Positions 1 through 64,000 of a stretch of 64,000 nt of DNA are shown here, piece after piece. The position numbers and the translations under genes are program-made. A model generated the notes under the pieces. The model made no database searches and was not told where the DNA came from. It worked only from the letters and a program-made list of their open reading frames with translations. The DNA lies in sequence record PQ724393.1, one strand, 5' to 3'. The number at the start of each line of letters is the position of its first letter. Positions within the stretch are counted from its first letter, which is position 1. The stretch is from a phage.

Positions 1-1640
1 TGTTGGCCATAAGCTTGTGGGTCGTGGTCCCTGTGGCTGATTATAAAAACATTACTGTCTTCAAGACTATTAAGAATACTTGCAATCGATTTAACAGCCT
101 CAGCGTCAACTGCTCCGTCAAAAACTTCATCCAACACTAATGTACTGATGTGGACCCCACTGACTTTTTCAGCAATATCACGCCAGGTAAAAAGTAGTGC
201 GATATCAATACGTGCTTTCTCACCCTGTGAAAATGAAGCATAACTAAAGTCTTCACGTCCACGTGATTTAATCGTCTCATTGAATTCTTCGTCTAGGGTA
301 AAGACGTAGTCGGCTTCCATAATCTTCAAATAAGAATTTATCTGCTTATTAAAGATAGGAATGTATTTCTTAATAATGGAACCTTTAATACCGGTATCCT
401 TCAACATTTCTGTTAGAATTCCACGATGATATTTTTCCATTACCAATGTGGATTTGGTAGAGACGATTTTATCAAGCTCCGCTTGAAGCGCGGCAATCTC
501 TTCGGCATTACTTACGAACTCAGCAGCGGCTTGGTCGATTAATACTTTAACCTTTTTAGCTTTCTCTACGGCAGTAATGGCTTGTTGCTTATGAGTAGCT
601 ATCTGGGATTTAATAGCCAGCGCTTTATTACGTTGCTCAGTTACTTGGTCTTTAATAAGTTTAAGCTCTTGGTATTGCTCATTAATCTTATCCAAAGATT
701 TTTGAAGCTCAAAGTTTTTATCCTTAATTTTAGTAAGGATATTACCATGCTCTTCTAACCCTTGCATACACGTAGGACAATGGCCACCTGTTTCGTATAA
801 CTTAACCACCTTTGTAAAGGTTGCCATATCATTTTTGATTGCAAATCCTTTATTACTCAGGTCACTCATGGAGTTGCTAGGGTCATCATCTACGATAACA
901 TTGAGTAATTCATCAGTTAGTTTTTCTATATTGCCCTTCGCAGTCCTGGCTTCTTTAACGAGCTCATCATACATTAATTGCAGACGGGCAGCGTTCTCGC
1001 CGGATAATTTACGTTGACGTTCTTCGTTGTCATTATAAATTTTAATCTGTTGGGTAATAGAATCCTGTTTAACGTCTATTACCTGGATTTGGCTATTAGT
1101 CTCACGAATCAGAGATTTGTTCAACTTATCCATATCCGCTAATACAGAAACCTCTAAAAGGTCTTCCACCAGCTTTCGACGCGCTGGGGTTGACAAACCC
1201 ATGAAGGGGGTATACCCTGCCGTGCCAAGAACGACAATCTGTTTGAAGCTTGCATAGGACATTCCGATAAGCTGTTCAAATTCTGCTTGGAAGTCTTTAC
1301 TGCTGGCAGATTCATCAAGACGTTCACCGCCACAAGAGATTTCAAAAACGTTCGGTTTTTGCCCACGTTTGATGTAGTATTCTTTGCCATCATATTCCAT
1401 CCACAGTTCGACCAAAAGGTCTTTCTTGTTACTTGAATTAATCAACTGCCCTTTCTTAACATCGCGAAAAGGCTTACCGAACAGAGCAAATGTTACGGCT
1501 TCAAGGAACGTAGATTTCCCTGCACCATTTTTACCAGTGACTAAGGTCTTTTGGACCTTGTCGAGTTGGATTGTAATAGGCTGTTGGCCCACTGACATGA
1601 TATTTTTATACGTTACTTTCTTTAACTTAAAAGTCTTCAT
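1..1640 (-). CDS. 46: Recombination nuclease subunit gp46 (Rad50/SbcC-like ATPase); C-terminus runs past the window start
   Basis: Minus-strand frame starting at ATG 1640 (MKTFKLKKVTYKNIMSVGQQ...), Walker A GKNGAGKST, long coiled-coil middle, C-terminal ...VFIISHRDHDPQAYGQ at window edge; closely resembles T4 gp46 as I recall it; followed by gene 47 as in T4. Confidence 0.9.
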   Translation of the reverse strand, partial: MKTFKLKKVTYKNIMSVGQQPITIQLDKVQKTLVTGKNGAGKSTFLEAVTFALFGKPFRDVKKGQLINSSNKKDLLVELWMEYDGKEYYIKRGQKPNVFEISCGGERLDESASSKDFQAEFEQLIGMSYASFKQIVVLGTAGYTPFMGLSTPARRKLVEDLLEVSVLADMDKLNKSLIRETNSQIQVIDVKQDSITQQIKIYNDNEERQRKLSGENAARLQLMYDELVKEARTAKGNIEKLTDELLNVIVDDDPSNSMSDLSNKGFAIKNDMATFTKVVKLYETGGHCPTCMQGLEEHGNILTKIKDKNFELQKSLDKINEQYQELKLIKDQVTEQRNKALAIKSQIATHKQQAITAVEKAKKVKVLIDQAAAEFVSNAEEIAALQAELDKIVSTKSTLVMEKYHRGILTEMLKDTGIKGSIIKKYIPIFNKQINSYLKIMEADYVFTLDEEFNETIKSRGREDFSYASFSQGEKARIDIALLFTWRDIAEKVSGVHISTLVLDEVFDGAVDAEAVKSIASILNSLEDSNVFIISHRDHDPQAYGQ

Positions 1641-1861
1641 GTATTGTTCTCACGAATTGTTTGTTCAGCATATTCTAGCATTTCTTCGGAAGAAGCAAAC
1701 ACGTCGTCAAGTTCCATGGCCCATGAAACACCTTCAGAATATTCAGAAGTGACATACATAGTTCCGGTATACCAAGAACCATCCACGTCCCATTCTACAT
1801 TACCAAACCAGCCATCGCCAATATGAAAATCATGTTTATACATTTTCATCATTATAAGCAT
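1637..1861 (-). CDS. Small hypothetical protein (74 aa) between genes 46 and 47
   Basis: ORF with ATG start; stop overlaps gene 46 start (ATGA); T4 also has small ORFs here. Confidence 0.5.
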   Translation of the reverse strand: MLIMMKMYKHDFHIGDGWFGNVEWDVDGSWYTGTMYVTSEYSEGVSWAMELDDVFASSEEMLEYAEQTIRENNT

Positions 1862-2099
1862 CCTTGATGCATGATTCAGCCATATGAATTAATGTTTCTG
1901 GAGTATCATCTACCATTACATTAAAGCTAAATTCCACAGCCCAATCAGTGGCAACATAAACTTTAATAAGCTCGTTGGTATCACGAGTGCTCACGGCTTC
2001 AAACCAGAACTTAATAATACTCGTTTGTCCATCGTCATCAATAACTGTGCAGTCATGCTCCAGTTCAAGTCCTGATTTTTTGAATTCATCTAAAGTCAT
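1836..2099 (-). CDS. Small hypothetical protein (87 aa)
   Basis: ORF with ATG start overlapping gene 47 stop; tight T4-style packing. Confidence 0.5.
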   Translation of the reverse strand: MTLDEFKKSGLELEHDCTVIDDDGQTSIIKFWFEAVSTRDTNELIKVYVATDWAVEFSFNVMVDDTPETLIHMAESCIKDAYNDENV

Positions 2100-3118
2100 C
2101 GTGTAACCTCATTATAAAGTTGTGCAGCCATAGTCTTAAGGGCTTTAACATCGTCTTCAGTGTGGCCATCAGGAAGGGCATCGATATAGTCATACATCAT
2201 ATCCAAGAGGGACTTGACTTCATCCTCCTCTTCAGAATCATCGATATCAACACTATTATCTACCTTAGACACAATACGTAAAGAATGGACGACCTTTTCA
2301 AGCTCTGATTCGAACTTAGTAAGGCCGTCATCAATTTTATCGACTATAACACGAACTGCGATATTTGTAAAATCTTTGTAATCGATAGTCGCGTTAGGAT
2401 AATGAATCTTACGATGCCAACAGGTTTCATTAATGATGAAATCCATTTTATGAGTTTCGGTATCGAAAATCCAGAAACCACGAGGGTCGTTCTCATCACC
2501 TGCAGTCAGGGTCCATGGAGTACCAATGTACTTAACGTTTGCTGCATCAGAAATAGTGTGGAAGTGGCCTGACCAAACTTGCTTATACTTTTTAAGGAAA
2601 TCAGGTTCTAAACCATGGGATTTCATTCCTTTATAGAAATAGAAACCATTTAATTCCCAATGCCCAATACAGAAATCTGCTGTGGTATTTTTGATATGGT
2701 CCATGATATCGGTCGTGTTTTCTTCACACATCCATGGAATCAAATCAATTTCGGTGCCATCAAAGTTAACCGTAGTAGGTTTTTCAATAACCTTGATATG
2801 GTCATATTTACCCAGAACTTCAGAAGCAGCATTAGGAGTCAAGGTATTTTTGTAGTGCATATCATGATTACCAACAACGGTATACATGGTAATGCCATTA
2901 GCTTTAAGCAAATCAGAGATTTCGCGAGCGAATTCCATGCACTTGTGAGTAATTGCTTTACGAACATCAAAGATATCACCGTATTGAATCCATACAGTAA
3001 TGCCATTTGCTTTAGAATAATCAATAGCGTCTTGGATACCTTGACGTTGGATATTTTGTACCCACACATCATCAGCCTTAACTCCAAGGTGCCAGTCACC
3101 TGTGTTTAATATTTTCAT
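2096..3118 (-). CDS. 47: Recombination endonuclease subunit gp47 (Mre11-like phosphoesterase)
   Basis: MKILNTGDWHLGVK..., motifs GDWH, GDIFD, GNHD, GHFH typical of Mre11/SbcD; start set to ATG at 3116-3118 (the ORF-track start at 3145 is TTG). Confidence 0.9.
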   Translation of the reverse strand: MKILNTGDWHLGVKADDVWVQNIQRQGIQDAIDYSKANGITVWIQYGDIFDVRKAITHKCMEFAREISDLLKANGITMYTVVGNHDMHYKNTLTPNAASEVLGKYDHIKVIEKPTTVNFDGTEIDLIPWMCEENTTDIMDHIKNTTADFCIGHWELNGFYFYKGMKSHGLEPDFLKKYKQVWSGHFHTISDAANVKYIGTPWTLTAGDENDPRGFWIFDTETHKMDFIINETCWHRKIHYPNATIDYKDFTNIAVRVIVDKIDDGLTKFESELEKVVHSLRIVSKVDNSVDIDDSEEEDEVKSLLDMMYDYIDALPDGHTEDDVKALKTMAAQLYNEVTR

Positions 3119-3301
3119 AAGCCAAGCACCGTTATCGAAATACAAAATAAAATTATTGAAATGAACCCGTCAGAAGTGGAAAAGAATCCTATCCAACAAG
3201 CTCTTGTGAATGTGTAGAATGCCATGAATAACACGACATATCCTAAAAATAATTCCATATGTTCTCCTCAGTTGGTTCATTTTATCATCCCGAATATAAA
3301 G

Positions 3302-3326
3302 CAAAAAAGGAAGCCCTAGGCTTCCT
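3302..3326 (-). terminator. Rho-independent terminator (minus strand)
   Basis: Perfect inverted repeat GGAAGCC-CTA-GGCTTCC at 3309-3325 followed on the minus strand by a U6 run (plus-strand aaaaaa at 3303-3308). Confidence 0.6.
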
Positions 3327-3489
3327 TTCCAATTAATACGCCATACAGAGGTTCGTGATTAGACCTGAACTTGATAGGCTTATAGGTAATAGTACCTTCA
3401 TTTTCTGCTTTAATACGAGCGGCTTCAAATTGAAGTATCATCTCATTTTTGTCAGATTTAATCTTATCAAAATCCATCGAATTCGTCAT
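3316..3489 (-). CDS. Hypothetical small protein (57 aa)
   Basis: ATG at 3487-3489 preceded by AAGAGG 9 nt upstream; MTNSMDFDKIKSDKNEM...; stop lies inside the terminator stem; below the ORF-track length cutoff. Confidence 0.35.
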   Translation of the reverse strand: MTNSMDFDKIKSDKNEMILQFEAARIKAENEGTITYKPIKFRSNHEPLYGVLIGKEA

Positions 3490-3547
3490 TCATATAACCT
3501 CTTAAACTTTTTCGTATTCGTCATTCATTAGCCTGCAGTCCATGTTA

Positions 3548-3748
3548 TCATCTCTGCCACCACTTCTTAAGTTGATGAGAATCTACCCAAACCTTGGCTA
3601 CGGGCTCAATCTGAAAAATACCATCAGAATATCGGCCCATCATTTTGTATTCGGTTTCGGACTGCTTAATACAGATATTACCGTATGAGCGAAGTCTAAA
3701 GGCGGCTCCAATAAGAAGCCGTTTAAAGGGTTTATTTACCAGAGCCAT
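3548..3748 (-). CDS. Hypothetical protein (66 aa)
   Basis: ORF only; weak. Confidence 0.3.
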   Translation of the reverse strand: MALVNKPFKRLLIGAAFRLRSYGNICIKQSETEYKMMGRYSDGIFQIEPVAKVWVDSHQLKKWWQR

Positions 3749-4043
3749 TGACGATTTCCCAAATTTGTTTGCGGGTGGATTCCCACATCAATTGAACAAG
3801 TTCATCAGTAACAGGTTGACGGTAAATACCACGTAATTTAATTAAAGCGTACTTATATGCTTCAAAGTTGTTTTCAAGTACAGCGCCTTGGGCGTGGAGA
3901 TTTAAACGACGGATTTCACGAGCATTCTTCTTAAGAATCTTAGCCGCTTGAGAATTAGCTTCTTTAATATTGTGCTCTTCTAAACGTTGCTGGGCTTCTT
4001 CAATTTGCTCGTCAGTCAATTGAGAAATGTCATGGCTTTGCAT
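3732..4043 (-). CDS. Hypothetical protein (103 aa)
   Basis: ORF with ATG start; sits where T4 has 47.1/alpha-gt. Confidence 0.45.
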   Translation of the reverse strand: MQSHDISQLTDEQIEEAQQRLEEHNIKEANSQAAKILKKNAREIRRLNLHAQGAVLENNFEAYKYALIKLRGIYRQPVTDELVQLMWESTRKQIWEIVNGSGK

Positions 4044-4044
4044 A

Positions 4045-4311
4045 TTAATCCTTTGGAGTCAATTCGATAGTGAAGTAGAAATTAGCGTTCTCAACATGAT
4101 AACGATAATCTACGTTATTATCAGGAGAAGTGAATTCAATATTCCTGACGTTAAGTGGGTCAATATCAATAGGAAGGCCTTTAACATCCCGTAATATCAA
4201 TTTAATAAAATAAGGGAGTGCTTCGAAGTCTTCCATTCCATCTAAAAGTGGAGTGATATTAATCTGATGTTCCATATAAAAAATCCAGTTCGCCAACTTT
4301 AGGTTCGGCAC
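4045..4311 (-). CDS. Hypothetical protein (88 aa)
   Basis: ORF just downstream of gene 55; N-terminus overlaps the gene 55 3' end, so the true start may be internal. Confidence 0.4.
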
Positions 4312-4816
4312 TCTTATCAGACCCTGGTGCTTTAGTTAAAGAGGTTTCATACTGTGTCATTTTATCGTAGATATCTTGGATAAAGGTTTCATCTGCAATA
4401 CCTACCATATCGTCATCATTACTGTCATAGACATTATGGACGAAGTAGCTATATTTCTTTGCCATTTCTTTACGTTCTTTTTTGATACGCTGAACGAAGG
4501 CATTAAAACAAGCCATAGTGATATATGCATGTGGGTTGTCGTATTTTGTTTCGTCGAAGTTGTGAAGACCTTTAATCGAAGCTTCGATTCCATCAGCAAT
4601 CATTTCTTGCTTCCAGGATTGGGTATATCCGGAGAAGTTGAAACGCTTACTTAGTCCTTCAGCAATGAGCATAATAGCCAACCCTATAGTATCATTTTGT
4701 CTAATGATTTTATTAGGGTCGGTATTTTCTCTAAGCTCTGTTTTCCATTGGGTAATAGCTTTCAGAAGCTCCTTATTATTTACATAGTTATTTTTAGTCA
4801 GTTTAATTTCGGTCAT
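4259..4816 (-). CDS. 55: Late-transcription sigma factor gp55
   Basis: 185 aa, ...[11 protein letters not shown]...[49 protein letters not shown]... matches T4 gp55 closely; SD GAGGT upstream of ATG 4816. Confidence 0.9.
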
Positions 4817-4882
4817 TGTTACCTCAGATAACTCAAATCATAGGTCTATTATATCATAGTATTTGAAGACCCGTTTAAAGCA

Positions 4883-5146
4883 TCAACGGAGTAAGCAATA
4901 AGCCTGAAATACTGTTTCAAGAATTTTTTTGAACTCTTCGAAGGAAGGGGCTCCTTCAAATCCTTGGCTTTGAATATAAAGGCAGAATTGTTGGTAAAGG
5001 ACTAAATATTCGGATTGGTTGTATTTGGAAATATGAGACTTCCACACTTCAGAAGTCTCTCCGCAAATAAACTCAACATTCATATAGTTATCTATTAAGA
5101 AAAATCCTAAGCCTTCATAAGCTAATGTTATGGATACAGGCGTCAT
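4883..5146 (-). CDS. Hypothetical protein (87 aa)
   Basis: ORF in tightly packed minus-strand array. Confidence 0.45.
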   Translation of the reverse strand: MTPVSITLAYEGLGFFLIDNYMNVEFICGETSEVWKSHISKYNQSEYLVLYQQFCLYIQSQGFEGAPSFEEFKKILETVFQAYCLLR

Positions 5147-5409
5147 TGTAGGAATCTGGCTCCTTCTAGTGCATCATCAAGATTATCAAACTCATCAACG
5201 TAATCAATACCGCCGACCTCATCTTTAGCGTATAGCCAGTACTGTTTAAATTCATATTCAATAATAAAGTGGTCACCCTCAATCTGGAGAACCCCATCAC
5301 TATTAAATTGAACTGTATAACCGGTAAAGCGGACATCATTCAAGAGTTCTTCTTTCATAGCAATCATTTCCAAGTTTTTATCGTAATTAGAGAGTTTTAT
5401 TTTAATCAT
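5143..5409 (-). CDS. Hypothetical protein (88 aa)
   Basis: ORF; stop overlaps next start. Confidence 0.45.
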   Translation of the reverse strand: MIKIKLSNYDKNLEMIAMKEELLNDVRFTGYTVQFNSDGVLQIEGDHFIIEYEFKQYWLYAKDEVGGIDYVDEFDNLDDALEGARFLQ

Positions 5410-5650
5410 TTAAATAATCCTCAAATTCATTTAATGTCATGCCTTCGTCCCAAGCTATTTTAGGATCGGGCATTTTCATATAAGTGGTCTTAGAGCTTAT
5501 AGGAAATATCCTGAAATCGCGATGACTTCCACTTAACATATTAGCCGCTTTTATAATAGTTTCACTATTATTCATCATAGGGGTACGTTGGAAACCGGCT
5601 AAAGCTTTAAGGACTATTATAACCGATACATCTTCAGGCAAATTACTCAT
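5402..5650 (-). CDS. Hypothetical protein (82 aa)
   Basis: ORF; overlapping start/stop with neighbours. Confidence 0.45.
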   Translation of the reverse strand: MSNLPEDVSVIIVLKALAGFQRTPMMNNSETIIKAANMLSGSHRDFRIFPISSKTTYMKMPDPKIAWDEGMTLNEFEDYLND

Positions 5651-5976
5651 TTCGCAGCCTTAACAATTTTCAGGTCAACGAATTTTTTCTTACGTTGATT
5701 CTTCATACGACGGATGGTTTTGTCTGTGATTTCACCTGGCTGCCAAGCTTTAGATTCAACACCAAAGGCGGCCACATCAAACTCGTCGAGAATATATTGA
5801 ACCAGGATTTCACGAATACCGTTCTTACCAATTTTTTGGTCTTTAGAGTGCATGATTGGTAACAGTTCAGCAACCCATCGGTCAAGAACCTGAGGAGTTA
5901 CAAAGCCGGTTTTCATCAGTTCGTTAACTTTATCGAAAGCGAAAGAGTTCAGTACGTTTTTAATAGCTTGTGACAT
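5647..5976 (-). CDS. Hypothetical protein (109 aa), N-terminus MSQAI
   Basis: ATG preceded by GAGGAAATTATT; the 23-nt initiation region is identical to that of the gene at 13078. Confidence 0.5.
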   Translation of the reverse strand: MSQAIKNVLNSFAFDKVNELMKTGFVTPQVLDRWVAELLPIMHSKDQKIGKNGIREILVQYILDEFDVAAFGVESKAWQPGEITDKTIRRMKNQRKKKFVDLKIVKAAK

Positions 5977-6046
5977 AATAATTTCCTCAGTTTAAAATTT
6001 ATAATCCATGGGACCATTATACTCTGGTCCCAAGAGTTTGTAAACT
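5977..6046 (-). promoter_or_regulatory. Early-type promoter with hairpin around the -10
   Basis: Coding strand GTTTACA-N17-TATAAT; -10 sits in the loop of GGGACCA/TGGTCCC inverted repeat. Confidence 0.5.
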
Positions 6047-6245
6047 ATTTTTGTGCTAATGCACCTTTCCAACCTTCGTACATCGCCGCAGCCGATATTA
6101 ATATTGCTCCTGCGCATTTTGAATATTTGTTATTCCAAAACCAGTTTAGAAAAACTTCGTCATCAATACCTTGGGCTATCATATTTTCAAAGAATTGACG
6201 ACGAGCTTCAGCAACACGTTGTGATAATTTAGATTCAGGATTCAT
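6045..6245 (-). CDS. Hypothetical protein (66 aa)
   Basis: ORF 6045-6293 trimmed to ATG at 6243-6245 directly after the upstream stop. Confidence 0.4.
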   Translation of the reverse strand: MNPESKLSQRVAEARRQFFENMIAQGIDDEVFLNWFWNNKYSKCAGAILISAAAMYEGWKGALAQK

Positions 6246-6246
6246 T

Positions 6247-6378
6247 TTAAATTTTCCAGTTACCGTTTTCATCAATAAATTTAATCCAGTCATTTACTGA
6301 CCACGTGGTTGTATCGCCCTTTGGACTGACATTTAAAGTATACAACCCTTGCTTAAAAAGCATTCGTTTGATATTCAT
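6247..6378 (-). CDS. Hypothetical small protein (43 aa)
   Basis: ATG at 6376-6378 preceded by strong SD GAGGAAAAT; longer ORF-track version overlaps neighbour. Confidence 0.35.
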   Translation of the reverse strand: MNIKRMLFKQGLYTLNVSPKGDTTTWSVNDWIKFIDENGNWKI

Positions 6379-6385
6379 ATTTTCC

Positions 6386-6679
6386 TCAGCTGTAACGATA
6401 ACATTCGTTTGATTTACGTTTTGCAACTTGATGAGAAGTATTGTAATCAGGTTCATCGTCGTTGTAAACATCTTTTTTCAGCTTTCTCACTTCTTTACGA
6501 AGTTGGCGATTCATTTCATTCTTAACTTCAGAATCAACACCACGCATACGTTTCCACTTGTCAGAACGGAAGATATTTTCCTCAACCAGTTCCTGACTTA
6601 CACCGTCGGGCGCTTTACGGCGTCCGGAATAATAAAAATCTTTTACAGACAATTCTTTACGGCGAATAGTTTTACCCAT
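6386..6679 (-). CDS. Hypothetical basic protein (97 aa)
   Basis: ORF; Lys/Arg-rich. Confidence 0.45.
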   Translation of the reverse strand: MGKTIRRKELSVKDFYYSGRRKAPDGVSQELVEENIFRSDKWKRMRGVDSEVKNEMNRQLRKEVRKLKKDVYNDDEPDYNTSHQVAKRKSNECYRYS

Positions 6680-6681
6680 AG

Positions 6682-6936
6682 TTACCTCAGCAGTTTGTAT
6701 CCAATAAGATGTTTAATGTATTGGACATCTTTGACATCCAAATCTAACTTAATATCTTTCAGGCGTTCGGCCAGAGTAAGAAATGTTACGCGTTTCCAAT
6801 TCTTAACAGGGCAACAATAAGTTTTCGGCCCGTTAGCGATTTCAATATTTTTATCTGTGACGGTGATAAAAATCAAACGTTCATCATCGAGATTAAGGGT
6901 GACGACACTTTTGGTTGAATGTAGTTTCAGGCTCAT
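6682..6936 (-). CDS. Hypothetical protein (84 aa)
   Basis: ORF. Confidence 0.45.
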   Translation of the reverse strand: MSLKLHSTKSVVTLNLDDERLIFITVTDKNIEIANGPKTYCCPVKNWKRVTFLTLAERLKDIKLDLDVKDVQYIKHLIGYKLLR

Positions 6937-7115
6937 AATTTAATTTCCTTAGCTATCGAACAAAACAAACTACGGTCACATACCATCAATGGAATATTTC
7001 TATGGTCTAGTACACGATACCATACGTCTGAATCGCTAGCAGCAATTACACGAACCGCACGCCCATTTACCAAATAATACTGGTCGGCTTTAATTTCTTT
7101 ATCTTGGATAGTCAT
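6933..7115 (-). CDS. Hypothetical protein (60 aa)
   Basis: ORF immediately downstream of promoter cassette 7116-7174. Confidence 0.45.
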   Translation of the reverse strand: MTIQDKEIKADQYYLVNGRAVRVIAASDSDVWYRVLDHRNIPLMVCDRSLFCSIAKEIKL

Positions 7116-7174
7116 AATGTTCTCCTCATGTGTTGATAGGATAGACTATAACACGTGAGGAGAGGAAGTAAACA
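7116..7174 (-). promoter_or_regulatory. Early promoter / stem-loop cassette (diverged copy)
   Basis: Coding strand GTTTAC...CTCCTCACGTG...core...CACATGAGGAG(SD)-ATG; stem arms complementary. Confidence 0.45.
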
Positions 7175-7492
7175 CTAATCTTCAATTAAATCTCGGTCAT
7201 AACCAAGTTCAATCAAAAGTGATTTGAAGGTAGGAATATTTTCTATTTTCTTATTATCGACAAATATGACAGGATAGCGTATCGCCAAGCTCTTGAAGCC
7301 TGCACGTTTGGCCAATGATACTATAAGAGGCTTGTCATATACTGCGCCTGACGGCGTCTGGTTAATCACAGGATAGAAAGTATGTGGGATAGAAAGGGAA
7401 TTTAGGAGCGATAGAACAGCAATGCACCCTGGACAGCGCATGACTGTCTCAGGGATACCATAAATCTCAATTTTAGTTAACTTTTGGTCCAC
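7175..7492 (-). CDS. Thioredoxin/glutaredoxin-fold protein with CxxC (CPGC), possibly NrdH-like
   Basis: 105 aa, KIEIYGIP...CPGC near N-terminus, typical of small redoxins. Confidence 0.5.
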   Translation of the reverse strand: MDQKLTKIEIYGIPETVMRCPGCIAVLSLLNSLSIPHTFYPVINQTPSGAVYDKPLIVSLAKRAGFKSLAIRYPVIFVDNKKIENIPTFKSLLIELGYDRDLIED

Positions 7493-7769
7493 AGGAAATA
7501 ACTCCTTGGTAGTCCCAAGTTTTTAGAACTTCGTCTTCATTAGTTCCGTATGGGACGTAAATCTGGATAAGGAACCCAGTATCATCAAAAGAGAAGTAGA
7601 CGGTAGGTTTAATACCGTGAATCTCTGACAGGGCATAGATGTCCTTGAGGTCGTCTTCCTTACCTTTAAAGAATTCAGGGTTCAGGTCACAGTCATGGAA
7701 GTACCAATCATCACCAAACTTGTCCCATGTGGTCCAATTCAAAGCTACATATTCTTCAAAACGTTTCAT
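7473..7769 (-). CDS. Hypothetical protein (98 aa)
   Basis: ORF. Confidence 0.45.
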   Translation of the reverse strand: MKRFEEYVALNWTTWDKFGDDWYFHDCDLNPEFFKGKEDDLKDIYALSEIHGIKPTVYFSFDDTGFLIQIYVPYGTNEDEVLKTWDYQGVISCGPKVN

Positions 7770-7993
7770 TCTTTCACCTTCATCATTTTTGCTATAACAC
7801 TATGAACAGCCTGGATTCGTTTGTTGAACTCAGACCCTTCAAGACCTTTTTCAGTACTCAGCGCACCAATAATAACGAACAGCAATCCAAATGGGATGGC
7901 CAGGATTAAAAGGCACACGATAAACAGAACTAATGTAATATTGGCCAGGATATCAGAAACAGCATTACGAAATTTATTCATTAAAGAACCCAC
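7766..7993 (-). CDS. Hypothetical small membrane protein (75 aa)
   Basis: Hydrophobic stretch LVLFIVCLLILAIPFGLLFVIIGAL. Confidence 0.45.
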   Translation of the reverse strand: MGSLMNKFRNAVSDILANITLVLFIVCLLILAIPFGLLFVIIGALSTEKGLEGSEFNKRIQAVHSVIAKMMKVKE

Positions 7994-8102
7994 ATATTAG
8001 TTACAACAAATAACCATTGAGCAGGATACTCAACACCCATAATACGCACTGCATCGTTCAGAGATTCAGCTAGAGCATAGAATGTGTAGCCATAAAAATT
8101 AA

Positions 8103-8576
8103 TCATTTAAGCGATTTCCTCAGTTGTTTTTTAAATGAATCGACCATTTGTTTCTTTGTGTCAGATTCATTATAAGTCATTCCATGTGAAAGCATTTCAG
8201 CAATCATTTCTTCCTTACCTAATCTACTGAACTCTTTGGTTTTATCAGTTACAAAAGTAGGGTGAATAGGATTCTTGGAGCAATCATTCTCGAGGTACGC
8301 AACTAGATTTTTAAGACACTCGAGGTAGTCGTTGCCACGACCTTTAAGACCAGAGCGTACAAATTGGTGTCTGCTGCGTCCTTCCCAGGCGTTACAAAGA
8401 TTACAGAGCAACCCACGAACTCGTCCGGCTTGTAGCCCTTCTAAATCATGAGAGTGGTCTAAGTGGTTACTTTGAACATCCGTATTTAGATGTTGTTTAC
8501 ATACTAAACACAAGCCCTGTTGGTCTTTGTACATCTGTTCTTTTTGTTCTTTATAAAGCTTGCCAGTCAACAACAT
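8103..8576 (-). CDS. 49: Endonuclease VII (Holliday junction resolvase) gp49
   Basis: 157 aa MLLTGKLYKEQ..., Cys motifs CLVC and CNLCN, ...EFSRLGKEEMIAEML...KKQLRKSLK; near-colinear with T4 endo VII. Confidence 0.9.
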   Translation of the reverse strand: MLLTGKLYKEQKEQMYKDQQGLCLVCKQHLNTDVQSNHLDHSHDLEGLQAGRVRGLLCNLCNAWEGRSRHQFVRSGLKGRGNDYLECLKNLVAYLENDCSKNPIHPTFVTDKTKEFSRLGKEEMIAEMLSHGMTYNESDTKKQMVDSFKKQLRKSLK

Positions 8577-8613
8577 AATAAACCCTTACCATTATTAGAT
8601 AAGGGTATTTATT
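8577..8613 (-). promoter_or_regulatory. Late-promoter-like box plus hairpin upstream of gene 49
   Basis: Coding strand AATAAATA then CCCTTA-N11-TAAGGG hairpin containing the SD region; same layout as known for T4 gene 49. Confidence 0.4.
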
Positions 8614-8845
8614 ATTTTTCGAATGTACTATAAAACGAGCGATGTAATCGTTTAAATTGACGCATCATCTTTTTGGTAGGTCGAGTGGACAATCCTACAC
8701 ATGTAGCCATAAACTGGTCAACAGGACTTCCTTTGATAAGAAGTTTCCAGACCTTTGCGCCATTTAATTTTTCAGTATAAATCAGTTCAGTTTTCATAGT
8801 AAAACCCAAACTCCATATCGATGAAATCATTGTTTGAAGGTTCAT
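8612..8845 (-). CDS. Hypothetical protein (77 aa)
   Basis: ORF; weak SD, start uncertain. Confidence 0.35.
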   Translation of the reverse strand: MNLQTMISSIWSLGFTMKTELIYTEKLNGAKVWKLLIKGSPVDQFMATCVGLSTRPTKKMMRQFKRLHRSFYSTFEK

Positions 8846-8919
8846 TATACTCTATTTCGGAATCGTTGTAAACAGGTTCCTCTGGCTCGGTAGTTTTCCA
8901 CCGAGCGACATACCATGGC

Positions 8920-9228
8920 TTAACGGTCACACCACCAACTACTTACTTCAAAATCGGGTTCACCGTGTTCCCAGTACCAAGGGCCGATTGGATGCCAATC
9001 GCCATGTTCATCTTCTTCAAATTCTTCAGATTCTAGCCCAACATATTGCCATTGGACTTCATAAGCAGTGCCACCGATTACAACAGTATTCTCGCCATAT
9101 GGGTTAGCCACAACAAAATCAATACCTTCTGCTTTAGCCAACCAAACCATATATTCGTATAGTTTATATTCTAGGTCGTCTTCAGTACCATCGCCTAGAA
9201 AAATGGTTTGTTCATTTAATCCAATCAT
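8920..9228 (-). CDS. Hypothetical acidic Trp-rich protein (102 aa)
   Basis: ORF. Confidence 0.45.
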   Translation of the reverse strand: MIGLNEQTIFLGDGTEDDLEYKLYEYMVWLAKAEGIDFVVANPYGENTVVIGGTAYEVQWQYVGLESEEFEEDEHGDWHPIGPWYWEHGEPDFEVSSWWCDR

Positions 9229-9384
9229 TTAAAGTTCCAGAATGAAGCCCCAACCAGAAATAAAGGCCAACAAATCATAGACGTCAGCCACCAACAAAAG
9301 TCACCGGAATCATCTAATTTAGCTAGAGTCTTAGCATAACCAATACCGATGATAAGATACAAAACGACCAACGATAATTCAATC
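9229..9384 (-). CDS. Hypothetical small membrane peptide (51 aa)
   Basis: ATG overlaps nrdC stop (ATGA); MIELSLVVLYLIIGIGYAK... hydrophobic; below ORF-track cutoff. Confidence 0.35.
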
Positions 9385-9646
9385 ATTTGAAGTATGCTCG
9401 CAGTTGGTCAAAGCCGCCAATAGAAGTTCCGTCCGGAGCAAATACCTGAGGCATAGTCAAACCTACCTGAGATTCACGTCCAAGAGCGGCCAGGAGTTCA
9501 GCAATCTTCTCATCATCAAATACACCTTTTTCAGGCATAACATTGATGAATTCATACGGTTGTTTTTTAACGTCAAGTAGACGTTTTGCATTATCACAGA
9601 AAACACAACGATGAATAGATGAATCATAACCATAAACTTTAAACAT
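9383..9646 (-). CDS. nrdC: Thioredoxin (glutaredoxin-like) NrdC
   Basis: 87 aa MFKVYGYDSSIHRCVFCDNAKRLL..., CxxC motif; very similar to T4 NrdC. Confidence 0.85.
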   Translation of the reverse strand: MFKVYGYDSSIHRCVFCDNAKRLLDVKKQPYEFINVMPEKGVFDDEKIAELLAALGRESQVGLTMPQVFAPDGTSIGGFDQLRAYFK

Positions 9647-9647
9647 T

Positions 9648-9899
9648 TTAAATTCCTAATACTTGTTTGAATGCTTCAGAACGGTCAAGTTCTGTTCCAT
9701 ATTTTTCGAGATGTTCGTATTTTAAATCATACACATCAGATAGTATATTATTATACGAACGAGTTAAAGCAGATTTCAATACTGAATAACTGTCCGGAAA
9801 TTTACCATGCTCTTTATAATAAGCTAGAGTAAGTTCACGAACCGCCTTATCGGCGGCCTCTACATATTCTTTACGCTTTGCCATTTTCGTCTCGCTCAA
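9648..9899 (-). CDS. Hypothetical protein (83 aa)
   Basis: ORF directly upstream of nrdC. Confidence 0.45.
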
Positions 9900-10092
9900 A
9901 TTTGTGCTTACAATGACGGCATTTATACTGAAGAGGGTTATGACGCCAATAAGTCAATTGGACCTGTTCAGTTCCACACATAGGACAGTTCGGAACGTTC
10001 TTAGAAGCTTTTTCACGACGTTCGACAATTTTAATAATGGCATTCCAATCAGGAATACTTTGGTCAATATCGTCAGCTAATTGGTATTTCAT
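9871..10092 (-). CDS. Hypothetical zinc-ribbon protein (73 aa)
   Basis: CPMCG...CRHC paired Cys motifs. Confidence 0.45.
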
Positions 10093-11099
10093 TTCAACAG
10101 CTCCAGAGCTTGTTCAAGACGGTCTAAACGATTGGTAGACTCTTCCCAAAGTTTCTTGGCAGCGGTATATTGCCCGGTCAGTTTTTTGTTAATAGCCAGG
10201 GCATCTTTATATGCTTTTTCTAAGGCAACGACTTCCGGTAACTTGGATTTAGTAATTGGTGTAGGGGCCATGATAGGGCTGTTCAAGTCGTTAATCAAGT
10301 CTTCTAATGTAGCAGGCTCTTTATCAGTATTCACAATTTCCTCACATTTTTCTTGGTAAATTTCAGCGTCAGTTTTTGGAACAGGGCATTTGATTTCGCG
10401 AACTGTTACTAAGACTTCATATCCTTTCCAGCCTAAGTGGTGTTTAACTTCTTGGGTCTCATATTTCTCTACGGTATCCATCAGAGCTAAAGCTTGTTCG
10501 ATAGTATTCAAGGTATCGTAAGCAATATCTTGATACTTTACAACTTCCGCATCATCTTTAGGTTTCCTATTAGGTGACCAAATAACAGAAATAATAGCTT
10601 TTCCTTTATAACTATTTGTTTTAATCATGCAATTAGCCATCGGGTGAATAGTACGACAATCACCGGAAACTATAGTTTTAGAGGCCGCTTTGAGAATTAA
10701 TGCAGAGTTAGCCTTGAATTCGGTAACCCAACGTTGCGGAAATAAACTACTAGGGTCCATACCTTTAATTTTGATATAACCTTTTATGGTATCACCAAAC
10801 CATTTGTAGCTAACAACACGGTTGGAACCTGGATGTTTCTCTTTGCCAAACTCTGAAAGGATGTCCTTATTGACCAGTCGCGAAAGCAGTCGAGAACCTT
10901 TAAATGTTTTAATGATATCATGAATGCACAAACGGCCTGCAATCTTTTCGATTTCAGATTTAAAATACAGTGACAAATCTTCATCAATTTGGTCTACCCA
11001 TTTATTGATATTGGAAACTATCACCTCATACGGGGTTAATGGCGGTGTATTAGCAGTGATATACGTAGTAAAAGCATTGATGTATTCGGTACGGGTCAT
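10089..11099 (-). CDS. Hypothetical protein (336 aa)
   Basis: ATG at 11097-11099 with SD GGAGAATAT immediately downstream of promoter cassette; C-terminal coiled coil. Confidence 0.55.
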   Translation of the reverse strand: MTRTEYINAFTTYITANTPPLTPYEVIVSNINKWVDQIDEDLSLYFKSEIEKIAGRLCIHDIIKTFKGSRLLSRLVNKDILSEFGKEKHPGSNRVVSYKWFGDTIKGYIKIKGMDPSSLFPQRWVTEFKANSALILKAASKTIVSGDCRTIHPMANCMIKTNSYKGKAIISVIWSPNRKPKDDAEVVKYQDIAYDTLNTIEQALALMDTVEKYETQEVKHHLGWKGYEVLVTVREIKCPVPKTDAEIYQEKCEEIVNTDKEPATLEDLINDLNSPIMAPTPITKSKLPEVVALEKAYKDALAINKKLTGQYTAAKKLWEESTNRLDRLEQALELLK

Positions 11100-11158
11100 G
11101 ATATTCTCCTCAGTAGTTGATAAAAGGATTATACTCCATCCGTCCTTGGATGTAAACA
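11100..11158 (-). promoter_or_regulatory. Early promoter / stem-loop cassette (diverged)
   Basis: GTTTACA -35-like box at 11151-11157, SD GGAG, ATG at 11099. Confidence 0.4.
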
Positions 11159-12028
11159 TTATTTTAGAGCTAATAGTGCCGCGCGAAGCTTGTCACGTTG
11201 GGCTTCCATATTCTTGATGCTATTCAGAACGTCTTGAATACTCTTTTTCTCATCTTCAATCTGACCATTTAAACGGTGGATTGATTCCTGAATGCTATCT
11301 GCATAATAGGTCTCAATAGGTTTCATCGTAGGGTTAGTAACCACCAAAGAATTCTCGGGTTTAATTTTCCAATGATACGGTTCAGAATTGAATGGGCCTG
11401 GCACAGCGGTGGTTTTGAATTTGTCATAAGTAGCATACTGACCTACAGGCCCATATGACGCAGTGGAGATTCGACGTTCCATTTGTGGTTCCTTTTGTTG
11501 TGGTTGATAAGGGGCATAAGACAAAAGATATTCACGAGTTAGTTTAACATTAAAATACACTGCATCAGCCCGTCCAGAACAATCAGCATATTCATCTGTT
11601 GTAACCTTATATGATTCTACAGCCTTAATACGAGTCATTGCCTCTCTGAATAAGGTTTCGAATGCTTCACGAATGGCCTTATTGCCTTTTGAGGTAGGAC
11701 GGAAACGAACTTGAATACCGTCAGGCAGAATATTAATGACTAGGTTACGAGCCGTAAAATTAATATTCTTGATATTAACAGGAACCGTAGAAATACGTCC
11801 TGCAGTAGCCAAGAGGTCTTTGATATTAGCTCGTAATGTTGCACCGAACAGGTGGGCCGGGCAACGGCAATAATCGTTCAAAGAACTAATATAAGTCCCT
11901 TTACGTCCTACACCATAAGTATAATTACCATTACAAATATGACCAAAGTCTGCTAACCGGTCAATAGCGATACGACGAGTAGTGTCATGGTCGTATATAG
12001 AGTATTCTTTACGTGTTTTAATGTTCAT
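11159..12028 (-). CDS. Hypothetical protein (~289 aa)
   Basis: Long ORF; start taken at MNIKTRKEY. Confidence 0.5.
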   Translation of the reverse strand: MNIKTRKEYSIYDHDTTRRIAIDRLADFGHICNGNYTYGVGRKGTYISSLNDYCRCPAHLFGATLRANIKDLLATAGRISTVPVNIKNINFTARNLVINILPDGIQVRFRPTSKGNKAIREAFETLFREAMTRIKAVESYKVTTDEYADCSGRADAVYFNVKLTREYLLSYAPYQPQQKEPQMERRISTASYGPVGQYATYDKFKTTAVPGPFNSEPYHWKIKPENSLVVTNPTMKPIETYYADSIQESIHRLNGQIEDEKKSIQDVLNSIKNMEAQRDKLRAALLALK

Positions 12029-12029
12029 A

Positions 12030-12230
12030 TTAAAGTCCAAATAATTTTTCATAGAGTTTAGCTAAAGGCCAAGTCACAATAGAAACTATTCCAAATAAAG
12101 CAAGCACTGGCCAAATAAAGGTAGCGAATACTGCTTCGCCACCTGAGCTAATTTCCATATGTTTGCGGCCAATCAGAACAGTAATGAATCCTAATGCAAG
12201 GTACAGAAGAATAAAACCTGCGATTTCCAT
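12030..12230 (-). CDS. Hypothetical small membrane protein (66 aa)
   Basis: Two hydrophobic segments. Confidence 0.45.
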   Translation of the reverse strand: MEIAGFILLYLALGFITVLIGRKHMEISSGGEAVFATFIWPVLALFGIVSIVTWPLAKLYEKLFGL

Positions 12231-12232
12231 AA

Positions 12233-13078
12233 TTAATCCTTAAGAAGATTTAGGATATCGATATATTTCTGGCGTTCAGCCTTAGCTTTGGCATTCAGAC
12301 CAGAGAGTCGGAAAATCTCATCATCTTGTTGTTGAATTGTAACATTCAAGCAAGTAAGCAAATTGCTAAAATACTCGATTTGAGCTTGGTGTTTCTCATT
12401 GCTGCGCACCGGTACAGGTTCCGGTTTAGGAGCTTGTTCTGAAGGCTCTTCAGCCAGGTCTTTAATTTTATAAAGTTTAATACGCTGACCCACTCCAGTT
12501 TCGGCATCACCGAAACTAAGAACACCGTGCTGTTCTAATTCAGACAAGGCCAATCGGAGATGGAACTTCCAGTTGTCGTATTGACACCCACTGTAATGGG
12601 AAATAGTATACTCATTTTCATTTCTGGGGTGGTTAACAATACTAAAGATAATCCAATCACCTGAACCATTAGTCTTAAAGGTCATTTGTTTATCTTGACC
12701 TTTTGCAAGTCGAGCACCAAGAGCCAGTAGACGTCGTTGGTTGGCATGAAGGTCTTGAACAACTTCGTCAAATGACATCGCCGGGATTAAACGACCATAG
12801 AGGTCGTAGCCTTTGTTATAATTTTTAAGAATAATTTTGGCATTAGCACGAGACAACATACCTGTTTTACGAAGAGTTTTCATGACTCGGTCTTCTAACG
12901 TAAACGAACCTTTAGTCTTGTCAAAGATTTTAGTGAAGTCATCTTTAACAGTACAAACGTTGAACTTGTCCCACATCATATATAGAACCTTTTCAACTAC
13001 TTCTTTAGAACTCGGAATACGACCAAATTTAACAACTTTTTTAACTTCAGAACGAATTTGATTAATTGCCTGTGACAT
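12233..13078 (-). CDS. Hypothetical protein (281 aa), N-terminus MSQAI
   Basis: Long ORF; SD GAGGAAATTATT; preceded by TGGTATAATGG extended -10. Confidence 0.55.
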   Translation of the reverse strand: MSQAINQIRSEVKKVVKFGRIPSSKEVVEKVLYMMWDKFNVCTVKDDFTKIFDKTKGSFTLEDRVMKTLRKTGMLSRANAKIILKNYNKGYDLYGRLIPAMSFDEVVQDLHANQRRLLALGARLAKGQDKQMTFKTNGSGDWIIFSIVNHPRNENEYTISHYSGCQYDNWKFHLRLALSELEQHGVLSFGDAETGVGQRIKLYKIKDLAEEPSEQAPKPEPVPVRSNEKHQAQIEYFSNLLTCLNVTIQQQDDEIFRLSGLNAKAKAERQKYIDILNLLKD

Positions 13079-13141
13079 AATAATTTCCTCAGTAAGTAAT
13101 TAAGAACCTAGAACCATTATACCATCCTTGGTATAAAGCGT
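13079..13141 (-). promoter_or_regulatory. Candidate promoter (extended -10; possible MotA-type middle promoter)
   Basis: Coding strand CGCTTTA (near MotA box TGCTTTA) 12 nt upstream of TGGTATAAT. Confidence 0.35.
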
Positions 13142-13666
13142 TTATGCGAGAACCGTCTTTAAACGCTCTTCAAATTTCTGAAGCAGAGCTTGGCGTTCAG
13201 CTCGTTGTGATTTGTACTGCTCGATACGACCTGAAGTGAGGGCGTACTGTTCGTTTACTGATTCCCGCATGAATTCAGGAATCTCTTTACAAGCTTTGAT
13301 TTCGTCAAACTTATCAATAACAGCTTGTTGTTCAGCAATCAGATTATCGAAATAAGCGATATCAGATTTAACGTTTGCCAGGTCGGATTCAGTAGGCATT
13401 AAACGTTTGTTACGTTCAGCTTGATAAGCTTGATTGGTTTCACGACTCCAGTGAAGAGTACGTTTTTTGTTAGTGTTTTTATAGAGCTCTACAATACCAA
13501 CTGAATCGATGACTGCAATCCAGTTCCAACGGCTTTTGTAAATCTCTCCTCCAGATACGGTAATCTCATTACCACAAGCAACATCGTTAAAGAACTTGCT
13601 TTGTTTTTCAGATTTGAAATTACCGTTGTTGAAATTAATCAGTGAAAAAATATCTTTAGCGTTCAT
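13142..13666 (-). CDS. Hypothetical protein (174 aa)
   Basis: ORF directly downstream of promoter cassette 13667-13722. Confidence 0.55.
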   Translation of the reverse strand: MNAKDIFSLINFNNGNFKSEKQSKFFNDVACGNEITVSGGEIYKSRWNWIAVIDSVGIVELYKNTNKKRTLHWSRETNQAYQAERNKRLMPTESDLANVKSDIAYFDNLIAEQQAVIDKFDEIKACKEIPEFMRESVNEQYALTSGRIEQYKSQRAERQALLQKFEERLKTVLA

Positions 13667-13722
13667 GATAACCTCCAGTAGTTGATAGGTCTATAGTATC
13701 ATTTCTACTGGAGATGTAAACA
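13667..13722 (-). promoter_or_regulatory. Early promoter / stem-loop cassette
   Basis: GTTTACA-N17-TACTAT; stem CTCCAGTAG/CTACTGGAG with compensatory change relative to copy at 23430; SD GGAG in 3' arm. Confidence 0.55.
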
Positions 13723-13723
13723 A

Positions 13724-14065
13724 CTAATAAAAACTTTTTTCACCTGCTTGCCCACTAAACCATGCGGATTGAGTGTTCTCTTTCCGTTGGTGTTTAATAC
13801 GAATAAGGTATTCGTTCCTGATGGCGCAGAGTTCATCTCTGAAGTCGACTGCCAACTTAACCTGCTTACGGTCTAGATTTATTAAGGCCTGCGTCTTCGC
13901 GGCCAAGGCCAGTCTCTTGTAGTCTCCTTCTTCACAATCGGTTTTGTAAACCTTCTCGGCGAATTGGTGTTTAAATTCATTATCATAGTCTTCAATAGAC
14001 TGTTTCATGGCATTAGAGTATTTCAACTCTGCTTTTATAAGGTCATAACTAAATTGTTCGAACAT
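13724..14065 (-). CDS. Hypothetical protein (113 aa)
   Basis: ORF. Confidence 0.5.
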   Translation of the reverse strand: MFEQFSYDLIKAELKYSNAMKQSIEDYDNEFKHQFAEKVYKTDCEEGDYKRLALAAKTQALINLDRKQVKLAVDFRDELCAIRNEYLIRIKHQRKENTQSAWFSGQAGEKSFY

Positions 14066-14075
14066 AATTTCACCT

Positions 14076-15056
14076 TTATTTCAGAAGTGTAACTTCAGCG
14101 ATTTCGCTCCAGTCATTTTTATCGGTGGCAATGAAGTCCGCCAGATAAAGAGCCGTACGTAATGATACGTTACGAAGACGAGATACATTGGCCTTCATCC
14201 AGGACAGTGCTTGATAAGTCTCAGCATCAGTCAGACCTCGATTTTGCAACATATCAGTGGAAAGGATAACGTCTTCAACACGAACCATAATCTCTTCGTT
14301 AGAGTGAACTCCGAGGTCTAAGTAAACTGAACGAGATACTAAAGCCTGGAGGTGTGGAGCAAGTTTAGTGCCACGTTCTAATTCACGGTCAATATCAACG
14401 TTGGTGATGAACACGATGGTGCCTTCATATTCGAATTCTTTATCGATATTTTTATCATCGAGGTAAGAACTTGAAGTGCTCCAGCACACCTTACGTTTTT
14501 CACCGGTATCCAATGCCGCTTTTAACAGGTTCAGGATATCCATATCAGAGAATACATCGACATCATCGATAAGAAGAACACTATTAGGGCCGCGGTTATT
14601 CCAAAGCTGCTCGTAAAGACCGATTCCACTAATCTTTCCGTTGATTGATTTATATTCGATAGTTTCATTTTCGTGGGCATTCTGTAATGCTTTATCCAAA
14701 GAATACGTTTTACCAATACCTGCGGCACCAGAGATGATAAGGGAACGAATTTTACCATCGATGATTCCGTTAGTCATCATGTTCATTACTTTAAAACGTT
14801 TGTTGATGCGATGCTTCATTTCTTCAGCGGATTCAGTAACCATTGCAGGAGCTTCAGCACCTTCCATTTCAACATCACATTTGAACACCCATATACCACG
14901 TTCAACACCATCAATCTGTACGAATACCTTACCATCACCGAGGTGAGCTTCGGATTCATGAATTTTGTTAGGGAACCAGGTTTTACCTGAACTCATGAAC
15001 GTACCAGAGATTTCATTACCGCGATAGATACCTTTGTTGATTTTGATAGTTAACAT
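14076..15056 (-). CDS. AAA+/P-loop ATPase-like protein (326 aa)
   Basis: Walker A GAAGIGKT, Walker B VLLIDDVD; start set to ATG 15054-15056 with SD GGAGAATAT (the ORF-track N-terminal extension overlaps the promoter). Confidence 0.6.
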   Translation of the reverse strand: MLTIKINKGIYRGNEISGTFMSSGKTWFPNKIHESEAHLGDGKVFVQIDGVERGIWVFKCDVEMEGAEAPAMVTESAEEMKHRINKRFKVMNMMTNGIIDGKIRSLIISGAAGIGKTYSLDKALQNAHENETIEYKSINGKISGIGLYEQLWNNRGPNSVLLIDDVDVFSDMDILNLLKAALDTGEKRKVCWSTSSSYLDDKNIDKEFEYEGTIVFITNVDIDRELERGTKLAPHLQALVSRSVYLDLGVHSNEEIMVRVEDVILSTDMLQNRGLTDAETYQALSWMKANVSRLRNVSLRTALYLADFIATDKNDWSEIAEVTLLK

Positions 15057-15124
15057 TATATTCTCCGTTTCACTCAGTAGATTTGATAGGTCCATAATAA
15101 CATGCTCTACGAGGTTGTAAACAC
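15057..15124 (-). promoter_or_regulatory. Early promoter / stem-loop cassette
   Basis: GTTTACA at 15116-15122 on coding strand, conserved core, SD, ATG 15056. Confidence 0.5.
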
Positions 15125-15140
15125 TTTTTTGCACTAAACC

Positions 15141-15163
15141 CAAAAAAGGACCCCGAAGGGTCC
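15141..15163 (-). terminator. Rho-independent terminator (minus strand)
   Basis: GGACCC-CGAA-GGGTCC hairpin at 15148-15163 followed on the minus strand by a U6 run. Confidence 0.7.
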
Positions 15164-15387
15164 TAAATTGCGCTCCAATAATTATGGAAGCGGATATTAT
15201 TGATAGCCCAGTTAATACAACGTCTTATCTGCTTAGTCGTAGGCTTGCATACGTACTTGAAATTGATTCTTCTACCGGTTTCTCTACAAACTACTTCAAG
15301 ATACCAACGACAGGTTTTATGAGGTCTTCCATATGACAGGAAAACCTTGATTTCTTCTTTAACGGTAATAAGAGTTGTGGTTGTCAA
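15163..15387 (-). CDS. Hypothetical Cys/Arg-rich small protein (74 aa), doubtful
   Basis: ORF with TTG start, overlaps 3' end of upstream gene and the terminator. Confidence 0.25.
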   Translation of the reverse strand: MTTTTLITVKEEIKVFLSYGRPHKTCRWYLEVVCRETGRRINFKYVCKPTTKQIRRCINWAINNIRFHNYWSAI

Positions 15388-16369
15388 GATACACCTCTTC
15401 GACGAACTTGTCCCAGAACTTCATGTCCACCTTCGCAGGCATACCGTTCTTAGCAGCCCAGATGGCATTGGTTTCGACTTCGTCTACAATAGCTTCAAGT
15501 TCGGCCTGCACATCTTTAAAAGCATGTAACCCCTGTTTGATTTCAAGGATAAATGGCGCAGTACGTAAAGGGTATTGAAGGTCACCAGTTTGATAGATTT
15601 CCTTCAACTGGTATCCGGCCCTATAAGCATGACTCAGAGCTTTCCAGTCAATACCTTCATTGGCTTCTGCCTTACGAGCACGTTCACCATATTCGGCGTC
15701 AAGCTTATTCAGAGATTGCTTGAGCTCGATTAATGACAAAGTAGTCTGATATTTACGTCCGAGAACAGTATAGAACGTTTGTGGGCCTGTTTTCTCATGG
15801 TTATGGAATACCCATTCACAGAATTCGTTTTCAGGGAGCCGATGTTTGATATCTTCTACCTTAGTGCGACGAAGACGGTCCGGAATTCCTTCTTGATAAT
15901 CAACCCATTGTTCAGGAATCTGGTTGACTATTGCCAATACACCACGCAGAGCAGCCAGTCGAGAACCTTTAACACCATATTTGGAAGCTTGCTTGCGGAC
16001 ATACCCTAAATAGGCTTTCATGTTGGTTGTATAGAACCGTGAACGGTTGTCTTGGATAAATTTCCATACGTCAGGTAAATCGGATTTGACAACCAGGTCA
16101 GCCGGTGTGTGAATCATGTCCAGGGCAACGGTTTCGCCATCGGCTGCCAGTTTAAAGAAATATTTCAGACTATAAAGTTCATGGTCAACATCATCTTTTG
16201 TATTTTTGGTAGCCGTGTTATTCGTGTTCAGGTTTGTATGGTTCATAGCCGTACCTAACAGAATATCACGCGGATGTGGAACAAAGATTTCTTTAAAATC
16301 GATATCAGATTCCGGAGTACTTGTTCCATAAAGGTGGGAGCCAAAATATCCCTTCATAACTGTTCTCAT
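15359..16369 (-). CDS. Nucleotidyltransferase-fold protein (336 aa)
   Basis: N-terminal GSHLYGTSTPESDIDF fits the Pol-beta NTase signature GS-x(9-13)-DxD. Confidence 0.55.
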   Translation of the reverse strand: MRTVMKGYFGSHLYGTSTPESDIDFKEIFVPHPRDILLGTAMNHTNLNTNNTATKNTKDDVDHELYSLKYFFKLAADGETVALDMIHTPADLVVKSDLPDVWKFIQDNRSRFYTTNMKAYLGYVRKQASKYGVKGSRLAALRGVLAIVNQIPEQWVDYQEGIPDRLRRTKVEDIKHRLPENEFCEWVFHNHEKTGPQTFYTVLGRKYQTTLSLIELKQSLNKLDAEYGERARKAEANEGIDWKALSHAYRAGYQLKEIYQTGDLQYPLRTAPFILEIKQGLHAFKDVQAELEAIVDEVETNAIWAAKNGMPAKVDMKFWDKFVEEVYLDNHNSYYR

Positions 16370-17133
16370 TATTCACCTCTTTCATAGTCTTCAATAAATT
16401 GCATAATTAAACGTTGATAGTTGGATTTGGGATATCCTAATTTACTAATATAGGTTCCGAAAGCTCCACGCTTAGGCCTATTTAATTTAACCCATAAAGA
16501 ATAAAGCAAATCATAATCTTGCCAATGTTTCCCTATTCTTTGCTTTGCTTTAGAAGCATCAGATTGCCTCTTTTTAGTCTCTGGATTATTTAGAGATTTC
16601 TTAACAGCATTCGAATGCCTTTCTCTAACATCAGGGCGTTTAAATGCTTCTTTAATAGCTTTAGAAATTTTCTCTTTAACTTCAGGACGGTTTTGAGCTT
16701 CTATTTGAGCCGCCGACATTTTATCTTTTATTTCTGGTAGACTCATAGTTATAGAACGTTTATTTCTATATTCTTCAGTCTTCCATATTTCTTTCATCGT
16801 ATTTGAGTGAATTTCTGAAAATTTTTCTCTAACTAATTGATACCCTCTAGAAGTTAGTTTAAGATTTCTTCCTAAAGAATCCTCGCCAAAGTTATAAAAT
16901 GACCACCAGGCATAAATTAATCCTGAAGAATCAGAATGAATTCTAGCTAGAAGCCAGTGTGCTATAAAATGTTCTCTAGCTGTCAACAGAACCAAATTAT
17001 TAGGTTCATCACTCCCGCCAATACATGACGGGATTATATGATGGGACTCTGTATAAAAATTTAATTTGGATTTGTCTAATCCTCTAAGTTTACCTCTTTG
17101 GATTAGACTATCATAAAGCTTGGTATAATTCAT
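16369..17133 (-). mobile_element. HNH homing endonuclease (Mob/Seg-like), free-standing mobile gene
   Basis: HHIIPSCIGGSDEPNNLVLLTAREHFIAHW HNH motif, C-terminal repeated basic DNA-binding motifs, AT-rich sequence; start at ATG 17131-17133. Confidence 0.65.
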
Positions 17134-17591
17134 TATGGATTTGTTTTGTCCTCGAAGTGGATTACAGGACACATCTTAGATTTACGAGCTTTAATGTATT
17201 GAATAACGATATTTTCTTTAGTTTCTCGGCCTTCACGCTCAGCTTGAATACGTTGCCATTCCTTTTCTTCTCTACGGGCATCATACCATGCGTGTAAATT
17301 CATCGCACCAAATGCCAAACCGATGGATAGTGCAATAATAAGAGCTATTACAATCAACCCTAAAACAAACCCTAGACTCAACAGAACAGGAGTACTTAAT
17401 ACAAAGAAATGCTCTAATACACCAGCTCCTGCAACAGTTAATCCAAAAAGCGTACTACCTGCAACAACAGCACAAGCAAAACAAGCCCAAATCATTTTCC
17501 AGAAATATGCACATAAAGAGTGTGGTCGAGAATGGCTGTCATAAAAACGGTCGTGTAATTTAACGTGCCAAGAGTTTGAATTGATAATCAT
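17133..17591 (-). CDS. Hypothetical polytopic membrane protein (152 aa)
   Basis: Several hydrophobic helices. Confidence 0.5.
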   Translation of the reverse strand: MIINSNSWHVKLHDRFYDSHSRPHSLCAYFWKMIWACFACAVVAGSTLFGLTVAGAGVLEHFFVLSTPVLLSLGFVLGLIVIALIIALSIGLAFGAMNLHAWYDARREEKEWQRIQAEREGRETKENIVIQYIKARKSKMCPVIHFEDKTNP

Positions 17592-17601
17592 AATATTTTC
17601 C

Positions 17602-18162
17602 TTAAGAGTTCATAGTTGGGATAACAGAGTTCAGATAAGAGACTAAAGCCTTAAGCTCGTCCTTAGTAAATACCACTTCATTTTCACCGTCATGTCTTTG
17701 GACAATGGACAACAAATCACGACCCTGATGTTGATACACGGATAATTCGGTATCATAATCCAGTTCTTCTTCATCACCTTCAAATGTTTCACTAGAACGA
17801 ATTACAGCATCTTGTCCAGGGACTTTCCATTCAACTTCTGGCTTGCATTCTTCCTGGAAGAGTTTGAAAATACATTTAAAGAAATTACTAGAATCGCTAA
17901 TGCTTAGGCATTCCGTATCAGTTTCGATATTAAACCCGTTGTCATGGTTATAAATCTGGGCCCACATATCATCATTAATATCAAATACACCTCTAAAACT
18001 ACCATTAAGATATTCGTGTTTGTCCAAAACCTTTAAATCGTAAAGTGGTTTGATATCTTGGATAGTCAGTACGATTTTATCGTCTTCTTGTGAAAGCACA
18101 ATTGCATTATCAACTACTTCAGCGGTCAGGTCACCAAACAGCCCAGATGTTTCAATAATCAT
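17602..18162 (-). CDS. Hypothetical acidic protein (186 aa)
   Basis: ORF; Asp/Glu-rich. Confidence 0.5.
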   Translation of the reverse strand: MIIETSGLFGDLTAEVVDNAIVLSQEDDKIVLTIQDIKPLYDLKVLDKHEYLNGSFRGVFDINDDMWAQIYNHDNGFNIETDTECLSISDSSNFFKCIFKLFQEECKPEVEWKVPGQDAVIRSSETFEGDEEELDYDTELSVYQHQGRDLLSIVQRHDGENEVVFTKDELKALVSYLNSVIPTMNS

Positions 18163-18172
18163 TTTCCGTTCC

Positions 18173-18355
18173 TCATTTCACATTTTGTTTAATAAAATTT
18201 AACAACTCTTTAAGAGCTTCATCTTCTTCTTTAGAAAGCCTGCTGCATTCACTAGCTGGGTAATCATTGCAAAACGCAGTTTCAAATCTAGCAACTGTAC
18301 CTGCATAGGCCTCGATAAGCTCTTCAAGCTTTAAATGCTTTTCTTCGGTTTTCAT
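18173..18355 (-). CDS. Hypothetical protein (60 aa)
   Basis: ORF. Confidence 0.4.
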   Translation of the reverse strand: MKTEEKHLKLEELIEAYAGTVARFETAFCNDYPASECSRLSKEEDEALKELLNFIKQNVK

Positions 18356-18358
18356 AAA

Positions 18359-18625
18359 TCACCGGTTATGTTTTAAAATACTATAAAGCTCTTCGACCTG
18401 GCTCGCATTCAGACAAATCATATCATTTTCTTGTTGGAGCGTAATTCCACCTTTTTCTTCCCAATCTTTAACAAAGATGTCATCGTCAGATTCTTCAACA
18501 TCTGCCAAGAGGACAATAATACCGTCTTCAGAATTACCACTTGGGTCGTATAACATTACAGTTTCCTCGCTAACCATGAAAAGAATAAACCAATTAAAAC
18601 AGGCCCTATAAGCATTGTTAACCAA
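18359..18625 (-). CDS. Hypothetical protein (88 aa)
   Basis: ORF. Confidence 0.4.
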   Translation of the reverse strand: MVNNAYRACFNWFILFMVSEETVMLYDPSGNSEDGIIVLLADVEESDDDIFVKDWEEKGGITLQQENDMICLNASQVEELYSILKHNR

Positions 18626-18675
18626 GCCCAGGGTTCTAAGTAATAAATCATCTCATACTCCTGTGCCATCAGCCA

Positions 18676-18858
18676 TTATGCTTTCAACTCATTAAGATAC
18701 TCAACCAATGCAGCTTTAGAATTAGCCAAATCTCGTTTACACTGCTCTATTCCGGAATATGAATAGCCTTCACAATATTCAACGGCCAGGTCATTGGATG
18801 CGTTTTCAATGTGCTGGGCGAGTTTAAGGATTTGTTCAATCTGTTCAGTAGTTAACAT
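18676..18858 (-). CDS. Hypothetical protein (60 aa)
   Basis: ORF. Confidence 0.4.
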   Translation of the reverse strand: MLTTEQIEQILKLAQHIENASNDLAVEYCEGYSYSGIEQCKRDLANSKAALVEYLNELKA

Positions 18859-18862
18859 AATA

Positions 18863-19099
18863 TCACCAGTATTTGTTGATAGTAGAAATTAATTCTTGGG
18901 CTTGGGTGGTTTTCAGTTTACATCCACAACCCTTTAATGTGTCTTTAAGGAGCCACGGTTCCTTGAGCTCGTCTTTTTCTAGGCGAATTCTATATCCTCG
19001 ATAATCGGCAAAGATACTTCGGTCGTCGAATATCTTAATCTCAAGGATACGACCGTTGATTTCATATTCTAATGAAACCGTAGTACTTGTAAGTTTCAC
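18863..19099 (-). CDS. Hypothetical protein (78 aa)
   Basis: ORF downstream of promoter cassette 19100-19157. Confidence 0.45.
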   Translation of the reverse strand: MKLTSTTVSLEYEINGRILEIKIFDDRSIFADYRGYRIRLEKDELKEPWLLKDTLKGCGCKLKTTQAQELISTINKYW

Positions 19100-19157
19100 A
19101 CCGTTCTCCTCATTAGTTGATAGGTCTATAGTATCACGTTCCTAGAGGATGTAAATA
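19100..19157 (-). promoter_or_regulatory. Early promoter / stem-loop cassette
   Basis: ATTTACA box at 19150-19156, conserved core ttgataggtctatagtatca, SD. Confidence 0.5.
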
Positions 19158-19165
19158 CCTAAACG

Positions 19166-19192
19166 AAAAAAAGGTCCCACCGAAGTGAGACC
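19166..19192 (-). terminator. Rho-independent terminator (minus strand)
   Basis: On minus-strand RNA GGUCUCAC-UUCG-GUGGGACC (perfect with one G-U) then U7; plus strand has a C-A mismatch. Confidence 0.7.
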
Positions 19193-19197
19193 TTTGA

Positions 19198-19581
19198 TTA
19201 TTCTAACGTTAACAAATATTTAGTCTGGTAAAAGACCCCAGTGATATCGTCCAAAGTCGACTGGATGGCCTTAGGAAGGGTATCATAGATTTTATCAGAT
19301 GCTTTAAGAAGCTCGTCAAGGAAATCTACAGGGTCCTTAGGCAAGTCTGAAGCAGACGGTAATGATGCTTTATATTCTTTGCCACTGAATCCAAGATATT
19401 GCTCACTAAATTGGTCCAGCGGTCCTTGAACTTCTACATAATAGAAGTCATACGCTTTGTGTCTTGCATAGCTTTTGGTTTCTAAATGGGCTGACTTAAA
19501 ATAGGCTAAAGAAACCAGTAGCCAACCAATATAAGAATCCACTTCAGACCCTCGACCGGGTACGAAATCATTGAACTTCAT
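19198..19581 (-). CDS. Hypothetical protein (127 aa)
   Basis: ORF directly downstream of rI. Confidence 0.5.
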   Translation of the reverse strand: MKFNDFVPGRGSEVDSYIGWLLVSLAYFKSAHLETKSYARHKAYDFYYVEVQGPLDQFSEQYLGFSGKEYKASLPSASDLPKDPVDFLDELLKASDKIYDTLPKAIQSTLDDITGVFYQTKYLLTLE

Positions 19582-19861
19582 CTTCCACCTTCATTAGTTT
19601 TGCATAACGCTCTCCGATGGCACGACCCTCAATTGAGCACGCTTCTATAGTCCGACAACTTGATATCTTCCAAGAAGCCGTAACATAGGCCCAATAGTCT
19701 TCGGAGGCCTTTATGCTAGGTCTACTCATTTGCGCATAAACAGGCATCGCACTACTAGCAAATGCATCCATCAATTTATCGTGAGTATTATTTGCTAGTG
19801 AAACTGTAGGGCTTAAACATCCCGCCATAAGGATACAAGCCGCTGTACGGAAAATATCCAT
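19568..19861 (-). CDS. rI: Lysis-inhibition regulator RI-like periplasmic protein
   Basis: 97 aa, N-terminal signal-anchor, C-terminal CRTIEACSIEGRAIGERYAKLM resembles T4 RI; located next to tk as in T4. Confidence 0.65.
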   Translation of the reverse strand: MDIFRTAACILMAGCLSPTVSLANNTHDKLMDAFASSAMPVYAQMSRPSIKASEDYWAYVTASWKISSCRTIEACSIEGRAIGERYAKLMKVEDEVQ

Positions 19862-19953
19862 ACAAAAGTCCTTTGTTGTTTTATACTATTTGCCTTTCGG
19901 CCTTAACCGATAGCGATTACCAAAAGCTAAAGCTCTACGGTTAGTATTATTAT

Positions 19954-20232
19954 TTATAGCTTTTTAAGCTTACGACAATAAGAATAGAACACGTCGTTAA
20001 AATTATGCTCAACCCAATTCCTCTGTATAGGCGAGGTAATGGAAAGCATATAATGGGCTTTAATTAAATCCATCCCATTTTTATTAGGACATTCTTTATT
20101 ATTAGCATTATACGTCGCCGCTACAACCTCTATCTCTCTTTTGTAAGCCACATCATCCATGATAGGCGAAAGAACAATATAAGAAATAGCCACAGCGAAC
20201 GCTAGAATTAAAATCTTTGAATTTAGGTCCAT
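19954..20232 (-). CDS. Hypothetical signal-anchored protein (92 aa)
   Basis: N-terminal hydrophobic segment. Confidence 0.45.
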   Translation of the reverse strand: MDLNSKILILAFAVAISYIVLSPIMDDVAYKREIEVVAATYNANNKECPNKNGMDLIKAHYMLSITSPIQRNWVEHNFNDVFYSYCRKLKKL

Positions 20233-20239
20233 AGTACCC

Positions 20240-20812
20240 TCAACTCGTTATTTCTATCCAGTGCTTCCTGCACAATGACACGTAAGAATCGTTGCCACCT
20301 ATAGAAACTTGGGCTCCGTCCTTAATTGCGACACCATCTTGGACCCTAGCAGTCATAGTAGCTTTACGGCCGCAATGGCACACACCTTTGTACTCAACGA
20401 GCTTATCTGCTGTAGCGAGTAATTCAGCAGAGCCAGGAAACAGTTTACCCTGAAAATCAGTTCTTAGTCCATAACACATAACTGGAACATTATAATTGTC
20501 TACTATCTTCGCCAGTTGTTTTATCTGTGCAGGTTCTAAGAACTGTGCTTCATCCACAAATACGCAGTGGATATCTTTTTGAGATTCAGCCCAACGATAG
20601 AACTCGTATAGGTCCATATCCGGAGTCACTGCATTAGCCTCTTGACTAATCCCTATACGAGACGAAATGGTATGGCTTGATTCTCTATTGTCTATCGCAG
20701 GCTTTAAAAGGAGTACGCCCATACCACGTTCTTTGTAGTTATGAGCTGCCGTTAGCAATGAAGCTGTCTTACCTGAGTTCATTGCCGCATAGTGAAACAT
20801 CAAACTTGCCAT
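20240..20812 (-). CDS. tk: Thymidine kinase
   Basis: 190 aa, P-loop NSGKTASLL, VDEAQF, zinc ribbon CHCG...SLCRKHW; very similar to T4 Tk. Confidence 0.9.
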   Translation of the reverse strand: MASLMFHYAAMNSGKTASLLTAAHNYKERGMGVLLLKPAIDNRESSHTISSRIGISQEANAVTPDMDLYEFYRWAESQKDIHCVFVDEAQFLEPAQIKQLAKIVDNYNVPVMCYGLRTDFQGKLFPGSAELLATADKLVEYKGVCHCGRKATMTARVQDGVAIKDGAQVSIGGNDSYVSLCRKHWIEITS

Positions 20813-20821
20813 ATCACCTTC

Positions 20822-21007
20822 TTATTCTGTAATACTTTCCAGATAATTTTCTAAATCGTCTGAAGCCTTATTAAGGGCTTCTAGCGCTTTATAATAGTCT
20901 TCACGGGAGTAATATTCTGTATGAAGTTCTTCGTCGTATTCGCTTTTAGCATCAACAACAGTTTCAATCATATCCAGAATTTTATTTTTCTGTTCTTTAG
21001 TAATCAT
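20822..21007 (-). CDS. Hypothetical acidic protein (61 aa)
   Basis: ORF. Confidence 0.4.
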   Translation of the reverse strand: MITKEQKNKILDMIETVVDAKSEYDEELHTEYYSREDYYKALEALNKASDDLENYLESITE

Positions 21008-21015
21008 AATATACC

Positions 21016-21201
21016 CTAAAGCGTATTCACATAAGCAATTAATTCGTTTTCTTTCTCATCAAATCTATTAGCAAATTCTTCCAGACGTTCGGCATCTATC
21101 GGGCCGTATTCATCGTAAAAAGCGTTTGCTTCGGTATGTTCATCCAAAAGCTCATGAATAAGCTCAAACAATCTACTTTTCTGACTAATACTTAAACTCA
21201 T
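21016..21201 (-). CDS. Hypothetical acidic protein (61 aa)
   Basis: ORF. Confidence 0.4.
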   Translation of the reverse strand: MSLSISQKSRLFELIHELLDEHTEANAFYDEYGPIDAERLEEFANRFDEKENELIAYVNTL

Positions 21202-21425
21202 TTAGGTTCACCATATCGCACAAATTTAGGATGTTCGCAATAACCGGAATGAAAACCTTCACCCTTATGATTAGAACATCCTTTATTAGAACAGTACCAC
21301 CAGTAATCATATTCGCAATTCATTTCATCATTGCATAAAGCTGCGATTACCGGCCATTCACATTTTTCACATTTAGCCGTTTTAAGAATTCTAGCTTGGC
21401 TCATAACCATTGCACCTTTAAGCAA
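21198..21425 (-). CDS. Hypothetical Cys-rich protein (75 aa)
   Basis: Multiple Cys pairs suggest Zn binding. Confidence 0.4.
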   Translation of the reverse strand: MLKGAMVMSQARILKTAKCEKCEWPVIAALCNDEMNCEYDYWWYCSNKGCSNHKGEGFHSGYCEHPKFVRYGEPK

Positions 21426-21613
21426 TATTCTTCTACATGCTGTTTACGTTTATTTTTATCTATAAAAGTATATTCAACATATTCACCGATATACCATTTA
21501 TCAGTGTTGTGTTGACTTTTTATAGGGCATTTAGTTACTCGGGTTTCGGTCCAGCGCCGAATAATTTCAGCTTTATTTTTAGGGTCAAACGGATGCGGGT
21601 AATGTGCTTTCAT
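21401..21613 (-). CDS. Hypothetical protein (70 aa)
   Basis: ORF. Confidence 0.4.
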   Translation of the reverse strand: MKAHYPHPFDPKNKAEIIRRWTETRVTKCPIKSQHNTDKWYIGEYVEYTFIDKNKRKQHVEEYCLKVQWL

Positions 21614-22064
21614 AATCCACCACTATTAAATCAATATCAGGGGTAAACATGTCGATTAATTTAGAAACCTTTTCCCAATCACCGCCAGCAATACCACAAC
21701 CGATGCGAGGAATATAAATTCTTGGTTTAAACAAAAGGGTTTCTGCTTGTAGATTTAATTCTATCATACAGTTTACTAAAGCACCGTAATCAAGATTAGG
21801 GCCGGGTTCGTATTGGGTGTATAAATTATAGCACATTGCAAATCCATTAGGCTTATGTTTAAAAACAATAGACATATCGCCTAATTTATCACGAGAACCG
21901 TATTCAGTAGTGGTCTTATCAATTTCTAAGATTTTAGGATAGGCTCTTGCTAATTGACCGGCCACGCCTGAACCCATAGTATGAAAACAGTTGCACCCAT
22001 GTGCAATAATATTACCTTGGAGAAACAGGGCGACGATATCGCCCTTAATATAATCAATAATCAT
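21585..22064 (-). CDS. Macro-domain protein (ADP-ribose binding/processing)
   Basis: 159 aa; GDIVALFLQGNIIAHGCNCFHTMGSGVAGQLA matches the macrodomain GDIt...NAAN...GGGV signature. Confidence 0.55.
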   Translation of the reverse strand: MIIDYIKGDIVALFLQGNIIAHGCNCFHTMGSGVAGQLARAYPKILEIDKTTTEYGSRDKLGDMSIVFKHKPNGFAMCYNLYTQYEPGPNLDYGALVNCMIELNLQAETLLFKPRIYIPRIGCGIAGGDWEKVSKLIDMFTPDIDLIVVDYESTLPASV

Positions 22065-22417
22065 TTAGAGTTTAATCCTCGGTTGTAGGAGTCAACGAGT
22101 CTGTCTACCATAGACGCGCACATTTCTTTGTACTTTTTATCAGACGGAACACATTCAGTAACGTTTAGACGTTGCTCGTATCTTTTAGAAAGAGTTTTCT
22201 CTTTCATTCGGCGATGCTCGACGTCGTTCTGTCCATCTTTAAAAGCAGCTGTTATTTTTGAACTGAATTCAATAACGCATTCAGTATTACTCGGATGACA
22301 ATAATCTTTTGCTGTACGGGTGGCATACTCAACAATTGAATTATTTGTATCATCAACTTGTGACGCTAATACTCCCGGAGCAATCAACATAAGCGCTATA
22401 GTCATCTGCTTAATCAT
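22061..22417 (-). CDS. Hypothetical secreted protein (118 aa)
   Basis: N-terminal signal peptide MIKQMTIALMLIAPGVLASQ. Confidence 0.45.
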   Translation of the reverse strand: MIKQMTIALMLIAPGVLASQVDDTNNSIVEYATRTAKDYCHPSNTECVIEFSSKITAAFKDGQNDVEHRRMKEKTLSKRYEQRLNVTECVPSDKKYKEMCASMVDRLVDSYNRGLNSK

Positions 22418-22957
22418 TTAATACACCGCCTCAAACATCTTTTTAGATTTTAGATAATTGGCCTTTTCTAGAACTTCAGAAGCATATTTACTGCCTGCTT
22501 TGACGTCCCAGCCCGCATTATAAGAAGCAATCGCTTTTCTCAGGTCACCTTTGTGAACATCAATCCAATAAGACAGTTCAATGTAGGCCCAAGAGGCACT
22601 GTTCTGTCGTTTTTGGACCATACGAATTATTTCTTTGTCTGACATCTTCCAACCTACCTGTTGAACACGACTTCTTAACGTAGGCAAGTAATTTTGGAAC
22701 ATGCCATAAGCATGGTGCTTATCTTTATTTAAACCCTGATTAATTCCGGCGGATGATTCCTGCCATAGTAATCCGGCCATGATATATCCTAATCCTTTTT
22801 GATTAGGGTTTTCTTTGAACTTTCCCGACTTTTGGTATTGTTCACCGAAAGCATACGCATAATGCAAATTGTCGAGTTGCTCACTGTTGAAAGTAGGCTC
22901 TACGCTATAGGCAGACATACTAACTGTCAATAGTAAAGTGGCTAATACTTTTTTCAT
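22418..22957 (-). CDS. Periplasmic lytic-transglycosylase-like (SLT-domain) protein
   Basis: 179 aa, signal peptide MKKVLATLLLTVSMSAYS, motifs LLWQESS, YGMFQ, YNAG reminiscent of SLT family. Confidence 0.5.
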   Translation of the reverse strand: MKKVLATLLLTVSMSAYSVEPTFNSEQLDNLHYAYAFGEQYQKSGKFKENPNQKGLGYIMAGLLWQESSAGINQGLNKDKHHAYGMFQNYLPTLRSRVQQVGWKMSDKEIIRMVQKRQNSASWAYIELSYWIDVHKGDLRKAIASYNAGWDVKAGSKYASEVLEKANYLKSKKMFEAVY

Positions 22958-22969
22958 GAGACCTCATTA

Positions 22970-23429
22970 TTAAAGATAGATTACTTTCGTGCTGGTTTTA
23001 CCTTCTAAACGTTTAGAGTTAACAAATGCCATACGACATTTTAATGAATATCCTTTATCAGGATGTTTACGATCTACGGTCATACCCAACCATAAGGTTT
23101 TATCAGTAATCTCGAGACGCAGCGGACGATACACTTTACCTGGGACAATTTCAGATTCTATGTCAGGAAGAGGCTCCTGGATTAAAAATTCATGGATTTC
23201 TTTAACATGGTTATGGAGTTGCTTGAATAAAGCAAAAACGTATTTTTCGTCAATTTCACGTTGGATAGCACGGTCCAACAAGTGATTAGAGTACTTAATA
23301 AAGAAAGCTGGGACCCCGCTCTTGATGGCGGCTTTTTTGATGGACGCGTTAAGTTCACGAAATTCGGTTTCGAACTGACGACGTAATTTGTTGCGGCGGA
23401 TGAATACTTCTGAATTAATTTCTGACATT
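22970..23429 (-). CDS. regB: Endoribonuclease RegB
   Basis: 153 aa from ATG 23427-23429 (MSEINSEVFIRRNKLRR...HLLDRAIQREIDEKYVF...); strongly resembles T4 RegB; ORF-track N-terminal extension rejected. Confidence 0.85.
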
Positions 23430-23486
23430 TTGTAATCTCCTGTAGTTGATAGGTCTATAGTATCATGTCTACAGGAGATGTAAACT
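23430..23486 (-). promoter_or_regulatory. Early promoter / stem-loop cassette
   Basis: GTTTACA-N17-TACTAT; perfect stem CTCCTGTAG/CTACAGGAG with SD in 3' arm; identical to copy at 25766-25822. Confidence 0.6.
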
Positions 23487-23490
23487 GCTT

Positions 23491-23769
23491 TTAGTATTTT
23501 TCCTCGGGTTGGAAAACAGAACGACAGGCCCACATGGATGCTTCTTTCAAGCGTTCGATTGCCGTACGAATCTGGGTAATGCGTTCATGAGCCTGGTCTA
23601 GTTCTTGTTCAGAAACCTCTTCGGCATCTAAGTTCATATAATAGGTAACATGTTCTTCTTCTAATGCTTTAAAGATTAAGCCTAATCGAACTTCAGCATC
23701 TTTAATGGCATTCACTTTACTGATTTTATCGTCGGTATGTGACTTGTAACCTTTGATATCTTCAATCAT
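23491..23769 (-). CDS. Hypothetical protein (92 aa)
   Basis: ORF; helical. Confidence 0.4.
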   Translation of the reverse strand: MIEDIKGYKSHTDDKISKVNAIKDAEVRLGLIFKALEEEHVTYYMNLDAEEVSEQELDQAHERITQIRTAIERLKEASMWACRSVFQPEEKY

Positions 23770-23984
23770 TTCACTTCCTCATCAGATGCAATATCATATT
23801 CTACAAAACGAAGGCCATCGTATCCACCACTAACAGAGATATACGTAGTCGGGTAAACAATTTCTTTACCATTCCATTGACCGCCGTCCCAACATTCCAT
23901 AAAGCCTTGTTCGCCCTGTTCGTGGAACCAGTCAACAAACATCTTCAGAGCTTCATCAGAGCCTTCAATTGTCAATTTAGACAT
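23766..23984 (-). CDS. Hypothetical protein (72 aa)
   Basis: ORF. Confidence 0.4.
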   Translation of the reverse strand: MSKLTIEGSDEALKMFVDWFHEQGEQGFMECWDGGQWNGKEIVYPTTYISVSGGYDGLRFVEYDIASDEEVK

Positions 23985-24273
23985 ATTTTTTCCAGTCAGA
24001 AATCATATGAATCTCTTGGTCATACGTCAAGAGACTGCGAGTAATAATACCCTTGCACGGCCCAGAGATGAACTCGAGAGTGAAGTAAGGAACCTGTTTC
24101 ATTAATCGGATGCTTGGGGCATGGCATCTAAAACGAGAGCCCTTAAAGGGCCCTGACATGAATACATATTCTAATGGATAGAAATAAGCATATTCGAAAT
24201 TTGCAGTAAGGTCCTCTCTTCGAACCTTACGTGAGAAATAACAGAACTCAAAAAGTTCTTCATCAGTCATCAT
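23977..24273 (-). CDS. Hypothetical protein (98 aa)
   Basis: ORF. Confidence 0.4.
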   Translation of the reverse strand: MMTDEELFEFCYFSRKVRREDLTANFEYAYFYPLEYVFMSGPFKGSRFRCHAPSIRLMKQVPYFTLEFISGPCKGIITRSLLTYDQEIHMISDWKKYV

Positions 24274-24797
24274 TGCATTCCTATCACAAAGAACAGCGGC
24301 AGAGGTTTAGAACCCTGGCACATAAATTTGTTAATCATTACCTGGTAAGCTTCATAGAACTTATCCATCGATGGAAGGCGCATTGGCTCTTCGATAATAA
24401 TCAATAATCGAGTAACTGATAGACCACGATACTTATGGAAGTTATCTTCGTCTAAAAATGATCGCACGGTATCATATACAATAAACCCAGGACCTTCTAC
24501 TTGAAGATGTGGATGAGCCTTAGAAACCCTTTTTATTACATTACAGATTTCGCGTGACCGGTGCGAAGAACTCGACATAACAATCACATCATTACCCTTG
24601 GAAACCCAATCAGCTGCGAACTGGGCAAGGGCACTTGTTTTACCTGTTTGGCGTCCGCCGTCAAGTCGAAGAGTACCAAACTCTTGCATTCTTGAAGTAG
24701 GTTCGTACCAGGTGTATTGGTTTGAGTCTAATCGTTCAATGGCGCGTTCAGCGAAGGCGTGCATTAAGGTTAGATAAATGGGAGTTAAAAATTTCAT
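24270..24797 (-). CDS. Small P-loop NTPase-like protein (175 aa)
   Basis: Walker A GGRQTGKTSA, Walker B-like LLIIIEEP. Confidence 0.5.
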   Translation of the reverse strand: MKFLTPIYLTLMHAFAERAIERLDSNQYTWYEPTSRMQEFGTLRLDGGRQTGKTSALAQFAADWVSKGNDVIVMSSSSHRSREICNVIKRVSKAHPHLQVEGPGFIVYDTVRSFLDEDNFHKYRGLSVTRLLIIIEEPMRLPSMDKFYEAYQVMINKFMCQGSKPLPLFFVIGMQ

Positions 24798-24946
24798 AGT
24801 GGTCTCTTAGTTGTGGGGCCATTCCTTGGCACATAATTCATCCCTTTCTGCATTTACCCATTACCGCACTTGGGCTCGACCTTATTACAGGTTGGTGGGA
24901 GTCCCTCACGGAATTGTGAGGTCCAGGTTGCTCCCATTTTTAAAGA

Positions 24947-25306
24947 TTAAAGATGGTCGAGTGCCGGATTATGAGGCTTTTCTGCTTTAGCAGTATTTTT
25001 GTGCCAATCCGATTTAGAAACACGAATTGCATCCGCACCGTAAGAGCTCTTAAGGAGGCCCTTTTTATTGTAAACACTTATAGAAGTAAGGGTGTCACCA
25101 TTCCAAGTAGCATGGACGAAGTTGGATTTAGATTTAAGTTCTTTAGCCAGGCTCTGGTTGGTAGCCATAGAAGCAAAGTCTTTACCTGTAACTTTAAAAA
25201 CTTCAGATGGGTTCAGCCCTTCTTTAGCCTTAGCCAATTGTTCAGGAGACATAGCTTCGTTAATGCGCTGAGTAGATTCAGTAATAAATTGTTGGTAAGT
25301 TTTCAT
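24947..25306 (-). CDS. Internal-protein-like head protein with capsid targeting sequence (119 aa)
   Basis: N-terminus MKTYQQFITE-S matches the T4 IP capsid targeting sequence ([10 protein letters not shown], prohead protease cleavage after Glu of [IL]-x-E). Confidence 0.6.
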   Translation of the reverse strand: MKTYQQFITESTQRINEAMSPEQLAKAKEGLNPSEVFKVTGKDFASMATNQSLAKELKSKSNFVHATWNGDTLTSISVYNKKGLLKSSYGADAIRVSKSDWHKNTAKAEKPHNPALDHL

Positions 25307-25348
25307 ATTATTCCTTAAGTTGATAGAAGTATTCTACCACGGATTTAA

Positions 25349-25765
25349 TTAAGCGTAAATAGCCTTGCCATAGTGTTTGTACCAGGTAGGACGTTGTGCA
25401 ATTTTTTCATCCAAACGGGTTTGTGAAATAGCGATAGAAGCTTCGTGAGGAGCATAATCACCACGGAATTCCTGAGGAATATCACTAATGTCCTGGACCG
25501 TAGTATCTTTGATATTAAAGCCACGTTTTAAACATTCGGCTATAAGCTCGATTTGACGCTTACGTAAAAATTCAAGCTTATCGTAAAAGAATGTAACATG
25601 GCCTGCGCCAAGGATAAAAGTAGGACTGATTTTGAAATCACGGACACGTTTACCATTAGCAACATGCTTACGAACTGCACCGAAAACACGTGGTAATTCA
25701 CGATATTCAGCCATTAAGTGTTGGTCAGCCAATTCAGATACTAAGGTAAGGTTGATACGAGTCAT
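25349..25765 (-). CDS. denV: Endonuclease V (pyrimidine dimer DNA glycosylase) DenV
   Basis: 138 aa [41 protein letters not shown]...; essentially matches T4 endonuclease V as I recall it. Confidence 0.9.
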
Positions 25766-25822
25766 TTTTAATCTCCTGTAGTTGATAGGTCTATAGTATC
25801 ATGTCTACAGGAGATGTAAACA
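25766..25822 (-). promoter_or_regulatory. Early promoter / stem-loop cassette
   Basis: Identical to 23430-23486 copy over ~55 nt; immediately upstream of denV ATG. Confidence 0.6.
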
Positions 25823-25845
25823 ACTTTTATCAAGTATCGGCTTTA

Positions 25846-26442
25846 TTAATTACCACGGGCTGCATTAGCAACGGCGTAAGCGTACTGAACATTAGCGTCT
25901 TTAAACGTACCTTTAGAGGTATCTATTTCTGCCTTAAAGCCACCTTTAGCCATAACATCAGCAAATTCTTTACGGAAAGCCATTGCATCAAGACCTTTCC
26001 ATGATGATTTGTGCTTGGCAAATTCAAGACCGGCGAAGTTGACAGCCTTAGCCAATTTATTATCAATAGTCCATTTACCTGCTTTAGGTACAACTACCGG
26101 GCCTTTTTGTTTAGAGAACAGTTTTAAATTCCAGCGACGAAGGTCGCCGTCAGCTTTAACAAAAGCTGCGTCCAAGTTACTAGCAACAACATCCTGAATA
26201 TGGCCAAATTTAAGCCCATCAGCTTCAATATTTAGGTCGTTACGCCAGCGAAGTCCTTCCCAGGCGAAAGCTTTAAAGTCAGAAGCTTTTGTAGCTAAAT
26301 ACCGTTCAATAGGAGCTGTTTTAGCGTCAAAACCATTTCCTGGGTTGTCAACGCCATTTCCTCGGTAGGTCCACTCATCTTTATTAATGCCTTGGACCTT
26401 TCCTACAGAAGCTTCGGCGATAAATTCTTTATACGTTTTCAT
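25846..26442 (-). CDS. Internal-protein-like head protein with capsid targeting sequence (198 aa)
   Basis: N-terminus MKTYKEFIAE-A; between denV and e, where T4 has ipII/ipIII. Confidence 0.6.
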   Translation of the reverse strand: MKTYKEFIAEASVGKVQGINKDEWTYRGNGVDNPGNGFDAKTAPIERYLATKASDFKAFAWEGLRWRNDLNIEADGLKFGHIQDVVASNLDAAFVKADGDLRRWNLKLFSKQKGPVVVPKAGKWTIDNKLAKAVNFAGLEFAKHKSSWKGLDAMAFRKEFADVMAKGGFKAEIDTSKGTFKDANVQYAYAVANAARGN

Positions 26443-26525
26443 ACGGGTTCCTTAAAGGTAAATATTTTAATTAGTCTGTTCAATTAACTGTAGATATACT
26501 ATCACAATTCTAGGAGATGTAAACT
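26443..26525 (-). promoter_or_regulatory. Early promoter-like cassette (diverged)
   Basis: GTTTACATCTCCTAG...TAGTAT on coding strand, SD AAGGAA before ATG 26442. Confidence 0.45.
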
Positions 26526-26529
26526 GCTT

Positions 26530-27018
26530 TTATCTATAAGCGGCCCAAGTACCTGTTTTAAATGTTGAAATCACGCGCTTAGCACGGTTAGGGGTTTGCT
26601 TGTACCAACGAGATTGAGCCAGGTTAACTGCCGCATCGTTCCAACGTTTCTGTTGGAGCATACGTAAAGAGTTAGTGAACCCTGCTACACCTGCTTCACC
26701 CATTTGGAAGACCATGTTAATTAAAGCACAACGACGAACTTCATCGAGCACATCATAAACAGGTTTCAATTTAGGATTACGCAGAATAGCTCTACGAGCA
26801 TTATCAACCGACCGGTTAAAGAGTTGTTCTGCTTCAGCCATAGTAATACGACCATTACAAACTCGACCCATAAGCTTATCAAGTTCAGCGCGGGCAACAT
26901 CTTTAGATGGGTTCTTGGTAACTAACTGGCCAATACCAATAGTCCAATAACCTTCAGTGTCTTTATAAAGATTTAAATCAAGACCTTCGTCTTGACGTAA
27001 CATATCAAAAATATCCAT
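26530..27018 (-). CDS. e: Lysozyme (endolysin) e
   Basis: 162 aa [31 protein letters not shown]...; T4 lysozyme catalytic region (E, D, T) conserved. Confidence 0.9.
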
Positions 27019-27048
27019 AATACCTCCTGAGTATAGGAGGTATTTATA
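27019..27048 (-). promoter_or_regulatory. Late promoter TATAAATA plus SD-sequestering hairpin for gene e
   Basis: Coding strand TATAAATA-CCTCCT-ATACTC-AGGAGG-TATT-ATG; first arm between promoter and start, SD is the second arm. Confidence 0.65.
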
Positions 27049-27498
27049 TCAAAAGAGCGAATCTAAAACCTTAAACATCGACGGGCCCATGACATATTTC
27101 CATTGTGGACGTTTAATCAAGGCAAAAGCATCGAATTCAGGAATCGTACGACCATCAGGGAACGTATGGTAAGCTGTACATTTGCAATTCTTGAACTGCT
27201 CGTGTTCCACAGGCACTGTATATAAGAACAGATGTAGATTCTTATTGCTTGAATATTTGAACTCACCTAGGTCTTTCAGGAATGCAGGATCGTATGCCGT
27301 GAATCCAATCTCTTCTTCGGTTTCACGCATTGCGGCTTGAATAGGCTCTTCGCCTGGTTCTACATGACCTTTAGGAATGTCCCATTTATGACGCATGTTC
27401 TCTGGATTACGAGAGCCTGTTACACGACCCATAACTAGTTCTTTATCAACGGTCATGAACAAAATACCGGCAGATAGTTCTTTAACTTTCTTACTCAT
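27049..27498 (-). CDS. nudE: Nudix hydrolase NudE
   Basis: Nudix box GHVEPGEEPIQAAMRETEEEIGF; start at ATG 27496-27498 (MSKKVKELSAGILF). Confidence 0.75.
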   Translation of the reverse strand: MSKKVKELSAGILFMTVDKELVMGRVTGSRNPENMRHKWDIPKGHVEPGEEPIQAAMRETEEEIGFTAYDPAFLKDLGEFKYSSNKNLHLFLYTVPVEHEQFKNCKCTAYHTFPDGRTIPEFDAFALIKRPQWKYVMGPSMFKVLDSLF

Positions 27499-27727
27499 CG
27501 TCTCGTTCCCACGATTGTTTAAAGATATCTTGCATAATAATTTGAAGTCTATTTTCTGATGATGGACTTTCACTATCAGACACTTGAAGCATATAGTCAC
27601 CAATAGGACAGAACATATCCATATCGCTTTCTAAGTCTTCTTTGATTTTCTCTTCTGACGTTCCGGTATCATAGGAATACAGATAAGAATCACATGACTC
27701 AGATTTAATATAAATTGCAATACTCAT
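27491..27727 (-). CDS. Hypothetical acidic protein (78 aa)
   Basis: ORF. Confidence 0.4.
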   Translation of the reverse strand: MSIAIYIKSESCDSYLYSYDTGTSEEKIKEDLESDMDMFCPIGDYMLQVSDSESPSSENRLQIIMQDIFKQSWERDDE

Positions 27728-28317
27728 TTACGGCATTCCTTAATAAACTCATTTAAATTATGTTTGTTTTTACCTTCGTCGTAAAGACGTTGTTGACGAC
27801 GTAAACGCCATGGCATTTCAATAGCCAAGCACCAAATACTTAAAGCAGCGCCAGCTGTGAAAAGATTCATTAATCCGGCGCCAATAATAGTTCGTTCTAG
27901 CGCATCATTCCAGTTAGCATCGATTAAAAATGAACTCAACACTAACATTGGAAGTAAAGTAATAAAATACGCTACAACATATCGTCCGAACGTAAGCCAT
28001 TCAGTATCGATGAGCTTAGCCTTTCCATCTTGGAGACAAATATACTTATCGTCAGTGCGGGTGATTTTCTTTACCGGTTGCCAACCATTTACGATATAAC
28101 CCATTCTGAACTCCTCAATTAAAAGCTGTTTCATTTCGGCAGTACAACCTGACCAATCTATTGTACTGGCTGAAATTCCTTCATCACAGTCATCGATATT
28201 TCGCCAGGACTTTTTAATAATCATATGTTCACCACTTGGGATAATAATTCCAGCATTTTCCGACCGACGGATGAAGTTTGTATCAATACCCATACAACCA
28301 GGTTCATAAAGGGCCAT
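27724..28317 (-). CDS. Hypothetical membrane protein (197 aa)
   Basis: C-terminal hydrophobic helices. Confidence 0.5.
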   Translation of the reverse strand: MALYEPGCMGIDTNFIRRSENAGIIIPSGEHMIIKKSWRNIDDCDEGISASTIDWSGCTAEMKQLLIEEFRMGYIVNGWQPVKKITRTDDKYICLQDGKAKLIDTEWLTFGRYVVAYFITLLPMLVLSSFLIDANWNDALERTIIGAGLMNLFTAGAALSIWCLAIEMPWRLRRQQRLYDEGKNKHNLNEFIKECRK

Positions 28318-29003
28318 TACCAGCCCTCCATAGGAAATTCCAGATATACTTGAGCATTAACGCGGATTTCATTTGTAATCTTTTTAACACGGTCGGTATT
28401 ACGAGACACACGACCAAACCAGCGCCACCCGTTACTTACTGCACGAGAACCTGTATGCCATGTTTGCCAATCAAACTGGAGTAACGTGCGGTCAGGAGCA
28501 TCCCACTTGGTTAATTCATTGGACTCAATTTTTTCCAGAACTTCTTTATGCCACTGGCGATAGATAAGTTCGCCTTCAGGAATCTGACTGAACTGTGCAG
28601 TTCCGGTTGCAAAATGAGTAGGACACACATCAGCATTAACAAGACCAAGAATATGTTCAGAATGGTATCGAGGATTATCATAATCAGGTTGCCCTGCGGT
28701 AATAAAGTGTTGACCCACCGGAATATCTGGACGTGGTACATCATCATGGTGGAAGCCTGGAATTGCAGGGTACCAGCCGGGCATTAACATGTGTACACGG
28801 GAATCAAATACGCATTCAACGGCTTTCCACTCATCAGGGAGATTAGTAATAAAGCTACGAGTAATAGGACCACCATTTTGTGCAGCAAAATTCAAATCAC
28901 AGTTAAAGAACATAGGCTCGTTTTTAATATCATCATTAGAAATATGACCTGCAAAACCACCTACTGCACGAGCTTTAGAATTAAAAGTTTTTGGACCGTT
29001 CAT
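28317..29003 (-). CDS. Hypothetical protein (228 aa) with HHDD metal-site-like motif
   Basis: PGWYPAIPGFHHDD followed by downstream His residues; possible metal-dependent enzyme, unverified. Confidence 0.5.
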   Translation of the reverse strand: MNGPKTFNSKARAVGGFAGHISNDDIKNEPMFFNCDLNFAAQNGGPITRSFITNLPDEWKAVECVFDSRVHMLMPGWYPAIPGFHHDDVPRPDIPVGQHFITAGQPDYDNPRYHSEHILGLVNADVCPTHFATGTAQFSQIPEGELIYRQWHKEVLEKIESNELTKWDAPDRTLLQFDWQTWHTGSRAVSNGWRWFGRVSRNTDRVKKITNEIRVNAQVYLEFPMEGW

Positions 29004-29017
29004 AATATTTTCCTCAC

Positions 29018-29230
29018 TTACTTTTTGTTGAAAAAGTACATTTTACCTTTAGGAGATAAGGATACACGAAGGGCGTTACCAATACCAACTGAACATTTAA
29101 CCAGGTCAGCAGATTTCAATTCACCAAATGCTTGACGAAGGTCTCCATCACGAGTGTTAACCATCAGGCATTTAGCACCAGCTGCACGAACTTCGTTTAA
29201 CATGTTGATTGCTTGGTTAGAAAGTTTCAT
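29018..29230 (-). CDS. Hypothetical protein (70 aa)
   Basis: Start at MKLSNQAIN (ATG 29228-29230) with SD GGAGAATAAA; 5'UTR identical to that of gene at 37528. Confidence 0.45.
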   Translation of the reverse strand: MKLSNQAINMLNEVRAAGAKCLMVNTRDGDLRQAFGELKSADLVKCSVGIGNALRVSLSPKGKMYFFNKK

Positions 29231-29297
29231 TTTATTCTCCATTTCACTCTGTTGTTTTGATAGGTCTATAGTATCACACCTATAGACCTTGTACACT
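29231..29297 (-). promoter_or_regulatory. Early promoter / stem-loop cassette (variant -35 GTGTACA)
   Basis: Conserved core ttgataggtctatagtatca; stem GGTCTATAG/CTATAGACC. Confidence 0.45.
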
Positions 29298-29308
29298 GTT
29301 TTGTGCAA

Positions 29309-30268
29309 TTATTTTTCGAAAGGACGAATTAAATGATGGTTATCTTGGAAACGCTTGATGTAGTCGTTTTCACCTAAAGTCTTATACATATTCACTACAG
29401 CTTGGTAGTTTTCCCAGGCGTACTCGCGGAACCAACCTGAAGTGATTGAGGTACACACTTTCTCAAGAGCCATATAAAAACTTAATGATGGTGAAATATT
29501 GAAGTCATTAGGAACCTGTGAACGTTCTAGTGCCAGGACACAAGTTTCTTCATATACACCAGCCAGTTTAATAGCTTCGGGCAAAGCCTCGAACTTCTCA
29601 CGAGAGGTCATGACTTCAGAACCTTCCTTCATATAAAAGGTATATGCAGGGCGTCCAGCCAATGCTACTGCTTCATGAATAGAGTCATGGTCCAGCGTAT
29701 AAATGGTATCATTAAAGAACGATGATTTGTTTACGTCCAATTTAGGGTGAGAATAGCTCAACGTTTCTTTTTGACGTTGCAACATAATTTCCCGGAGTTC
29801 TTCGTTCAGGGTGATACCTTTATTACGAAGGTATTTGATGTGGGACATAGTTTTCAAGAAGAACGGATTATTCTTCAGGAAACGATGAGAGGTTTTGATA
29901 GCCAGACAGATATCAGGCGTTGCCCAATAGAAACCAGTAAGACGGTCCTTTTTAATATGATTTTCAGCATATTTCAGGAGACGATAACTTGAAGTGAAAT
30001 CTTCGTCTTGAAGCTCGCCAGTAATTTCTCGTACGTTAGTCAGAGCACGGACAATATAAGCTTCAAAATAGGTTTCTTTACCATTGTACATACATTTAAA
30101 GGCCTGGACATCAGGATTATCCACAGGAACATGAGCGCCGAACATCCGGGCTTTAAAGTGATTCCATGAGCCTTGGTCGGCAATGAAATCCCAATCAGAA
30201 TTTTCGATATGCTTACTTTCAATCAGACCAGCGTGGTGCAGTGCACGAGAACCAATAACTAGCATCAT
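29309..30268 (-). CDS. Hypothetical protein (319 aa) with possible nucleotidyltransferase-like N-terminus
   Basis: LVIGSRALHHAG...SDWDFIA loosely fits GS...DxD; weak. Confidence 0.5.
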   Translation of the reverse strand: MMLVIGSRALHHAGLIESKHIENSDWDFIADQGSWNHFKARMFGAHVPVDNPDVQAFKCMYNGKETYFEAYIVRALTNVREITGELQDEDFTSSYRLLKYAENHIKKDRLTGFYWATPDICLAIKTSHRFLKNNPFFLKTMSHIKYLRNKGITLNEELREIMLQRQKETLSYSHPKLDVNKSSFFNDTIYTLDHDSIHEAVALAGRPAYTFYMKEGSEVMTSREKFEALPEAIKLAGVYEETCVLALERSQVPNDFNISPSLSFYMALEKVCTSITSGWFREYAWENYQAVVNMYKTLGENDYIKRFQDNHHLIRPFEK

Positions 30269-30281
30269 AATATTTTCCTCA

Positions 30282-30449
30282 TTAATAAAGACGAGTTACT
30301 TCATATTTACCCAGTTCAGATTTTTTTGCTTCAATACGCGTTGCGGCTAGATTAGCAGCCTCTAGTGAAGAAAATTGGACCACTTGGGAAGTATTCTGCC
30401 TTACGCCACCTTGTGGGTGAGTAACAAAAACAATAAGAACATTATACAT
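30282..30449 (-). CDS. Hypothetical small protein (55 aa)
   Basis: ATG with strong SD GAGGAAAATATT; below ORF-track cutoff. Confidence 0.3.
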   Translation of the reverse strand: MYNVLIVFVTHPQGGVRQNTSQVVQFSSLEAANLAATRIEAKKSELGKYEVTRLY

Positions 30450-30470
30450 AATATTTTCCTCAGAGTAAAC

Positions 30471-30710
30471 TTAAATTTCAGCAACGTAATCGTTATGCAA
30501 TTCCCACATATCATCAGAATTATTCTTAATGATAGGAATTATCTCATTAGAGATTTCTTCTGCATAAGGGTCATTGATACAGTGGGCATCTTCAAAACGA
30601 ACACCGTAATCAGACTTCTTATAGGCAAAGCCATAAATCTTTTTAAACTTGGCACGACTAATTCGTACCGGCTCATCAGACTTATCAGACAATGGAGAGT
30701 AATACCACAT
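30471..30710 (-). CDS. Hypothetical protein (79 aa)
   Basis: ORF. Confidence 0.45.
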   Translation of the reverse strand: MWYYSPLSDKSDEPVRISRAKFKKIYGFAYKKSDYGVRFEDAHCINDPYAEEISNEIIPIIKNNSDDMWELHNDYVAEI

Positions 30711-30753
30711 ATGTTCTCCTCATGTTTGTGTAGGGTAATAGTAACATGATTTT

Positions 30754-31083
30754 CTAGAGTTGTACATCACTTCTGCAATATTCTAAAAATAATTTATCGT
30801 TGTCTACGGTATCCCAACGACGCCAAGATGGGTTCCAGACCAAAGCGTTGTCACCACAATCATTGAGCTTAAAATGGTCGTAGTACATAGCTATATGTCT
30901 GGTTTCGTCACCAGAGAACCCTAGTATAGGCTCACCATGAGTATGATACATATGATGGTGCATTGAGAGGTCGCATTTGTAAAACATCTCACGTTTACCA
31001 CGAATGAACAAGAAAGCTTGACCATTCATATAGAATTCTTTATCTGTTTTCAAAAGATATTTGAATACCGAATCTTTATGCAT
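30754..31083 (-). CDS. Hypothetical His-rich protein (109 aa)
   Basis: Start at ATG 31081-31083 with SD AGGAGGA; HHHMYHTH cluster. Confidence 0.45.
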   Translation of the reverse strand: MHKDSVFKYLLKTDKEFYMNGQAFLFIRGKREMFYKCDLSMHHHMYHTHGEPILGFSGDETRHIAMYYDHFKLNDCGDNALVWNPSWRRWDTVDNDKLFLEYCRSDVQL

Positions 31084-31113
31084 AAGTCCTCCTACCACAT
31101 CCTTGTGGTTAAA

Positions 31114-31341
31114 TTATTTTCCTAACGAAACACGAGTAGGTTTTTTACCAAAATAGTCTTCATAAGACCCATCTAAACGACCTGCTTTAGACCGACAATA
31201 TGAATCGTACTTTTTGTAATAAGTCATCTCGGTATTATAACGCGGGTGTCTATCAGCCATAATAATACTTAACGGCCAACCTTTGGCATAATCGCGAAGA
31301 CCATTTATTTTACGAATGTATCTTTTCTTTAATTTTAGCAT
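31114..31341 (-). CDS. Hypothetical basic protein (75 aa)
   Basis: ORF; start overlaps stop of paralog 1. Confidence 0.4.
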   Translation of the reverse strand: MLKLKKRYIRKINGLRDYAKGWPLSIIMADRHPRYNTEMTYYKKYDSYCRSKAGRLDGSYEDYFGKKPTRVSLGK

Positions 31342-31559
31342 GAGCTCGGATACCAGATTTTACCATCAGAACGAGCAACGAAGGTTCGGCCGGCTTCTTC
31401 GCCGTAACAAGAGCTATTCAGCCAATCTTCAAGACGAACTTCACCATCATAATCATCAAGCTCAACACCAAAATCTTGTGCAGAAGCCATATCTTTTACT
31501 TTCTTATACAGCGCAGCCAGTTCAAGAGCAGCTTTTTCTAATTCATTAATATCAGACAT
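31335..31559 (-). CDS. Small protein paralog 1 of 5 (C-terminal ...WYPSSC)
   Basis: 74 aa; N-terminal helix EKAALELAALYKK; shares C-terminal W-x-x-S-S-x-C with four upstream neighbours. Confidence 0.5.
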   Translation of the reverse strand: MSDINELEKAALELAALYKKVKDMASAQDFGVELDDYDGEVRLEDWLNSSCYGEEAGRTFVARSDGKIWYPSSC

Positions 31560-31568
31560 TTTATTTCC

Positions 31569-31799
31569 TTAGCAAGACATAGAGGAGTTAAACCAGAAAC
31601 CCTGGCCATCATTGATACCGTAATCACTGCGAATCCAGTCATATTCTTCGTATTCTTCGCTAGAAGCCGGAATATAACGCTGGAAACGGTCTGCGGCGTG
31701 TAAATTAAAAATTTCGCCGGTTTTATCGGCCAGCTGCTCACCTTCACAGATTAGTGCACGGATTTGGTCTTCGATTTCTTTAACAGTTTTAGAAGTCAT
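31569..31799 (-). CDS. Small protein paralog 2 of 5 (C-terminal ...FWFNSSMSC)
   Basis: 76 aa; TAAGG stop/SD junction to next gene. Confidence 0.5.
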   Translation of the reverse strand: MTSKTVKEIEDQIRALICEGEQLADKTGEIFNLHAADRFQRYIPASSEEYEEYDWIRSDYGINDGQGFWFNSSMSC

Positions 31800-31808
31800 T
31801 TTATTACC

Positions 31809-32006
31809 TTAGCATTCGTAAGAGGAGGACACCCAAGAGGTACCACTAATTGTAATACAACCATTATAAAGCGTGATATGACGTTCCAGGTCACGAACAC
31901 CGTCGATATAGATATCAGCTTCTTCGCGTTCTTCTTTACAAATCTGGATAACGTTTTCAATAGCTGCGGCTGCAGTACGGATTGCACAATCTAGTTCACG
32001 AGACAT
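31809..32006 (-). CDS. Small protein paralog 3 of 5 (C-terminal ...SWVSSSYEC)
   Basis: 65 aa. Confidence 0.5.
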   Translation of the reverse strand: MSRELDCAIRTAAAAIENVIQICKEEREEADIYIDGVRDLERHITLYNGCITISGTSWVSSSYEC

Positions 32007-32015
32007 AATAATTCC

Positions 32016-32297
32016 TTAACATTCAGAAGAAGAGGATACCCATCCACCATTTTCTAGGCTGGTAGTGTAATCATGTTGGTTTACAATAGCGTACTGAGCT
32101 TCACCGTATTCTTCCCAGTGGGCCAGGTCAGCTTTCAAGGCGCCAGGAGAATAATAGTCACCGCCCATACCGCGAGCAGGGTATATATTAAAATGAGTCT
32201 CATATTTGTTGGCAATTTCCTCGGCACGACGAATAGCTTTATGGATATCATTTACTGCAGCAGCCAGCTCTTTATTTTTACGGTAATCATTCATCAT
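32016..32297 (-). CDS. Small protein paralog 4 of 5 (C-terminal ...GWVSSSSEC)
   Basis: 93 aa. Confidence 0.5.
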   Translation of the reverse strand: MMNDYRKNKELAAAVNDIHKAIRRAEEIANKYETHFNIYPARGMGGDYYSPGALKADLAHWEEYGEAQYAIVNQHDYTTSLENGGWVSSSSEC

Positions 32298-32306
32298 AGC
32301 GTTTCC

Positions 32307-32597
32307 TTAGCACATTGCCGAAGAGGAGACCCAAGCACCAACTGTAACGACGCCATTTTCAACTTCACCACCATTGTTTTCAATTTCATCTTTAAACCAC
32401 TGGGAGCATTCATAACCAACAGGGTAGTATGTACGTCCTGAGCCATAATCACCTGTTCCGAATTGAATACCGTACTTATCGGCAATAGCTTCACATTTGG
32501 ATTCGATGGTATCCACTTTATTCAGAAGAGCATAGATAGCCTTTTCTGCAGATTTCTCGTCATTGTATTCAGGGATTTCAATTTCAATTTTATTCAT
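32307..32597 (-). CDS. Small protein paralog 5 of 5 (C-terminal ...AWVSSSAMC)
   Basis: 96 aa. Confidence 0.5.
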   Translation of the reverse strand: MNKIEIEIPEYNDEKSAEKAIYALLNKVDTIESKCEAIADKYGIQFGTGDYGSGRTYYPVGYECSQWFKDEIENNGGEVENGVVTVGAWVSSSAMC

Positions 32598-32947
32598 GAT
32601 TTACATTCCTTAATAAAGGTTTCAAGGTCATTACGTTTGGTTTGTTTTACATACTCATTATAATTAGCCATCTCTAAAGCATATCTCTTTTTACGTGGCT
32701 TGTTTATTTTATTAGTTTGGGCGATATCAAAGACCAATGGGATAAAGTATCCTATTAAAGCCGGAACCCAAATCCATGCGAGGCTCATATCTTCAAACGG
32801 ATGGCGAGGCATACCATTAATAATCCCGCCGACAAGAAATCCAATTATCCCTGCAACCATACTAGTAGCAATGCCGAGGAATAATGAAATAGAGATATCG
32901 TAATCTGCTAATGCGTAACCAGGGTCGGTTTTACTAGGCTTATACAT
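32594..32947 (-). CDS. Hypothetical membrane protein (117 aa)
   Basis: Start at ATG 32945-32947 (MYKPSK); two hydrophobic helices. Confidence 0.45.
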   Translation of the reverse strand: MYKPSKTDPGYALADYDISISLFLGIATSMVAGIIGFLVGGIINGMPRHPFEDMSLAWIWVPALIGYFIPLVFDIAQTNKINKPRKKRYALEMANYNEYVKQTKRNDLETFIKECKS

Positions 32948-33476
32948 TTTGGACCTCTTTGGCGTATTCGCGGCATTCAGCAATAAAACGATTAAGCTTA
33001 CGTTGTTGTTTACGACTTTCTAATGTGTATTCGTTGGCTAAAATAATAAGCTCATCTTTATCGTAGTTTTTGATATCCGAATAACTCGGGCGACGGTCGA
33101 TCATTCCAAATACATCACCATTTTCTAAAGCTACATAGCATACTAAATGGTAATCATCGTCTGCCATATTAAGAAGCACACAATCAGCGCTCTCGTTTAA
33201 AGAATATACTGAATAACGTAGTCCGGCGAATTCCACTCGTTGAATAGCCAGATTTACGTCAATAATTTCCAAAGCATCTTCAAAAGAAAGGTCTTCAGCT
33301 AAAGCAAAAATAAAAGGTAATTTGGTAGTATCGCCACGGCTAGATGTTCTGCTTAAGAAATCGTTTGAATAGCCTAGGTCTTGGCGAATTCTATAAAGAA
33401 CTGAATTGGTTTCATGGGAAAGACCGCTATTTTTAAACCAATCAATATTGGATATCAAATTATCATATAAGCTCAT
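32940..33476 (-). CDS. Hypothetical protein (178 aa)
   Basis: ORF with ATG start. Confidence 0.5.
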   Translation of the reverse strand: MSLYDNLISNIDWFKNSGLSHETNSVLYRIRQDLGYSNDFLSRTSSRGDTTKLPFIFALAEDLSFEDALEIIDVNLAIQRVEFAGLRYSVYSLNESADCVLLNMADDDYHLVCYVALENGDVFGMIDRRPSYSDIKNYDKDELIILANEYTLESRKQQRKLNRFIAECREYAKEVQNV

Positions 33477-33524
33477 AATATTCTCCTCTCCTCCAAATAG
33501 GGAGACCGAAGTCTCCCAGTAACA

Positions 33525-34118
33525 TTACTTAAGTGAATTAATGTAGTCTTCGATATCAGCAGAAGTCGTATCCATTCCAACTTGCGGGCCTTTAAACGTT
33601 TCTACACGAAGTAGGGTATCTTCAATATCAATCTTAGTCAATGCGGCGATTTCAACAACATCATCGGCAGTAGCAATACCCAGGGCAGCCATATTACGAG
33701 TTTCACGAATGTACTCAAGCTTAACCGCTAGTTCCTGGCGAGAGTCATCAAGTTCCTTGACCTTAAGCTTAATTTCATTACGCATTTCAACATAATCATC
33801 GGCTTTCTTACGAAGTTGAGTAGCCGTACGACGATAAAGGAGGCCAAGTTTAGCATGCACCTGAACATCAGCACCTTCTTTAATCAGTTTACGAATTTCA
33901 CGTTCTTTAGAACTAGCCAGTTGGTCCTTTTCGTTAGCGAGTTCACGAATACGTTTTTCTTCATTCACGGACTTAACATGAGCAGTCTGGAGTTCAGTGA
34001 TTTTATCAATCAGAGTAGAAGCCGCTTTGGTGTATTGGTCTTCGATTGACAGGTTCTGAGACATTGCTGTACCCAGTTTAGAACGGATGAATTCAACGAT
34101 TTTCTTTAAAGTGTTCAT
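33525..34118 (-). CDS. Hypothetical coiled-coil protein (197 aa)
   Basis: Downstream of promoter 34119-34192 with SD GAAGGAAAT; heptad-rich charged sequence. Confidence 0.5.
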
Positions 34119-34192
34119 AGTATTTCCTTCAGTTGGTTAACGTTTTGTAATCCATGAGGACATTATACCCTGTCCTCTGAGGGATGTAAACA
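34119..34192 (-). promoter_or_regulatory. Early promoter with hairpin flanking -10
   Basis: Coding strand GTTTACA-N17/18-TATAAT; GAGGAC/GTCCTC inverted repeat brackets the -10. Confidence 0.55.
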
Positions 34193-34193
34193 T

Positions 34194-34592
34194 TTATTTC
34201 ATTTTTGCGAGGCAAATTTCATTGGCTTCCCATTGAGCTTGCTTAATAATAGCTTTGGATACAGGAGCCCTTTGGCCATAAGTTTTTGACGTTGAGAGAA
34301 CAATACATTTGTTTGCTTCATTATGCCAGCCCCATGATTTTTCGCCATGGGTGCCTTTAACTACAGCTGACACCTCAACAGAGCAACCACCATCAGAAAT
34401 CTTGGTTTCGACAATCCATTCATTTCTCTCAGCAGCTTCAAGTTCCAATCTAGTTTTTTCTTCATACATCGCGGCCCAATCAGTTTTTGCCAAGTTGAAA
34501 GTAAGAGCTTTCTCTAATTCTTTGGCATATTTTTGTTGTTCAGGTGTTAATGAATTATACAACTCTTGCATTTCTTTATCTTCGATATTCAT
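34194..34592 (-). CDS. Hypothetical protein (132 aa)
   Basis: ORF downstream of promoter 34593-34648. Confidence 0.5.
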   Translation of the reverse strand: MNIEDKEMQELYNSLTPEQQKYAKELEKALTFNLAKTDWAAMYEEKTRLELEAAERNEWIVETKISDGGCSVEVSAVVKGTHGEKSWGWHNEANKCIVLSTSKTYGQRAPVSKAIIKQAQWEANEICLAKMK

Positions 34593-34648
34593 TATGATCT
34601 CCTCAAATTATGGGCTCATAATATCTTAATCATGGGCCCATGTAAACG
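34593..34648 (-). promoter_or_regulatory. Early promoter-like element with palindrome
   Basis: GTTTACA-N17-TATTAT; palindrome ATGGGCCCAT and partner TGAGCCCA flank the -10; SD GAGGAG. Confidence 0.45.
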
Positions 34649-34650
34649 TT

Positions 34651-34914
34651 TTATTTCATATTATTGAAATAATCTTCCGCATCAAAATCGTTATCATGAT
34701 AAACTTTGGTAGACAATTTAACATAACCTTCGGCGGCGAACATATTAACCACAACCTTTACAGTATACCATTGTCCATCATCATTACCCATTACTGCATA
34801 GGTTTCAAATATGGGATGGTCATCACCGATAACTTTAATATCGTTAACTGTAGCACCAAATTCTTCAGGAACGCATTTCATAAAGAAATTAAACAATTCA
34901 CCATAATTATCCAT
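34651..34914 (-). CDS. Hypothetical protein (87 aa)
   Basis: Start at ATG 34912-34914 with SD GGAGAG. Confidence 0.45.
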   Translation of the reverse strand: MDNYGELFNFFMKCVPEEFGATVNDIKVIGDDHPIFETYAVMGNDDGQWYTVKVVVNMFAAEGYVKLSTKVYHDNDFDAEDYFNNMK

Positions 34915-34979
34915 TTTACTCTCCTTCACACTGTTGTTTTGATAGGTCTATAGTATCATGTTCTACGAAAGAGTAAACA
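34915..34979 (-). promoter_or_regulatory. Early promoter / stem-loop cassette
   Basis: GTTTAC box at 34973-34978, conserved core ttgataggtctatagtatca. Confidence 0.5.
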
Positions 34980-35001
34980 TCTTTTTTAAACTTTTTAGAA
35001 A

Positions 35002-35030
35002 CAAAAAAGGCCCAACCTTTCGGAAGGGCC
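35002..35030 (-). terminator. Rho-independent terminator (minus strand)
   Basis: GC-rich hairpin GGCCC...GGGCC with CCGAAAGG core followed on minus strand by U6. Confidence 0.6.
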
Positions 35031-35121
35031 TAGAATCAGTTCTTGTAGAACCGGAATGGGTTTATGTGGAAGGCTAACATAGCTTTTATTTTAAAAGTTT
35101 CATATATTTCTCTAAGTTAAC

Positions 35122-35142
35122 CAAAAAAGCCCCAGACGGGGC
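35122..35142 (-). terminator. Rho-independent terminator (minus strand)
   Basis: GCCCC-AGAC-GGGGC hairpin flanked by A6 (plus) / U6 (minus), 6 nt after stop of gene at 35148. Confidence 0.7.
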
Positions 35143-35147
35143 TTTCG

Positions 35148-35612
35148 TTATTTGATTTGTTTAGCAGACCAGATACGGTCTTTGATGATTTTCTGAATAT
35201 CTTCAACATACTCTAAGTCGTGAGCATGCGGATTATCTTTGAAGCTATGTGCTCGTGCCAGTTTCTGGCCTTCTGTTTTGATTACTAAAAGCTCTTTAAG
35301 AATTGCTTCATACTTAGAAATGATTCCTTTAGCGATATTTTTTTCTTGAGCGGCTTTAGGGTCCGCTTTTGACGCAGGTGCTTTACCTGTAGCTTTCTGG
35401 AACAATTCACCTGATGCAGCTAGGCTTTTAAAAACTCGGCTAACAGTATTAGCATTAGTAAAACCTTCGGCTTTAAAATCTTTAATAAAACGGAAACGTT
35501 CTTCATCAGAGGCGTCTTTGTAAGAATATTTACCTGCTTGAATTGCTGCAATCGCGGCGGCTTTTACATCTGAACTAGATTGTTCGGTCAAAAATTCATT
35601 GTAAGTTTTCAT
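35148..35612 (-). CDS. Internal-protein-like head protein with capsid targeting sequence (154 aa)
   Basis: N-terminus MKTYNEFLTE-Q; Lys/Ala-rich; preceded by AATAAATA late-promoter-like box. Confidence 0.55.
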   Translation of the reverse strand: MKTYNEFLTEQSSSDVKAAAIAAIQAGKYSYKDASDEERFRFIKDFKAEGFTNANTVSRVFKSLAASGELFQKATGKAPASKADPKAAQEKNIAKGIISKYEAILKELLVIKTEGQKLARAHSFKDNPHAHDLEYVEDIQKIIKDRIWSAKQIK

Positions 35613-35652
35613 TATTATTTCCTAAGTTAATTAACTTATCTATTTATTATGC

Positions 35653-35680
35653 CAAAAAGCCCCAACCTTTCGGAAGGGGC
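35653..35680 (-). terminator. Rho-independent terminator (minus strand) downstream of tRNA cluster
   Basis: GCCCCAACCTTTCGGAAGGGGC hairpin, near-duplicate of 35002-35030 hairpin, followed on minus by U5. Confidence 0.6.
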
Positions 35681-35731
35681 CATGCCTTGCGGTAACCTTG
35701 TCGGGGTTCCACCTGCTAGGCAAGTGTTTGT

Positions 35732-35823
35732 ACGAAACGCCAGGATTCGAACCCGGTTATTAAGCAGTTGACGCTACTCAATATTTTTAAAAGGCCATAT
35801 CTCGACCATATCCGAACGTTCCG
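35732..35823 (-). ncRNA. tRNA-like element (possible type II tRNA or tRNA-like 3' domain of a small stable RNA)
   Basis: Canonical T-arm CCGGG-TTCGAAT-CCTGG and a 7-bp acceptor-like pairing CGGAACG/CGTTTCG 91 nt apart; D and anticodon arms could not be folded by eye; no encoded CCA. Confidence 0.3.
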
Positions 35824-36062
35824 TCAAAAACGCTACTCGGCTTACGGCAAAGATATTTCCTCGAATCGATAATTAGGTGCGCCGTTTCTGCTGTGATGTA
35901 AGGGGACATTAACAGATCGTAAAGATTTGTTAATGCCAGTCCTTACTCAGGGAACATCAGTCCGACGACTTACCGGTAGCGACCCGGTTTCTTGTTTGTT
36001 GCGCCGGTGAATGCTGGTAATCAGTCTTCATACGACGGCTTGACTATATAATAGTCTTCATT

Positions 36063-36137
36063 TGGTATCCCGCCCTGGGATCGAACCAGGACCGCAAACT
36101 TAGAAGGATCGTATGCTATCCATTACACCAGCGGGAC
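36063..36137 (-). tRNA. tRNA-Arg (anticodon UCU)
   Basis: Minus-strand GTCCCGC...CCTTCTAAG...GGTTCGATCCCAGG-GCGGGAT-A-CCA; anticodon loop CUUCUAA, T-loop, encoded CCA. Confidence 0.75.
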
Positions 36138-36142
36138 ATAGT

Positions 36143-36219
36143 TGGTGACCCGGACCAGATTTGAACTGGTAACCTTTCCCTTATGAGGGGACTGCTGCTA
36201 ACCATTGAGCTACAGGGCC
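36143..36219 (-). tRNA. tRNA with CAU anticodon (Ile2-type or Met)
   Basis: GGCCCTG...anticodon loop CUCAUAA...AGTTCAAATCTGGT-CCGGGTC-A-CCA; T4 encodes a tRNA-Ile at the corresponding position. Confidence 0.7.
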
Positions 36220-36224
36220 TTAAT

Positions 36225-36491
36225 TTAAATTACAAATCCAGCAGGGGCATTATCATCTTTAGCCATGTGCTGAATTGTATGATAAGTCATTTCTTCAGGA
36301 GCAACCAGATAAGCCGCAACGTTAACTAGTGGAATTATTTTTGGTTTAGCGAACGTGCTATCAGAAATTGCCATAAAGGGCTCGCCGTCGGTCTCAACTT
36401 CGCCAAATTGGCACTCGTAAGAAATAGAACAACGTTTGGTGGTGGTTGTCTTGGTTTTAGGGTCATAAAAAGCTAATTTTAATACTAACAT
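36225..36491 (-). CDS. Hypothetical protein (88 aa)
   Basis: ORF directly downstream of tRNA cluster. Confidence 0.45.
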   Translation of the reverse strand: MLVLKLAFYDPKTKTTTTKRCSISYECQFGEVETDGEPFMAISDSTFAKPKIIPLVNVAAYLVAPEEMTYHTIQHMAKDDNAPAGFVI

Positions 36492-36669
36492 AATACCTCA
36501 AATAAAATTAAGTAAAGTAAGTTTGATTAATAGACCTTGTCTATTATGAAAGGCTCTTTGAGGGAAGAACCTTTGGTAATAGAGGGTTACTTAATAATGT
36601 TAGAGTAATAATATCACATTACTCTTAAAGCATATTACTATTTTTAGGAATAGTCTGGTCAAATTTGAT

Positions 36670-36960
36670 TCATTGTGGCCACATATTAATGTAATCAAGT
36701 TTAATAGAAGCAATCTTCAAAGGATTTTTAAAGATGTCGTATTCGACCAATCCATTTTCAGTTGCAGTATAAAAAGTAAAATTAACAGAATTATAACGAT
36801 GACTGTTAACTTTGAGTTTAACGTCGCTTGAACTACGGCCAATATTAACCTGTTGAACATCAAGCACGGCATCTTTGCCAAAGTTGCGAATCAGTAGCTC
36901 TGCTGCAACCTGGTCCGAATTATAGCCATTCTCTGGATTAGTAACTTTAACGTATAGCAT
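36670..36960 (-). CDS. Hypothetical protein (96 aa)
   Basis: ORF. Confidence 0.45.
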   Translation of the reverse strand: MLYVKVTNPENGYNSDQVAAELLIRNFGKDAVLDVQQVNIGRSSSDVKLKVNSHRYNSVNFTFYTATENGLVEYDIFKNPLKIASIKLDYINMWPQ

Positions 36961-37341
36961 TTAACCCTCGTCTACAATAGTGTGGGTATTGGCATTAACA
37001 ATCTGCCACCAGTCAAAACGATTGGAACCATAACAAGGCTTATTCTCGTTTTCTTTAATGATATCGCGCAGTTCATCTTCAGTCGCTGCCTTTGCGATTA
37101 AGTCAGCATAACCGCCACGAGGATAATAGTTATCACCGGCAAAGAGCAAAAAGTTTGTTTTGATATTCTTGAATTCTTCAAGAGTAATAACTGTTCCGCC
37201 AGGTTGAACAATATCTATATAACTATATCCTAATTTCTGTGCTTCATTTACCGCTTCGAGCAGGGTGTCGTGTGCCCACCCAATTTGGCAATCTGGTTTT
37301 TCAGATGGATTTGCTTGATAATCCGCATACACTTTATACAT
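36961..37341 (-). CDS. Hypothetical protein (126 aa)
   Basis: Start at MYKVYADYQ (ATG 37339-37341). Confidence 0.45.
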   Translation of the reverse strand: MYKVYADYQANPSEKPDCQIGWAHDTLLEAVNEAQKLGYSYIDIVQPGGTVITLEEFKNIKTNFLLFAGDNYYPRGGYADLIAKAATEDELRDIIKENENKPCYGSNRFDWWQIVNANTHTIVDEG

Positions 37342-37342
37342 T

Positions 37343-37528
37343 TTACTCACCTTTAGAGATTTTATCCATAACGAAAGAAATTGAACCAATTAAGAATGCC
37401 ACTACTAAAGAAATTATATTCTCGGAAGTTGAAAGCATATCGAGCATGAATCCTGCAAACATACTAAAGCCGAAAGCAGTAACAGCGGCCAGTGCAGTAA
37501 CATTTCTAATTAATTCACAACGTTTCAT
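37343..37528 (-). CDS. Hypothetical small membrane protein (61 aa)
   Basis: Start ATG 37526-37528 with SD GGAGAATAAA; hydrophobic. Confidence 0.4.
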   Translation of the reverse strand: MKRCELIRNVTALAAVTAFGFSMFAGFMLDMLSTSENIISLVVAFLIGSISFVMDKISKGE

Positions 37529-37595
37529 TTTATTCTCCAATCACTCATTTGTTTTGATAGGGCTATAGTATCACCACTAAAGCCCGTTGTAAACA
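37529..37595 (-). promoter_or_regulatory. Early promoter / stem-loop cassette
   Basis: GTTTACA at 37588-37594; core ttgatagggctatagtatca; 5'UTR shared with the copy at 29231. Confidence 0.5.
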
Positions 37596-37596
37596 C

Positions 37597-38543
<947 letters not shown>

Positions 38544-38551
<8 letters not shown>

Positions 38552-39305
38552 TTTTATTTCCTAATAATTTATCAATAGTAGTGTATAGTTCAGAAAGAGT
38601 GCCGTTATTTTCAACAACAACGTCACCAGGTAAAATTGGTAGACCCGCTTCAGTGATGTGCGAGTCTTGTACTTGACCGGTTTCAGCGCGAACTACATGA
38701 ATAATCGTAGCACCCATCGCTCTGAGCGAATCAATTTCGTGTGTTTGACGAACATCAGGTACGACATAGTATTTCGCATCAGAGTATATTTTATCAAAAT
38801 AGTCTAAAGCGAACAACTTAACCCAATACATCTTATCAAATTGGTTAACAATAATATCAGTCCCAAGGGTCTGCATGAGACGACGTACTGACCAATTGTT
38901 ATTTTTATTTATTACTTCAAACAGTTGGTCTTTTGTTTCTTCAGACAGATACTGGACCGGGGTAAGACCATAATGATATGCGGTACGAACATCCATTCCT
39001 GGAATAGGAAGGATATTATTCAGTTTGACAATAGCATTTTCAAAGATATCAATCACATCATATGGTTTTAAAGGAAGGATTTCTTCACGGTCGTAACCGA
39101 TACCTTCAAAACAGTTAAAATCGAGTTTAGGCATATAACTACGGTCGAATACAGGGTCATCAGAGATGTATTCATAGGCTTCAGCCAGATACTTTTTAAT
39201 AGGACCTGCTAGCTGAAATTTTACCGAATCCATATTTTCGATTACATAGTTAGCAACGGTATCCTTACCGCTACGTTTGATTCCTACAATTGATATTAGT
39301 TTCAT
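38544..39305 (-). CDS. 1: Deoxynucleoside monophosphate kinase gp1
   Basis: 253 aa; P-loop GIKRSGKDT; ...WSVRRLMQTLGTDIIVNQFDKMYWVKLFALDY... as in T4 gp1. Confidence 0.85.
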
Positions 39306-39895
39306 TATTTTCTCATAGATGGATGCATAGACATACGAGCCACACGTTGTTCGGCGTACGAATCAATTTGTGGACGACCTGTAACTATTGTACCATCTAT
39401 TTCTACAGCAAACGATTTGAAGTTGAATGTTGCTGTAGCGATTATCGCAGGGTCAGAATCTTCTTTATACGAGTACTGGATTTCCGAGAGGTCAGAGGGC
39501 CAACCGCCGTAGTAATGAATGCTCATTACGATTTTCTGTTTGTTGTTATCAAGGATGTGGAGCGTAATTGCTTCAGGTAAGCCTTTAGGATGCCAGGCTT
39601 CTGAATCATGGGTTACGTAGTTGTTTAATGATAACATCCACTTATAAACGTCAAGCCATGATTTCAATTCTTTGTCCACAAGAAAGTTCACGACCAATGG
39701 GTCGAATTCTACAGTAGAACCTGGCAGCTTAGCACGATGTATGCCCTGGGTCGATCCTGGGACGTCTGAGATCGGAATATGGATACCAGGTAGTGTTACA
39801 TCTTGTACGTTCAATTTGAATGACTGTGTCATTCCTGAGTCACTAACCTCTAAGATAAAGTTAGTGGTGTTAGTTTGGTTAAATAAACCGTTCAT
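39305..39895 (-). CDS. 3: Tail completion / sheath stabiliser gp3
   Basis: Synteny (1-3-2-4) and size; start set to ATG 39893-39895 to avoid overlap with gene 2. Confidence 0.65.
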   Translation of the reverse strand: MNGLFNQTNTTNFILEVSDSGMTQSFKLNVQDVTLPGIHIPISDVPGSTQGIHRAKLPGSTVEFDPLVVNFLVDKELKSWLDVYKWMLSLNNYVTHDSEAWHPKGLPEAITLHILDNNKQKIVMSIHYYGGWPSDLSEIQYSYKEDSDPAIIATATFNFKSFAVEIDGTIVTGRPQIDSYAEQRVARMSMHPSMRK

Positions 39896-39977
39896 AAGGT
39901 TCCTATATTGCTTAAGTCCCGGACAGTGTATAATGGTCCTAGGTCTGTTCCATTCAATAACTGGCTGGGATAATAGA

Positions 39978-40814
39978 TTATGAATTCTTCCATACTTTCT
40001 GAGCTGAGTAACGCTTACCTTTAGACATAAATTGCTGAAGTGGAAGCATGACCACATTAGCCCAATCAGCAGGTTTTATCTCTACTAAAGGGCCCTTGAT
40101 ATTTCCAGGGATATAAGCCTTAATCATCACGTCTGCACCAGCGAATCCTTTTACCTTACTCCAATCGATTTTTAATTTAGTCGAGTTAGTAATGGTAGGC
40201 GTACTCGCGTATTGCTTCAGCAATTCTTCCAGAAATTGTTGACGTGCTTTAGGTGGAATATAGTGTAAGTTCAGTCCGTACATTAAATTATGCTTACCTA
40301 ACCCAAGATAAATGATTAAAGGATATTTGTCCCAGTATGGTAGGGTATCCTTGTGCTTGGCGTCATAGATATAAGCATAAAGCTTACCAGGAGATGGTTT
40401 AGATACCTGGTGTCCACGAATTCCTTTCTTTAATGTTTCTGTAAACCATTTAGCTGATTTATTGTTTACAGCGGCGCCTTCGTTAGCAATCTTATCACGA
40501 ATACTCTTTCTAAAACTATTCACCAAAATTAATTGACGTTCGGCTTTGGTTAATTTATTGCCAGGTTTATTCTGAAGTTTTTCAACCTGTACAGCAGTTT
40601 TAATTCGACTCGAGTATCGAGACATCGCAGATGTAAAGCTAGAATACTTAATGCCTTTATCTTCAGCGAATTTCTTAGCCGAGACACCTTTAGCCTTAGC
40701 CTTGGCATATTCAACGCCTAAAGTTATCCATTGTTGTTCTGAACGAGTAGGCTTGGAACCTTTTGTGGTTTCAGTAGCCTCATTGATGTAGGAAAATATA
40801 CTCATCCTTTCCAT
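39978..40814 (-). CDS. 2: DNA end protector gp2
   Basis: 278 aa basic protein; synteny and size match T4 gp2. Confidence 0.7.
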
Positions 40815-41251
40815 CCTAATTTTTTCAGTGAATGTTCGGTAATCAATCTAAAGGTGATACCCATTTTATCTGCTGTAGCTTTAGCTGCTTTCCACTTATC
40901 AGTATTAACAGACCAAGTATAGTGTTCGTTGATATATCTCTTTTTAGCAGCCGTAGTCATTTTAACAGGCACCGCAGGAGCATGGGTTTCTTTAAAAGGT
41001 TTGACTTCAAAAAAGAATTGTTGGCCTGTATCAAATTTAACCCAGAAGTCCATAAAATATCGTCTTTTCTTTCCTTCGGCATTGCAAAAGTATGGGATAA
41101 CCACCTCTTCTGAATTCCACTGGACTACATTAGGATGGTTGTCAAGCCAACGCATAAACCATGCTTCCCAAGAGGAACGATATTGGATTTTCTTCCAATC
41201 ACCTTTATATTTTTGTAAGTTTGTAGGTTTAAATTTCCCTGAGTAAGCCAT
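40802..41251 (-). CDS. 4: Head completion protein gp4
   Basis: 149 aa; synteny and size match T4 gp4; divergent from gene 53. Confidence 0.7.
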
Positions 41252-41262
41252 AGTTGCCTCCT

Positions 41263-41270
41263 TATAAATA
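41263..41270 (+). promoter_or_regulatory. Late promoter (TATAAATA) for gene 53
   Basis: Exact T4 late promoter motif 28 nt upstream of gene 53 ATG. Confidence 0.65.
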
Positions 41271-41277
41271 TTAATAT

Positions 41278-41285
41278 TATTTATA
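41278..41285 (-). promoter_or_regulatory. Late promoter (TATAAATA) for gene 4
   Basis: Minus-strand TATAAATA ~27 nt upstream of gene 4 ATG. Confidence 0.55.
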
Positions 41286-41297
41286 CTCGGAGGCCCT

Positions 41298-41900
41298 ATG
41301 CTCTTCTCATTTTTCGATCCTATCGATTACGAATCAAAAACAGTCAAGCCGGATTCAGGCTCATTAACAAATGCCGATGTACTGAGCGTGCCGATGACTG
41401 ATATATTTAGAAATTATAAAGAATATTTTGATAAAGTGGCTAAAAACTATACACTAAAGACTTATTATATCAACGGGGCCCCTCGTCCAGAAGAATTGGC
41501 TAATCAACTTTATGGTAATGTCCAATTATATTGGGTTTTATTGATGTGTAATAATATATACGACCCTTATTACGGCTGGATTACAGGCCAAGAAGTTGCA
41601 TATCAAGCGGCAATCCAAAGATATTCTACTGCAGGTGGCAATCAAGTTCTTTATCATGTTAATGAAAAGGGTGAGAAATTCTGGAATCTTGTTAATACTC
41701 CAGAAAACCCATATACTTGGTATGATAAAGGTGATACAGAAAAACGTTATCCTCAATATGAGGGCCCTTTGGCTGCAGTAGATATTTACGAGGATGCTAT
41801 TCGTAAAAATGAATATAAGCGCGAAATAAAGATTGTGGACCCTAATGATATTGAGTCCTTTATTTCTGCCCTTATTCGCGAAATGGAGAAAGCCCTCTAA
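41298..41900 (+). CDS. 53: Baseplate wedge protein gp53
   Basis: 200 aa; first late gene after divergent promoters; synteny with T4 53-5-6. Confidence 0.8.
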   Translation: MLFSFFDPIDYESKTVKPDSGSLTNADVLSVPMTDIFRNYKEYFDKVAKNYTLKTYYINGAPRPEELANQLYGNVQLYWVLLMCNNIYDPYYGWITGQEVAYQAAIQRYSTAGGNQVLYHVNEKGEKFWNLVNTPENPYTWYDKGDTEKRYPQYEGPLAAVDIYEDAIRKNEYKREIKIVDPNDIESFISALIREMEKAL

Positions 41901-43687
41901 TGATTAACATGTCTGATAATGTAAGTTGGTTCGTCGGTGTAGTTGAAGACCGAATGGACCCGCTCAAACAAGGCCGAGTACGTGTACGCGTATGGGGTAT
42001 GCATCCCTATGAAAAGGTACAAGGCCCTGTAAAAGGTCTTCGTACAGAAGATTTACCATGGATGTCGGTATTAATGCCTACATCTTCGGCCTCTGTTTCA
42101 GGTATACAAACCGCTATGACCGGTATGGTCCCAGGTACACAAGTTTATGGCCACTTTCTTGATAAGTGGAAATTAAACGGACTTGTCCTCGGTACATACG
42201 GTTCTGCATCAAAACAAAAAGCAAACCCTAATGAAGGTTTTAGCGACCCAACAGGCCAATATCCACTTTATTTAGGTAACGATGCCGCTGCACTAAACCG
42301 AGGTGGTGAAGTTGGATATGATGCCACTTCTAACGTAATCCAGGATTCTAACCTAGATTTAGGTATTAATCCTGACGGTTTAGATTTAAGTCAAGTCAAG
42401 CCTGACGATAATCCTAATTTCACAATAGAAAACATGCTTCACCGTGATGAAGGGCTTCGACTGAAGGTATATTGGGACACCGAAGGTTATCCTACTATCG
42501 GTATAGGTCACCTTATTACGCCACAACCTATTAGAGATATGAACCAAATAAACAAAATATTGTCTAAACAAATAGGTCGAGAAGTTAAAGGTAACCCTGG
42601 CGCAATATCAATGGATGAGGCTTCTAAATTATTCCAAGAAGACCTTAAAAAAGTCCAAAGCGATATAGGTCGACATAGTGTTGTGGGTCCGGTTTACAAT
42701 AAAGAAAACCGTTCAAGACAAATGGCTCTTGAAAACATGGCTTTCCAAATGGGTTTAGGTGGGCTTGCTAAATTCCGTGGTATGCTCAGTGCTATGCTAA
42801 TAGGCGATTATAAAAAGGCATTTGAGGAAGCTCGTAATTCAGTGTGGTTCAACCAAACTAAGGGCCGTGCATCAAGGGTATCAATGATTATCCTTACAGG
42901 TAACATGGAATCATACGGTATTATGGCCCCTAAAGAAAGGTCATTTAAAGGGCGTTCGTATAGAATGATTCAAACTTTTGCCGCACCTGCAAATTCAGAC
43001 CCAGCCGACCCATGGACCCCAGAAGATACAAGGATTCTGTTTAAAGAGCCAGAATCAAGTTACAAGGGCGAATATCCTTACGTGCAGACAATGCAAACTG
43101 AAGGTGGGCATATCCAAGAATTCGATAACACCCCAGGGCAAGAACGTTATCGTTTAATCCATCCTACAGGTAGTTATGAAGAAGTTGCTCCTGATGGCCG
43201 CAAAACTTCTAAGACGGTAGCCGATGGTTATTATATGACCCAAGGCGATTCTAATACTTATGTCGGCGGTAATAATAAAGTCAACATAGGCGGTGATGAA
43301 ACATATTATAATATGGCTAACGTTCGCCGTCAGACCGACGGAAACGAAAGCATTCATATTCGAGGGAATGAAACCAAAACTGTAGAAGGTAATGGAACTC
43401 TGCTTGTTAAAGGAAATGTTAAAATAGTTATTATGGGTACTGCTGATATAACTGTTGAACAAGAAGCATATATTACGGTTGAAAAAGATACAACAGTTAA
43501 TGTCAACCAGAATGCAGATATAAGCGTTAAACAAAAGGCCACAATAAATGCTCAAAATATGGATGTAAATGTCGAACAAGATTTAAATTTTGCAGCGACG
43601 AACATTAATTTAAACGCATCAAATACTGTGCATATGGATGGCGGTTCATTAGCTAAAGTATCTGGTGGCAACGTACAGGTCGGTTAA
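41900..43687 (+). CDS. 5: Baseplate hub / tail lysozyme gp5
   Basis: 595 aa; N-terminal ...WFVGVVEDRMDPLKQGRVRVRV...; central lysozyme domain ENMLHRDEGLRLKVYWDTEGYPTIGIGH; C-terminal beta-helix repeats. Confidence 0.9.
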   Translation: MINMSDNVSWFVGVVEDRMDPLKQGRVRVRVWGMHPYEKVQGPVKGLRTEDLPWMSVLMPTSSASVSGIQTAMTGMVPGTQVYGHFLDKWKLNGLVLGTYGSASKQKANPNEGFSDPTGQYPLYLGNDAAALNRGGEVGYDATSNVIQDSNLDLGINPDGLDLSQVKPDDNPNFTIENMLHRDEGLRLKVYWDTEGYPTIGIGHLITPQPIRDMNQINKILSKQIGREVKGNPGAISMDEASKLFQEDLKKVQSDIGRHSVVGPVYNKENRSRQMALENMAFQMGLGGLAKFRGMLSAMLIGDYKKAFEEARNSVWFNQTKGRASRVSMIILTGNMESYGIMAPKERSFKGRSYRMIQTFAAPANSDPADPWTPEDTRILFKEPESSYKGEYPYVQTMQTEGGHIQEFDNTPGQERYRLIHPTGSYEEVAPDGRKTSKTVADGYYMTQGDSNTYVGGNNKVNIGGDETYYNMANVRRQTDGNESIHIRGNETKTVEGNGTLLVKGNVKIVIMGTADITVEQEAYITVEKDTTVNVNQNADISVKQKATINAQNMDVNVEQDLNFAATNINLNASNTVHMDGGSLAKVSGGNVQVG

Positions 43688-43688
43688 T

Positions 43689-45752
43689 ATGAATTACTAC
43701 GATAAAGTTGATGAAGTGGTAGGGACTGTAACAAGTCCCTGTGATGACGCAGTAGGACCTGGTGAATATCGCCGGGTTAAATGGGAATTATATAACCCAA
43801 CAGGTGCTTTTATTCAACCCGGGAATGGCGTTGAATGGGATACCGAGATTATTCCACTAGCTACACATTTATACACACAAAATCCATTTGGTAATAAGTC
43901 CGAAACTTTTCCTGCACCTCCCCCGCCGGAAGATGGAACAAGTCAAGGTATCTGGTGTGCTAAACTCGGAATATTCTTTATTACGCAATTGGATTTAGAA
44001 AATTATGTAGAATCGATTGGTGCAACTCTTTTGCCCGGTAATGATTGGTACGGCGCTGATTTATCAAAATCTGTATTGTATAAAACATCTATTGAATATG
44101 ATATGTATCGCATCGAAAACTGTGGCGGTGTATGGACGTCACAAGGCCCCAGAATGGACCCCAGGACGATGATTGCAGTTACGGCTGATTATCATATGTA
44201 TGTCAACTTTAACGGCCTTGGTGACTCCCGCAGGGCTTATTTGAAGTACTATGAGACAAAACCTTGTACTTATGTTGGACTGGTATTAAATCTAGATGTT
44301 GATATGAGTATCCCAGGAACTCCGATTCCAGGACCAGTATCCATCGGGTCTTTACCACCAGAAATAACCGGGCGAGCCAGGGCAATAAGCTGTGTTCCTT
44401 TTACAGCGGAATTCCCTTACAACGGATTGACCAATGCGATTATGGCTTCATGGAATACATCTAGGAATTCATTCAAATTATATTGGGATATGCTCCCTGG
44501 ATGGCCATCATCTGGTGGAACCGATTGGGAAAAATTCTTCGATTCCGGTTATAGTAAGCTATCGGTCGCAATGGAAGAGCTAGGCAACTCAGCTGTTGCT
44601 ATGTGTCAATATGTTCAGCAAATGGCTTTTCTTGCATTTAAAGATGCCATATCACAGGTCTTGGATATTGTTGGTGGTGGGTGGGACTTACTTAAAAGCT
44701 TTTTACCCTCGATTACTATTATGGGCATGACTATTGACCTGGAAGACCTCTGCACTTCAGGTGATGGTGTACAGAAATTAAAAGAAGCATGGAAAAACTT
44801 TAATTTAGAAGAAACCATCCAATCGATTTATTCTGCCATTGGGTCGGCATACGATTATTCGGTTGAACGCGTCAAGATGTATTCGCGTGACCTTATTGAT
44901 GCAATTACAGACTTGTATGACTGGGCCTGGTCTCAATTGCTTATGGCTGGTGTTGCATTATCAAAACTGTGTGTAGACCTCGCTCAAATATGGAGTATGC
45001 CTCCTATAGTTCCGAACCCAGTTTGGAGCGTTATTACTGCGGTCAAGGAAATGATGAAGCAAGTTAAACCACTGGACATGATAATGAGCGGTAACTTTCC
45101 AGGATTCACGGCATCAGATGTTTATCAAATGGTTATGGAAAAGGTAGACCAGAAAATAGACGAAGCTTATGCAATGATTGAGGCTCTTAAAACCCAGGCA
45201 CTCAATCTGTGGAATGAGATTAAGCTCAAAAAGCAAGAAGTACAAAAACAAGCTATTGAATTTAAACAATATCTTTCAGGAATGTACGAAAAAGTTACAG
45301 ACGAGCTAACTGCTCAGAAGGAAGCCGCATTAGCACAAGCTGAAGCTGCACTTGAACTTTTAAAGAATAAATATAAACAGATTAAGAACTCTATTACCGA
45401 AAGTCAAACCTCCGTTTCTGATGTATTAGATATGGCTTTAGAAGAATTCAAAAAACTTCCTATTGTGGCTCAAATGGAAGAACTTCTCGGTATGCTCGGA
45501 GCTACTGTAGATGATATCATGGTTATATACGAGAACTCAGTAACTAAAGCAAAATCTTTATATCACGAATTTACTGATGGTTCCAGGTCAATGAAAGACT
45601 TGTGCAAATCAATGTATAACCAAATATCAACATTATCCTTAAGTAAGGTGGTACAATGGATTAATAAGATGCTGGGAATATTCGGTTTAACGATTGCATT
45701 TCCATCCCTTTCCATTTGCATACCTTGTTTAGAATCTCCTACTAGGAATTAA
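43689..45752 (+). CDS. Large uncharacterised protein (687 aa) between genes 5 and 6
   Basis: ATG 43689 one nt after gp5 stop, ends 2 nt before gene 6; N-terminal Pro/Gly-rich half and C-terminal coiled-coil half; no product recognised. Confidence 0.7.
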   Translation: MNYYDKVDEVVGTVTSPCDDAVGPGEYRRVKWELYNPTGAFIQPGNGVEWDTEIIPLATHLYTQNPFGNKSETFPAPPPPEDGTSQGIWCAKLGIFFITQLDLENYVESIGATLLPGNDWYGADLSKSVLYKTSIEYDMYRIENCGGVWTSQGPRMDPRTMIAVTADYHMYVNFNGLGDSRRAYLKYYETKPCTYVGLVLNLDVDMSIPGTPIPGPVSIGSLPPEITGRARAISCVPFTAEFPYNGLTNAIMASWNTSRNSFKLYWDMLPGWPSSGGTDWEKFFDSGYSKLSVAMEELGNSAVAMCQYVQQMAFLAFKDAISQVLDIVGGGWDLLKSFLPSITIMGMTIDLEDLCTSGDGVQKLKEAWKNFNLEETIQSIYSAIGSAYDYSVERVKMYSRDLIDAITDLYDWAWSQLLMAGVALSKLCVDLAQIWSMPPIVPNPVWSVITAVKEMMKQVKPLDMIMSGNFPGFTASDVYQMVMEKVDQKIDEAYAMIEALKTQALNLWNEIKLKKQEVQKQAIEFKQYLSGMYEKVTDELTAQKEAALAQAEAALELLKNKYKQIKNSITESQTSVSDVLDMALEEFKKLPIVAQMEELLGMLGATVDDIMVIYENSVTKAKSLYHEFTDGSRSMKDLCKSMYNQISTLSLSKVVQWINKMLGIFGLTIAFPSLSICIPCLESPTRN

Positions 45753-45753
45753 A

Positions 45754-47712
45754 ATGGCTACTCCTACGAATTACCAATTAACAAGAACCGTTAACGCTAT
45801 CCCAAAAGTATTTGTGGGAGCTACGTTTGAAGAAATTAAAAAGAATATTATAGACTGGCTTTCTAGCCAGGACGAATTTAAGGATTATGATTTCGTTGGT
45901 TCTCGAATGAATATCCTTATTGATATGCTTGCTTATAATACCCTTTATATGCAGCAATTTGCTAACACCGCTTTATACGAATCTTTTATAGGAACTGCAA
46001 ACCTTCGTTCTTCGGTTGTCCAGGCTGCACAAGATAATGGATATCTTCCTAGTTCTAAATCCGCGGCAAAAACTTCCGTAATGCTTACGTGTACTCAGGC
46101 TCTTAATGAAAAGAATATTCGTATTCCACGTGGTACTAAATTCTTGGCTTATGCTCGTGATACTTCAGCCGATCCATATGCCTTTGTGACCACTGATAAC
46201 GTTATTGCAGTGCGTGACGTTAATAACCAGTACTGGCCCATTGTTTCTCTGGCTCAAGGACGTATTATTCGTACCGAACTTAAATACGACCCTAAAACTC
46301 CTATTCTTATTCGTGACCCGGATATTGATAGACAAGAAGTTAAACTTTATGTTGATGGGGCAGAATGGATTAACTGGACCGATAAATCAATGGTTCACGC
46401 TGGTAGCACCTCGACAATTTACTATATGCGCGAAACCGTAGATGGTAATACCGAATTCTTCTTTGGTGAAGGTGAAGCCGAGAAATCTGTTGCAGGCGGA
46501 GTATTAGAAGCTAATTATATCGGCGGTCTAAAACCTGTTAAAGATTCTACCATTGTTATAGAATACCTTCGTACAGACGGTGAAGTTGCAAACGGTGCAG
46601 TTGACTTCAGTTATGCTGACTCCTTGGCTTATATTACTGTAGAAAAAATTACTGAAAACTATAACGACGACCCTGATTATGTCGGTGCTGATGGTGGTGG
46701 TGACCCTGAAGATATCGAACGTATTCGTGAATTGGCCGTAGTTAAGCGTGAAGCGCAGATGCGTGCTGTAACAGGAACCGACTATGATACATTCGTATCT
46801 GAACGTTTTGGCTCTATTGTACAAGCAGTACAAACCTTTACAGACCCAAATAAACCAGGTTATGCTTTTGTCACCATTAAACCTAAATCAGGGCTATATT
46901 TGACAGCCGTCCAACGTGAAGACATCCAAGACTACCTAAAAGAATTTAACTTAGCCCCTATTACCGCTTCTGTTATTTCTCCTGATTATTTGTTCTTAAA
47001 GCATAAAATTAAGGTATCGTATGCCTTGAATAAATTACAGGAATCTGAACAGTGGCTGTCGGCTCAAATTCTTTCTCAGATAGACCGTTATTATATTAAC
47101 GAAGTAGAAATTTTTAACCATGGATTCGCTAAGTCAAAAATGCTGACTTATATTGATAATGCTGACCATAGTATTTTAGGCTCCTCTGCTACCGTAACAA
47201 TGGTTCGTGAGGTATTGAACTTTTTCAAAACCCCTGAATCAGGTATTAAATACTATAATCAATACACTAACCGTTCTGTGGTTTCTAGTGAATTTGAGTT
47301 TGTCCCTACTATCGTTTCTGAAGACAGTCCTGCGTATAATGTCAGAATTGCCGCTACAGATAAAGACGAACGTGGTGATGGTAAAATGGTTATTGGTCCT
47401 TTCCGTCCAGGAGATGTAATTGAAAACCAATATATTAAACCATATACAGGAAATGACTTTGATAAAATGCCTGCTCCTGCAGACCAATCCGTTTATTACG
47501 TTATAGGTGAAATTGATTATTATTCAGATTTCATTTTCTGGGACATTGCGGCTATCGGTTTAACGTCCGATCGTTTTGAAGTTCAATCTATAGAACTTTA
47601 TGCGGGACCTGACCAAGACAACATCTTTACAAAAGACGGTTCGTTAATCGTATTTGAAGATGACCTCCGCCCTCAATACACGACCATTGAATTAGAACCT
47701 ATTACAATATAA
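45754..47712 (+). CDS. 6: Baseplate wedge protein gp6
   Basis: 652 aa MATPTNYQLTRTVNAIPKVFVGATFEEIK...; T4 gp6-like. Confidence 0.85.
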   Translation: MATPTNYQLTRTVNAIPKVFVGATFEEIKKNIIDWLSSQDEFKDYDFVGSRMNILIDMLAYNTLYMQQFANTALYESFIGTANLRSSVVQAAQDNGYLPSSKSAAKTSVMLTCTQALNEKNIRIPRGTKFLAYARDTSADPYAFVTTDNVIAVRDVNNQYWPIVSLAQGRIIRTELKYDPKTPILIRDPDIDRQEVKLYVDGAEWINWTDKSMVHAGSTSTIYYMRETVDGNTEFFFGEGEAEKSVAGGVLEANYIGGLKPVKDSTIVIEYLRTDGEVANGAVDFSYADSLAYITVEKITENYNDDPDYVGADGGGDPEDIERIRELAVVKREAQMRAVTGTDYDTFVSERFGSIVQAVQTFTDPNKPGYAFVTIKPKSGLYLTAVQREDIQDYLKEFNLAPITASVISPDYLFLKHKIKVSYALNKLQESEQWLSAQILSQIDRYYINEVEIFNHGFAKSKMLTYIDNADHSILGSSATVTMVREVLNFFKTPESGIKYYNQYTNRSVVSSEFEFVPTIVSEDSPAYNVRIAATDKDERGDGKMVIGPFRPGDVIENQYIKPYTGNDFDKMPAPADQSVYYVIGEIDYYSDFIFWDIAAIGLTSDRFEVQSIELYAGPDQDNIFTKDGSLIVFEDDLRPQYTTIELEPITI

Positions 47713-47731
47713 GCCTCTTAGGAGGCTTTGA
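47711..47731 (+). promoter_or_regulatory. Intergenic hairpin upstream of gene 7
   Basis: AAGCCTC-TTAG-GAGGCTT inverted repeat followed by SD GAGGAG. Confidence 0.3.
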
Positions 47732-47740
47732 GGAGATTTA

Positions 47741-50700
47741 ATGTCTGTGCAAGCGCCTTCCGTTACTAGTTTGAGAATTGATAAACTCTCGGCTAACCAT
47801 GTAAGTATTCTTTGGGATGACGTAGGCGCCAATTTCTATTATTTCGTAGAACTGGCCCAAACCAAGGATGCGGGTGAATCTATACCCGATGATAAGTTAT
47901 TTTGGAGAAATTTAGGTTACACCCCGAACAATAACTGGTTCGAAGAAAGATTTATTTCTCCTAATTCGTTTTATAAAATGCGTGTCGCTGTAGCTGCTCA
48001 AGGATTTGAACAATCTGAATGGGTTTATACAGAAGAATTCGAGACATTTTCTACTAACGCATATACCTTCGAGCATATGCGTGAATTTACTTTATCCAAT
48101 AAATTCATTGAAGAAAAATTTACCAAAAATAACCAGAGTTACGTGGATTTTAATAGTGACGCTATTATGGCCTCTATGATGTCCGAAGATTTTACTTGGA
48201 CTCCGGCATATTCACACCTTTCTTCAATTTCTAATTATGTATTAAAGGCTGACCGCTTCCATGAGATTCAAGGAAGTATCCAAGCTGTTTGTAAAGACCC
48301 TAATCGTTCCATTTTAATGGAGCTTGGTGGTGTACTTTACCTTTTAGAAAGATTCCAGAACACAGCTAAGGTATCCAATGATAAGGCCCAGAACTGGCAT
48401 TATATCCGTTTGTTTAATGACCGAGTAGGTAATCCAGTTTCACGTACGGCTCATTATCAAACAGACACCACAACTTATGTTTTAGGTTATGACCGTATAT
48501 TTTACGGACGTAAATCGAGCGATATCAGATGGTCTGCTGATGATGTACGTTTTAGCTCACAAGACGTGACATTTGCTAAAATTGGTAGTGATATCGACCT
48601 TGATTTTGAAATTGAAATTTTTGGTTCTTATGCACGTTTGCCATTGGCTATTTCTACTATCGCAGAAGCTATGTGTGCTTCGGATGATTTTATTTACGTT
48701 GCAGCCCGTGACAGAGTTTATAAAGCAAAAACTACTGATGCTCCTATTGACACCGACCCAGGTTCTCCTACTTACGGTGAAAAAATATTTGAAAGCGGAT
48801 ATTCGACCATAACCGGTAACCCTAAAGCAGTTTGTTATAAGTTAGACTCAATCCAAGGAAATACCTTTGCCTTAATTACAGGTGAAGTTAAAGAAGAAAG
48901 AATGGACCCTACTAAAGAAGAAAACGTGGTTGATTCTGAATCTAAAGGTGTTTATTGGTTGGATGCCGAAACCGATACATGGACCAGAGTATTTGGTAAC
49001 ACTGAAGAAGAGAGACGTCGTATTGAGCACGGGTACACTAGCATGTCTACCGATGGCGAAGAAATATTCTTTAGCTCAAGTAACTTCAAATATGAAGTAG
49101 AAGTTGATAACGAATTACCTTTAGAATACCCTATTGTGGCCTCAGCGGTAAAATATGTTAAGGACGAACAGTGGATTCACGATAAACATTATCTGATGAT
49201 GAGCTTTAGAGCTAACAGTAAGTCAGATTTTAAAGAATTCAAACCTGGTCGAATGGGCTATTATGCTGAACCATTCTTTAGTTGGTCTAGACGCGACGGG
49301 ACCCGTTCTTGGATTACCACAAGTAATCATGCAATGGTTGTTTATAACGATGCCTTATACCAGAAAATTATTGATTTAAACAGTGGTTCTTCTCCTGAAC
49401 GTATTATTCGTGAAATTTGGGATAAAGGCTTTTGTACCGTAACATGTCCTAATATCGAATTCAATGGATTTAAAAAATACTCTTCAGGTATAATGATTCA
49501 CAAATCATCAGGTGAATTGGTTGGATATTTCGAGTTCGACTACCGAGTTCGAGATGAAGTTAAAATAATTTGGAAGCCTAAAGAAATAATGTTTACGGCT
49601 GAACTCCAAAACCAAGAGCATGAAATTCCATGGACCCCTAAAGAGGAAACTGGTGAACAAGACCCTGATTTGCGTCCTTTATTGGTTAAAATGGTTCCCG
49701 ATAGTTATTTGCTTCAAGATTCTAACTTTGAAAAATTCTGCGAATATTATCTCCAGTTTATTAGTGATGGCTCCGGTACCCATTATAATAATCTATTAAA
49801 TCTTATTCGTAACCAATATCCTAGAGAAGAAGATGCATGGGAATACTTATGGTCTGAAATCTATAAACGCAATATCTATTTGTCTAAAGAAAAACGCGAC
49901 GAAGTAGTTCGTTTCTTCCAAGCAAGACAATCGGATTTCTGGTCTACAAAAGGTACCGAAGCTTCATATAAATTCCTGTTTAAATTACTTTATAACGAAG
50001 ATGTTGAAATTGACATCGAGTCCAAGAACTCGATTGAATATGATATCATCGTAGAATCTGACAATATCAGTGAAGATATCGTGGGCCAAACGATTTATAC
50101 TCCTACAGGAAGAAGTAATGTTACTTATATAGAACGAAATTACAAAGAGGGTAAATTGCAATGGCGTTTAACCATTCACAATCTTTTAGGCCGTTTTATA
50201 GTAGGACAAGAGATTAAATCTGAACGCACCTCATTTAAAGGTATGATAGTGCAGGGTGTACGCGGTAAAGAATTGTTAAGTAACAATATCGATTATATTA
50301 ACCGTAACCGTTCTTATTATGTTATGACTATTAAATCCAACCTCCCTACTTCTCGATACCGTAATGACGTGTTGAGATTTGTCCACCCTGTAGGATTTGG
50401 CTTTATAGGGATTACGTTGCTTTCTATGTTTGTTAACGTTGGTTTGACATTAAAGCACACGGAAACCATTATTAATATACTTAAGAACTATAAGTGGGAC
50501 TCAGGTCTTCCATCCGAGTGGTACGATAGAGTTGCTGTAATCGGATTTGATGGTAATATAGAAAGAGACCCTAGAACAGGACTTCCGGTTTATAACGTTG
50601 GGCCTAAAGCAGGCGAACCGTTCCCTATTCCTAATGATTATGATGCAGAAAATGATTTCTCTGTATTCCAAGGTCAATTACCTCATGAACGTATTAAAAA

Positions 50701-50833
50701 GCATAGTCCTTTATTTGACCAAAGTGCAGTAACATTTTCAAAATGGCGCGCTTTAGTTGACGATAGGCTTAAAGCTGATATTGGAAACCCTAGAGACCCG
50801 CAAGACCCAACTCAGGTAAAAATTGATGATTAA
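47741..50833 (+). CDS. 7: Baseplate wedge protein gp7
   Basis: 1030 aa, size and position as T4 gp7 (1032 aa). Confidence 0.85.
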   Translation: MSVQAPSVTSLRIDKLSANHVSILWDDVGANFYYFVELAQTKDAGESIPDDKLFWRNLGYTPNNNWFEERFISPNSFYKMRVAVAAQGFEQSEWVYTEEFETFSTNAYTFEHMREFTLSNKFIEEKFTKNNQSYVDFNSDAIMASMMSEDFTWTPAYSHLSSISNYVLKADRFHEIQGSIQAVCKDPNRSILMELGGVLYLLERFQNTAKVSNDKAQNWHYIRLFNDRVGNPVSRTAHYQTDTTTYVLGYDRIFYGRKSSDIRWSADDVRFSSQDVTFAKIGSDIDLDFEIEIFGSYARLPLAISTIAEAMCASDDFIYVAARDRVYKAKTTDAPIDTDPGSPTYGEKIFESGYSTITGNPKAVCYKLDSIQGNTFALITGEVKEERMDPTKEENVVDSESKGVYWLDAETDTWTRVFGNTEEERRRIEHGYTSMSTDGEEIFFSSSNFKYEVEVDNELPLEYPIVASAVKYVKDEQWIHDKHYLMMSFRANSKSDFKEFKPGRMGYYAEPFFSWSRRDGTRSWITTSNHAMVVYNDALYQKIIDLNSGSSPERIIREIWDKGFCTVTCPNIEFNGFKKYSSGIMIHKSSGELVGYFEFDYRVRDEVKIIWKPKEIMFTAELQNQEHEIPWTPKEETGEQDPDLRPLLVKMVPDSYLLQDSNFEKFCEYYLQFISDGSGTHYNNLLNLIRNQYPREEDAWEYLWSEIYKRNIYLSKEKRDEVVRFFQARQSDFWSTKGTEASYKFLFKLLYNEDVEIDIESKNSIEYDIIVESDNISEDIVGQTIYTPTGRSNVTYIERNYKEGKLQWRLTIHNLLGRFIVGQEIKSERTSFKGMIVQGVRGKELLSNNIDYINRNRSYYVMTIKSNLPTSRYRNDVLRFVHPVGFGFIGITLLSMFVNVGLTLKHTETIINILKNYKWDSGLPSEWYDRVAVIGFDGNIERDPRTGLPVYNVGPKAGEPFPIPNDYDAENDFSVFQGQLPHERIKKHSPLFDQSAVTFSKWRALVDDRLKADIGNPRDPQDPTQVKIDD

Positions 50834-51830
50834 TTCAACAGTAATATATCGTTCTATTGTTACTTCTAAATTTAGAACGGAAAAGATGTACAACTTTTAC
50901 AGAACAATCGGTGATGGTGAAGACCAGAACACGATGTATGTATCTTTCGGGAGAGCCCAACCATGGGCTCCTAACGAAAACGACCCAGGCTTTGCTCCAC
51001 CTTATCCTGTAGATGATTCTGAGGGCGTAGAAGACGTCTGGACAAACATGATGGGTTGTGTTAAGGTTTATAAGAGTATGCTGGATTGTGTTGTTCCTCG
51101 CAAAGACTGGGGCGATACCTCTTATCCTAACCCTTTCACTTTCCAAATCGGTGAAATTGTAGTGGCTAACAGCCAACCTCAAAACCGTACTGATGTTGGT
51201 GCGGGTTGGATGGTTTATCGTTGTGTAGACGTGCCTGAATCAGGTGCATGTTCTATTTTGTCCCTTGATAATAAAACCGAGTGTATTAAACTTGGCGGTA
51301 AATGGACTGCTAATGTTCCTTCAGTTAAAGCTCCAGCAGGACAAGGCGATACGGAAGGTATGGTAGACACCGGTGATGGTTACCTTTGGGAATACCTTTA
51401 TGAGATTCCACCTGATGTAAGTATCAACCGTTGTACTAATGAATATATTGTAGTTCCATGGCCAGAAGAAATTGCTGAAGACCCTGAACGTTGGGGATAC
51501 GAAAACAACTTAACTTGGCAGCAAGACGATTATGGTTTAATTTATCGTATTAAAGGCAATACTATTCGTTTTAAAGCATTCTTAGATTCGGTTTACTTCC
51601 CTGAATTTAGTCTGCCTGGTAACAAAGGGTTTAGACAGCTTTCGATAATTTCTAACCCGTTAGAAGCTAAAGCTCACCCATCCGATCCGATCATTAAAGC
51701 CGAAAAAGAGTACTACGATGTTATAGACCTCTCCCACCATTCAGGTGAAATGATTTATATGGAAAACCGTCCTCCGGTTATTCGTTCCATGGACCAAACA
51801 GAAGAAATTAACATTATCTTCGAATTCTAA
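50826..51830 (+). CDS. 8: Baseplate wedge protein gp8
   Basis: 334 aa; ...VIYRSIVTSKFRTEKMYNFY... closely resembles T4 gp8; ATG 50826 (ORF-track start 50823 is TTG). Confidence 0.85.
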   Translation: MINSTVIYRSIVTSKFRTEKMYNFYRTIGDGEDQNTMYVSFGRAQPWAPNENDPGFAPPYPVDDSEGVEDVWTNMMGCVKVYKSMLDCVVPRKDWGDTSYPNPFTFQIGEIVVANSQPQNRTDVGAGWMVYRCVDVPESGACSILSLDNKTECIKLGGKWTANVPSVKAPAGQGDTEGMVDTGDGYLWEYLYEIPPDVSINRCTNEYIVVPWPEEIAEDPERWGYENNLTWQQDDYGLIYRIKGNTIRFKAFLDSVYFPEFSLPGNKGFRQLSIISNPLEAKAHPSDPIIKAEKEYYDVIDLSHHSGEMIYMENRPPVIRSMDQTEEINIIFEF

Positions 51831-51833
51831 TAA

Positions 51834-51852
51834 GGGCCGCAAGGCCCTTTCG
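51834..51852 (+). terminator. Hairpin terminator candidate after gene 8
   Basis: GGGCC-GCAA-GGCCC followed by TTTCGGGGG. Confidence 0.45.
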
Positions 51853-51856
51853 GGGG

Positions 51857-51864
51857 TATAAATA
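51857..51864 (+). promoter_or_regulatory. Late promoter (TATAAATA) for gene 9
   Basis: Exact motif 27 nt upstream of gene 9 ATG. Confidence 0.65.
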
Positions 51865-51890
51865 CAGTATATCAATAATGAGGCATACCT

Positions 51891-52751
51891 ATGATTAAGC
51901 AAACTGGTAAGTTACTAATTGACGTCGGTGAGATTGGTAATGCTAGCACCGGCGACATTCTTTATGACGGTGGCGTTAAACTGAACACCGACTTAAACAA
52001 CATCTATAATACTTTTGGTGACCAACGTAAAACAGCCCTTACGGGTGAAACCACCGGTCAAAAATTACATGCCACTGGATACTATCAAAAATTCGGCGAT
52101 ACCGACCAAGCGGGTTCTGTTGATTTAGGCTCTTTGGTGGATGTCGATGCTTCTACCGGTTCTATAGTTTTAACAACCGTAAAAGGAGCTGTAGGTGAAG
52201 GTATTGAAATAATTAACTCTAATGGAAGTATTTCAGCTACTAACTATCTTGAAATCCGTATATTGGATTCGTTTTTGAACCATCCTACATCGGCCTTAAG
52301 AATAGTAACTCCTTATACTCGAGTTCTTTTATGGTGTGTAAGCGATATAAACGGTATAGCTGTATGGGATTATTCTATTGAGAGCATGTTTGGTGACAAA
52401 CGAGTACCATTAAATAGAACATATAACATTTCCAACGTACCTAGAGATATACCGGTGGTTTATTCAGGTCAATATTCTTTAGTTAAGCTTTTGGTTACGG
52501 CAGTAAATGCCAATGAAACCGTTTATAAAGCTTCTGAATATCTTTTGTTTATGGATAACCAAGCTAAAAAAATATATTCCACGGAATATGCTGTTATCCG
52601 TCGTGGACAAGCCACTGATGAAGACGAAATTTACAATCTCGATTTTAAATTTGATGCATCCAACTATATAGTGGCTACGGCATCATCTGAAACCCCTATG
52701 AGATTAGCAATTAAAGTCGTAGATACCCAAACTATTGGAGTCCCAGTATAA
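51891..52751 (+). CDS. 9: Baseplate protein gp9 (long tail fiber socket)
   Basis: 286 aa; ...LIDVGEIGNASTGDILYDGGVKLN... matches T4 gp9. Confidence 0.85.
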   Translation: MIKQTGKLLIDVGEIGNASTGDILYDGGVKLNTDLNNIYNTFGDQRKTALTGETTGQKLHATGYYQKFGDTDQAGSVDLGSLVDVDASTGSIVLTTVKGAVGEGIEIINSNGSISATNYLEIRILDSFLNHPTSALRIVTPYTRVLLWCVSDINGIAVWDYSIESMFGDKRVPLNRTYNISNVPRDIPVVYSGQYSLVKLLVTAVNANETVYKASEYLLFMDNQAKKIYSTEYAVIRRGQATDEDEIYNLDFKFDASNYIVATASSETPMRLAIKVVDTQTIGVPV

Positions 52752-54562
52752 TGAAACAAGAATTAAAAATCGGCCAGGCCGTTGATGATGGCTCCGGAGA
52801 TTACCTGCGCGCAGGTGGTCTAAAAATCAATAATAACTTTAATGAGTTATACTATCAATTAGGTGACGGAGATAATCCTCACGCTGCTGGTGCCTGGAAA
52901 CAATATTCTACTGCAGACGGTCCTTTACTTAATGCTGTTATGGGTCATAGCTATACATTGAATACCCAAGGTGGAAGGATTAACGTTCAACTTCCTAAAG
53001 GCACTCCATCAGAATATAACTTTGTAATTCGTTTACGTGACGTTTATTCTTCTTGGCAAGCTAACCCTGTGACTATTATACCAGCCCCAGGTGATACAAT
53101 TAAAGGTTCCGCTGTACAGGTTGAAATAGCTCGTAATTTTGCCGACCTTGAACTTGTTTACTGTGCCCCGGGACGTTGGGAATATGTTGAGAACAAGCAA
53201 GTTAACCGTATTCCAAATAACGACCTCGCTACTGTAGCAACTAAACAGTTTATTGCTACTGAAGGTCAAACTGATTTCTTGGATATTTTCCCAGGCCTAA
53301 CCTATAATATTTCAAGTCTTAGCGTTATCCAACGTGGTAACACCTTGTTCTACGGGGTGAATGATATATTTGATGAAGCTACTTCTGAGTTTGGTAGCCC
53401 AGGTACAAACCCAGGCGAATTGGTTGAATTGAACGGTAAAGATATCCGTTTGAAATATCCTTGTGAAGCCGGCGATACGGTAATTATTAAATCGTATAAC
53501 GATGGATTGGCCCAATGGCGCAGTTCTTATAATCGTCGTGATATTACTATTTTAGATACGACCCTTACCCATGAAACCACAGTTAACGGTTCTAAAGTAG
53601 TATTAGACCTTTCTACCGTACAGACTATTACATCAGCAGAATTAAATGTTTCTCCTACAAGCCCTATTAACCCTAATGCTTGTCAGGTAATGCTTAATAG
53701 TACTTTATTGCACCAAGCTGGTACTGCCGGATTCCCTGCTTTCTATTGTGAAGGTGTTGATACGGATGATGCAGGCCTTTGTGCAGATTCAGGTGGTGTA
53801 TGGACCCAATCTAAATCCGATTATATTTTGAATATTGCAGATGACGATAAAATCGAGTCATTTGAATTTGGACGTAAACTGGAACATGGTGATATCCTTA
53901 CTGTAATTTGGTATAACAATGATATTGGTACCACTATGACTATTGATGAGATTTTAGATACCACAAATGATATCTATATTTCTCAAGGTCCTTCAGTATC
54001 TTTAACCGGTCGGGTTCGTATTACTGATGTGGATAATCCATTTTCTCCTAACTTTGAACCTGTAGCAGAATCTGAAGTTTCTATTAATACGGCAGCAGTG
54101 ATGTTTGATTTGTTCCACCCTATTGGAACGATTTATGAGAACACCGTGAACCCTAATAACCCTGCAACTTATATGGGTATGGGTAGTTGGAAAAGACTGT
54201 CTGATAGTTTCCTTGTAGGTTGGTCTCCGGACGCCGATTCATTGTTCAATGCGAACAATAACGATTTAGATTCTGGCGGTGCTCCTAAATCTACTGCAGG
54301 TGGTACGGGTGGTTCTCATAATATTTCCATTAAATATGAAAACGTTCCTGAACTTAATACAGATGACAAGGTATTAGTTGCCGATGATAACGGCCCTATT
54401 GTTATTGGCGGATGTTTGGTAGACCCGGATGCCCAAGGCCCGGCTTATACAAAATATCGTGAAGATAAAGCTACGATAAACAAACAGCAATCTACAACGC
54501 CTATTCCTATTGGCACTTTGCCTCCATATACAACCGTTTATCGCTGGGTGAGGATTGCGTAA
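52751..54562 (+). CDS. 10: Baseplate wedge protein gp10
   Basis: 603 aa; size and synteny. Confidence 0.85.
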   Translation: MKQELKIGQAVDDGSGDYLRAGGLKINNNFNELYYQLGDGDNPHAAGAWKQYSTADGPLLNAVMGHSYTLNTQGGRINVQLPKGTPSEYNFVIRLRDVYSSWQANPVTIIPAPGDTIKGSAVQVEIARNFADLELVYCAPGRWEYVENKQVNRIPNNDLATVATKQFIATEGQTDFLDIFPGLTYNISSLSVIQRGNTLFYGVNDIFDEATSEFGSPGTNPGELVELNGKDIRLKYPCEAGDTVIIKSYNDGLAQWRSSYNRRDITILDTTLTHETTVNGSKVVLDLSTVQTITSAELNVSPTSPINPNACQVMLNSTLLHQAGTAGFPAFYCEGVDTDDAGLCADSGGVWTQSKSDYILNIADDDKIESFEFGRKLEHGDILTVIWYNNDIGTTMTIDEILDTTNDIYISQGPSVSLTGRVRITDVDNPFSPNFEPVAESEVSINTAAVMFDLFHPIGTIYENTVNPNNPATYMGMGSWKRLSDSFLVGWSPDADSLFNANNNDLDSGGAPKSTAGGTGGSHNISIKYENVPELNTDDKVLVADDNGPIVIGGCLVDPDAQGPAYTKYREDKATINKQQSTTPIPIGTLPPYTTVYRWVRIA

Positions 54563-55227
54563 TGACTTTAACAGAAATGAAAAGCGGGTTAAAATCCCGC
54601 CTTGCCGACTTTTTAGAATTTTCTTTTACAACTAATCAACCTGCCGCAGTGGCAGGTCAACGCCCTATTGGTGGTCCATCGGCAAACCAAACCCAAAAAG
54701 GTGTTTATTACCCTACGGTCCAAAGTGCTATTGATGATATTGCTTTCCGTGCAGAACTTCCTGTCAATGCAGTGGTAACTACTACTGAAAACAGGGCACC
54801 TGGCTTTATTCAACAATCAGATAAATTAACTTTCTCCGGCTCCATTTCTTCTGGTGGCGAATTAGGCGATACGGTTATTATTAAGGTATTCGGTTTGCCT
54901 GTTGAAGTTATTGTGGGTGATTCTTCGGTCCTGGTTGCTTCTAAAGTTAACGATGCTTTTATAAGCGCTATTGCCGATAGTTATATTTTGGCAGAAACGT
55001 CTATCGACCCTCTAGACCAGTCTACTTTAAACATTAAATATAACGACTACCAAAACCATATTTTTGAGCCATTTAAACAAGCAGGATGCACCATTTCTCA
55101 GACTATAGTTCAACAGCCTCGCGCAGGTTATGGATACTGGGAATATTTAGGTTCTACTACAGAATCTATGACAGGTGGAACCGTAAATGGAACAACAACC
55201 TTATATCACTATAAGCGAGTAAGTTAA
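54562..55227 (+). CDS. 11: Baseplate wedge protein gp11 (short tail fiber attachment)
   Basis: 221 aa; synteny. Confidence 0.85.
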   Translation: MTLTEMKSGLKSRLADFLEFSFTTNQPAAVAGQRPIGGPSANQTQKGVYYPTVQSAIDDIAFRAELPVNAVVTTTENRAPGFIQQSDKLTFSGSISSGGELGDTVIIKVFGLPVEVIVGDSSVLVASKVNDAFISAIADSYILAETSIDPLDQSTLNIKYNDYQNHIFEPFKQAGCTISQTIVQQPRAGYGYWEYLGSTTESMTGGTVNGTTTLYHYKRVS

Positions 55228-56759
55228 TGTCTACAAATACACTAAAACACATAAGTGATAAATCAGAATTTAAAACATTCGACCCTACCGGGTCGAATTT
55301 TGACCCCTCTATTACTAATGTCCAGGATGCATTGGCGTCTATTTCCGCTATAGGTGTTACAGGTAATATACCTTCGGCTTCTGAAACAGAACAGGGTATT
55401 ATTAGATTAGCGACCCAACAAGAAGTTATTGATGGCACCGATACTTTCTCTGCAGTAACTCCGGCCACTTTAAAAGGCCGTTTAGATATTCCTACTCAAG
55501 CAACAGAAACTTATGTAGGTATCACCCGTTATGCCACTAATGGTGAAGCCATTGCTGGAACAGAAACCCAGGCTGCAATCGTAGCATCGTCTTTGAAAGC
55601 TACTATAGATTATACATTCACCAATCGTTTAGCCACAGAGAACACTACAGGCGTACTCAAGATTTCAACCCTGCCGGCCGCTCTAGCAGGTACAGATGAT
55701 ACGACGGCAATGACACCGCTGAAAACCGCCCAGGCAATTGGCGCTGCTACATCGGCATTACCGACTTATGCCAGTGCTACTCAAACTACTGAAGGTATTG
55801 TTAGAATCGCAACAAATGCTGAAGTGGCAAATGGCACATTGACTAATGGTGTGGCAATTTCTCCTTCTGGGTTAAAATCTTTAACTTCTACCCAAGGACG
55901 GGCAGGTATTATTAGATTAGCCACTCCACAAGAAGCTTCTGCTGGCAGTGATTCTAATATAGCTTTATCTCCTTCAACTCTTCTTTCTCGTACTGGTACT
56001 ACCGGAAGAGTGGGCGTTGTTAAATTAACAACTACGGTCGGTTCTGGTGATGGAAGCACTGCATTGGCATATAATGCTAACGTTATTTCTACCACAGGCG
56101 GCACCATTAATGGTACTTTAAACGTTAACGGTACTTTACGTCGCAATGGGCGCGATGTTGTTACTATCGACCAATTAAAAGATTCTGTCCCTATCGGTAC
56201 TATTGTTATGTGGGGTGGCCAGATTAATAATATCCCTGCAGGTTGGGCCGTTTGTGATGGCGGTAACTCTGGTGAACAAGGATTCCGAAATGTAGTTGGT
56301 AGTAAATGGGGTTCAACTGGAGCACGTCCTGACTTCCGTGGATTATATCCTAGAGGTGCAAACCAGACTAACGACGGTGGATTAAGAGAATGGGATGCCA
56401 ACGTTAGAATTAGAGATGCCAAAGGTAATGATGCCAAAGGTAAACCTAAATTAGGCGTGGGTTGCGGTTCATATGGCCATGGTACTGTACAAGCCCAGCA
56501 GCTTCGTTTCCATAAACACGCTGGTGGTTTTGGCGAACACGACAACGCAGGTGCATTTGGTAATACCGTTCGTTCCAACTTTGCCGGTACTCGTAAAGGG
56601 CTGGACTGGGATAACCGTTCCTACTTTACAAACGAAGGATATGAAATTGACGGTTCTGGTTCACGAGATTCAAGAACTACTCTAAACAGTGAAGGGTTGG
56701 TTGGTAACGAAAACCGTCCTTGGACTATGTCCATCCTATTCATTATTAAAGTTGCTTAA
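55227..56759 (+). CDS. 12: Short tail fiber protein gp12
   Basis: 510 aa; Ala/Thr/Gly-rich repeated segments; C-terminal receptor-binding-like part. Confidence 0.85.
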   Translation: MSTNTLKHISDKSEFKTFDPTGSNFDPSITNVQDALASISAIGVTGNIPSASETEQGIIRLATQQEVIDGTDTFSAVTPATLKGRLDIPTQATETYVGITRYATNGEAIAGTETQAAIVASSLKATIDYTFTNRLATENTTGVLKISTLPAALAGTDDTTAMTPLKTAQAIGAATSALPTYASATQTTEGIVRIATNAEVANGTLTNGVAISPSGLKSLTSTQGRAGIIRLATPQEASAGSDSNIALSPSTLLSRTGTTGRVGVVKLTTTVGSGDGSTALAYNANVISTTGGTINGTLNVNGTLRRNGRDVVTIDQLKDSVPIGTIVMWGGQINNIPAGWAVCDGGNSGEQGFRNVVGSKWGSTGARPDFRGLYPRGANQTNDGGLREWDANVRIRDAKGNDAKGKPKLGVGCGSYGHGTVQAQQLRFHKHAGGFGEHDNAGAFGNTVRSNFAGTRKGLDWDNRSYFTNEGYEIDGSGSRDSRTTLNSEGLVGNENRPWTMSILFIIKVA

Positions 56760-56768
56760 GGAAATAAA

Positions 56769-58313
56769 ATGATTGACAAACTGAGTATTAAAGAACTTCC
56801 GTTTGTCGATGGTGTACCCGATGCATCCCAAGAGCGTATCCGTTGGATACGCAATGGAGAATGTATTGAAGGAGCCACGACTAAATACGGTCACGACGGT
56901 AATTTGAATGCCCCTGCTTTAGGAGTACAAACCAACGTAGTTAGATTAGAAGAAAACAGTATAGCTTCTAAAGACAAAATTAACGAGCTTGTGGATAACG
57001 TTAATTTGATTAATGAAGCCCTAGATATTTCTACTGATACGGGTGTTATTCAGCAAATTGAAAAGAACCGAGTTGATATACTGGCTGTGGATGCAAAGGC
57101 TTCCGAAACTAAACAAGAATTAGGTGATTTAACCGTTAATTTTAATTTTTTAGAAGAAGATGTAGGTTATTACGACCCGTCTTTAGATGGCCCATATCTC
57201 ACTGTCAGAGAAAATATAAATCTTCTTAAATCTGAAATTGGTCATTATGCGAACCAGGATATAAACAGCCAACCGCTTCCTCCAGGTGAAACTTCTGAAG
57301 CCACCGGCATGAAACGACGCATTATGGATAATACCAGTGCTATTGTCGACCATTCACAACGTATAGATACCCTTGAAAAGAATTACGAAGATTCCGATGT
57401 AGGGCAGCTCGGGCTTAAGATTAACGAAATTCGTGAAGAACTAGGTCCTCATATCGATACCGTAGGTAAACAACCAACGTATACCAGGATTTCTACTCTT
57501 GAAACTGCTGCTGTAAGCTTTAACGAATCAATAGATTCTATCAAAACCAGTATAGGTTTTAATAAAGGCCCTATTGATACAAGAGTAACCACGCTGGAAA
57601 CTAAAACTTCCACTTTAGAAAACACTGTTAATAACGGTTTGACCCCTAGAGTTACTGCAGTGGAAACCGCTATCGGCGAGGCAGGTACCCCTACTTCTAT
57701 TAATGGTAGATTAGGTGGCTTACGTACTGATGTTAATGAACTAAAAACTATAGTAGGTGCCAGTTCGTCTGAAGGGCTTCGTTTCCAGGTTTCTGATATT
57801 GACCGTAAAATTGGCGCCGATGTAAGTCCGGCTGCAGGAACAATTAATAAACGTTTGAATGACCTTACGACTCAAGGTAATACTTCGGCCTCAACTATTC
57901 AGGATTTACAGGCTGAAATTGGTAATAACCAAACCGGTATTAAAGGTTCTATTCTTAAAATTACCAACCAAATTGAAGGAACAAACCCTAACGGTAGCAC
58001 TGTAGAAGAACGAGGGTTAATAAACTCTGTTAAAGGCCTTGAAGCTCAAATGCCTACTAAATTGGGCGATGCCCCTGCTGATGGTAAATTGTACGGGCGT
58101 AAAGATGCTGCATGGGCTGAAATCCTTGGCACTACAGAAATTGATACGGTCAAAGCTTCTTTATTGGAGGCTGAAGGTAAAATCACTGCACTAGAAACTG
58201 AGTTGGCTAAACGCCCTCCTGTTGCTCCTGCGGCTGATGGACTCCCGTATGTTCTGGTTGATAACGCATGGGTGCTATTGTCAGATTTTGTGACTTTAAA
58301 CCCGGCACCATAA
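56769..58313 (+). CDS. wac: Fibritin (whisker antigen control, wac)
   Basis: 514 aa; repetitive coiled-coil segments; C-terminal foldon-like DGLPYVLVDNAWVLLSDF. Confidence 0.85.
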   Translation: MIDKLSIKELPFVDGVPDASQERIRWIRNGECIEGATTKYGHDGNLNAPALGVQTNVVRLEENSIASKDKINELVDNVNLINEALDISTDTGVIQQIEKNRVDILAVDAKASETKQELGDLTVNFNFLEEDVGYYDPSLDGPYLTVRENINLLKSEIGHYANQDINSQPLPPGETSEATGMKRRIMDNTSAIVDHSQRIDTLEKNYEDSDVGQLGLKINEIREELGPHIDTVGKQPTYTRISTLETAAVSFNESIDSIKTSIGFNKGPIDTRVTTLETKTSTLENTVNNGLTPRVTAVETAIGEAGTPTSINGRLGGLRTDVNELKTIVGASSSEGLRFQVSDIDRKIGADVSPAAGTINKRLNDLTTQGNTSASTIQDLQAEIGNNQTGIKGSILKITNQIEGTNPNGSTVEERGLINSVKGLEAQMPTKLGDAPADGKLYGRKDAAWAEILGTTEIDTVKASLLEAEGKITALETELAKRPPVAPAADGLPYVLVDNAWVLLSDFVTLNPAP

Positions 58314-58315
58314 TA

Positions 58316-58337
58316 AAAGGGCTTCGGCCCTTTTTTG
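58316..58337 (+). terminator. Rho-independent terminator after wac
   Basis: GGGC-TTCG-GCCC hairpin followed by T6. Confidence 0.75.
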
Positions 58338-58338
58338 C

Positions 58339-58346
58339 TATAAATA
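58339..58346 (+). promoter_or_regulatory. Late promoter (TATAAATA) for gene 13
   Basis: Exact motif 22 nt upstream of gene 13 ATG. Confidence 0.65.
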
Positions 58347-58367
58347 CGGTTATTAGAGGAATAAAAC

Positions 58368-59300
58368 ATGGCAAGCGAATCATTTAACCCTAAGCAACTC
58401 AAGGACGCTATTCTGCGCCGCCTGGGTGCACCGATTACAAATATTGAAGTAACTACAGACCAAGTATACGATTGCATCCAGCGCGCTCTAGAGCTCTACG
58501 GTGAATACCATTATAACGGGTATAACAAAGGTTATCAGGCTTTTTATATCGGCCATGACGATGAAGAAAAATTCCGTAATGGTGTATTTGACCTTAAAGG
58601 CCGTAATATATTTGCGGTGACACAAATTTTGAGAACCAATGTAGGTTCTTTAACATCTATGGATGGGCAAGCAACTTATCCATGGTTTACTGATTTTGTA
58701 TTAGGCTTAGCTGGTATTAATGGTGGGCTTGGGTCTTCATGTAACAGTTTTGGACCTAATGCCTTCGGCGCCGACCTTGGTTATTTTACCCAACTAATGC
58801 AATATCGTTCTATGATGCAGGACCTTTTGGTTCCACTACCTGATTATTGGTATAACGATGCCACTGAACAGTTGAAGGTAATGGGTAACTTTGTTAAAGG
58901 CGATTTTATTGTAATCGAAGTTTATACTCGTTCTTTTAATGGAGTCGATTCTATGGTAGGAAACACCGTAGGCTATGGTTATGCTTCGGCTTGTGGTGAA
59001 AACGAATGGAGCCCAGGTGCTATTTGGGATAACCCGGCGCGTCGTATTTCCGGTATGCGTGTAGGCGAGGACCTTGGTCTTCAAGACGGTGCATATAATA
59101 ACCGTTGGGTTAAAGATTATGCCACGGCATTGGTTAAAGAAGTCAATGGCAATATTCTAGCCAAACACCAAGGCATGCAACTTGCAGGTGGAACCACCGT
59201 AGATGGTATTCGATTGATTGAAGAAGCTCGTTTAGAAAAAGAACGACTTCGCGAAGAATTGGATTTGCTCGACCCACCAACACCTATTTTAATTGGATAA
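58368..59300 (+). CDS. 13: Neck protein gp13
   Basis: 310 aa; synteny and size. Confidence 0.85.
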
Positions 59301-59302
59301 TT

Positions 59303-60076
59303 ATGGCTACTTTCGATTCGAGTTTATTCGCTAAGCTAGAAGATAATACTGGCTATGCTAACACGAACGAAACTGAAATAATGAACCCTTTCGTCAACTT
59401 TTATCGCCATGAGAATACCCAAACCTTGGCTGATGCTTTAGTTGCTGAGTCTATTCAGATGCGTGGTATTGAGCTTTATTATATACCACGTGAATATGTT
59501 AAACCGGACCAGCTATTTGGCGAAGACCTTCAGAACAAATTTACTAAAGCCTGGAAGTTTGCAGGTTATTTGGATTCCTTTGAAGGTTATTCCGGTGACA
59601 ATACTTATTTCAGTAAGTTCGGTATGATGGTTAATGATGAAGTAACAATCACAATTAACCCTAACCTTTTTAAACATCAATGCAATGGCACTGAACCTGT
59701 TTCAGGCGATTTGATTTATTTCCCAATGGATAATAGCTTATTTGAAATTAACTGGGTTCAACCTTATGACCCATTCTATCAAGTGGGTGCTAACGTCCAG
59801 CGTCGAATCACTGCTACCAAGTTCATTTACAATGGTGAAGAACTTCGTCCTGAATTACAGAGAAATGAAGGTATTAATATTCCTGAATTTAGTGAGCTTG
59901 ATTTAATGCCTATTAAGAATATCGACGGATTGGCTGACGTCTCCGACATTCAATATGAAGAGGTCAATGAGATTAATTCTGAAGCGGCGGAATTCGTACA
60001 TCCTTATGTTGTGATTAATGGACGAGGAGAGGATGCTCCTCCTACAGCATTTGATGATGCTTTTTTAGATGATTAA
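59303..60076 (+). CDS. 14: Neck protein gp14
   Basis: 257 aa; synteny and size. Confidence 0.85.
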
Positions 60077-60083
60077 ATAATAC

Positions 60084-60102
60084 ATGGCGCATGGTGCGCC
60101 AT
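60084..60102 (+). promoter_or_regulatory. Intergenic hairpin upstream of gene 15 SD
   Basis: ATGGCGCA-TGG-TGCGCCAT inverted repeat directly before AGGAGG. Confidence 0.35.
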
Positions 60103-60114
60103 TTAGGAGGTTTG

Positions 60115-60977
60115 ATGTTTGGACATTGGTATAATAGTTCGCTACGTCGCTATATTGTTTTGATGGGTGATTTATTTTCCCATGTTCAAGTAGCACGTCA
60201 AAGAGAAGATACAGGACTTAAATTTATTAAGGTTCCTATTACATATGCTTCTAAAGAAAGATTTATGGCTAACTTAGGTAAATGGACGGCAGTACAGAAT
60301 ATTCCAAACCCTAATATGACAGCTAAAGAACGGGCCGAACAAAAAGCTAAAGTGGAAACAGTTCTTCCGCGTATGAACCTCCAAATGGTTGATATGCTTT
60401 ACAACTCACAATATAAAACGGCCCTTCAAAACAGAACACAAATTCAATTTGAGAATGGCGACCCACGTAAGCGTGTCAGCCAATATTCTCCTACTCCGGT
60501 TAAAATGATTTTCGAACTGGGTATTTACACTAGAACCCAAGATGATATGTTCCAAATTGTAGAACAGATTATGCCTTATTTCCAACCTCACTTCAATACA
60601 ACTATCACTGAACTCTATACAAACGAAATTAAATTTGACCGTGATATCCGTATTGTGTTCCAATCTATAGCAATGGATGAACAATTAGAAGGTGATACCA
60701 CTTCTAGACGTCGCTTAGAGTGGTCTATGATGTTTGAGGTTAATGGTTGGTTATATCCTCCTGTGAAGGAAATGGAAGGCGAAATTAAAACCATTTATCT
60801 TGATTTCTTTGCCAACTCAAAGGAACTCGCTCCTGAAGGTAATTTCGAATCGGTTGATAGCGAAGTGGTTCCTAGAGGTGTAGAAGAAAAAGAATGGGAT
60901 GGAAGTTCTGTTCAAACATATTCACAAGATATTCCAGTGCCTGTCGAGCCAGCGCCTCCAGCACCAAGGAGAAACCC

Positions 60978-60981
<4 letters not shown>
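60115..60981 (+). CDS. 15: Tail sheath stabiliser / terminator gp15
   Basis: Start ATG 60115 (MFGHWYNSS...) with SD AGGAGG; ...[14 protein letters not shown]... as in T4 gp15. Confidence 0.85.
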
Positions 60982-63291
<2,310 letters not shown>

Positions 63292-63320
63292 ACAATAAAG
63301 CATAACCAAGAGGATTCAAA

Positions 63321-64000
63321 ATGTCTTTATTATCACCGGGCATTGAGCTCAAAGAAACGTCCGTACAGAGTACTGTCGTTCGTAACGCAACGGGTCGTGC
63401 AGCGCTGGTTGGTAAATTCCAGTGGGGCCCTGCTTTCCAGGTAACTCAAATTACTAACGAAGTTGAACTGGTGGATTTGTTTGGAGGTCCTAACAACGAA
63501 GTGGCAGATTATTTTATGTCTGGTATGAACTTCCTCCAATATGGTAACGACCTTCGTACTGTTCGTGTTGTTAACCGTGAATTCGCTAAAAACGCATCTC
63601 CTGTTGCAGGCAATATCGAAACCACTATTACTACGGCTGGTTCTAACTATGCAGTAGGCGATAAAATTAATATCAAGCACAACCAAACTGTTGTTGAATC
63701 TGAAGGTCGTGTGACTTCTGTAGATACGGATGGTAAAATTCTTTCCGTGTTTATCCCATCAGCAAAAATTATTGCTTATGCACGTTCTTTAAACCAGTAT
63801 CCTACCCTGGGCCCGGCTTGGACGGCTGAAGTTACTTCCGCTTCTTCTGGTGTTTCCGGTACTATTACCGTAGGTAAAATTGTTACGGATTCAGGTATTC
63901 TTTTAACTGAAGCAGAGAACAGTGAAGAAGCTATTACTTCCCTGGAATTCCAAGCATCTCTTAAGAAATTTGCTATGCCAGGCGTAGTTGCTCTTTATCC
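63321..64000 (+). CDS. 18: Tail sheath protein gp18, N-terminal part (continues past window end)
   Basis: MSLLSPGIELKETSVQSTVV...FMSGMNFLQYGNDLR...; matches T4 gp18 N-terminus; no stop before 64000. Confidence 0.9.
   Translation, partial: MSLLSPGIELKETSVQSTVVRNATGRAALVGKFQWGPAFQVTQITNEVELVDLFGGPNNEVADYFMSGMNFLQYGNDLRTVRVVNREFAKNASPVAGNIETTITTAGSNYAVGDKINIKHNQTVVESEGRVTSVDTDGKILSVFIPSAKIIAYARSLNQYPTLGPAWTAEVTSASSGVSGTITVGKIVTDSGILLTEAENSEEAITSLEFQASLKKFAMPGVVALY

Follow-up and report, generated by a model that had tools for sequence, protein, structure and literature searches.

Genes 47, 55 and 49 anchor two intervals in the window, the whole 64-kb stretch of phage DNA that was analyzed, and these intervals (3119-4258 from 47 to 55 and 4817-8102 from 55 to 49) hold only small minus-strand ORFs of 41-109 aa, each of which can be assigned to a T4-type small-gene family by Pfam or PHROGs (Table 1). 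The 47-55-49 block is the usual T4-type series of small, minus-strand early/middle genes, less two accessory cassettes. The T4 record reads 47, 47.1, a-gt, mobB, a-gt.2-.5, 55, 55.1-55.6, nrdH, 55.8, nrdG, mobC, nrdD (with the I-TevII intron) and 49, and a preliminary description of this DNA was right to take that layout as its premise. T4 (Tequatrovirus; glucosyl-hydroxymethylcytosine, class III reductase) shares 47.1, a-gt.2-.5, 55.1-55.6, nrdH, 55.8 and the three anchors with the window, whereas its a-gt, mobB, nrdG, mobC and intron-containing nrdD are detectable neither in the window nor in its relatives. The claim that a-gt and the nrdH/nrdG/nrdD trio had given way to small ORFs is confirmed for a-gt, nrdG and nrdD by the ORF map, tblastn and Pfam/PHROGs, but it fails for nrdH, which is retained: the ORF described only as a CxxC redoxin-like protein is the nrdH orthologue.

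Table 1. Features of the 47-55-49 block and other genes of the window, in window coordinates.
Feature	Position	Strand	Evidence
Gene 47, SbcD/Mre11-like recombination nuclease subunit; left anchor of first interval	2096..3118	-	71% identity to T4 gp47 over 341 aa, E 2e-162; length as JS98 gp47
47.1-like small membrane protein, 47 aa	3115..3258	-	phrog_6693, E 2e-29; JS98 47.1 annotated at same place
57-bp intergenic spacer at T4 a-gt + mobB position (about 2.1 kb in T4)	3259..3315	.	ORF coordinates vs T4 map; no a-gt match in window
a-gt.2 homologue, 57 aa	3316..3489	-	Pfam DUF5486, E 2e-19; JS98 annotation a-gt.2
a-gt.3 homologue, 66 aa	3548..3748	-	phrog_1648, E 6e-29; JS98 annotation a-gt.3
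a-gt.4 homologue, 103 aa	3732..4043	-	Pfam DUF2654, E 4e-23
a-gt.5 homologue, 76 aa from internal ATG; ORF extends to 4311	4045..4275	-	Pfam DUF5491, E 3e-14, residues 17-81 of 88-aa ORF; fDHCT2 homologue 76 aa
Gene 55, late-transcription sigma factor; anchor between both intervals	4259..4816	-	79% identity to T4 gp55, E 2e-96
RB69 ORF072c-like small protein, 87 aa	4883..5146	-	Pfam DUF7200, E 2e-31; JS98 note 'RB69 orf072c-like'
55.1 homologue, 88 aa	5143..5409	-	Pfam DUF5495, E 3e-20
82-aa ORF, also in fDHCT2 (CDS at L002 6400-6648); no counterpart in JS98 annotation	5402..5650	-	phrog_5589, E 2e-22
55.2 homologue, 109 aa	5647..5976	-	Pfam DUF7570, E 3e-38
55.3 homologue, 66 aa from internal ATG	6045..6245	-	Pfam DUF5490, E 6e-34, residues 17-78 of 82-aa ORF
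55.4 homologue, 43 aa	6247..6378	-	Pfam DUF5484, E 9e-33, residues 32-74 of 74-aa ORF
55.5 homologue, 97 aa	6386..6679	-	Pfam DUF5499, E 1e-45
RB69 ORF079c-like protein, 84 aa	6682..6936	-	Pfam DUF7290, E 6e-43
55.6 homologue, 60 aa	6933..7115	-	phrog_2283, E 1e-31
nrdH orthologue, glutaredoxin/thioredoxin-like, CPGC motif	7175..7492	-	61% identity to T4 NrdH over 103 aa, E 4e-37; 65% to RB69 NrdH; phrog_22 thioredoxin domain, E 2e-13; no Pfam match at 0.01
RB69 ORF082c-like protein, 98 aa	7473..7769	-	phrog_2749, E 5e-48; JS98 note
55.8 homologue, small membrane protein, about 71 aa; ORF extends to 7993	7766..7981	-	42% identity to T4 gp55.8, E 4e-12; phrog_1930, E 9e-31
41-codon ORF at T4/RB69 nrdG(-mobC)-nrdD junction	7981..8106	-	phrog_3350, E 1e-22
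Gene 49, endonuclease VII; right anchor of second interval	8103..8576	-	Pfam Endonuclease_7 + Endonuc-dimeris; 68% identity to T4 gp49
nrdC, phage thioredoxin/glutaredoxin, reductant for aerobic reductase	9383..9646	-	Pfam Glutaredoxin, E 2e-7; annotated at syntenic place in JS98 and fDHCT2
mob-like HNH homing endonuclease	16369..17172		
Gene 1, dNMP kinase	38544..39305	-	Pfam DNMK, E 5e-90

Judged from its sequence, the window is part of the genome of a Dhakavirus, a JS98-type T4-like coliphage. It is 95.4% identical to fDHCT2 over positions 2000-9000 and 97.1% over 9001-34000, and 90-93% identical to other Dhakavirus records, including IME08, AnYang and JS98 (about 90%); no deposited genome is closer than this 90-97% range. 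The order from gene 46 to gene 17 is the same in JS98, IME08 and fDHCT2 (Dhakavirus, Tevenvirinae), which also have the empty a-gt slot, the same 41-codon ORF in place of nrdG/nrdD, and nrdH, 55.8 and nrdC. The window differs in its HNH homing endonuclease, which JS98 and fDHCT2 lack, and in the N-terminal two-thirds of gp49, which diverge from those of the JS98/IME08/fDHCT2 group, while after gp5 the window and fDHCT2 have a 695-aa gene where JS98 has 5.1 and 5.4. The gene order of the block recurs in all 30 Dhakavirus records among the matches listed, with match spans of 6.8-7.8 kb for the 7.0-kb query, and therefore none of the 30 can contain a 2.4-kb insert; it recurs also in four IMG/VR genomes and in Logan contigs from metagenomes. 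The rival reading that both cassettes were lost through mis-assembly or in a laboratory deletion mutant has nothing to support it beyond the bare absence. It is refuted by this conservation across independent isolates and genomes and by the conserved small ORF at the junction, which has a PHROG family to itself, and its probability is negligible.

The a-gt slot is likewise empty before a-gt.2 in RB69, where it follows gene 47, and in JS98, where it follows 47.1, and the a-gt (+mobB) cassette is absent from the Dhakavirus lineage as it is from RB69. At the second slot RB69, unlike the window, still has nrdG and nrdD, flanked by 55.8 and 49, and 124 bp of the window stand in for about 2.4 kb of RB69. 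DNA homology between the two ends at the start of 55.8 and restarts precisely where gene 49 ends, with no remnant of either gene at the junction in this comparison. The fDHCT2 copy of the 41-codon ORF found there is identical (100%), those of JS98 and Bp7 are 68-76% identical, and T4 and RB69 have no counterpart. The nrdG-nrdD cassette was either cleanly excised or never fixed, and the 41-codon ORF occupies its place. In the sister genus Gaprivervirus, VR26 and VR7 have the window's arrangement of 49, 41-codon ORF, 55.8 and nrdH without nrdG/nrdD, yet VR25, at 95% identity to VR26 over this region, has nrdD and nrdG that are 97% and 95% identical to those of RB69. Hence T4-like phages are polymorphic for the presence of the cassette, which is exchanged among the T4-like coliphages.

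The preliminary description offered two readings, that these functions are lacking from the phage or that they are encoded elsewhere, and the evidence favors the first. The genome is about 170 kb, leaving roughly 106 kb beyond the window. An exact-protein look-up and an exact 63-mer scan for the phage's own remaining sequence had no match, and the complete fDHCT2 and JS98 genomes of the same genus serve as proxies for it. Searches by tblastn with the a-gt, b-gt, NrdD and NrdG of T4 and RB69, which have little power for very divergent glycosyltransferases, gave no match at E<=0.01 in the window or, in the genome-wide search that the description had proposed, in either complete genome, and none of the four is among the genes listed in the JS98 and fDHCT2 annotations. 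Within the window, Pfam found no glycosyltransferase or ribonucleotide reductase domain in the 29 longest of the remaining ORFs, a set that comprises every ORF of at least 150 aa except the three anchors and those in the gp6-gp17 structural block. From these relatives, at 90-97% identity, we infer that the genes are absent genome-wide. Relocation of a-gt/b-gt and nrdD/nrdG to the outlying 106 kb could be entertained given the partial coverage of the genome and the gain or loss of the nrdG/nrdD cassette between close Gaprivervirus relatives, and an individual Dhakavirus could in principle carry that cassette elsewhere. It is nevertheless very unlikely, because no homologue turns up anywhere in two complete Dhakavirus genomes, including the one that matches the window at 95-97% identity; moreover, nrdD adjoins gene 49 in other T4-like phages that have it, and the interval between 43 and uvsX is filled in JS98 and fDHCT2 by an arabinosylation cassette, whose gene-43-proximal end (a 166-aa ORF) is also seen in the metagenomic Dhakavirus contigs L013 and L014, the latter continuing into the NTP-transferase/kinase gene.

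That cassette, of the RB69 type and just outside (upstream of) the window, supports the suggestion that DNA modification differs from that of T4. RB69 (Mosigvirus; arabinosylated 5-hydroxycytosine pathway, Thomas 2018; Lee 2026) resembles Dhakavirus in lacking b-gt as well as an a-gt in the stretch from 47 to a-gt.2, and homologues of six of its proteins occur in both JS98 and fDHCT2: gp48, the 5-hydroxy-dCMP synthase (79% identity), gp46:47, the proposed arabinosyltransferase 1 (64-70%), gp51 (62%), gp52:53 (41-44%), gp45 (38%) and, elsewhere in the genome, the dCTPase gp56 (91-95%). Pfam recognizes a thymidylate synthase domain and an NTP-transferase/kinase fusion in the relatives' cassette, and gives no match for the putative arabinosyltransferase 1. 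Where T4 has b-gt and gene 42 between uvsX and 43, the search for a dCMP hydroxymethylase returned as the sole T4 gp42-like protein this thymidylate synthase homologue, at only 24-25% identity. RB69 gp48 has been shown experimentally to make 5-hydroxy-dCMP, RB69 gp159, listed as a dNMP kinase, was co-expressed with the synthase in the in-vivo assay, and Dhakaviruses are among the genera that share the cluster and are predicted to have the arabinosyl-5-hydroxycytosine pathway (Lee 2026; PMC13326640).

We propose that the Dhakavirus lineage does not make glucosyl-hydroxymethylcytosine. Instead, gp56 would provide dCMP, the thymidylate-synthase homologue would convert it to 5-hydroxy-dCMP, and gp1, whose step in the modified-cytosine nucleotide pathway is the only one encoded inside the window, would phosphorylate the product; after further phosphorylation the DNA polymerase would incorporate the 5-hydroxycytosine nucleotide, and one arabinosyltransferase would transfer arabinose onto the DNA from UDP-arabinose, whose synthesis would fall to the gp51 and gp52:53 homologues. 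Because only the first arabinosyltransferase is present, each cytosine would most likely receive a single arabinose. RB69 gp3 (the second arabinosyltransferase), gp50 and gp55 (the arabinose-5-phosphate isomerase) have no detected homologues in JS98 and fDHCT2; hence the pathway predicted there is not identical to that of RB69 and the sugar could differ.

The missing gp3 and gp55 homologues, together with the lack of a-gt and b-gt, speak for sugar-free DNA, that is, bare 5-hydroxymethylcytosine or 5-hydroxycytosine with anti-restriction proteins in place of glycosylation. E. coli has arabinose-5-phosphate isomerases of its own, KdsD and GutQ, which could supply the precursor, and the relatives keep both the gp46:47 homologue and the UDP-sugar-forming gp52:53 fusion with gp51. 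Sugar-free DNA was explicitly raised and left open by Petrov 2010 (PMC2993671), and we found no chemical analysis of any Dhakavirus DNA in the searchable literature, but Shewanella phage Thanatos, with one syntenic arabinosyltransferase, has mono-arabinosylated DNA (PMC13326640). We consider sugar-free DNA unlikely, and an arabinosylated 5-hydroxycytosine the better prediction.

Taken as a whole, the explanation that this is a Dhakavirus block without a-gt (+mobB) and nrdG-nrdD, in a phage with RB69-type modification and class Ia-only ribonucleotide reduction, has in our estimate a probability of about 0.85. A JS98-type relative of T4 without a-gt and the anaerobic reductase genes is an ordinary, already published trait of Dhakavirus: RB69 and JS98 were reported to have homologues of genes 42 and 56 and no glucosyltransferases (Petrov 2010; PMC2993671), and JS98, JS10 and IME08 appear in published NrdA/NrdB trees and not in the NrdD tree (PMC3653736). 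The inference drawn in the preliminary description was therefore right, yet it restates what is known of JS98-type phages, and to call the genes missing from their usual slots is a T4-centered view, as the a-gt slot of RB69 is equally empty and many T4-like lineages have no nrdG/nrdD beside gene 49. The different dNTP supply that it had also implied is supported by nrdA and nrdB, annotated in JS98 and confirmed by Pfam in fDHCT2. Ribonucleotide reduction would thus proceed only via NrdA/NrdB, the oxygen-dependent class Ia enzyme that NrdC and NrdH serve, and without oxygen the phage would depend on NrdD/NrdG already present in the host and on salvage of nucleotides from host DNA that has been degraded.

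The window belongs, on its nucleotide identity and its gene content, to the genus Dhakavirus, a well-sequenced group. Genus membership calls for high nucleotide identity and collinearity, roughly at least 70% over the genome, and in our comparison, which covers the 64-kb window, identity to recognised members is 90–97% across 32 kb. By megablast, fDHCT2 is 95.4% identical over positions 2000–9000 and 97.1% over 9001–34000, and JS98, IME08, AnYang, WG01, QL01, MX01 and others are 90–93% identical, with the Dhakavirus relatives covering 94–100% of the 7-kb query and 86–94% of the 25-kb query. Records matching the gp46.2 of the window come from other Dhakaviruses at 93–96% identity, its gp47 has no exact counterpart on record, and scanning IMG/VR for exact 63-mers yielded no match. 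The complete genomes of JS98 and fDHCT2 served as stand-ins for the remainder of the genome.

Every gene from position 1 to approximately 41 kb of the window is carried on the minus strand, and the anchor genes 47, 55 and 49 were located by tblastn with T4 proteins (see the table). The T4 map assumed in the preliminary description agrees with the T4 record, in which the order is 47, 47.1, a-gt, mobB, a-gt.2 to a-gt.5, 55, 55.1 to 55.6, nrdH, 55.8, nrdG, mobC, nrdD (with the I-TevII intron) and 49. The 47–55 interval of the window holds 47.1, a-gt.2, a-gt.3, a-gt.4 and a-gt.5, and the 55–49 interval holds an RB69-ORF072c-like gene, 55.1, an extra 82-aa ORF, 55.2, 55.3, 55.4, 55.5, an RB69-ORF079c-like gene, 55.6, nrdH, an RB69-ORF082c-like gene, 55.8 and a 41-codon ORF. 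Each of these small genes has a match either among the Pfam DUF families or among PHROGs derived from T4-type phages. The 82-aa ORF, shared with fDHCT2 and missing from JS98, is an instance of small-gene insertion and deletion in this block.

Features of the window, and RB69 proteins with homologues in JS98 and fDHCT2
Feature	Position	Strand	Remark
gp47	2096-3118	-	71% identical to T4
a-gt + mobB position (2.1 kb in T4)	3259-3315		57-bp spacer
gp55	4259-4816	-	79% identical to T4
82-aa ORF	5402-5650	-	phrog_5589; between 55.1 and 55.2
nrdH	7175-7492	-	CPGC motif; 61% identical to T4 NrdH, E 4e-37; 65% to RB69 NrdH
41-codon ORF	7981-8106	-	phrog_3350, E 1e-22
nrdG-(mobC)-nrdD position	7982-8105		124 bp, filled by 41-codon ORF
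gp49 (endonuclease VII)	8103-8576	-	68% identical to T4
nrdC	9383-9646
Homing endonuclease, 267 aa	16369-17172	-	phrog_655, E 4e-57
tRNA genes Arg-TCT, Met-CAT	36063-36219	-
57B homologue	37866-38321	-	Pfam anti-CBASS nuclease Acb1, E 8e-59
dNMP kinase (gene 1) homologue	38544-39305		Pfam DNMK, E 5e-90
gp5	41900-43687
695-aa ORF	43665-45752	+	phrog_5296 (no function given)
gp6	45754-47712
RB69 gp45			38% identity in JS98/fDHCT2
RB69 gp46 + gp47 (one gene)			64-70% identity in JS98/fDHCT2
RB69 gp48			79% identity in JS98/fDHCT2
RB69 gp51			62% identity in JS98/fDHCT2
RB69 gp52 + gp53 (one gene)			41-44% identity in JS98/fDHCT2
RB69 gp56 dCTPase (elsewhere in genome)			91-95% identity in JS98/fDHCT2

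That the α-glucosyltransferase gene is missing between genes 47 and 55 is borne out by the short spacer found at its position and by the absence of any tblastn match in the window. The a-gt slot of RB69 is equally empty, but RB69 keeps nrdH, 55.8, nrdG, nrdD and 49, and when the junction in the window is aligned with that of RB69, homology stops at the start of 55.8 and restarts precisely where gene 49 ends, with nothing between. Remnants of nrdG or nrdD were sought at 7982–8105 by local alignment of the 41-aa ORF to NrdD and NrdG and by blastn with word size 7, giving only short, chance-level matches. The 41-codon ORF is 100% identical in fDHCT2 and 68–76% identical in Bp7 and JS98; T4 and RB69 have no copy. 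Both Dhakavirus and Gaprivervirus conserve the ORF, which the JS98 RefSeq record leaves unannotated (41398–41496 of the JS98 locus). The idea that it is an unannotated ORF of the 55.8–nrdG spacer of T4 and RB69 was rejected, as it has no counterpart there.

The genes were not found elsewhere in the window or in the two complete genomes of close relatives. Searches by tblastn (E ≤ 0.01) with T4 and RB69 proteins against the window and the complete JS98 and fDHCT2 genomes gave no match in any of the three for α- or β-glucosyltransferase, or for NrdD and NrdG with either the T4 or the RB69 queries, and Pfam detected no glycosyltransferase or reductase domain in the larger ORFs of the window. Sensitivity is not at issue for NrdD, since searching with the same RB69 protein retrieves 2,926 other phage records at identities as low as 29%, which makes the negative result meaningful. 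The window, JS98 and fDHCT2 thus lack a class III reductase, which consists of the glycyl-radical enzyme NrdD and its radical-SAM activase NrdG. The T4-type glucosyl-hydroxymethylcytosine pathway is likewise lacking: a-gt is gone from between 47 and 55, and at the uvsX–43 locus, which lies outside the window, JS98 and fDHCT2 have neither b-gt nor a close orthologue of gene 42. In the search for a dCMP hydroxymethylase gene, the sole gp42-like protein of these two genomes was only 24–25% identical to T4 gp42, the dCMP hydroxymethylase, and 79% identical to RB69 gp48.

The claim that nrdH, nrdG and nrdD are all missing from the 55–49 interval stands for nrdG and nrdD and fails for nrdH. The CxxC ORF noticed there was correctly read as redoxin-like, and it is the nrdH orthologue itself rather than a sign of nrdH loss. 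T4 NrdH-type redoxins are thioredoxin-fold proteins of approximately 100 aa with a CxxC motif, encoded between 55.6 and 55.8; the ORF has all of these features, matches the phrog_22 thioredoxin domain, and has the same synteny in the window as in T4, RB69 and JS98. A comparison of NrdH with PDB sequences gave no match. That nrdH persists where nrdD and nrdG are gone suggests a role for NrdH beyond the anaerobic enzyme. The redoxin gene nrdC is also kept in the window.

A different modification pathway is encoded in both relatives. Their uvsX–43 intervals contain homologues of RB69 gp45, gp46:47, gp48, gp51 and gp52:53, among which gp48 is the 5-hydroxy-dCMP synthase, gp46:47 the proposed first DNA arabinosyltransferase, and gp51 and gp52:53 the enzymes forming UDP-arabinose. 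In the relatives, whose locus corresponds to a position just outside the window, the synthase has the Pfam Thymidylat_synt domain and is predicted from its homology to RB69 gp48, the activity of which has itself been demonstrated (PMC13326640); the arabinosyltransferase and UDP-arabinose-forming enzymes are likewise present there by homology. A 557-aa fusion protein of the relatives has NTP_transferase and APH domains in Pfam, that is, an NTP-transferase plus a kinase. No match to RB69 gp3, gp49, gp50 or gp55 was obtained in the window, JS98 or fDHCT2 (tblastn, E ≤ 0.01), so that the second arabinosyltransferase (gp3) and the phage arabinose-5-phosphate isomerase (gp55) are missing; a 166-aa protein at the gp55 position in the relatives has no informative Pfam match. 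Two metagenomic contigs (L013 and L014) that share gp46.2 with the window show the gene-43-proximal end of the arabinosylation cassette: the 166-aa ORF comes after gene 43 and imm in both, and in L014 the NTP-transferase/kinase gene is the next one. The dNMP kinase homologue in the window is predicted to act on modified dCMP.

From these homologies, cytosine would be replaced by 5-hydroxycytosine through the successive action of gp56, the gp48 homologue, the gp1 kinase and DNA polymerase, after which a single arabinosyltransferase would add one arabinose on the DNA. Because only the first arabinosyltransferase is kept and the phage isomerase is missing, the pathway may be a simpler variant of that of RB69, with a single arabinose and with arabinose-5-phosphate supplied by the host. 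An analogy is provided by the mono-arabinosylated Shewanella phage Thanatos, where a single transferase is encoded at the syntenic place (PMC13326640). We found no chemical analysis (LC-MS or NMR) of Dhakavirus virion DNA in the literature searched.

Genes for the aerobic route to deoxynucleotides are present in the relatives. A class Ia reductase has a large subunit with ATP-cone and barrel domains and a small di-iron subunit; at a locus outside the window, nrdA and nrdB are annotated in JS98, and fDHCT2 proteins match Pfam Ribonuc_red_lgC (E 4e-133) and Ribonuc_red_sm (E 5e-38). JS98, JS10 and IME08 appear in the NrdA and NrdB trees and not in the NrdD tree of Dwivedi et al. (2013; PMC3653736). 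An 'Enterobacteria cluster 1' with nrdGDBA in the same paper was considered as a conflict with the absence in JS98-type phages and rejected, because cluster numbering differs between figures and cluster 1 of the NrdD tree comprises RB51, RB14 and RB32. Deoxynucleotides would then be made only by the oxygen-dependent NrdA/NrdB, with NrdC and NrdH, and under anoxia the phage would probably rely on pre-made host NrdD/NrdG and on salvage from host DNA.

The lack of the nrdG/nrdD pair extends across the genus. The match spans 6.8–7.8 kb for the 7.0-kb query in all 30 of the listed Dhakavirus relatives, which leaves no room in the slot for an nrdG/nrdD insert of 2.4 kb. When IMG/VR was scanned with a gp49 alignment, yielding 47 loci, nrdD/nrdG adjoined gene 49 in Tequatrovirus- and Mosigvirus-like loci and many others, and the 49–nrdH arrangement without the pair was seen in four Dhakavirus genomes, in Gaprivervirus VR26 and VR7, in T4-like phages of Kosakonia and Enterobacter and in several more distant lineages. 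The Gaprivervirus VR25 has nrdD and nrdG that are 97 and 95% identical to those of RB69, between 49 and 55.8, whereas VR26 (NC_028957) and VR7 have neither gene, at a flank identity of approximately 95% to VR25. This difference, together with the distribution over the loci, indicates that the nrdG/nrdD cassette is an accessory module that T4-like coliphages acquire and lose when they recombine with one another.

Several other features of the window were recorded. Gene 49 is mosaic, with divergence chiefly at approximately 8250–8576: gp49 residues 111–157 are identical to JS98, while residues 1–110 diverge more than JS98, T4 and RB69 do among themselves, reaching at most approximately 86% nucleotide identity among phages in the collection searched (overall identity to T4 is 68% for the window and 88% for JS98). 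The alignment columns of the catalytic His and Cys residues remain conserved. T4 gp49 is required for resolving branched DNA at packaging. The Dhakavirus Bp7 (HQ829472.1, 20450–40713) has a 271-aa SegE-like GIY-YIG homing endonuclease in gene 49's place, at approximately 3299–4500 of this 20-kb locus, where tblastn found no gp49; it may be encoded elsewhere or missing. The free-standing homing endonuclease of the window, which at its N-terminus shares 40% identity with T4 MobB and 36% with MobC, sits between an nrdC.11-like nucleotidyltransferase and the next gene and has no counterpart in either complete genome, JS98 or fDHCT2; JS98 and JS10 are listed without homing endonucleases (Petrov et al., 2010; PMC2993671). 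The tRNA genes number two, compared with three (Arg, Asn, Met) in JS98. The 695-aa ORF lies between gp5 and gp6, in the place taken in JS98 by gp5.1 and by gp5.4, a PAAR-like spike-tip protein; homologues of these two were not found in the window or the fDHCT2 region searched. Sequence searches of Pfam and PDB gave no match for the 695-aa product, which is 99.9% identical in fDHCT2 (tblastn) and matches 216 phage records, mostly T4-like phages of Klebsiella, Enterobacter and Citrobacter, with the gene coming after gp5 wherever the listed annotation shows a neighbour; a role as an alternative spike tip or as an ejected protein is possible.

The absence reported in the preliminary description is real, and its reading, that the functions are lacking or encoded elsewhere and imply a modification chemistry and/or dNTP supply different from T4, is sound. 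The missing genes are a known, genus-wide trait of a well-sequenced phage group. That RB69 and JS98 have gene 42 and 56 homologues and no glucosyltransferase genes was reported in 2010, when it was asked whether another modification is used (Petrov et al., 2010; PMC2993671). RB69 arabinosylation was subsequently found and an IME08 homologue of ORF052/053 noted (Thomas et al., 2018; PMC6024577), and RB69 DNA is now known to carry arabinosylated 5-hydroxycytosine, gp48 being the 5-hydroxy-dCMP synthase and Dhakaviruses being named among the genera with the RB69 cluster, which amounts to a prediction of the pathway (Lee et al., 2026; PMC13326640). The gene content of the window, its conservation across the genus, and the alternative cassette and nrdA/nrdB of close relatives are direct observations. 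We give a probability of roughly 0.4 to the joint, and hence tentative, proposal that Dhakaviruses, including the phage of the window, make a single-arabinose 5-hydroxycytosine from host arabinose-5-phosphate and, in the gut, need the anaerobic reductase of the host.

The significance is modest and lies mainly in correct annotation. Dhakaviruses serve in phage-therapy cocktails, and their DNA modification would govern how sensitive they are to restriction, to CRISPR and to type IV systems. Natural near-isogenic pairs of the VR25/VR26 type could show how much a phage gains from encoding its own anaerobic reductase, and for the genus as a whole the prediction is that its lack could restrict replication in the anoxic gut.

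Follow-up and report, generated by a model that had tools for sequence, protein, structure and literature searches.

The 64,000-nt stretch analysed here (the window; PQ724393.1) is from a Dhakavirus, one of the JS98/JS10-like phages of T4 type, and its gene order follows that of T4 from 46 to 4. A first-pass annotation had described 14 minus-strand copies of a promoter and stem-loop element at gene boundaries. All 14 indeed carry (G)TTTAC(A/T), a 16–17 nt spacer, TAnnnT and a Shine–Dalgarno sequence (SD), and each stands directly upstream of a start codon, which adjoins its low-coordinate edge. With a copy that we add at 25307–25361, they make up the 15 intergenic cassettes considered below. 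Two intragenic promoter-like sites and a doubtful motif site, likewise missed earlier, are included in the following list, in which all +1 positions are predictions drawn from the spacing to the −10 alone and z denotes the folding z-score.

5977–6046, minus: 55.2 cassette; −35 at 6044–6039, −10 TATAAT at 6021–6016, predicted +1 at 6009, ATG at 5976; hairpin GGGACC/GGTCCC around the −10, SD left free, z = −2.7; cognate duplex −16.5 kcal/mol, rank 1 of 17
6440–6469, minus: promoter-like site within the 55.5 gene, ahead of 55.4; matched by a T4 motif at the orthologous position (T4 41261), core 87% identical to T4
7116–7174, minus: 55.6 cassette; 5′ arm TCTCCTCACGTGT (7163–7151) in the spacer, 3′ arm ACACATGAGGAGA (7133–7121) including the SD; dG −21.1, z = −6.0
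8844–8873, minus: promoter-like site within the 49.1 gene; matched by a T4 motif at the orthologous position (T4 47452); relatives have a 155–454 bp insertion at its 3′ edge
11100–11158, minus: nrdC.4 cassette; −10 TATAAT; anti-SD TCCTT adjoining the −10 downstream, ahead of the predicted +1 (ATCAAC)
13667–13722, minus: nrdC.8 cassette; exact core; arms TCTCCAGTAG (13714–13705) and CTACTGGAGG (13681–13672); z = −4.3
15057–15124, minus: nrdC.10 cassette; core with 3 mismatches; weak internal stem; canonical terminator upstream
15147–15164, minus: intrinsic-terminator-like hairpin and T-run just upstream of the nrdC.10 cassette; 7 pairs, 5 GC, tail TTTTTGGG
19100–19157, minus: cassette of a 78-aa ORF (18863–19099, GTG start); exact core; sole pairing a short CCTC/GAGG; terminator upstream
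19170–19195, minus: intrinsic-terminator-like hairpin and T-run upstream of the 19100 cassette; 11 pairs, tail TTTTCGTTT
23430–23486, minus: regB cassette; exact core; arms TCTCCTGTAG (23478–23469) and CTACAGGAGA (23445–23436); z = −5.3
25307–25361, minus: added cassette, ATTTACG-N17-TAGAAT, predicted +1 at ATCAAC; precedes an internal-protein-like ORF (24947–25306); conserved in JS10, fDHCT2 and PSD9
25766–25822, minus: denV cassette; exact core; arms TCTCCTGTAG (25814–25805) and CTACAGGAGA (25781–25772); z = −6.3
26443–26525, minus: ipIII cassette; −10 TAGTAT; 47-nt leader
29231–29297, minus: cassette of the JS10_0119 homolog; −35 GTGTAC; exact core; 10-bp hairpin AGGTCTATAG/CTATAGACCT overlapping the −10; z = −3.7; SD matching exactly the consensus published for RegB sites
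30441–30470: doubtful motif site
34119–34192, minus: e.6 cassette; 55.2 subfamily; hairpin GAGGAC/GTCCTC flanking the −10
34593–34648, minus: e.7-like (JS10_0131) cassette; hairpin ATGGGC/GCCCAT flanking the −10; z = −3.0; duplex rank 1
34915–34979, minus: e.8-like cassette (87-aa ORF 34651–34914); exact core; weak internal stem; terminator upstream
35003–35030, minus: terminator-like hairpin GGCCCTTCCGAAAGGTTGGGCC, then TTTTTTG, upstream of the 34915 cassette; read from the sequence, as its bulge caused the consensus scanner to miss it
37529–37595, minus: trna.4 cassette; core with 1 mismatch (AGCCC), offset by spacer GGGCT so that the hairpin GGGCT.TAG/CTATAGCCC is retained; SD an exact match to the RegB consensus

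The motif GTTTAC-N15–19-TAnnnT occurs 17 times in the window against 4.73 ± 2.07 in shuffled sequence (17 was reached in 0 of 100 shuffles), and 16 of the matches lie on the minus strand between 6016 and 37594, the strand and region of the early genes. The cassettes also rank at the top in an independent sigma-70 scan. The conserved core that had been ascribed to the recurring element is present in 8 of the 14 copies: the 20-mer TGATACTATAGACCTATCAA, with 0 occurrences expected in the window, is found six times exactly, once with one mismatch and once with three. The 55.2, 55.6, nrdC.4, ipIII, e.6 and e.7-like cassettes have other −10 contexts, and the 14 sites fall into at least three subfamilies by this context rather than forming one repeat. 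The regB and denV copies, reported as identical over about 55 nt, are so over 53 nt, from GTTTAC to GATTA, whereas the copies at 29231 and 37529 are merely similar (about 85%) and do not share a whole 5′UTR as had been proposed.

Each module opens with an A-rich, UP-like tract (0.48 A against a background of 0.32), usually holding the stop codon of the upstream gene; in 9 of 15 cassettes no more than 5 nt separate this stop from the −35. There follow the −35 GTTTAC(A), the 16–17 nt spacer and a −10 extended by TGn, which reads TACTAT or TATAAT. Transcription is predicted to begin at the A of ATCAA; a leader of 18–47 nt comes next, then a GGAG-type SD resembling a RegB cleavage site and finally the ATG. 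Window-wide, the RegB consensus is not enriched (11 versus 10.5). T4 early promoters share the UP/−35/TGn/−10 architecture and have extra consensus regions (PMC2988021). The anatomy published for promoter-early stem-loop (PeSL) cassettes matches as well: an A-rich tract with a stop codon, −35, spacer and TGn/−10, with a stem-loop overlapping the −10, then SD and ATG (PMC2839356). Ten of the 14 sites precede genes where T4 shows a matching early-promoter motif (55.6, nrdC.4, nrdC.8, nrdC.10, regB, denV, ipIII, e.6, e.7-like and trna.4), and the orf92 site corresponds to T4 e.8 solely in position and annotation. As first proposed, the elements thus agree with T4-type early promoters and with PeSL cassettes (Arbiol 2010, Comeau 2014), and we consider it likely that all 14 are sigma-70-dependent early promoters, each joined within a short intergenic gap to the ribosome-binding site (RBS) and translation start of the next gene. 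The downstream genes, described earlier as mostly small ORFs of unknown function in an accessory region, are for the most part conserved T4 orthologs (regB, denV, ipIII, nrdC.x, 55.x, e.6, trna.4) and not orphan accessory genes.

The stem-loop, which the first-pass annotation invoked without locating it, spans the −10 hexamer. Folding z-scores for nine cassettes lie between −2.1 and −6.3. Since the gap between genes is often the promoter alone, the inverted repeat is overlaid on the promoter. The 5′ arm lies in promoter DNA that the cassette's own promoter would not transcribe, either in the spacer or in the 5–7 bases after the −10; the 3′ arm is the GGAG SD itself in 55.6, nrdC.4, nrdC.8, regB and denV, and elsewhere consists of bases beside the −10. 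Pairing is specific to each cassette: within the window, a spacer pairs with its own downstream segment at −12.0 kcal/mol versus −8.2 kcal/mol with those of other cassettes, and in T4 the values are −11.8 versus −7.0 kcal/mol, neither difference being matched in any of 20,000 permutations. Among T4-like contigs, 37 distinct sequences upstream of denV give −14.65 versus −9.26 kcal/mol (0 of 20,000 permutations). An explicit helix shows compensatory changes at 6 of 10 pairs, with 31 double-change cells against 11.5 ± 2.5 after shuffling (0 of 500) and a covariation score of 0.479 against at most 0.156 for slid registers, in an alignment registered by hand to maximise pairing and hence biased toward structure. 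Compensation is also seen within the window, where the nrdC.8 helix is a compensatory variant of the regB/denV helix, and within the genus (e.7-like ATGGGC/GCCCAT in the window versus ACGGGC/GCCCGT in dhabil; AGACC/GGTCT versus AGCCC/GGGCT). The T4 denV cassette has almost the same sequence as that of the window, whereas the T4 regB helix differs; regB upstream regions of other T4-like phages also form −10-spanning hairpins, of different sequence.

These positions suggest that the SD is masked only in read-through RNA. In folding predictions for the five cassettes whose 3′ arm is the SD, its unpaired probability falls from 0.26–0.48 in RNA begun at the own promoter to 0.00–0.01 in read-through RNA (55.6, 0.42 to 0.00; nrdC.4, 0.48 to 0.01), and beyond these five the predicted value is unchanged between the RNA types. 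Predicted masking is thus restricted to 5 of 15 cassettes and does not account for the hairpins of 55.2, e.6, e.7-like, 0119 and trna.4, which leave the SD free. Those five, having no SD contact, lend some weight to another reading, in which the hairpins are attenuators, terminators or 3′-end stabilisers of upstream transcripts, as Arbiol et al. proposed for PeSL stem-loops (PMC2839356), and SD pairing is incidental, with no translational switch. A phi1 PeSL stem-loop cut downstream lacZ about as much as rrnB T1 did (PMC2839356), and strong internal stems are found in 0 of 3 cassettes with a canonical upstream terminator versus 9 of the 12 other intergenic cassettes, which suggests that internal stem and upstream terminator are alternatives for dealing with upstream transcription; the ipIII and 25307 cassettes have neither. 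However, no internal hairpin of the window cassettes is followed by a U-run, and their loops of 8–27 nt are atypical of intrinsic terminators. Moreover, GGAG lies inside the 3′ arm in every T4-type denV sequence although arm sequences vary widely; in these orthologs the 3′ arm is exactly the SD, in some with the AUG, and the 5′ arm never reaches the predicted +1, neither of which a plain attenuator needs. We therefore regard an attenuator role without a translational switch as possible but rather unlikely.

The cassettes had also been called mobile and their surroundings an actively exchanged region. Comparison with relatives reveals specific gene gains and losses whose endpoints lie inside cassettes. 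In dhabil and Bp7, ipIII was deleted by a crossover inside the common GTTTACATCTCC, at the GTTTACATCTCCT that the ipIII and denV cassettes share. JS10 lacks the e.8-like gene through a crossover at GGAGA and has a 34915-type promoter joined to the e.7-like gene; JS10 and PSD9 carry an extra ORF between duplicated cassettes, and in dhabil the same cassette as that at 19100–19157 is followed by another gene. The JS10 nrdC.8 cassette is a hybrid, its 5′ arm from one cassette and its 3′ arm from another, mismatched and with pairing lost. Dhakavirus genomes each have 8–12 copies of the exact 20-mer and other T4-like contigs 1–2; a script flagged a −35-like motif and an SD plus start codon at about 70 of 75 copies. 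At 8 of 13 sites the core is nearer an in-genome paralog than the T4 ortholog (regB, 100% identity with window paralogs versus 61% with T4 regB). Exchange at cassettes is thus real, as the ipIII and e.8-like deletions, the hybrid and the lineage-specific spread of the core attest. Breakpoints fall at cassettes in 13 of 58 cases versus 5.4% expected at random positions (p = 1e-5), but rearrangement is not significantly more frequent at cassette junctions than at other gene junctions (9/15 versus 34/81, Fisher p = 0.16) or at junctions with spacers of at least 30 nt (10/19, p = 0.47). Most cassettes are regulatory sites that keep their positions and do not travel with ORFs, and "mobile" overstates the case.

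That conservation, seen in the T4 motif at 10 of 14 sites, the unremarkable junction counts and the extended consensus known among T4 early promoters would also suit a view in which copies resemble each other through selection for an optimal promoter and leader, by convergence or conservation, with cassette recombination playing no real part in shuffling. We find this improbable, as the 53-nt regB/denV identity covers variable arm positions at which the T4 regB helix differs, and the JS10 hybrid, the deletion endpoints inside shared cassette sequence and the expansion of the 20-mer in one lineage all speak against it. Instead, since the modules share 20–55 nt, homologous recombination between them would occasionally delete, insert or swap genes and would also homogenise the cassettes within a lineage. 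It is very unlikely that the inverted repeats, which the arms form in DNA as well, act as cruciforms or single-strand hairpins that signal to a nuclease or recombinase such as endonuclease VII, or to a site-specific system, with genes moving as mini-circles: inverse PCR has revealed such PeSL circles in RB49 and phi1, their crossovers falling within or close to the stem-loop (PMC2839356), and arm mismatches (9 G–T versus 4 A–C) do not decide between RNA and DNA, but the crossovers observed here lie in shared direct repeats (−35/ATCTCC or SD) rather than in loop or stem, arm sequences differ among cassettes and so offer no common recognition site, and an SD that consistently serves as the 3′ arm speaks for RNA.

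Returning to SD masking in read-through RNA, we envision that RNA begun at a cassette would have an open RBS because it lacks the 5′ arm; it would be translated at once and later become accessible to RegB. Read-through RNA from upstream promoters would contain both arms, masking the RBS at 55.6, nrdC.4, nrdC.8, regB and denV and forming an intergenic hairpin instead at 55.2, e.6, e.7-like, 0119 and trna.4, with three cassettes relying on a conventional upstream terminator. Through this arrangement of arms and terminators, the translation of each gene would depend on its own early promoter. The cassettes are of a known kind, and the hairpin adds a modestly new twist: the principle is already in use in T4, with late promoters, at e, soc, 49 and I-TevI, and RNA structure shields GGAG from RegB (PMC3014915). 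Masking of the SD as proposed here would extend this principle to early promoters.

The minus-strand cassettes studied here, modules of early promoter, Shine-Dalgarno sequence (SD) and ATG in the gap before a gene, belong to a phage of the genus Dhakavirus. A 13.6-kb stretch of the window matched 958 phage records, the best of them Dhakavirus (JS98/JS10-like T4-type coliphages), and identity over this stretch is 97.8% for fDHCT2 and about 92-93% for the others. Mapping of JS10 proteins recovered the T4 gene order 46, 47, 55, 49, nrdC, tk, vs, regB, denV, ipIII, e, tRNAs, 57B, 1, 3, 2, 4, all of them minus-strand genes within 1 to about 41,250 and followed by plus-strand baseplate genes; this order and strand place the cassettes in the classic early/middle 'hyperplastic' part of a T4-type genome. 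All 14 sites listed in the first-pass annotation are real: each has a minus-strand (G)TTTAC(A/T), a 16-17 nt spacer, TAnnnT, an SD and a start codon, and under the rule of a -35 GTTTAC(A), a 16-18 nt spacer and a -10 TAnnnT, 12 of them have a perfect GTTTAC. The genes that follow are 55.2, 55.6, nrdC.4, nrdC.8, nrdC.10, a 78-aa ORF, regB, denV, ipIII, the JS10_0119 homolog (0119), e.6, an e.7-like gene, an e.8-like ORF and trna.4. The motif search of the window for which the annotation had called returned 17 loose matches against 4.73 +/- 2.07 in shuffles; 16 are minus-strand matches at 6016-37594, and the late region has none. A generic sigma-70 scan gave no overall enrichment (72 vs 59.9 and 63 vs 59.9 promoter-like sites) and was useful only for its top scorers.

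Additional cassette and promoter-like sites in the window
25307-25361, minus strand, additional cassette before an internal-protein-like ORF
6440-6469, additional intragenic promoter-like site inside 55.5
8844-8873, additional intragenic promoter-like site inside 49.1
30441-30470, doubtful additional site

Counting the site at 25307-25361, 15 cassettes are intergenic. In nine of these the stop codon of the preceding gene is no more than 5 nt away from the -35, so that the cassette is the entire gap. The 14 nt upstream of the promoter are 48% A against a background of 32%, TGn precedes the -10 in 10 of 15, and an A stands 7 nt past the -10, at the predicted +1, in 14 of 15; the RNA is predicted to begin with ATCAA in 10 of 15, its leader from the predicted +1 to the start codon would measure 18-47 nt, and GGAG serves as SD in 11 of 15. 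The assignment to T4-type early promoters was borne out in every sequence and position feature of that class that we tested, and the likeness extends to the hexamers, spacing, TGn, A-rich upstream tract and +1 region CTATCAAC. The class is reportedly also credited to Wilkens and Rueger, and to Miller 2003. T4 early promoters form a UP/-35/TGn/-10 class with additional consensus (Hinton 2010, PMC2988021), and such promoters have been predicted in other T4-like genomes (PMC1524935).

We applied the same motif rule to the homologous 42 kb of T4, where the RefSeq record carries no promoter features, so that the matches are those of our own scan. They precede 55.6, 55.4 (inside 55.5), pin (inside 49.1), nrdC.4, nrdC.8, nrdC.10, regB, denV, ipII, ipIII, e.6, e.7, e.8, trna.4 and ipI. 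At 10 of the 14 sites a T4 match stands before the same gene (55.6, nrdC.4, nrdC.8, nrdC.10, regB, denV, ipIII, e.6, e.7 and trna.4), and the orf92 site was paired with T4 e.8 by position and the relatives' annotation only. The T4 denV cassette GTTTACATCTCCTGTAGGTATGATACTATAGACCTATCAACTACAGGAGAA is near-identical to that of the window. Unlike in T4, regB in the window is preceded by a copy of the denV-type cassette in place of its own; the regB and denV copies, said to be identical over ~55 nt, are so over 53 nt. A further difference concerns the 20-mer core TGATACTATAGACCTATCAA, homogenised in Dhakavirus: each genome has 8-12 exact copies, without exception on a single strand, whereas the examined region of T4 has one and other T4-like contigs have 1-2. 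Of the 75 exact copies in the viral collection, about 70 have a -35-like motif and an SD with start codon by the flags of our script. The window has six exact copies of the core, one copy with a single mismatch and one with three (expected, 0). Its supposed conservation throughout the cassettes holds for eight of the 14 copies; the others are different subfamilies, for example 55.2 and e.6, which both read TATAAT-G.TCC.CATGGATTA. The core resembles an in-genome paralog more than its T4 ortholog at 8 of 13 sites (regB, 100% to paralogs and 61% to T4 regB). This resemblance to paralogs and the lineage-limited spread of the 20-mer point to homogenisation within the lineage.

Nine cassettes fold strongly between -35 and ATG (z -2.1 to -6.3), the helix of a 5' arm and a 3' arm spanning the -10 in each. 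The hairpins follow three layouts. The spacer pairs with the SD region in the first (55.6, nrdC.8, regB, denV), while in the second, seen in nrdC.4, it is the bases directly past the -10 that pair with the SD. In the third (55.2, e.6, e.7-like, 0119, trna.4) the partner of the spacer is sequence that flanks or overlaps the -10, and the SD is free.

Arms of the SD-pairing cassettes (5' arm / 3' arm)
55.6, layout 1: TCTCCTCACGTGT / ACACATGAGGAGA
nrdC.8, layout 1: TCTCCAGTAG / CTACTGGAGG
regB and denV, layout 1: TCTCCTGTAG / CTACAGGAGA
nrdC.4, layout 2: TCCTT / GAGGA

The features of intrinsic terminators (GC-rich stem, short loop, U-run) are confined to three separate hairpins upstream of cassettes, and the internal stems are weak in all three cassettes so preceded. 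No U-tract follows any internal promoter-spanning stem among those examined in the window. A terminator scan showed no overall enrichment (18 vs 13.7 and 12 vs 13.4 terminator-like sites) and was useful only for top scorers; no Rfam family covers the cassette elements.

Canonical terminators upstream of cassettes
15147-15164, upstream of the cassette at 15057
19170-19195, upstream of the cassette at 19100
about 35003-35030, upstream of the cassette at 34915

The match between spacer and downstream partner exceeds chance. Window spacers pair with their own partner at -12.0 kcal/mol and with those of other cassettes at -8.2 kcal/mol; for T4 spacers the values are -11.8 and -7.0 kcal/mol, and in both cases 0 of 20,000 permutations matched the observation. 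A duplex of -13.9 kcal/mol or stronger is formed in 9 of 17 cassettes. Among 37 distinct denV upstream regions gathered from T4-like viral contigs, pairing of the untranscribed part of the promoter with its own leader amounts to -14.65 kcal/mol, compared with -9.26 kcal/mol (0 of 20,000 permutations). The denV arms vary widely among phages (CTCCTGTAG/CTACAGGAG, TCCTCCAAG/CTTGGAGGA, CTCCGTTTG/CAAACGGAG, CTCCTGTG/CACAGGAG, TTCTCCTGTAGATG/CATCTACAGGAGAA), and GGAG lies within the 3' arm of every T4-type denV sequence; in another denV group, the -10 hexamer and 6-7 further bases pair with SD and AUG (TATGATGTCCTCC / GGAGGACACTATG). An explicit gapless helix alignment, registered to maximise pairing and hence biased towards structure, has 89% of cells paired and compensatory change at 6 of 10 pairs. 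Its double-change cells number 31, where shuffles give 11.5 +/- 2.5 (0 of 500), and its covariation score of 0.479 compares with a maximum of 0.156 when the register is slid. When 17 SD-masking cassettes were aligned with MAFFT, the arms fell out of register, and RNAalifold for that reason predicted no pairs. Within the genus, the e.7-like helix shows a compensatory change (dhabil ACGGGC...GCCCGT, window ATGGGC...GCCCAT), and in trna.4 the change of the core from AGACC to AGCCC is matched in the spacer by GGTCT to GGGCT. The regB upstream regions of other T4-like phages form -10-spanning hairpins of unrelated sequence, and a single-protein search with nrdC.8 reached close relatives only and hence yielded no further covariation.

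Since the 5' arm always lies upstream of the predicted start, the hairpin could form only in read-through RNA, arriving from upstream promoters, or in DNA; mismatch counts (G-T 9, A-C 4) do not separate RNA from DNA structure. A precedent for the RNA form exists in T4, where e, soc, 49 and I-TevI have a late promoter inside a hairpin that sequesters the translation start (McPheeters 1986; reviewed in PMC3014915). There, as proposed here, the SD or AUG is paired in the long read-through RNA, and the RNA from the internal promoter lacks the 5' arm and is translated. In those genes, however, the internal promoter is late (TATAAATA) and delays expression, and the arrangement is gene-specific; here the internal promoters are of the early sigma-70 type and the arrangement is widespread. 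With an early internal promoter, the same logic would restrict translation to the immediate-early transcript. For 55.6, nrdC.4, nrdC.8, regB and denV, the predicted probability that the SD is unpaired falls from 0.26-0.48 in own-promoter RNA, started at the cassette, to 0.00-0.01 in read-through RNA; for the remaining cassettes the prediction is unchanged between the two forms. A promoter inside a hairpin that pairs SD or AUG is thus predicted for five cassettes and for all T4-type denV orthologs, and covariation accompanies the prediction. With the 5' arm in the untranscribed spacer or in the few bases past the -10, the ribosome-binding site would be open only in own-promoter RNA, and from the predicted masking and the e/soc/49/I-TevI principle we infer that cassettes tie translation to their own early promoter.

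The same model would bear on the nuclease RegB, whose RegB/S1 sites in T4 early mRNAs read GG*AGRAYARAA (Durand 2006; PMC3014915) and from which RNA structure protects GGAG (PMC3014915). In polycistronic read-through RNA the closed ribosome-binding site would also be shielded from RegB cleavage, and the SD would be exposed to RegB only in the transcript from the cassette's own promoter. The exact 11-nt GGAGRAYARAA occurs only twice in the window, both times as a cassette SD (29230 and 37528), and three more cassette SDs are one base off; the consensus has no window-wide enrichment (11 vs 10.5 expected). Start sites, SD masking and the consequences for RegB are all predictions. That promoter-embedded anti-SD arms are a general switch in T4-like phages, open in own-promoter RNA and closed in read-through RNA, we put forward as a tentative possibility, more doubtful than probable. 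For hairpins in which the SD stays free, a role as attenuators or RNA-end stabilisers, as proposed for the stem-loops of PeSL (promoter-early stem-loop) cassettes (PMC2839356), is the better explanation. In the searchable literature we found no description of an SD-masking layout at early promoters, a tentative result as older T4 papers (Miller 2003, Repoila 1994) lie outside that search.

The proposed kinship with PeSL cassettes (Arbiol et al. 2010, PMC2839356; Comeau et al. 2014, PMC4122927) agrees with their architecture, in which an upstream stop codon in an AT-rich tract, an early promoter, a stem-loop, an SD and an ATG fill the intergenic gap. PeSL stem-loops most often lie between -35 and -10 or over the -10 (PMC2839356), and PeSL-like sequences had already been noted in JS98 (PMC2839356 / PMC4122927). 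The PeSLs of RB49/phi1 differ in having TTGACA promoters and Gn-loop-Cn stems described as terminators; relative to these, the window stems are AT-richer and without U-tracts, and the SD is the 3' arm in a third of cassettes. In T4/PST PeSLs the stems are drawn upstream of the promoter, whereas window stems straddle the -10. The early region is likewise plastic, with individual gene indels among relatives whose crossovers fall inside cassettes, and recombination between neighbouring cassettes to give mini-circles is a PeSL feature (PMC2839356).

The idea that the region is actively exchanged through cassettes stands for individual events with cassette signatures and fails as a significant excess over other gene junctions. 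Comparing the window with JS10, fDHCT2, PSD9, Bp7 and dhabil gave 58 distinct indel/replacement breakpoints, of which 13 lie within 25 nt of a cassette (5.4% expected from random positions, p=1e-5). Contrary to the PeSL picture, cassette junctions show no significant excess over ordinary ones: breakpoints are present at 9 of 15, compared with 34 of the 81 other gene junctions (p=0.16) and with 10 of 19 junctions whose spacers are at least 30 nt long (p=0.47). Rearrangements in this five-relative sample favour gene boundaries in general. Gene-sized indels occur at ordinary junctions too, as in the run of about 60-70 aa ORFs at 20822-21613 (minus strand; tk.2/0100/tk.3), where clean indels of about 200 bp among relatives fall at overlapping stop/start junctions without a promoter cassette.

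Among the individual events, dhabil and Bp7 lack ipIII, and the join lies inside GTTTACATCTCC, common to the cassettes of ipIII and denV. The e.8-like ORF is missing from JS10, where the e.7-like gene is joined at GGAGA to the upstream promoter, and JS10 and PSD9 have an extra ORF upstream of nrdC.10 between two identical nrdC.10-type cassettes GTGTACATCTGCTTTAAACATGTTATTATAGACCTATCA (JS10 20057-20433). The 19100-type cassette precedes a different gene in dhabil. The JS10 nrdC.8 cassette (18667-18722) is chimeric, joining another cassette's 5' arm CTCCATTAG to the nrdC.8 3' arm CTACTGGAG, with loss of pairing. The denV cassette of fDHCT2 (about 29545-29603) is of a different type, TATAGT then GTTCTC...GGAGAAC with the anti-SD directly past the -10, and came together with an ipII gene; in this phage, the closest relative of the window, a conserved gene has had its entire cassette replaced. 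A transposon or MITE origin is rejected, as the cassettes have neither terminal repeats nor target duplications and most copies occupy T4-conserved positions.

Other variable segments were noted alongside. A 267-aa ORF (16369-17172, minus strand) fills a 771-bp segment missing from all five Dhakavirus relatives, at the position of T4 mobD; its match to HNH is weak (E=0.004) and falls short of the Pfam cutoff, and the segment is probably a MobD-like homing endonuclease insertion. Gene 49 (endonuclease VII; 8103-8576, minus strand) is only 75% identical to the JS10 protein, and in PSD9 and Bp7 unrelated DNA of about 1.08 kb takes the place of 8122-8591. In the same two phages the 1.7-kb small-ORF block at 30285-32001 is swapped for a different 1.3-kb block, with the left breakpoint 17 nt upstream of the JS10_0120-homolog ATG. 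At 36063-36219 (minus strand) there are only tRNA-Arg(TCT) and tRNA-Met(CAT), with tRNA-Asn between them in JS10 and dhabil, and relatives show several indels around the tRNAs (35.0-36.6 kb). A second repeated module is the 16-nt translation start region TGAGGAAAATATTATG, with six copies at no more than one mismatch (0.01 expected), at gene starts mostly without a promoter cassette. A 55-aa ORF (30282-30449) has one copy on either side, as would be expected if its insertion had duplicated the start region, and a resemblance of the module's A/U-rich context to RegA operators is a speculation.

Copies of TGAGGAAAATATTATG
5974-5989, minus strand
13076-13091, minus strand
17589-17604, minus strand
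29001-29016, minus strand
30266-30281, minus strand
30447-30462, minus strand

As described by the annotation, the cassettes are useful mainly for annotating early transcription units; they are otherwise regulatory equipment of the kind expected in a T4-type phage, and the one lead worth following is the co-varying anti-SD arm. It yields a testable rule: the promoter spacer is not neutral but contributes one strand of an RNA helix, the opposite strand being the ribosome-binding site or the sequence that flanks the -10. If true, the general switch proposed above would confine the translation of many immediate-early genes to the short period of early-promoter activity and would account for the co-evolution with leaders of spacers that are normally free to drift. 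If confirmed, the rule would account for the sorting of overlapping early transcripts into translated and untranslated forms and for the RegB resistance of some intergenic GGAG sites. Since a hybrid such as JS10 nrdC.8 loses its pairing, it would also explain the need for cassettes to be exchanged as whole units, and the rule offers a practical design principle for compact, insulated expression modules.

Follow-up and report, generated by a model that had tools for sequence, protein, structure and literature searches.

The minus strand of a phage genome (sequence record PQ724393.1) carries, at positions 13664-13721, an early-type promoter whose -35/-10 spacer can pair with the Shine-Dalgarno (SD) region just downstream, and this arrangement raises the question of what a hairpin built around a promoter may do for the gene that it serves. 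The window, which is the whole stretch of 64,000 nucleotides that was analysed, is from a Dhakavirus-type T4-like phage, with 97% identity to Escherichia phage fDHCT2 and 95% identity to CLB_P2 (Dhakavirus, Straboviridae) in this region. The early genes around the hairpins lie on the minus strand, and the coordinates and sequences of all cassettes are given for that strand (Table 1). Our analysis indicates that T4-type early-promoter cassettes, forming a subtype that resembles the published PeSL elements, probably limit translation of their genes to the cassette's own early transcript; the transcription start, the translation block and the purpose in this reading are predictions from the DNA. 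The SD-burying hairpins at early promoters appear well supported computationally, and it is from them that we infer a function.

As the earlier note had claimed, the spacer of cassette 13720 is the reverse complement of the SD region, and the pairing was recovered independently by a repeat scan as a perfect inverted repeat of 9 bp (13673-13681 / 13705-13713). Over its 58 nt the element has a folding energy of -18.3 kcal/mol (z -3.6) and a loop of 23 nt, and the same hairpin is both the MFE and the centroid structure when the cassette is folded in a context of 111 nt. For the RNA that begins at the predicted start, the folding energy is -2.2 kcal/mol (z +0.3).

Table 1. Coordinates of the hairpin cassettes and related features in the window
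Element	Feature	Position	Strand	Remarks
Cassette 13720	-35 hexamer GTTTAC	13721-13716	-	early-type promoter
Cassette 13720	5′ arm ATCTCCAGTAG	13715-13705	-	anti-SD CTCC; wholly inside the -35/-10 spacer
Cassette 13720	AAATGA		-	between 5′ arm and -10
Cassette 13720	-10 hexamer TACTAT	13698-13693	-	TGA before it (extended -10); in hairpin loop
Cassette 13720	AGACCTATCAA		-	between -10 and 3′ arm
Cassette 13720	predicted +1	~13686	-	7 nt past -10 (sigma-70 spacing); in loop, 5 nt ahead of 3′ arm
Cassette 13720	3′ arm CTACTGGAGGT	13681-13671	-	holds SD GGAGG (13672-13676)
Cassette 13720	TATC, then ATG	ATG 13666-13664	-	
Cassette 13720	174-aa ORF (MNAKDIFSL...)	13142..13666	-	served by the cassette
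regB cassette	whole cassette	23426..23485	-	
regB cassette	-35	23480-23485	-	
regB cassette	5′ arm	23469-23479	-	
regB cassette	-10	23457-23462	-	
regB cassette	3′ arm/SD	23435-23445	-	
regB cassette	ATG	23428-23426	-	
regB cassette	regB homologue, 152 aa	22970..23428	-	fits T4 regB position and annotation
denV cassette	whole cassette	25763..25821	-	
denV cassette	-35	25816-25821	-	
denV cassette	5′ arm	25805-25815	-	
denV cassette	-10	25793-25798	-	
denV cassette	3′ arm/SD	25771-25781	-	SD GGAGA
denV cassette	ATG	25765-25763	-	
7172 cassette	whole cassette	7113..7173	-	60-aa ORF
7172 cassette	-35	7168-7173	-	
7172 cassette	5′ arm TCTCCTCACGTG	7152-7163	-	extended 7150-7163
7172 cassette	-10 TATAGT	7145-7150	-	
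7172 cassette	3′ arm CACATGAGGAGA	7121-7132	-	extended 7121-7134; one C.A mismatch between the arms
7172 cassette	ATG	7115-7113	-	
-10-only hairpin	GAGGACA/TGTCCTC	34162-34191	-	
-10-only hairpin	TGGGACC/GGTCCCA	6016-6045	-	
-10-only hairpin	ATGGGC/GCCCAT	34618-34647	-	
-10-only hairpin	GGGCT/AGCCC	37565-37594	-	
-10-only hairpin	AGGTCTATAG/CTATAGACCT	29262-29296	-	
Gene e (lysozyme)	whole element	27016..27048	-	
Gene e (lysozyme)	late promoter TATAAATA	27041-27048	-	
Gene e (lysozyme)	hairpin AATACCTCCT/AGGAGGTATT	27019-27044	-	-14.1 kcal/mol
Gene e (lysozyme)	ATG	27018-27016	-	
Gene 49	whole element	8574..8615	-	
Gene 49	hairpin over ribosome site and ATG	8575-8615	-	-15.5 kcal/mol; late-promoter-like AATAAATA in 5′ arm
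Gene 49	ATG	8576-8574	-	

The strict pattern GTTTAC-N16-18-TANNAT occurs 14 times in the window, each time on the minus strand, against 0.95 occurrences expected, and the use of relaxed patterns resulted in 17 curated early-type promoters, each followed by an SD and an ORF. Strong SD burial was found in four of these 17 cassettes, namely 13720, regB (23484), denV (25820) and 7172, and the genes served are regB, denV and small early ORFs. Weak pairing of the spacer with the SD was observed in four others (19155, 11156, 25359 and 34977), and the SD is left unburied in nine, which are eight of the 16 cassettes folded first together with 29296, added later. Cassettes 13720, 23484 and 25820 are near-identical paralogues, so that the design is present but its description as occurring in many cassette copies was generous. 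In T4, the SD is buried at about 8 of 32 early-promoter-proximal genes (motB.2, denV, alt.-3, alc, regB, e.8, 30.8 and mrh.2), and an SD that is at least 90% paired was found in 38% of the promoter-proximal genes compared to 11% of the others. With about a quarter of the early promoters involved in either phage, the further claim that the hairpin is generalised across the early region goes too far.

Around the predicted start, most early cassettes share the block (A)GACCTATCAA(C), as at 13682-13692, 23446-23456, 25782-25792 and 19117-19127, and the TATCAA motif within it recurs in T4 early promoters (ACAACTATCAAC). This suggests a conserved initial transcribed sequence.

The regB and denV cassettes contain perfect inverted repeats of 11 bp (23435-23445 / 23469-23479 and 25771-25781 / 25805-25815) and fold at -18.9 kcal/mol (z -5.3) and -19.3 kcal/mol (z -6.0), respectively, and cassette 7172 folds at -21.1 kcal/mol (z -6.1). 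In this last case, which had been listed at 7116, an SD-burying hairpin is present, but its arms are slightly unlike those originally written and contain the mismatch. The proposed difference between the two kinds of transcript was reproduced by folding: in the four strong cassettes the predicted probability of an unpaired SD rises from 0.00-0.01 in read-through RNA to 0.36-0.67 in RNA from the cassette's own promoter, so the SD is predicted to be buried in the one and free in the other. A predicted stable helix that takes up the SD in read-through RNA is a property shared with the e/soc/49/I-TevI class. Read-through RNA is to be expected because the upstream genes end 1-24 nt ahead of the -35 hexamer, and at most 5 nt ahead of it in three of the four window cassettes. 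In several cassettes 8-13 nt separate the upstream stop codon from the 5′ arm, and terminating ribosomes might open the stem partly, which would result in translational coupling rather than a block. SD burial showed no association with the absence of an upstream intrinsic terminator (Fisher P = 1).

In the mechanism that we propose, RNA reading through from an upstream promoter would hold both arms and would fold into a hairpin of 11-15 bp and -18 to -22 kcal/mol in which the SD is buried and the -10 box and the start site sit in the loop. RNA from the cassette's own promoter would begin in the loop, would not include the 5′ arm, and would have an open SD. The regB and denV genes and the two small ORFs (in T4, also alc, motB.2 and alt.-3) would then be translated only from their own immediate-early transcripts, and would stay untranslated on the read-through RNA that persists past early-promoter shut-off. 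A need for tight control of regB has been stated, exerted by closing its promoter at 2-3 min and through cleavage of its SD by RegB itself (PMC3014915), and translation that is limited to the gene's own transcript fits that need. Since untranslated RNA is a Rho substrate (PMC2988021), the untranslated read-through RNA may also be open to Rho-dependent polarity, and the cassette may in this way also insulate transcription units.

Inverted repeats of 9 bp are not in themselves unusual, as the window contains 19 perfect ones with loops of 3-40 nt, compared to 11.1 +/- 3.4 in shuffled sequences; what is non-random is where the arms fall, one in the promoter spacer (5′) and the other on the SD (3′). 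In a pooled set of 32 T4 promoters and 16 window promoters (48 in all), the energies of the cognate spacer x SD duplexes were bimodal, with nine at -17 to -22 kcal/mol and the remaining promoters giving energies like those of non-cognate pairs. Seven of the nine strong duplexes rank first against about 47 non-cognate swaps, while the window denV and regB duplexes rank second, behind only the near-identical T4 denV spacer. The mean cognate duplex energy was better than that of all 5000 permutations (P < 1/5000). This test on duplex energy was decisive. A swap test using base-pair probabilities was marginal (P = 0.049) because generic CTCC, CCTC or TTCC motifs, able to pair with whichever SD they meet, are common to many spacers.

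The 20-nt loop core TGATACTATAGACCTATCAA was found at 57 loci in IMG/VR, all of them in Dhakavirus-like complete genomes and smaller metagenome contigs, and one genome may hold as many as about a dozen copies; outside that set, the exact core occurs in T4 denV. At least nine contiguous in-register pairs were observed in six of the 45 distinct arm pairs that flank the core, against 0.58 expected by permutation. Three haplotypes are fully complementary, namely CTCCTGTAG/CTACAGGAG (denV and regB), CTCCAGTAG/CTACTGGAG (the 13720 gene) and CTCCATTAG/CTAATGGAG (the MKNLLKA gene). Covariation was counted over 15 distinct cassettes of the fixed-length Dhakavirus/T4 family that were picked by their 3′ arm only. 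In these, 97.9% of the cells are paired, compared to 27-49% in slid registers; two pairs are changed on both sides, from U-A to A-U in six sequences and from G-C to U-A in three; and the covariation score was reached by none of 500 shuffles. Together with the regB stems and the sense-strand bias described below, the three haplotypes and the two compensatory positions uphold the claim that the stem differs between copies with its complementarity kept, as expected under selection for RNA structure.

Ahead of its orthologue of the gene at 13142-13666, IMGVR_UViG_641509422 (170,523 bp) has a chimeric cassette in which the 5′ arm CTCCATTAG is combined with the 3′ arm CTACTGGAG and one mismatch results. 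It looks like the product of a crossover between two cassettes inside the shared loop core. The presence of this mismatched cassette in a viable phage counts against the mechanism that we propose.

The design extends beyond this genus. The T4 denV cassette is that of the window from the -35 hexamer through the SD apart from two loop bases, and the stem of T4 regB is another one, TTTTCCTCTTGACTG/CAGTTAAGAGGAGAA, which contains one G.U pair. Pairing of the spacer with the SD was found in the regB orthologues of five of six lineages, with unrelated stem sequences such as TTTCTCCTCTTTATG/CATAAAGAGGAGAAA, or TCTCC/GGAGA outside an inner AGGGCTAT/ATAGCCCT helix, and the sixth lineage has a hairpin around the -10 only. 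RNAalifold returned no consensus structure for a MAFFT alignment of ten regB cassettes from the six lineages, because the stems sit in different registers relative to the promoter; across genera the regB stems were compared lineage by lineage, not by column covariation. In the orthologue of cassette 7172, three bases of the 5′ arm are changed, resulting in two G.U pairs and the repair of the mismatch.

The published elements that the cassettes resemble, a connection not drawn in the earlier note, are known from RB49/phi1, PST/T4 and nt-1/KVP40 (Arbiol 2010, PMC2839356; Comeau 2014, PMC4122927). A PeSL (promoter-early stem-loop) consists of an early promoter and a stem-loop whose stem position is variable, and has been read as an attenuator and a recombination module (PMC2839356, PMC4122927). 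The cassettes described here are likewise repeated and intergenic: a strong early promoter, which has an AT-rich stretch upstream (the 25 nt before the promoters in the window), is combined with a stem-loop and with the SD and start codon of the gene. They are found among small ORFs where the genome is plastic, and there are signs that cassettes have recombined with one another; the near-identical 13720, 23484 and 25820 and the chimeric arms represent such repeats and recombination points. The difference is in the stem. PeSL stems are located upstream of, within or just past the promoter and before the start site, whereas the SD-burying stems occupy none of the five described positions (upstream of the -35, over it, between -35 and -10, over the -10, and after the -10 ahead of the start) because their 3′ arm is downstream of the predicted start, on the SD. 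Neither of the two PeSL papers mentions SD pairing or translation (PMC2839356, PMC4122927).

Folds with z < -2 were obtained for 22 of the 48 cassettes, and about half of these enclose the -10 only and end ahead of the SD. Such hairpins are as strong as the SD-burying ones and approximately as numerous. In the window they were found at 34190, 6044, 34646 and 37593, and also at 29296, which is outside the set of 48, and all five fit the PeSL class with the stem over the -10; in T4 they were found at ipII, ipI, dmd, motB, mobD.2, 30.7 and e.7. Cassettes 34190 and 6044 share the downstream sequence CATGGATTA, yet their stems differ and each is complementary. The -10-only hairpins, conserved with changed sequence, correspond to the published PeSL elements. 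They leave the SD free, and SD burial is therefore not the sole reason for promoter-embedded hairpins. It is one subtype of PeSL-like promoter-embedded stem-loops in T-even-type genera and no general rule, and it could be secondary to another general selective reason.

The alternative that survives best is that all of these cassettes are generic PeSLs, acting as attenuators or insulators and as recombination modules, in which occlusion is incidental because the 3′ arm reaches the SD when the cassette is compact. In favour of this, half of the structured cassettes in the window and in T4 avoid the SD. PeSLs are by definition variable in stem position, and one SLS reduced lacZ expression as much as rrnB T1 (PMC2839356). 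Recombination through cassettes would account for the near-identical copies and for the chimera, but it needs homology rather than intramolecular complementarity with compensatory changes. The regB stems vary by lineage and yet keep to the SD, which arm placement blind to the SD would not do, and the 13 RB49 PeSL-type cassettes that were examined include none with SD pairing, which indicates a distinct subtype. PeSL stems are read as terminators or attenuators, whereas the stems described here have no U-tract, have a 23-nt loop, and co-vary with the flanks of the SD. We consider the generic explanation unlikely on these grounds, although attenuation by Rho that is driven by occlusion could reconcile SD burial with the attenuator idea.

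An intrinsic terminator was rejected for these hairpins, given the missing U-tract, the loop of 23 nt compared to 3-8 nt, and a tail of GGTTATCATG or ATTAAAAATG; they are absent from a terminator scan that does find true terminators at 19195-19170 and 15164-15147. Canonical intrinsic terminators, with a UUCG loop and a T-run, are located directly upstream of promoters 19155 and 15121 (19195-19128 and 15164-15094, minus strand). At 15121 the spacer still pairs with TCTACTGAG, and the functional SD (GGAG) is 7 nt downstream, as if displaced by an insertion. In RB49 (30000-75000), the 5′ arm of PeSL stems often has GGGAG(TA) and the 3′ arm (TA)CTCCC, which places an SD-like motif in the upstream arm, the reverse of the T-even arrangement.

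Shielding from RNases is an improbable alternative. Here the hairpin would hide the GGAG of the SD from RegB (or from RNase E/G) in polycistronic read-through RNA, so that long transcripts would be left whole and the promoter-proximal RNAs would stay cleavable. Cleavage by RegB occurs at GGAG in the SDs of early genes, that of regB among them, and secondary structure prevents it (PMC3014915, PMC1702504); SD burial is best conserved at regB itself. However, several SD-burying cassettes do not have a good RegB site (GAGGAC in T4 alc and GAGGAA in alt.-3), and T4 denV is RegB-resistant by its sequence, independently of structure (PMC1702504). Such shielding would add to the exclusion of ribosomes and not replace it.

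The inverted repeats may instead be maintained at the level of DNA, as a cruciform or hairpin at the -10 that tunes the promoter, or as a target for a protein or for recombination, with templated mutation keeping the complementarity. The repeats do flank the -10 in nearly all of the structured cassettes, templated mutation at quasi-palindromes is classic T4 genetics, and the Dhakavirus stems are perfectly Watson-Crick and so uninformative on the strand. In 16 of the 22 structured cassettes the fold of the sense strand is more stable than that of the antisense strand, G.U pairs number 38 on the sense and 21 on the antisense strand, and the sense strand has an excess stability of -1.33 kcal/mol over the 48 promoters after the energies of shuffled sequences are subtracted (P = 0.007). 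The changes in the 7172 orthologue are G.U-compatible in the mRNA sense only, while the C.A mismatch of 7172 itself goes the opposite way and favours the antisense strand. Stems that vary between cassettes argue against a sequence-specific binding protein. These results favour selection that acts on the mRNA rather than on the DNA, and we regard the DNA-level explanation as very unlikely.

Chance followed by duplication, in which a single accidental inverted repeat spread to three sites, would suit the three near-identical copies among the four of the window and the frequency of 9-bp inverted repeats (about 11 per 64 kb), but it is effectively refuted by the independent stems at 7172, in T4 (regB, alc, motB.2 and 30.8) and in other genera, among them the regB lineage stems, by the duplex permutation, and by the compensatory changes of the covariation count.

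The reading that we prefer, in which the hairpin limits translation to the cassette's own transcript, has its closest known parallel in late genes. The hairpins of genes e and 49 that were said to be visible in the window are both there, each with a late-promoter-like box, and the early-cassette hairpins are more stable than either. In T4 the e hairpin reduces lysozyme synthesis approximately 100-fold (PMC3014915), and the known cases of sequestered ribosome binding sites (e, soc, 49, 25/26 and the homing endonucleases) are all late genes according to the 2010 reviews (PMC2988022, PMC3014915). The early cassettes are similar to the late type (e, soc, 49, I-TevI, segB and Aeh1 mobE) in their logic, since the SD or AUG is predicted to be paired in the long RNA and the transcript of an internal promoter would skip the 5′ arm and be translatable. 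They differ in that the promoter is of the sigma-70 early type (GTTTAC-N17-TACTAT with TGn) and not TATAAATA, the genes are early, and the hairpin has its 5′ arm between the -35 and -10 hexamers and a loop of about 23 nt. The timing would also be reversed, with translation confined to the earliest transcripts instead of being delayed until late. No description of an early-promoter version was found in the literature consulted, and a mention for regB, denV or alc in older primary papers is possible.

In RNA phages such as MS2, SD-occluding hairpins give translational coupling in polycistronic mRNAs. The likeness is that a downstream SD is held in a long-range helix and that its availability is set by upstream events; the helix in MS2 is opened by ribosomes translating upstream, whereas release in the early cassettes is predicted to come from a different transcript start.

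If translation is limited in this way, the consequences would extend beyond single genes. It is possible, at somewhat less than even odds in our estimate, that translation specific to the transcript of origin is a general design rule of T-even-type early regions, with a subset of immediate-early genes (regB, alc, denV, motB.2 and others) translatable from their own promoters only, as the hairpin made from the promoter's spacer would conceal the ribosome site in all longer RNAs. The mechanism would help to explain the abrupt fall of early-protein production after early-promoter shut-off, a step that reviews call incompletely understood, and would provide a mutable handle on why that production stops. 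For regB it would be a third layer of control besides promoter shut-off and self-cleavage. The promoter hairpin that sequesters a ribosome binding site, so far a feature of late genes, would be seen to work at sigma-70-type early promoters with the opposite timing, and part of the PeSL family would be translational insulators, not terminators. With Rho polarity, each cassette could be a shuffleable insulator of both translation and transcription. The mechanism would also matter to phage engineering and annotation, since these genes would fall silent unexpectedly if a cassette were moved or deleted or if they were driven from an upstream promoter. The location of the -10 in the loop makes the promoter and the stem separately mutable, and the hypothesis is thus easy to test.

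A search of the whole window with Rfam at the gathering score matched two tRNAs alone and none of the cassettes; the two tRNA genes are adjacent, at 36066-36219 on the minus strand. In T4, a third type of hairpin was observed upstream of modB (record position ~13130), formed between the -10 region ATGATATGATAGCTTC and the SD and start codon GGAGGCTATCATG; the predicted probability that the SD is unpaired is 0.00 in the read-through RNA compared to 0.75 in the promoter's own RNA.

Follow-up and report, generated by a model that had tools for sequence, protein, structure and literature searches.

A macrodomain gene of the AdfM (T4 Tk.4) group next to vs and vs.1 in a Dhakavirus phage: three tightly packed genes with probably separate roles

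Background

In phage T4, the macrodomain gene tk.4, renamed adfM (anti-DarT factor), is required to resist the DarTG2 system (bioRxiv 10.1101/2025.11.20.689424). In a T4 transposon screen with DarTG2, only tk.4 came out as significant, a result that was confirmed with a clean knockout (bioRxiv 10.1101/2025.11.20.689424). The PhiKZ macrodomain AdfM strips ADP-ribose from DarT2-modified DNA in vitro, a reaction for which a conserved Asn is required. The demonstrated scope is thus T4 tk.4 only for the anti-DarTG2 role and PhiKZ AdfM only for the de-ADP-ribosylation.

The macro and SLT similarities were both published in 2006, that of T4 Vs.1 to the SLT family by Nolan et al. 2006 (PMC1524935), and the work on tk.4 and DarTG2 followed in 2025. 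The role of Vs as a modifier of the valyl-tRNA synthetase (ValRS) goes back to Muller and Marchin 1975/1977, as cited in PMC8076793. In the cytoplasm of E. coli, full-length T4 Vs carrying an N-terminal His tag was insoluble (PMC8076793). A T4 vs knockout plated poorly only on minimal medium (bioRxiv 10.1101/2025.11.20.689424). For the T4 orthologues of all three genes, early RNA and protein have been detected (PMC9697503 supplement).

Results

The window analysed here is the whole stretch of 64,000 nucleotides of phage DNA from sequence record PQ724393.1. According to its ORF listing, positions 21585-22957 are filled exactly by three ORFs on the minus strand, which correspond by orthology to T4 tk.4, vs and vs.1, tightly packed in a Dhakavirus (JS98-like) phage. 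The tk.4/adfM orthologue (21585..22064, minus strand) encodes a predicted cytoplasmic macrodomain protein of 159 aa; the vs orthologue (22061..22417, minus strand) encodes a small helical protein of 118 aa with four invariant cysteines, annotated as valyl-tRNA synthetase modifier; and the vs.1 orthologue (22418..22957, minus strand) encodes a predicted exported GH23/SLT-like (family 1 lytic-transglycosylase-like) protein of 179 aa. As the preliminary description had placed them, these genes lie between the thymidine kinase gene tk, downstream (20240..20812, minus strand; Pfam TK, E=1e-56), and regB, upstream in the same direction (22970..23428, minus strand; Pfam REGB_T4, E=1e-68, with a match that begins at residue 39 of a longer listed ORF); rI is found at 19568-19861. 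The motifs it had named were also all recovered (GDI, IAHGCN and GSGVAG in the 159-aa protein; ES, YGMFQ and YNAG in the 179-aa protein).

At the DNA level, phages dhaeg and JS98 match the region with 96% identity, Dhakavirus records annotate tk, tk.4, vs, vs.1 and regB, and the proteins are 56% (Tk.4), 45% (Vs) and 65% (Vs.1) identical to those of T4. These identities, the DNA match and the RNA and protein detection in T4 argue that the three ORFs are real genes and not chance occurrences. The order regB-vs.1-vs-tk.4 is the same as in T4, and the order vs.1-vs-tk.4 is common to RB49 too. The vs/tk.4 junction is ATGA and the vs.1/vs junction is TAAATG, both with a GAGG-type ribosome-binding site, and the three genes would be transcribed leftward, from regB toward tk. 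Since a promoter and terminator scan yielded no more sites than shuffled sequence, no conclusions about transcription units are drawn from it. The neighbours of tk.4 are vs and a DUF7202 gene; darT is not among them.

The 159-aa protein is a genuine macrodomain of the BT1257/TARG1/DarG branch, and the fold assigned in the preliminary description was thereby upheld by the Pfam Macro profile that it had proposed as a check (PF01661; E=5e-8 and 33.4 bits for a cut-off of 22, with positions 2-117 of the 118 in the profile aligned). The protein also matched phrog_335 (E=1e-70) and aligned with T4 Tk.4 over the full length without gaps. When the family profile was compared to the PDB, the matches included BT1257 (7e-20), TARG1 (4e-18), SCO6735 (1e-15), Poa1p (6e-15) and DarG (6e-11). 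The top NCBIfam match was the macro part of the antitoxin DarG (NF048014, E=1e-6), which covered only profile positions 1-142 of 338 and reached 28 bits for a cut-off of 250. The motifs lie at G8-D-I, I20-A-H-G-C-N25 and G31-S-G-V-A-G36, so that the ADP-ribose-binding loop (G31-S-G33-V-A) is present together with its upstream H22-G-C-N25, and 12 residues remained invariant over 27 sequences (G8, H22, G23, N25, G33, A35, T83, Q84, P119, G122, G124 and W130). However, alignment to the PDB TARG1 chains showed that the catalytic K84 and D125 of TARG1 correspond to Q84 and A125 in Tk.4, and the TARG1 chemistry is therefore not simply transferable. Judged by its sequence and its gene position, Tk.4 is a member of the AdfM (T4 Tk.4) orthologue group.

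The distribution of tk.4 differs from that of its neighbours. In the Tequatrovirus slur11, regB, vs.1, vs and tk are of the T4 type (97-100% identical to T4), whereas its tk.4 is 95% identical to that of the window and only 56% identical to that of T4. This allele mosaic, combined with the absence of a macro gene in Acinetobacter-type loci, indicates that tk.4 is independent of its neighbours.

In Vs.1, the lytic-transglycosylase-like motifs are E67-S68, Y84-G-M-F-Q88, S145-Y-N-A-G149 and Y158, and in 36 sequences, down to 41% identity, W65, E67, S69, G85, Q88, Y146, N147, G149 and Y158 are invariant. The codon of Glu67 (within WQESS), the predicted catalytic acid, was read from the sequence at 22757..22759 (minus strand). 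The score of Vs.1 itself with Pfam SLT (PF01464) was 15 bits, below the cut-off of 21.3 (E=0.018), while 31 of its 36 relatives matched SLT at E<=0.01 (best 1.3e-7). A single-sequence search against the PDB returned no match and the family profile only chance-level ones, so that a fold comparison was needed; it gave a goose-lysozyme-like fold, albeit with weak Foldseek E-values (0.03). On this fold, Vs.1 would fit a lytic transglycosylase, a g-type lysozyme or a GH23 chitinase alike. NCBIfam held no model matching Vs.1. Residues 1-18 (MKKVLATLLLTVSMSAYS, followed by VE; 22904..22957, minus strand) form a predicted Sec signal peptide with a KK n-region, a hydrophobic core, A-Y-S at -3 to -1 and no lipobox cysteine, an architecture found in 36/36 relatives and also in the Ounavirinae and Ackermannviridae homologues. 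Note that the signal peptides of Vs.1 and Vs were called with simple hydropathy and the -3/-1 rule (K/R in the n-region, a core of ~10-12 residues, small residues at -3/-1). Of the SLT-like, signal-peptide-bearing 179-aa protein previously proposed, the fold, the motifs and the signal were confirmed, while the protein itself stayed below the Pfam SLT cut-off. A SAR-endolysin reading was rejected, given the normal, strongly hydrophobic core, the A-x-S cleavage-type site and the early expression of the gene. The Vs.1 family is present in >2,000 phage genomes and reaches into Ounavirinae and Ackermannviridae.

The 118-aa protein had been described as secreted, and a Sec-like signal is indeed found, although its identity as a known gene had been missed: it matches phrog_1256 (E=4e-34), and its homologues are tagged PF26829. 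The predicted signal peptide spans residues 1-18 (MIKQMTIALMLIAPGVLA, followed by SQ; 22364..22417, minus strand), with K in the n-region, a hydrophobic core and V-L-A at -3 to -1. Despite sequence drift, this architecture occurs in 21 of the 23 relatives, the other two being N-terminally truncated, and it extends to the Vs of RB49, Acinetobacter phages and Klebsiella phages; the four cysteines are kept down to very divergent homologues. The predicted mass is 13.1 kDa at full length and about 11.0-11.1 kDa for the mature protein. The vs gene immediately follows vs.1 in T4, the window, RB49 and Acinetobacter-type phages, and in the latter it lies among genes for exported or membrane proteins, in a run that ends at rI. 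A profile search among 1.84 billion representatives gave 8 matches, with no cellular relatives or informative fusions, and no NCBIfam model matched Vs.

Discussion

Altogether, we consider it probable that the region consists of three adjacent, separately acting early genes with the Tk.4, Vs.1 and Vs roles proposed here. Tk.4 most likely binds ADP-ribose via the G31-x-G33 loop together with H22/N25, and most likely hydrolyses the ADP-ribose that the host DarT2 attaches to thymidines in single-stranded phage DNA; it would then behave as an orphan, cytoplasmic and single-domain DarG antitoxin. For this Tk.4, we infer both the anti-DarTG2 activity and the chemistry by analogy with its studied relatives, and the counter-defence idea of the preliminary description was borne out for the T4 orthologue, whose knockout is sensitised to DarTG2. 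Tk.4 might instead serve phage ADP-ribose housekeeping, by reversing the Alt/ModA/ModB modification or clearing ADP-ribose-1''-phosphate or O-acetyl-ADP-ribose, as the historic A1pp-phosphatase annotation and the missing TARG1 Lys and Asp would allow; moreover, the ADP-ribose-1''-phosphate phosphatase Poa1p is among the nearest solved relatives, which makes a small-molecule substrate possible. We regard this role as unlikely, because tk.4 alone was significant in the DarTG2 screen and its knockout bore this out, the best NCBIfam match is DarG, and the cassette-like allele exchange is typical of arms-race genes. As for Vs.1, it would be exported by Sec and, once its 18-residue signal peptide is removed, would be a soluble periplasmic GH23 enzyme, most likely a lytic transglycosylase acting early in infection on peptidoglycan glycan strands with Glu67 as single catalytic acid; its export, activity and biological purpose are all inferred. 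Its own cleavable-type signal peptide means that a holin would not be needed. The ‘putative lysin’ label on some homologues and the weak profile scores, a sign that the protein has diverged strongly from cellular SLT proteins, could also suit a peptidoglycan-binding protein without catalytic activity, or an accessory lysin acting only at lysis, which we find improbable: the catalytic Glu and the four family-1 motifs are invariant in the 36 sequences, which argues that catalysis is retained, the RNA is early in T4, and the phage has a separate T4 e-type lysozyme. The proposed tie of this peptidoglycan enzyme to rI, lysis timing and superinfection was not sustained, since gene neighbourhood was its only basis and a literature search for vs.1 with lysis inhibition found no connecting paper.

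The signal peptide of Vs is conserved, and the gene starts directly at the vs.1 stop codon; both features suggest that Vs is co-made with Vs.1 and likewise exported, as a small helical four-cysteine protein. On sequence grounds, the Vs family as a whole looks exported, which its annotation does not reflect. We can only tentatively go further and propose that Vs is a disulfide-bonded periplasmic protein, co-translated and working with Vs.1 (e.g., as a regulator or partner) in an envelope set that includes rI and the gene at the rI.1 position, its ValRS association being indirect or post-lysis; in this detailed form the proposal is doubtful. The annotated alternative, in which Vs is cytoplasmic and binds the host ValRS while its N-terminus is no working export signal or sends out only part of the pool, has a real chance of being correct, though somewhat short of even. 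It has a long-standing annotation behind it, and the minimal-medium phenotype of the T4 vs knockout, awkward for a periplasmic Vs, is more natural as a translation or amino-acid effect. However, the signal architecture and the four cysteines occur in every full-length homologue examined while the N-terminal sequence drifts, and together with the vs.1 adjacency they fit poorly with a cytoplasmic target; the run of exported and membrane genes up to rI in Acinetobacter-type phages points the same way. The purified ValRS-modifying factor is reportedly roughly 10 kDa in size, to which the mature mass predicted for Vs is close. A last possibility, that all three genes form one functional module with the macrodomain acting on or with the two exported proteins, could draw on the tight packing, the stop/start codon overlap and the gene order common to this phage, T4 and RB49. 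Yet Tk.4 lacks a signal peptide, tk.4 is exchanged independently of its neighbours, the macro gene is missing after vs in Acinetobacter-type loci, two unrelated genes separate vs.1 from vs in a Klebsiella phage, and the Vs.1 of Ounavirinae and Ackermannviridae occurs without adjacent Vs or Tk.4. Nothing supports a functional tie between the macro gene and the two exported proteins, and a single three-gene system was rejected on this mosaic and synteny evidence as very improbable.

Returning to the three separately acting genes, the two tk.4 alleles, 56% identical, travel as a cassette among Tevenvirinae, and such a pattern would be expected from an arms race with DarT2 variants. The chemistry of Tk.4 on ADP-ribosyl-thymidine needs a separate explanation, as the TARG1 Lys/Asp pair is lacking. 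The Vs paradox is that a 50-year-old label of ValRS modifier sits on an exported-looking family coupled to a putative periplasmic peptidoglycan enzyme. It should be noticed that a periplasmic Vs is at odds with the published binding to the cytoplasmic ValRS. Resolving Vs would mean either that a textbook annotation has to be corrected or that this protein is, unusually, found in two compartments, and could also supply a first function for Vs.1.

Conclusions

The gene content of the region is ordinary: the three genes are already annotated, at 94-98% identity, in JS98, JS10, Bp7 and many others. What is added here for Vs.1 is fold-level support and the extent of its family to Ounavirinae and Ackermannviridae. 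The nearest known group for Vs.1 is that of the family 1 lytic transglycosylases/GH23 (E. coli Slt70, MltE and MltC; P. aeruginosa Slt, MltF and MltD; EtgA), although it resembles the cellular SLT family only marginally in sequence and, in contrast to the cellular members, consists of one minimal domain of ~160 residues, expressed early by a virulent phage, with a cleavable-type signal and no lipobox. T4 Vs.1 also follows regB and matches SLT just as marginally, and nothing substantive differs between the two. Likewise, nothing sets Vs apart from T4 Vs (PF26829, phrog_1256), which has the same length, four cysteines and C-terminal motif.

Tk.4 belongs to the same macrodomain branch as DarG (PDB 5M3I and 5M31; NF048014) and human TARG1/OARD1 (PDB 4J5R), with which it has the G-D, A-H, G-x-G and P-R-I-G-C-G elements in common. 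DarG combines its macrodomain with a C-terminal DarT-binding domain and is encoded beside darT, whereas the 159-aa Tk.4 is without that domain. At the position of TARG1 K84, the Q84 that is invariant in the Tk.4 family resembles BT1257 (2FG1), an uncharacterised protein. Finally, T4 Tk.4, that is AdfM, has the same single macro domain, and its gene is likewise placed between vs and the small tk.x genes. The Tk.4 described here is the other allele of this gene, shared with some Tequatroviruses such as slur11.

Gene content of the locus

Three ORFs of 159, 118 and 179 codons fill 21585-22957 (minus strand) exactly and correspond to tk.4 (21585-22064), vs (22061-22417) and vs.1 (22418-22957), as named in the Dhakavirus phages dhaeg and JS98, to which the region is 96% identical at the DNA level. 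The vs.1 stop directly abuts the vs ATG without spacer (TAAATG), the tk.4 start overlaps the vs stop (ATGA), and a GAGG-type ribosome-binding site is found at each of the three starts. On the same strand, regB (Pfam REGB_T4, E=1e-68) precedes vs.1 in transcription order, and downstream of tk.4 follow a DUF7202 gene, a phage zinc-binding-domain gene, two 61-codon ORFs and tk. The order is common to T4, with protein identities of 56% (Tk.4), 45% (Vs) and 65% (Vs.1); for all three T4 genes, early RNA was reported and the proteins were detected (PMC9697503 supplement). The annotation of relatives, the T4 identity and order, and this T4 expression thus establish the ORFs as real genes, in agreement with the preliminary description. 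Gene content is already known here, and that first reading was correct except that the identity of Vs was missed. Note that the tk.4 3′ end and the start of the DUF7202 gene (21401-21613) overlap by 29 bases in different frames (21585-21613, minus strand), and that the mechanical regB ORF (22970-23533, minus strand) begins at a GTG, 35 codons before the ATG at 23428 that is the likely true start and gives a 152-aa protein as in relatives; the Pfam RegB alignment begins at residue 39.

Vs.1, a predicted exported lytic transglycosylase

The window Vs.1 alone stays under the Pfam SLT threshold (E=0.018), and PDB sequence searches with it returned no match. Nevertheless, 31 of 36 relatives, down to 41% identity, match SLT at E≤0.01, and the columns invariant over these 36 (W65-Q-E67-S-S69, G85-M-F-Q88-N89, Y146-N-A-G149 and Y158) coincide with the four motifs that typify family 1 lytic transglycosylases. 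The SLT-like assignment made at the outset held in profile searches. This resemblance is not new, since Nolan et al. 2006 (PMC1524935) reported it in six orthologues of vs.1 at E=0.012-0.74. AlphaFold models the protein with confidence (pLDDT 87), and hydrolytic lysozyme chemistry would also be compatible with such a fold. The N-terminus (MKKVLATLLLTVSMSAYS/VE, the slash marking the predicted cleavage point) is built like a cleavable Sec signal, with no lipobox, and every relative shows this architecture. Altogether, we read Vs.1 as an exported, soluble GH23 enzyme, most likely of the lytic transglycosylase type. The family comprises 2,072 phage records and extends past T4-like phages to Ounavirinae (gp134 of the Felix-O1-like phage CHB7, 1290-1841 of L007, beside rIIB and a few genes from the spanins) and Ackermannviridae (gp092 of Salmonella phage SP1, 2456-3073 of L008), both of which keep the signal peptide and the catalytic motifs. 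GenBank mis-annotations are recurrent (e.g., slur11, mobillu, Phaginator, phiEa104, selz and CLB_P2): homologues of vs.1 carry the label 'endoribonuclease' or 'RegB', apparently from the neighbouring gene, and vs is labelled 'valyl-tRNA synthetase' instead of its modifier.

Localisation of Vs

The most interesting point at this locus is the secretion-type character of Vs. The 118-aa protein, previously described as secreted and anonymous, is the orthologue of T4 Vs, annotated as valyl-tRNA synthetase modifier (phrog_1256, E=4e-34; PF26829); its secretion-type start stood, since a Sec-type N-terminus occurs in all full-length family members, drifting in sequence and keeping its character. Four cysteines and a C-terminal SMVDRLxDxYxRGL are invariant across all members, and these features together with the signal-type N-terminus persist even in strongly diverged Vs proteins, namely those of RB49, an Acinetobacter phage, a Klebsiella phage and two metagenomic phages. 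The predicted structure is a small helical bundle (pLDDT 74), for which the structural neighbour search gave none that was informative. The family is restricted to T4-type phages, with only 8 matches among 1.84 billion cluster representatives. In a 3694-aa protein (P0249), 17 separate stretches match positions 17-54 of the Vs profile (E=4e-9); this is probably not genuine homology but a repeat that contains cysteines.

The predicted mature T4 Vs has a mass of ~11.0-11.1 kDa against 13.1 kDa at full length, and the purified factor is reportedly roughly 10 kDa. In addition, full-length T4 Vs with an N-terminal tag was insoluble in the cytoplasm (PMC8076793). A cytoplasmic Vs, as annotated, is quite possible, if somewhat short of probable: the published ValRS binding and the defect that a T4 vs knockout shows on minimal medium (10.1101/2025.11.20.689424) both count against a purely periplasmic protein. 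What remains of interest is this paradox over where Vs resides, along with the coupling between vs.1 and vs and the pair of tk.4 alleles.

Gene linkage and the rI neighbourhood

The vs gene immediately follows vs.1 in T4, the window, RB49 and Acinetobacter-type phages. In the latter, the order is vs.1, vs, phrog_4957, phrog_6298 and rI (4001-5811, 4001-5847 and 2474-4320 in loci L003, L006 and L012), and each of the five products has a signal peptide or a membrane anchor at its N-terminus, so that the run looks like a compact envelope-targeted gene set. In T4 and the window, tk and the genes tk.1-tk.4 interrupt this run; the 92-aa ORF between rI and tk (19954-20232, minus strand, at the T4 rI.1 position), with an N-terminal membrane segment, belongs to the same phrog_6298 family as the Acinetobacter-type gene beside rI. 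The proximity to rI noted earlier is real and tighter in distant phages, but it is an observation on gene neighbourhood only, and our literature search found no paper connecting vs.1 with lysis inhibition.

The vs.1 and vs genes are linked by position, and the link is not obligatory. Indeed, two unrelated genes separate them in a Klebsiella phage, and Vs was not detected within 2.5 kb either side of Vs.1 in an Aeromonas phage, a Vibrio phage or the Ounavirinae and Ackermannviridae examples. In Aeromonas phage AS-gz (L011, 2498-4339), regB and vs.1 precede a 75-aa ORF, a 146-aa lipoprotein-like ORF (MKKTIAALFALSVYG/C) and then a Tk.4 homologue, with no Vs detected; the place of Vs may be taken there by another exported protein.

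Tk.4 as an exchangeable macrodomain gene

In Escherichia phage slur11, a Tequatrovirus, regB, vs.1, vs and tk are 97-100% identical to T4, whereas its Tk.4 (LN881734, 2001-2480 of L009) is 95% identical to that of the window and only 56% to that of T4. Tk.4 at least 90% identical to the window protein occurs in 309 phage records, against ~50 for Vs at 95% or more. In this, tk.4 behaves as a horizontally exchangeable cassette. Since tk.4 is exchanged in this way and is missing from the Acinetobacter-type locus, we take it to be independent of vs.1 and vs.

The suggestion that Tk.4 counters an ADP-ribosylating host defence proved right for the T4 orthologue. In a T4 transposon library on a DarTG2 host, tk.4 was the sole significant hit, and its clean knockout is DarTG2-sensitive, hence the new name adfM (10.1101/2025.11.20.689424). 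These genetics are joined by the biochemistry of the PhiKZ macrodomain, also called AdfM, which in vitro strips DNA modified by DarT2 of its ADP-ribose and requires a conserved Asn (2026 Cell Reports, PMC13309987).

The predicted macro fold was likewise borne out by profile searches (Pfam Macro, 33.4 bits; threshold 22). Among NCBIfam models, the best match is to antitoxin DarG through its macro part; the score stays far under the model cut-off, since Tk.4 has no DarT-binding half. A profile built from 27 family members matched BT1257 (7e-20), human TARG1 (4e-18), SCO6735 (1e-15) and yeast Poa1p (6e-15) in the PDB, and the DarG macrodomains of M. tuberculosis (6e-11) and T. aquaticus (2e-9). 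Compared to TARG1, the Tk.4 family lacks the catalytic pair, with invariant Q84 at K84 and A125 at D125, and it has the N...Q arrangement in common with BT1257. The likelier active-site residues would be the invariant H22, N25 and G33.
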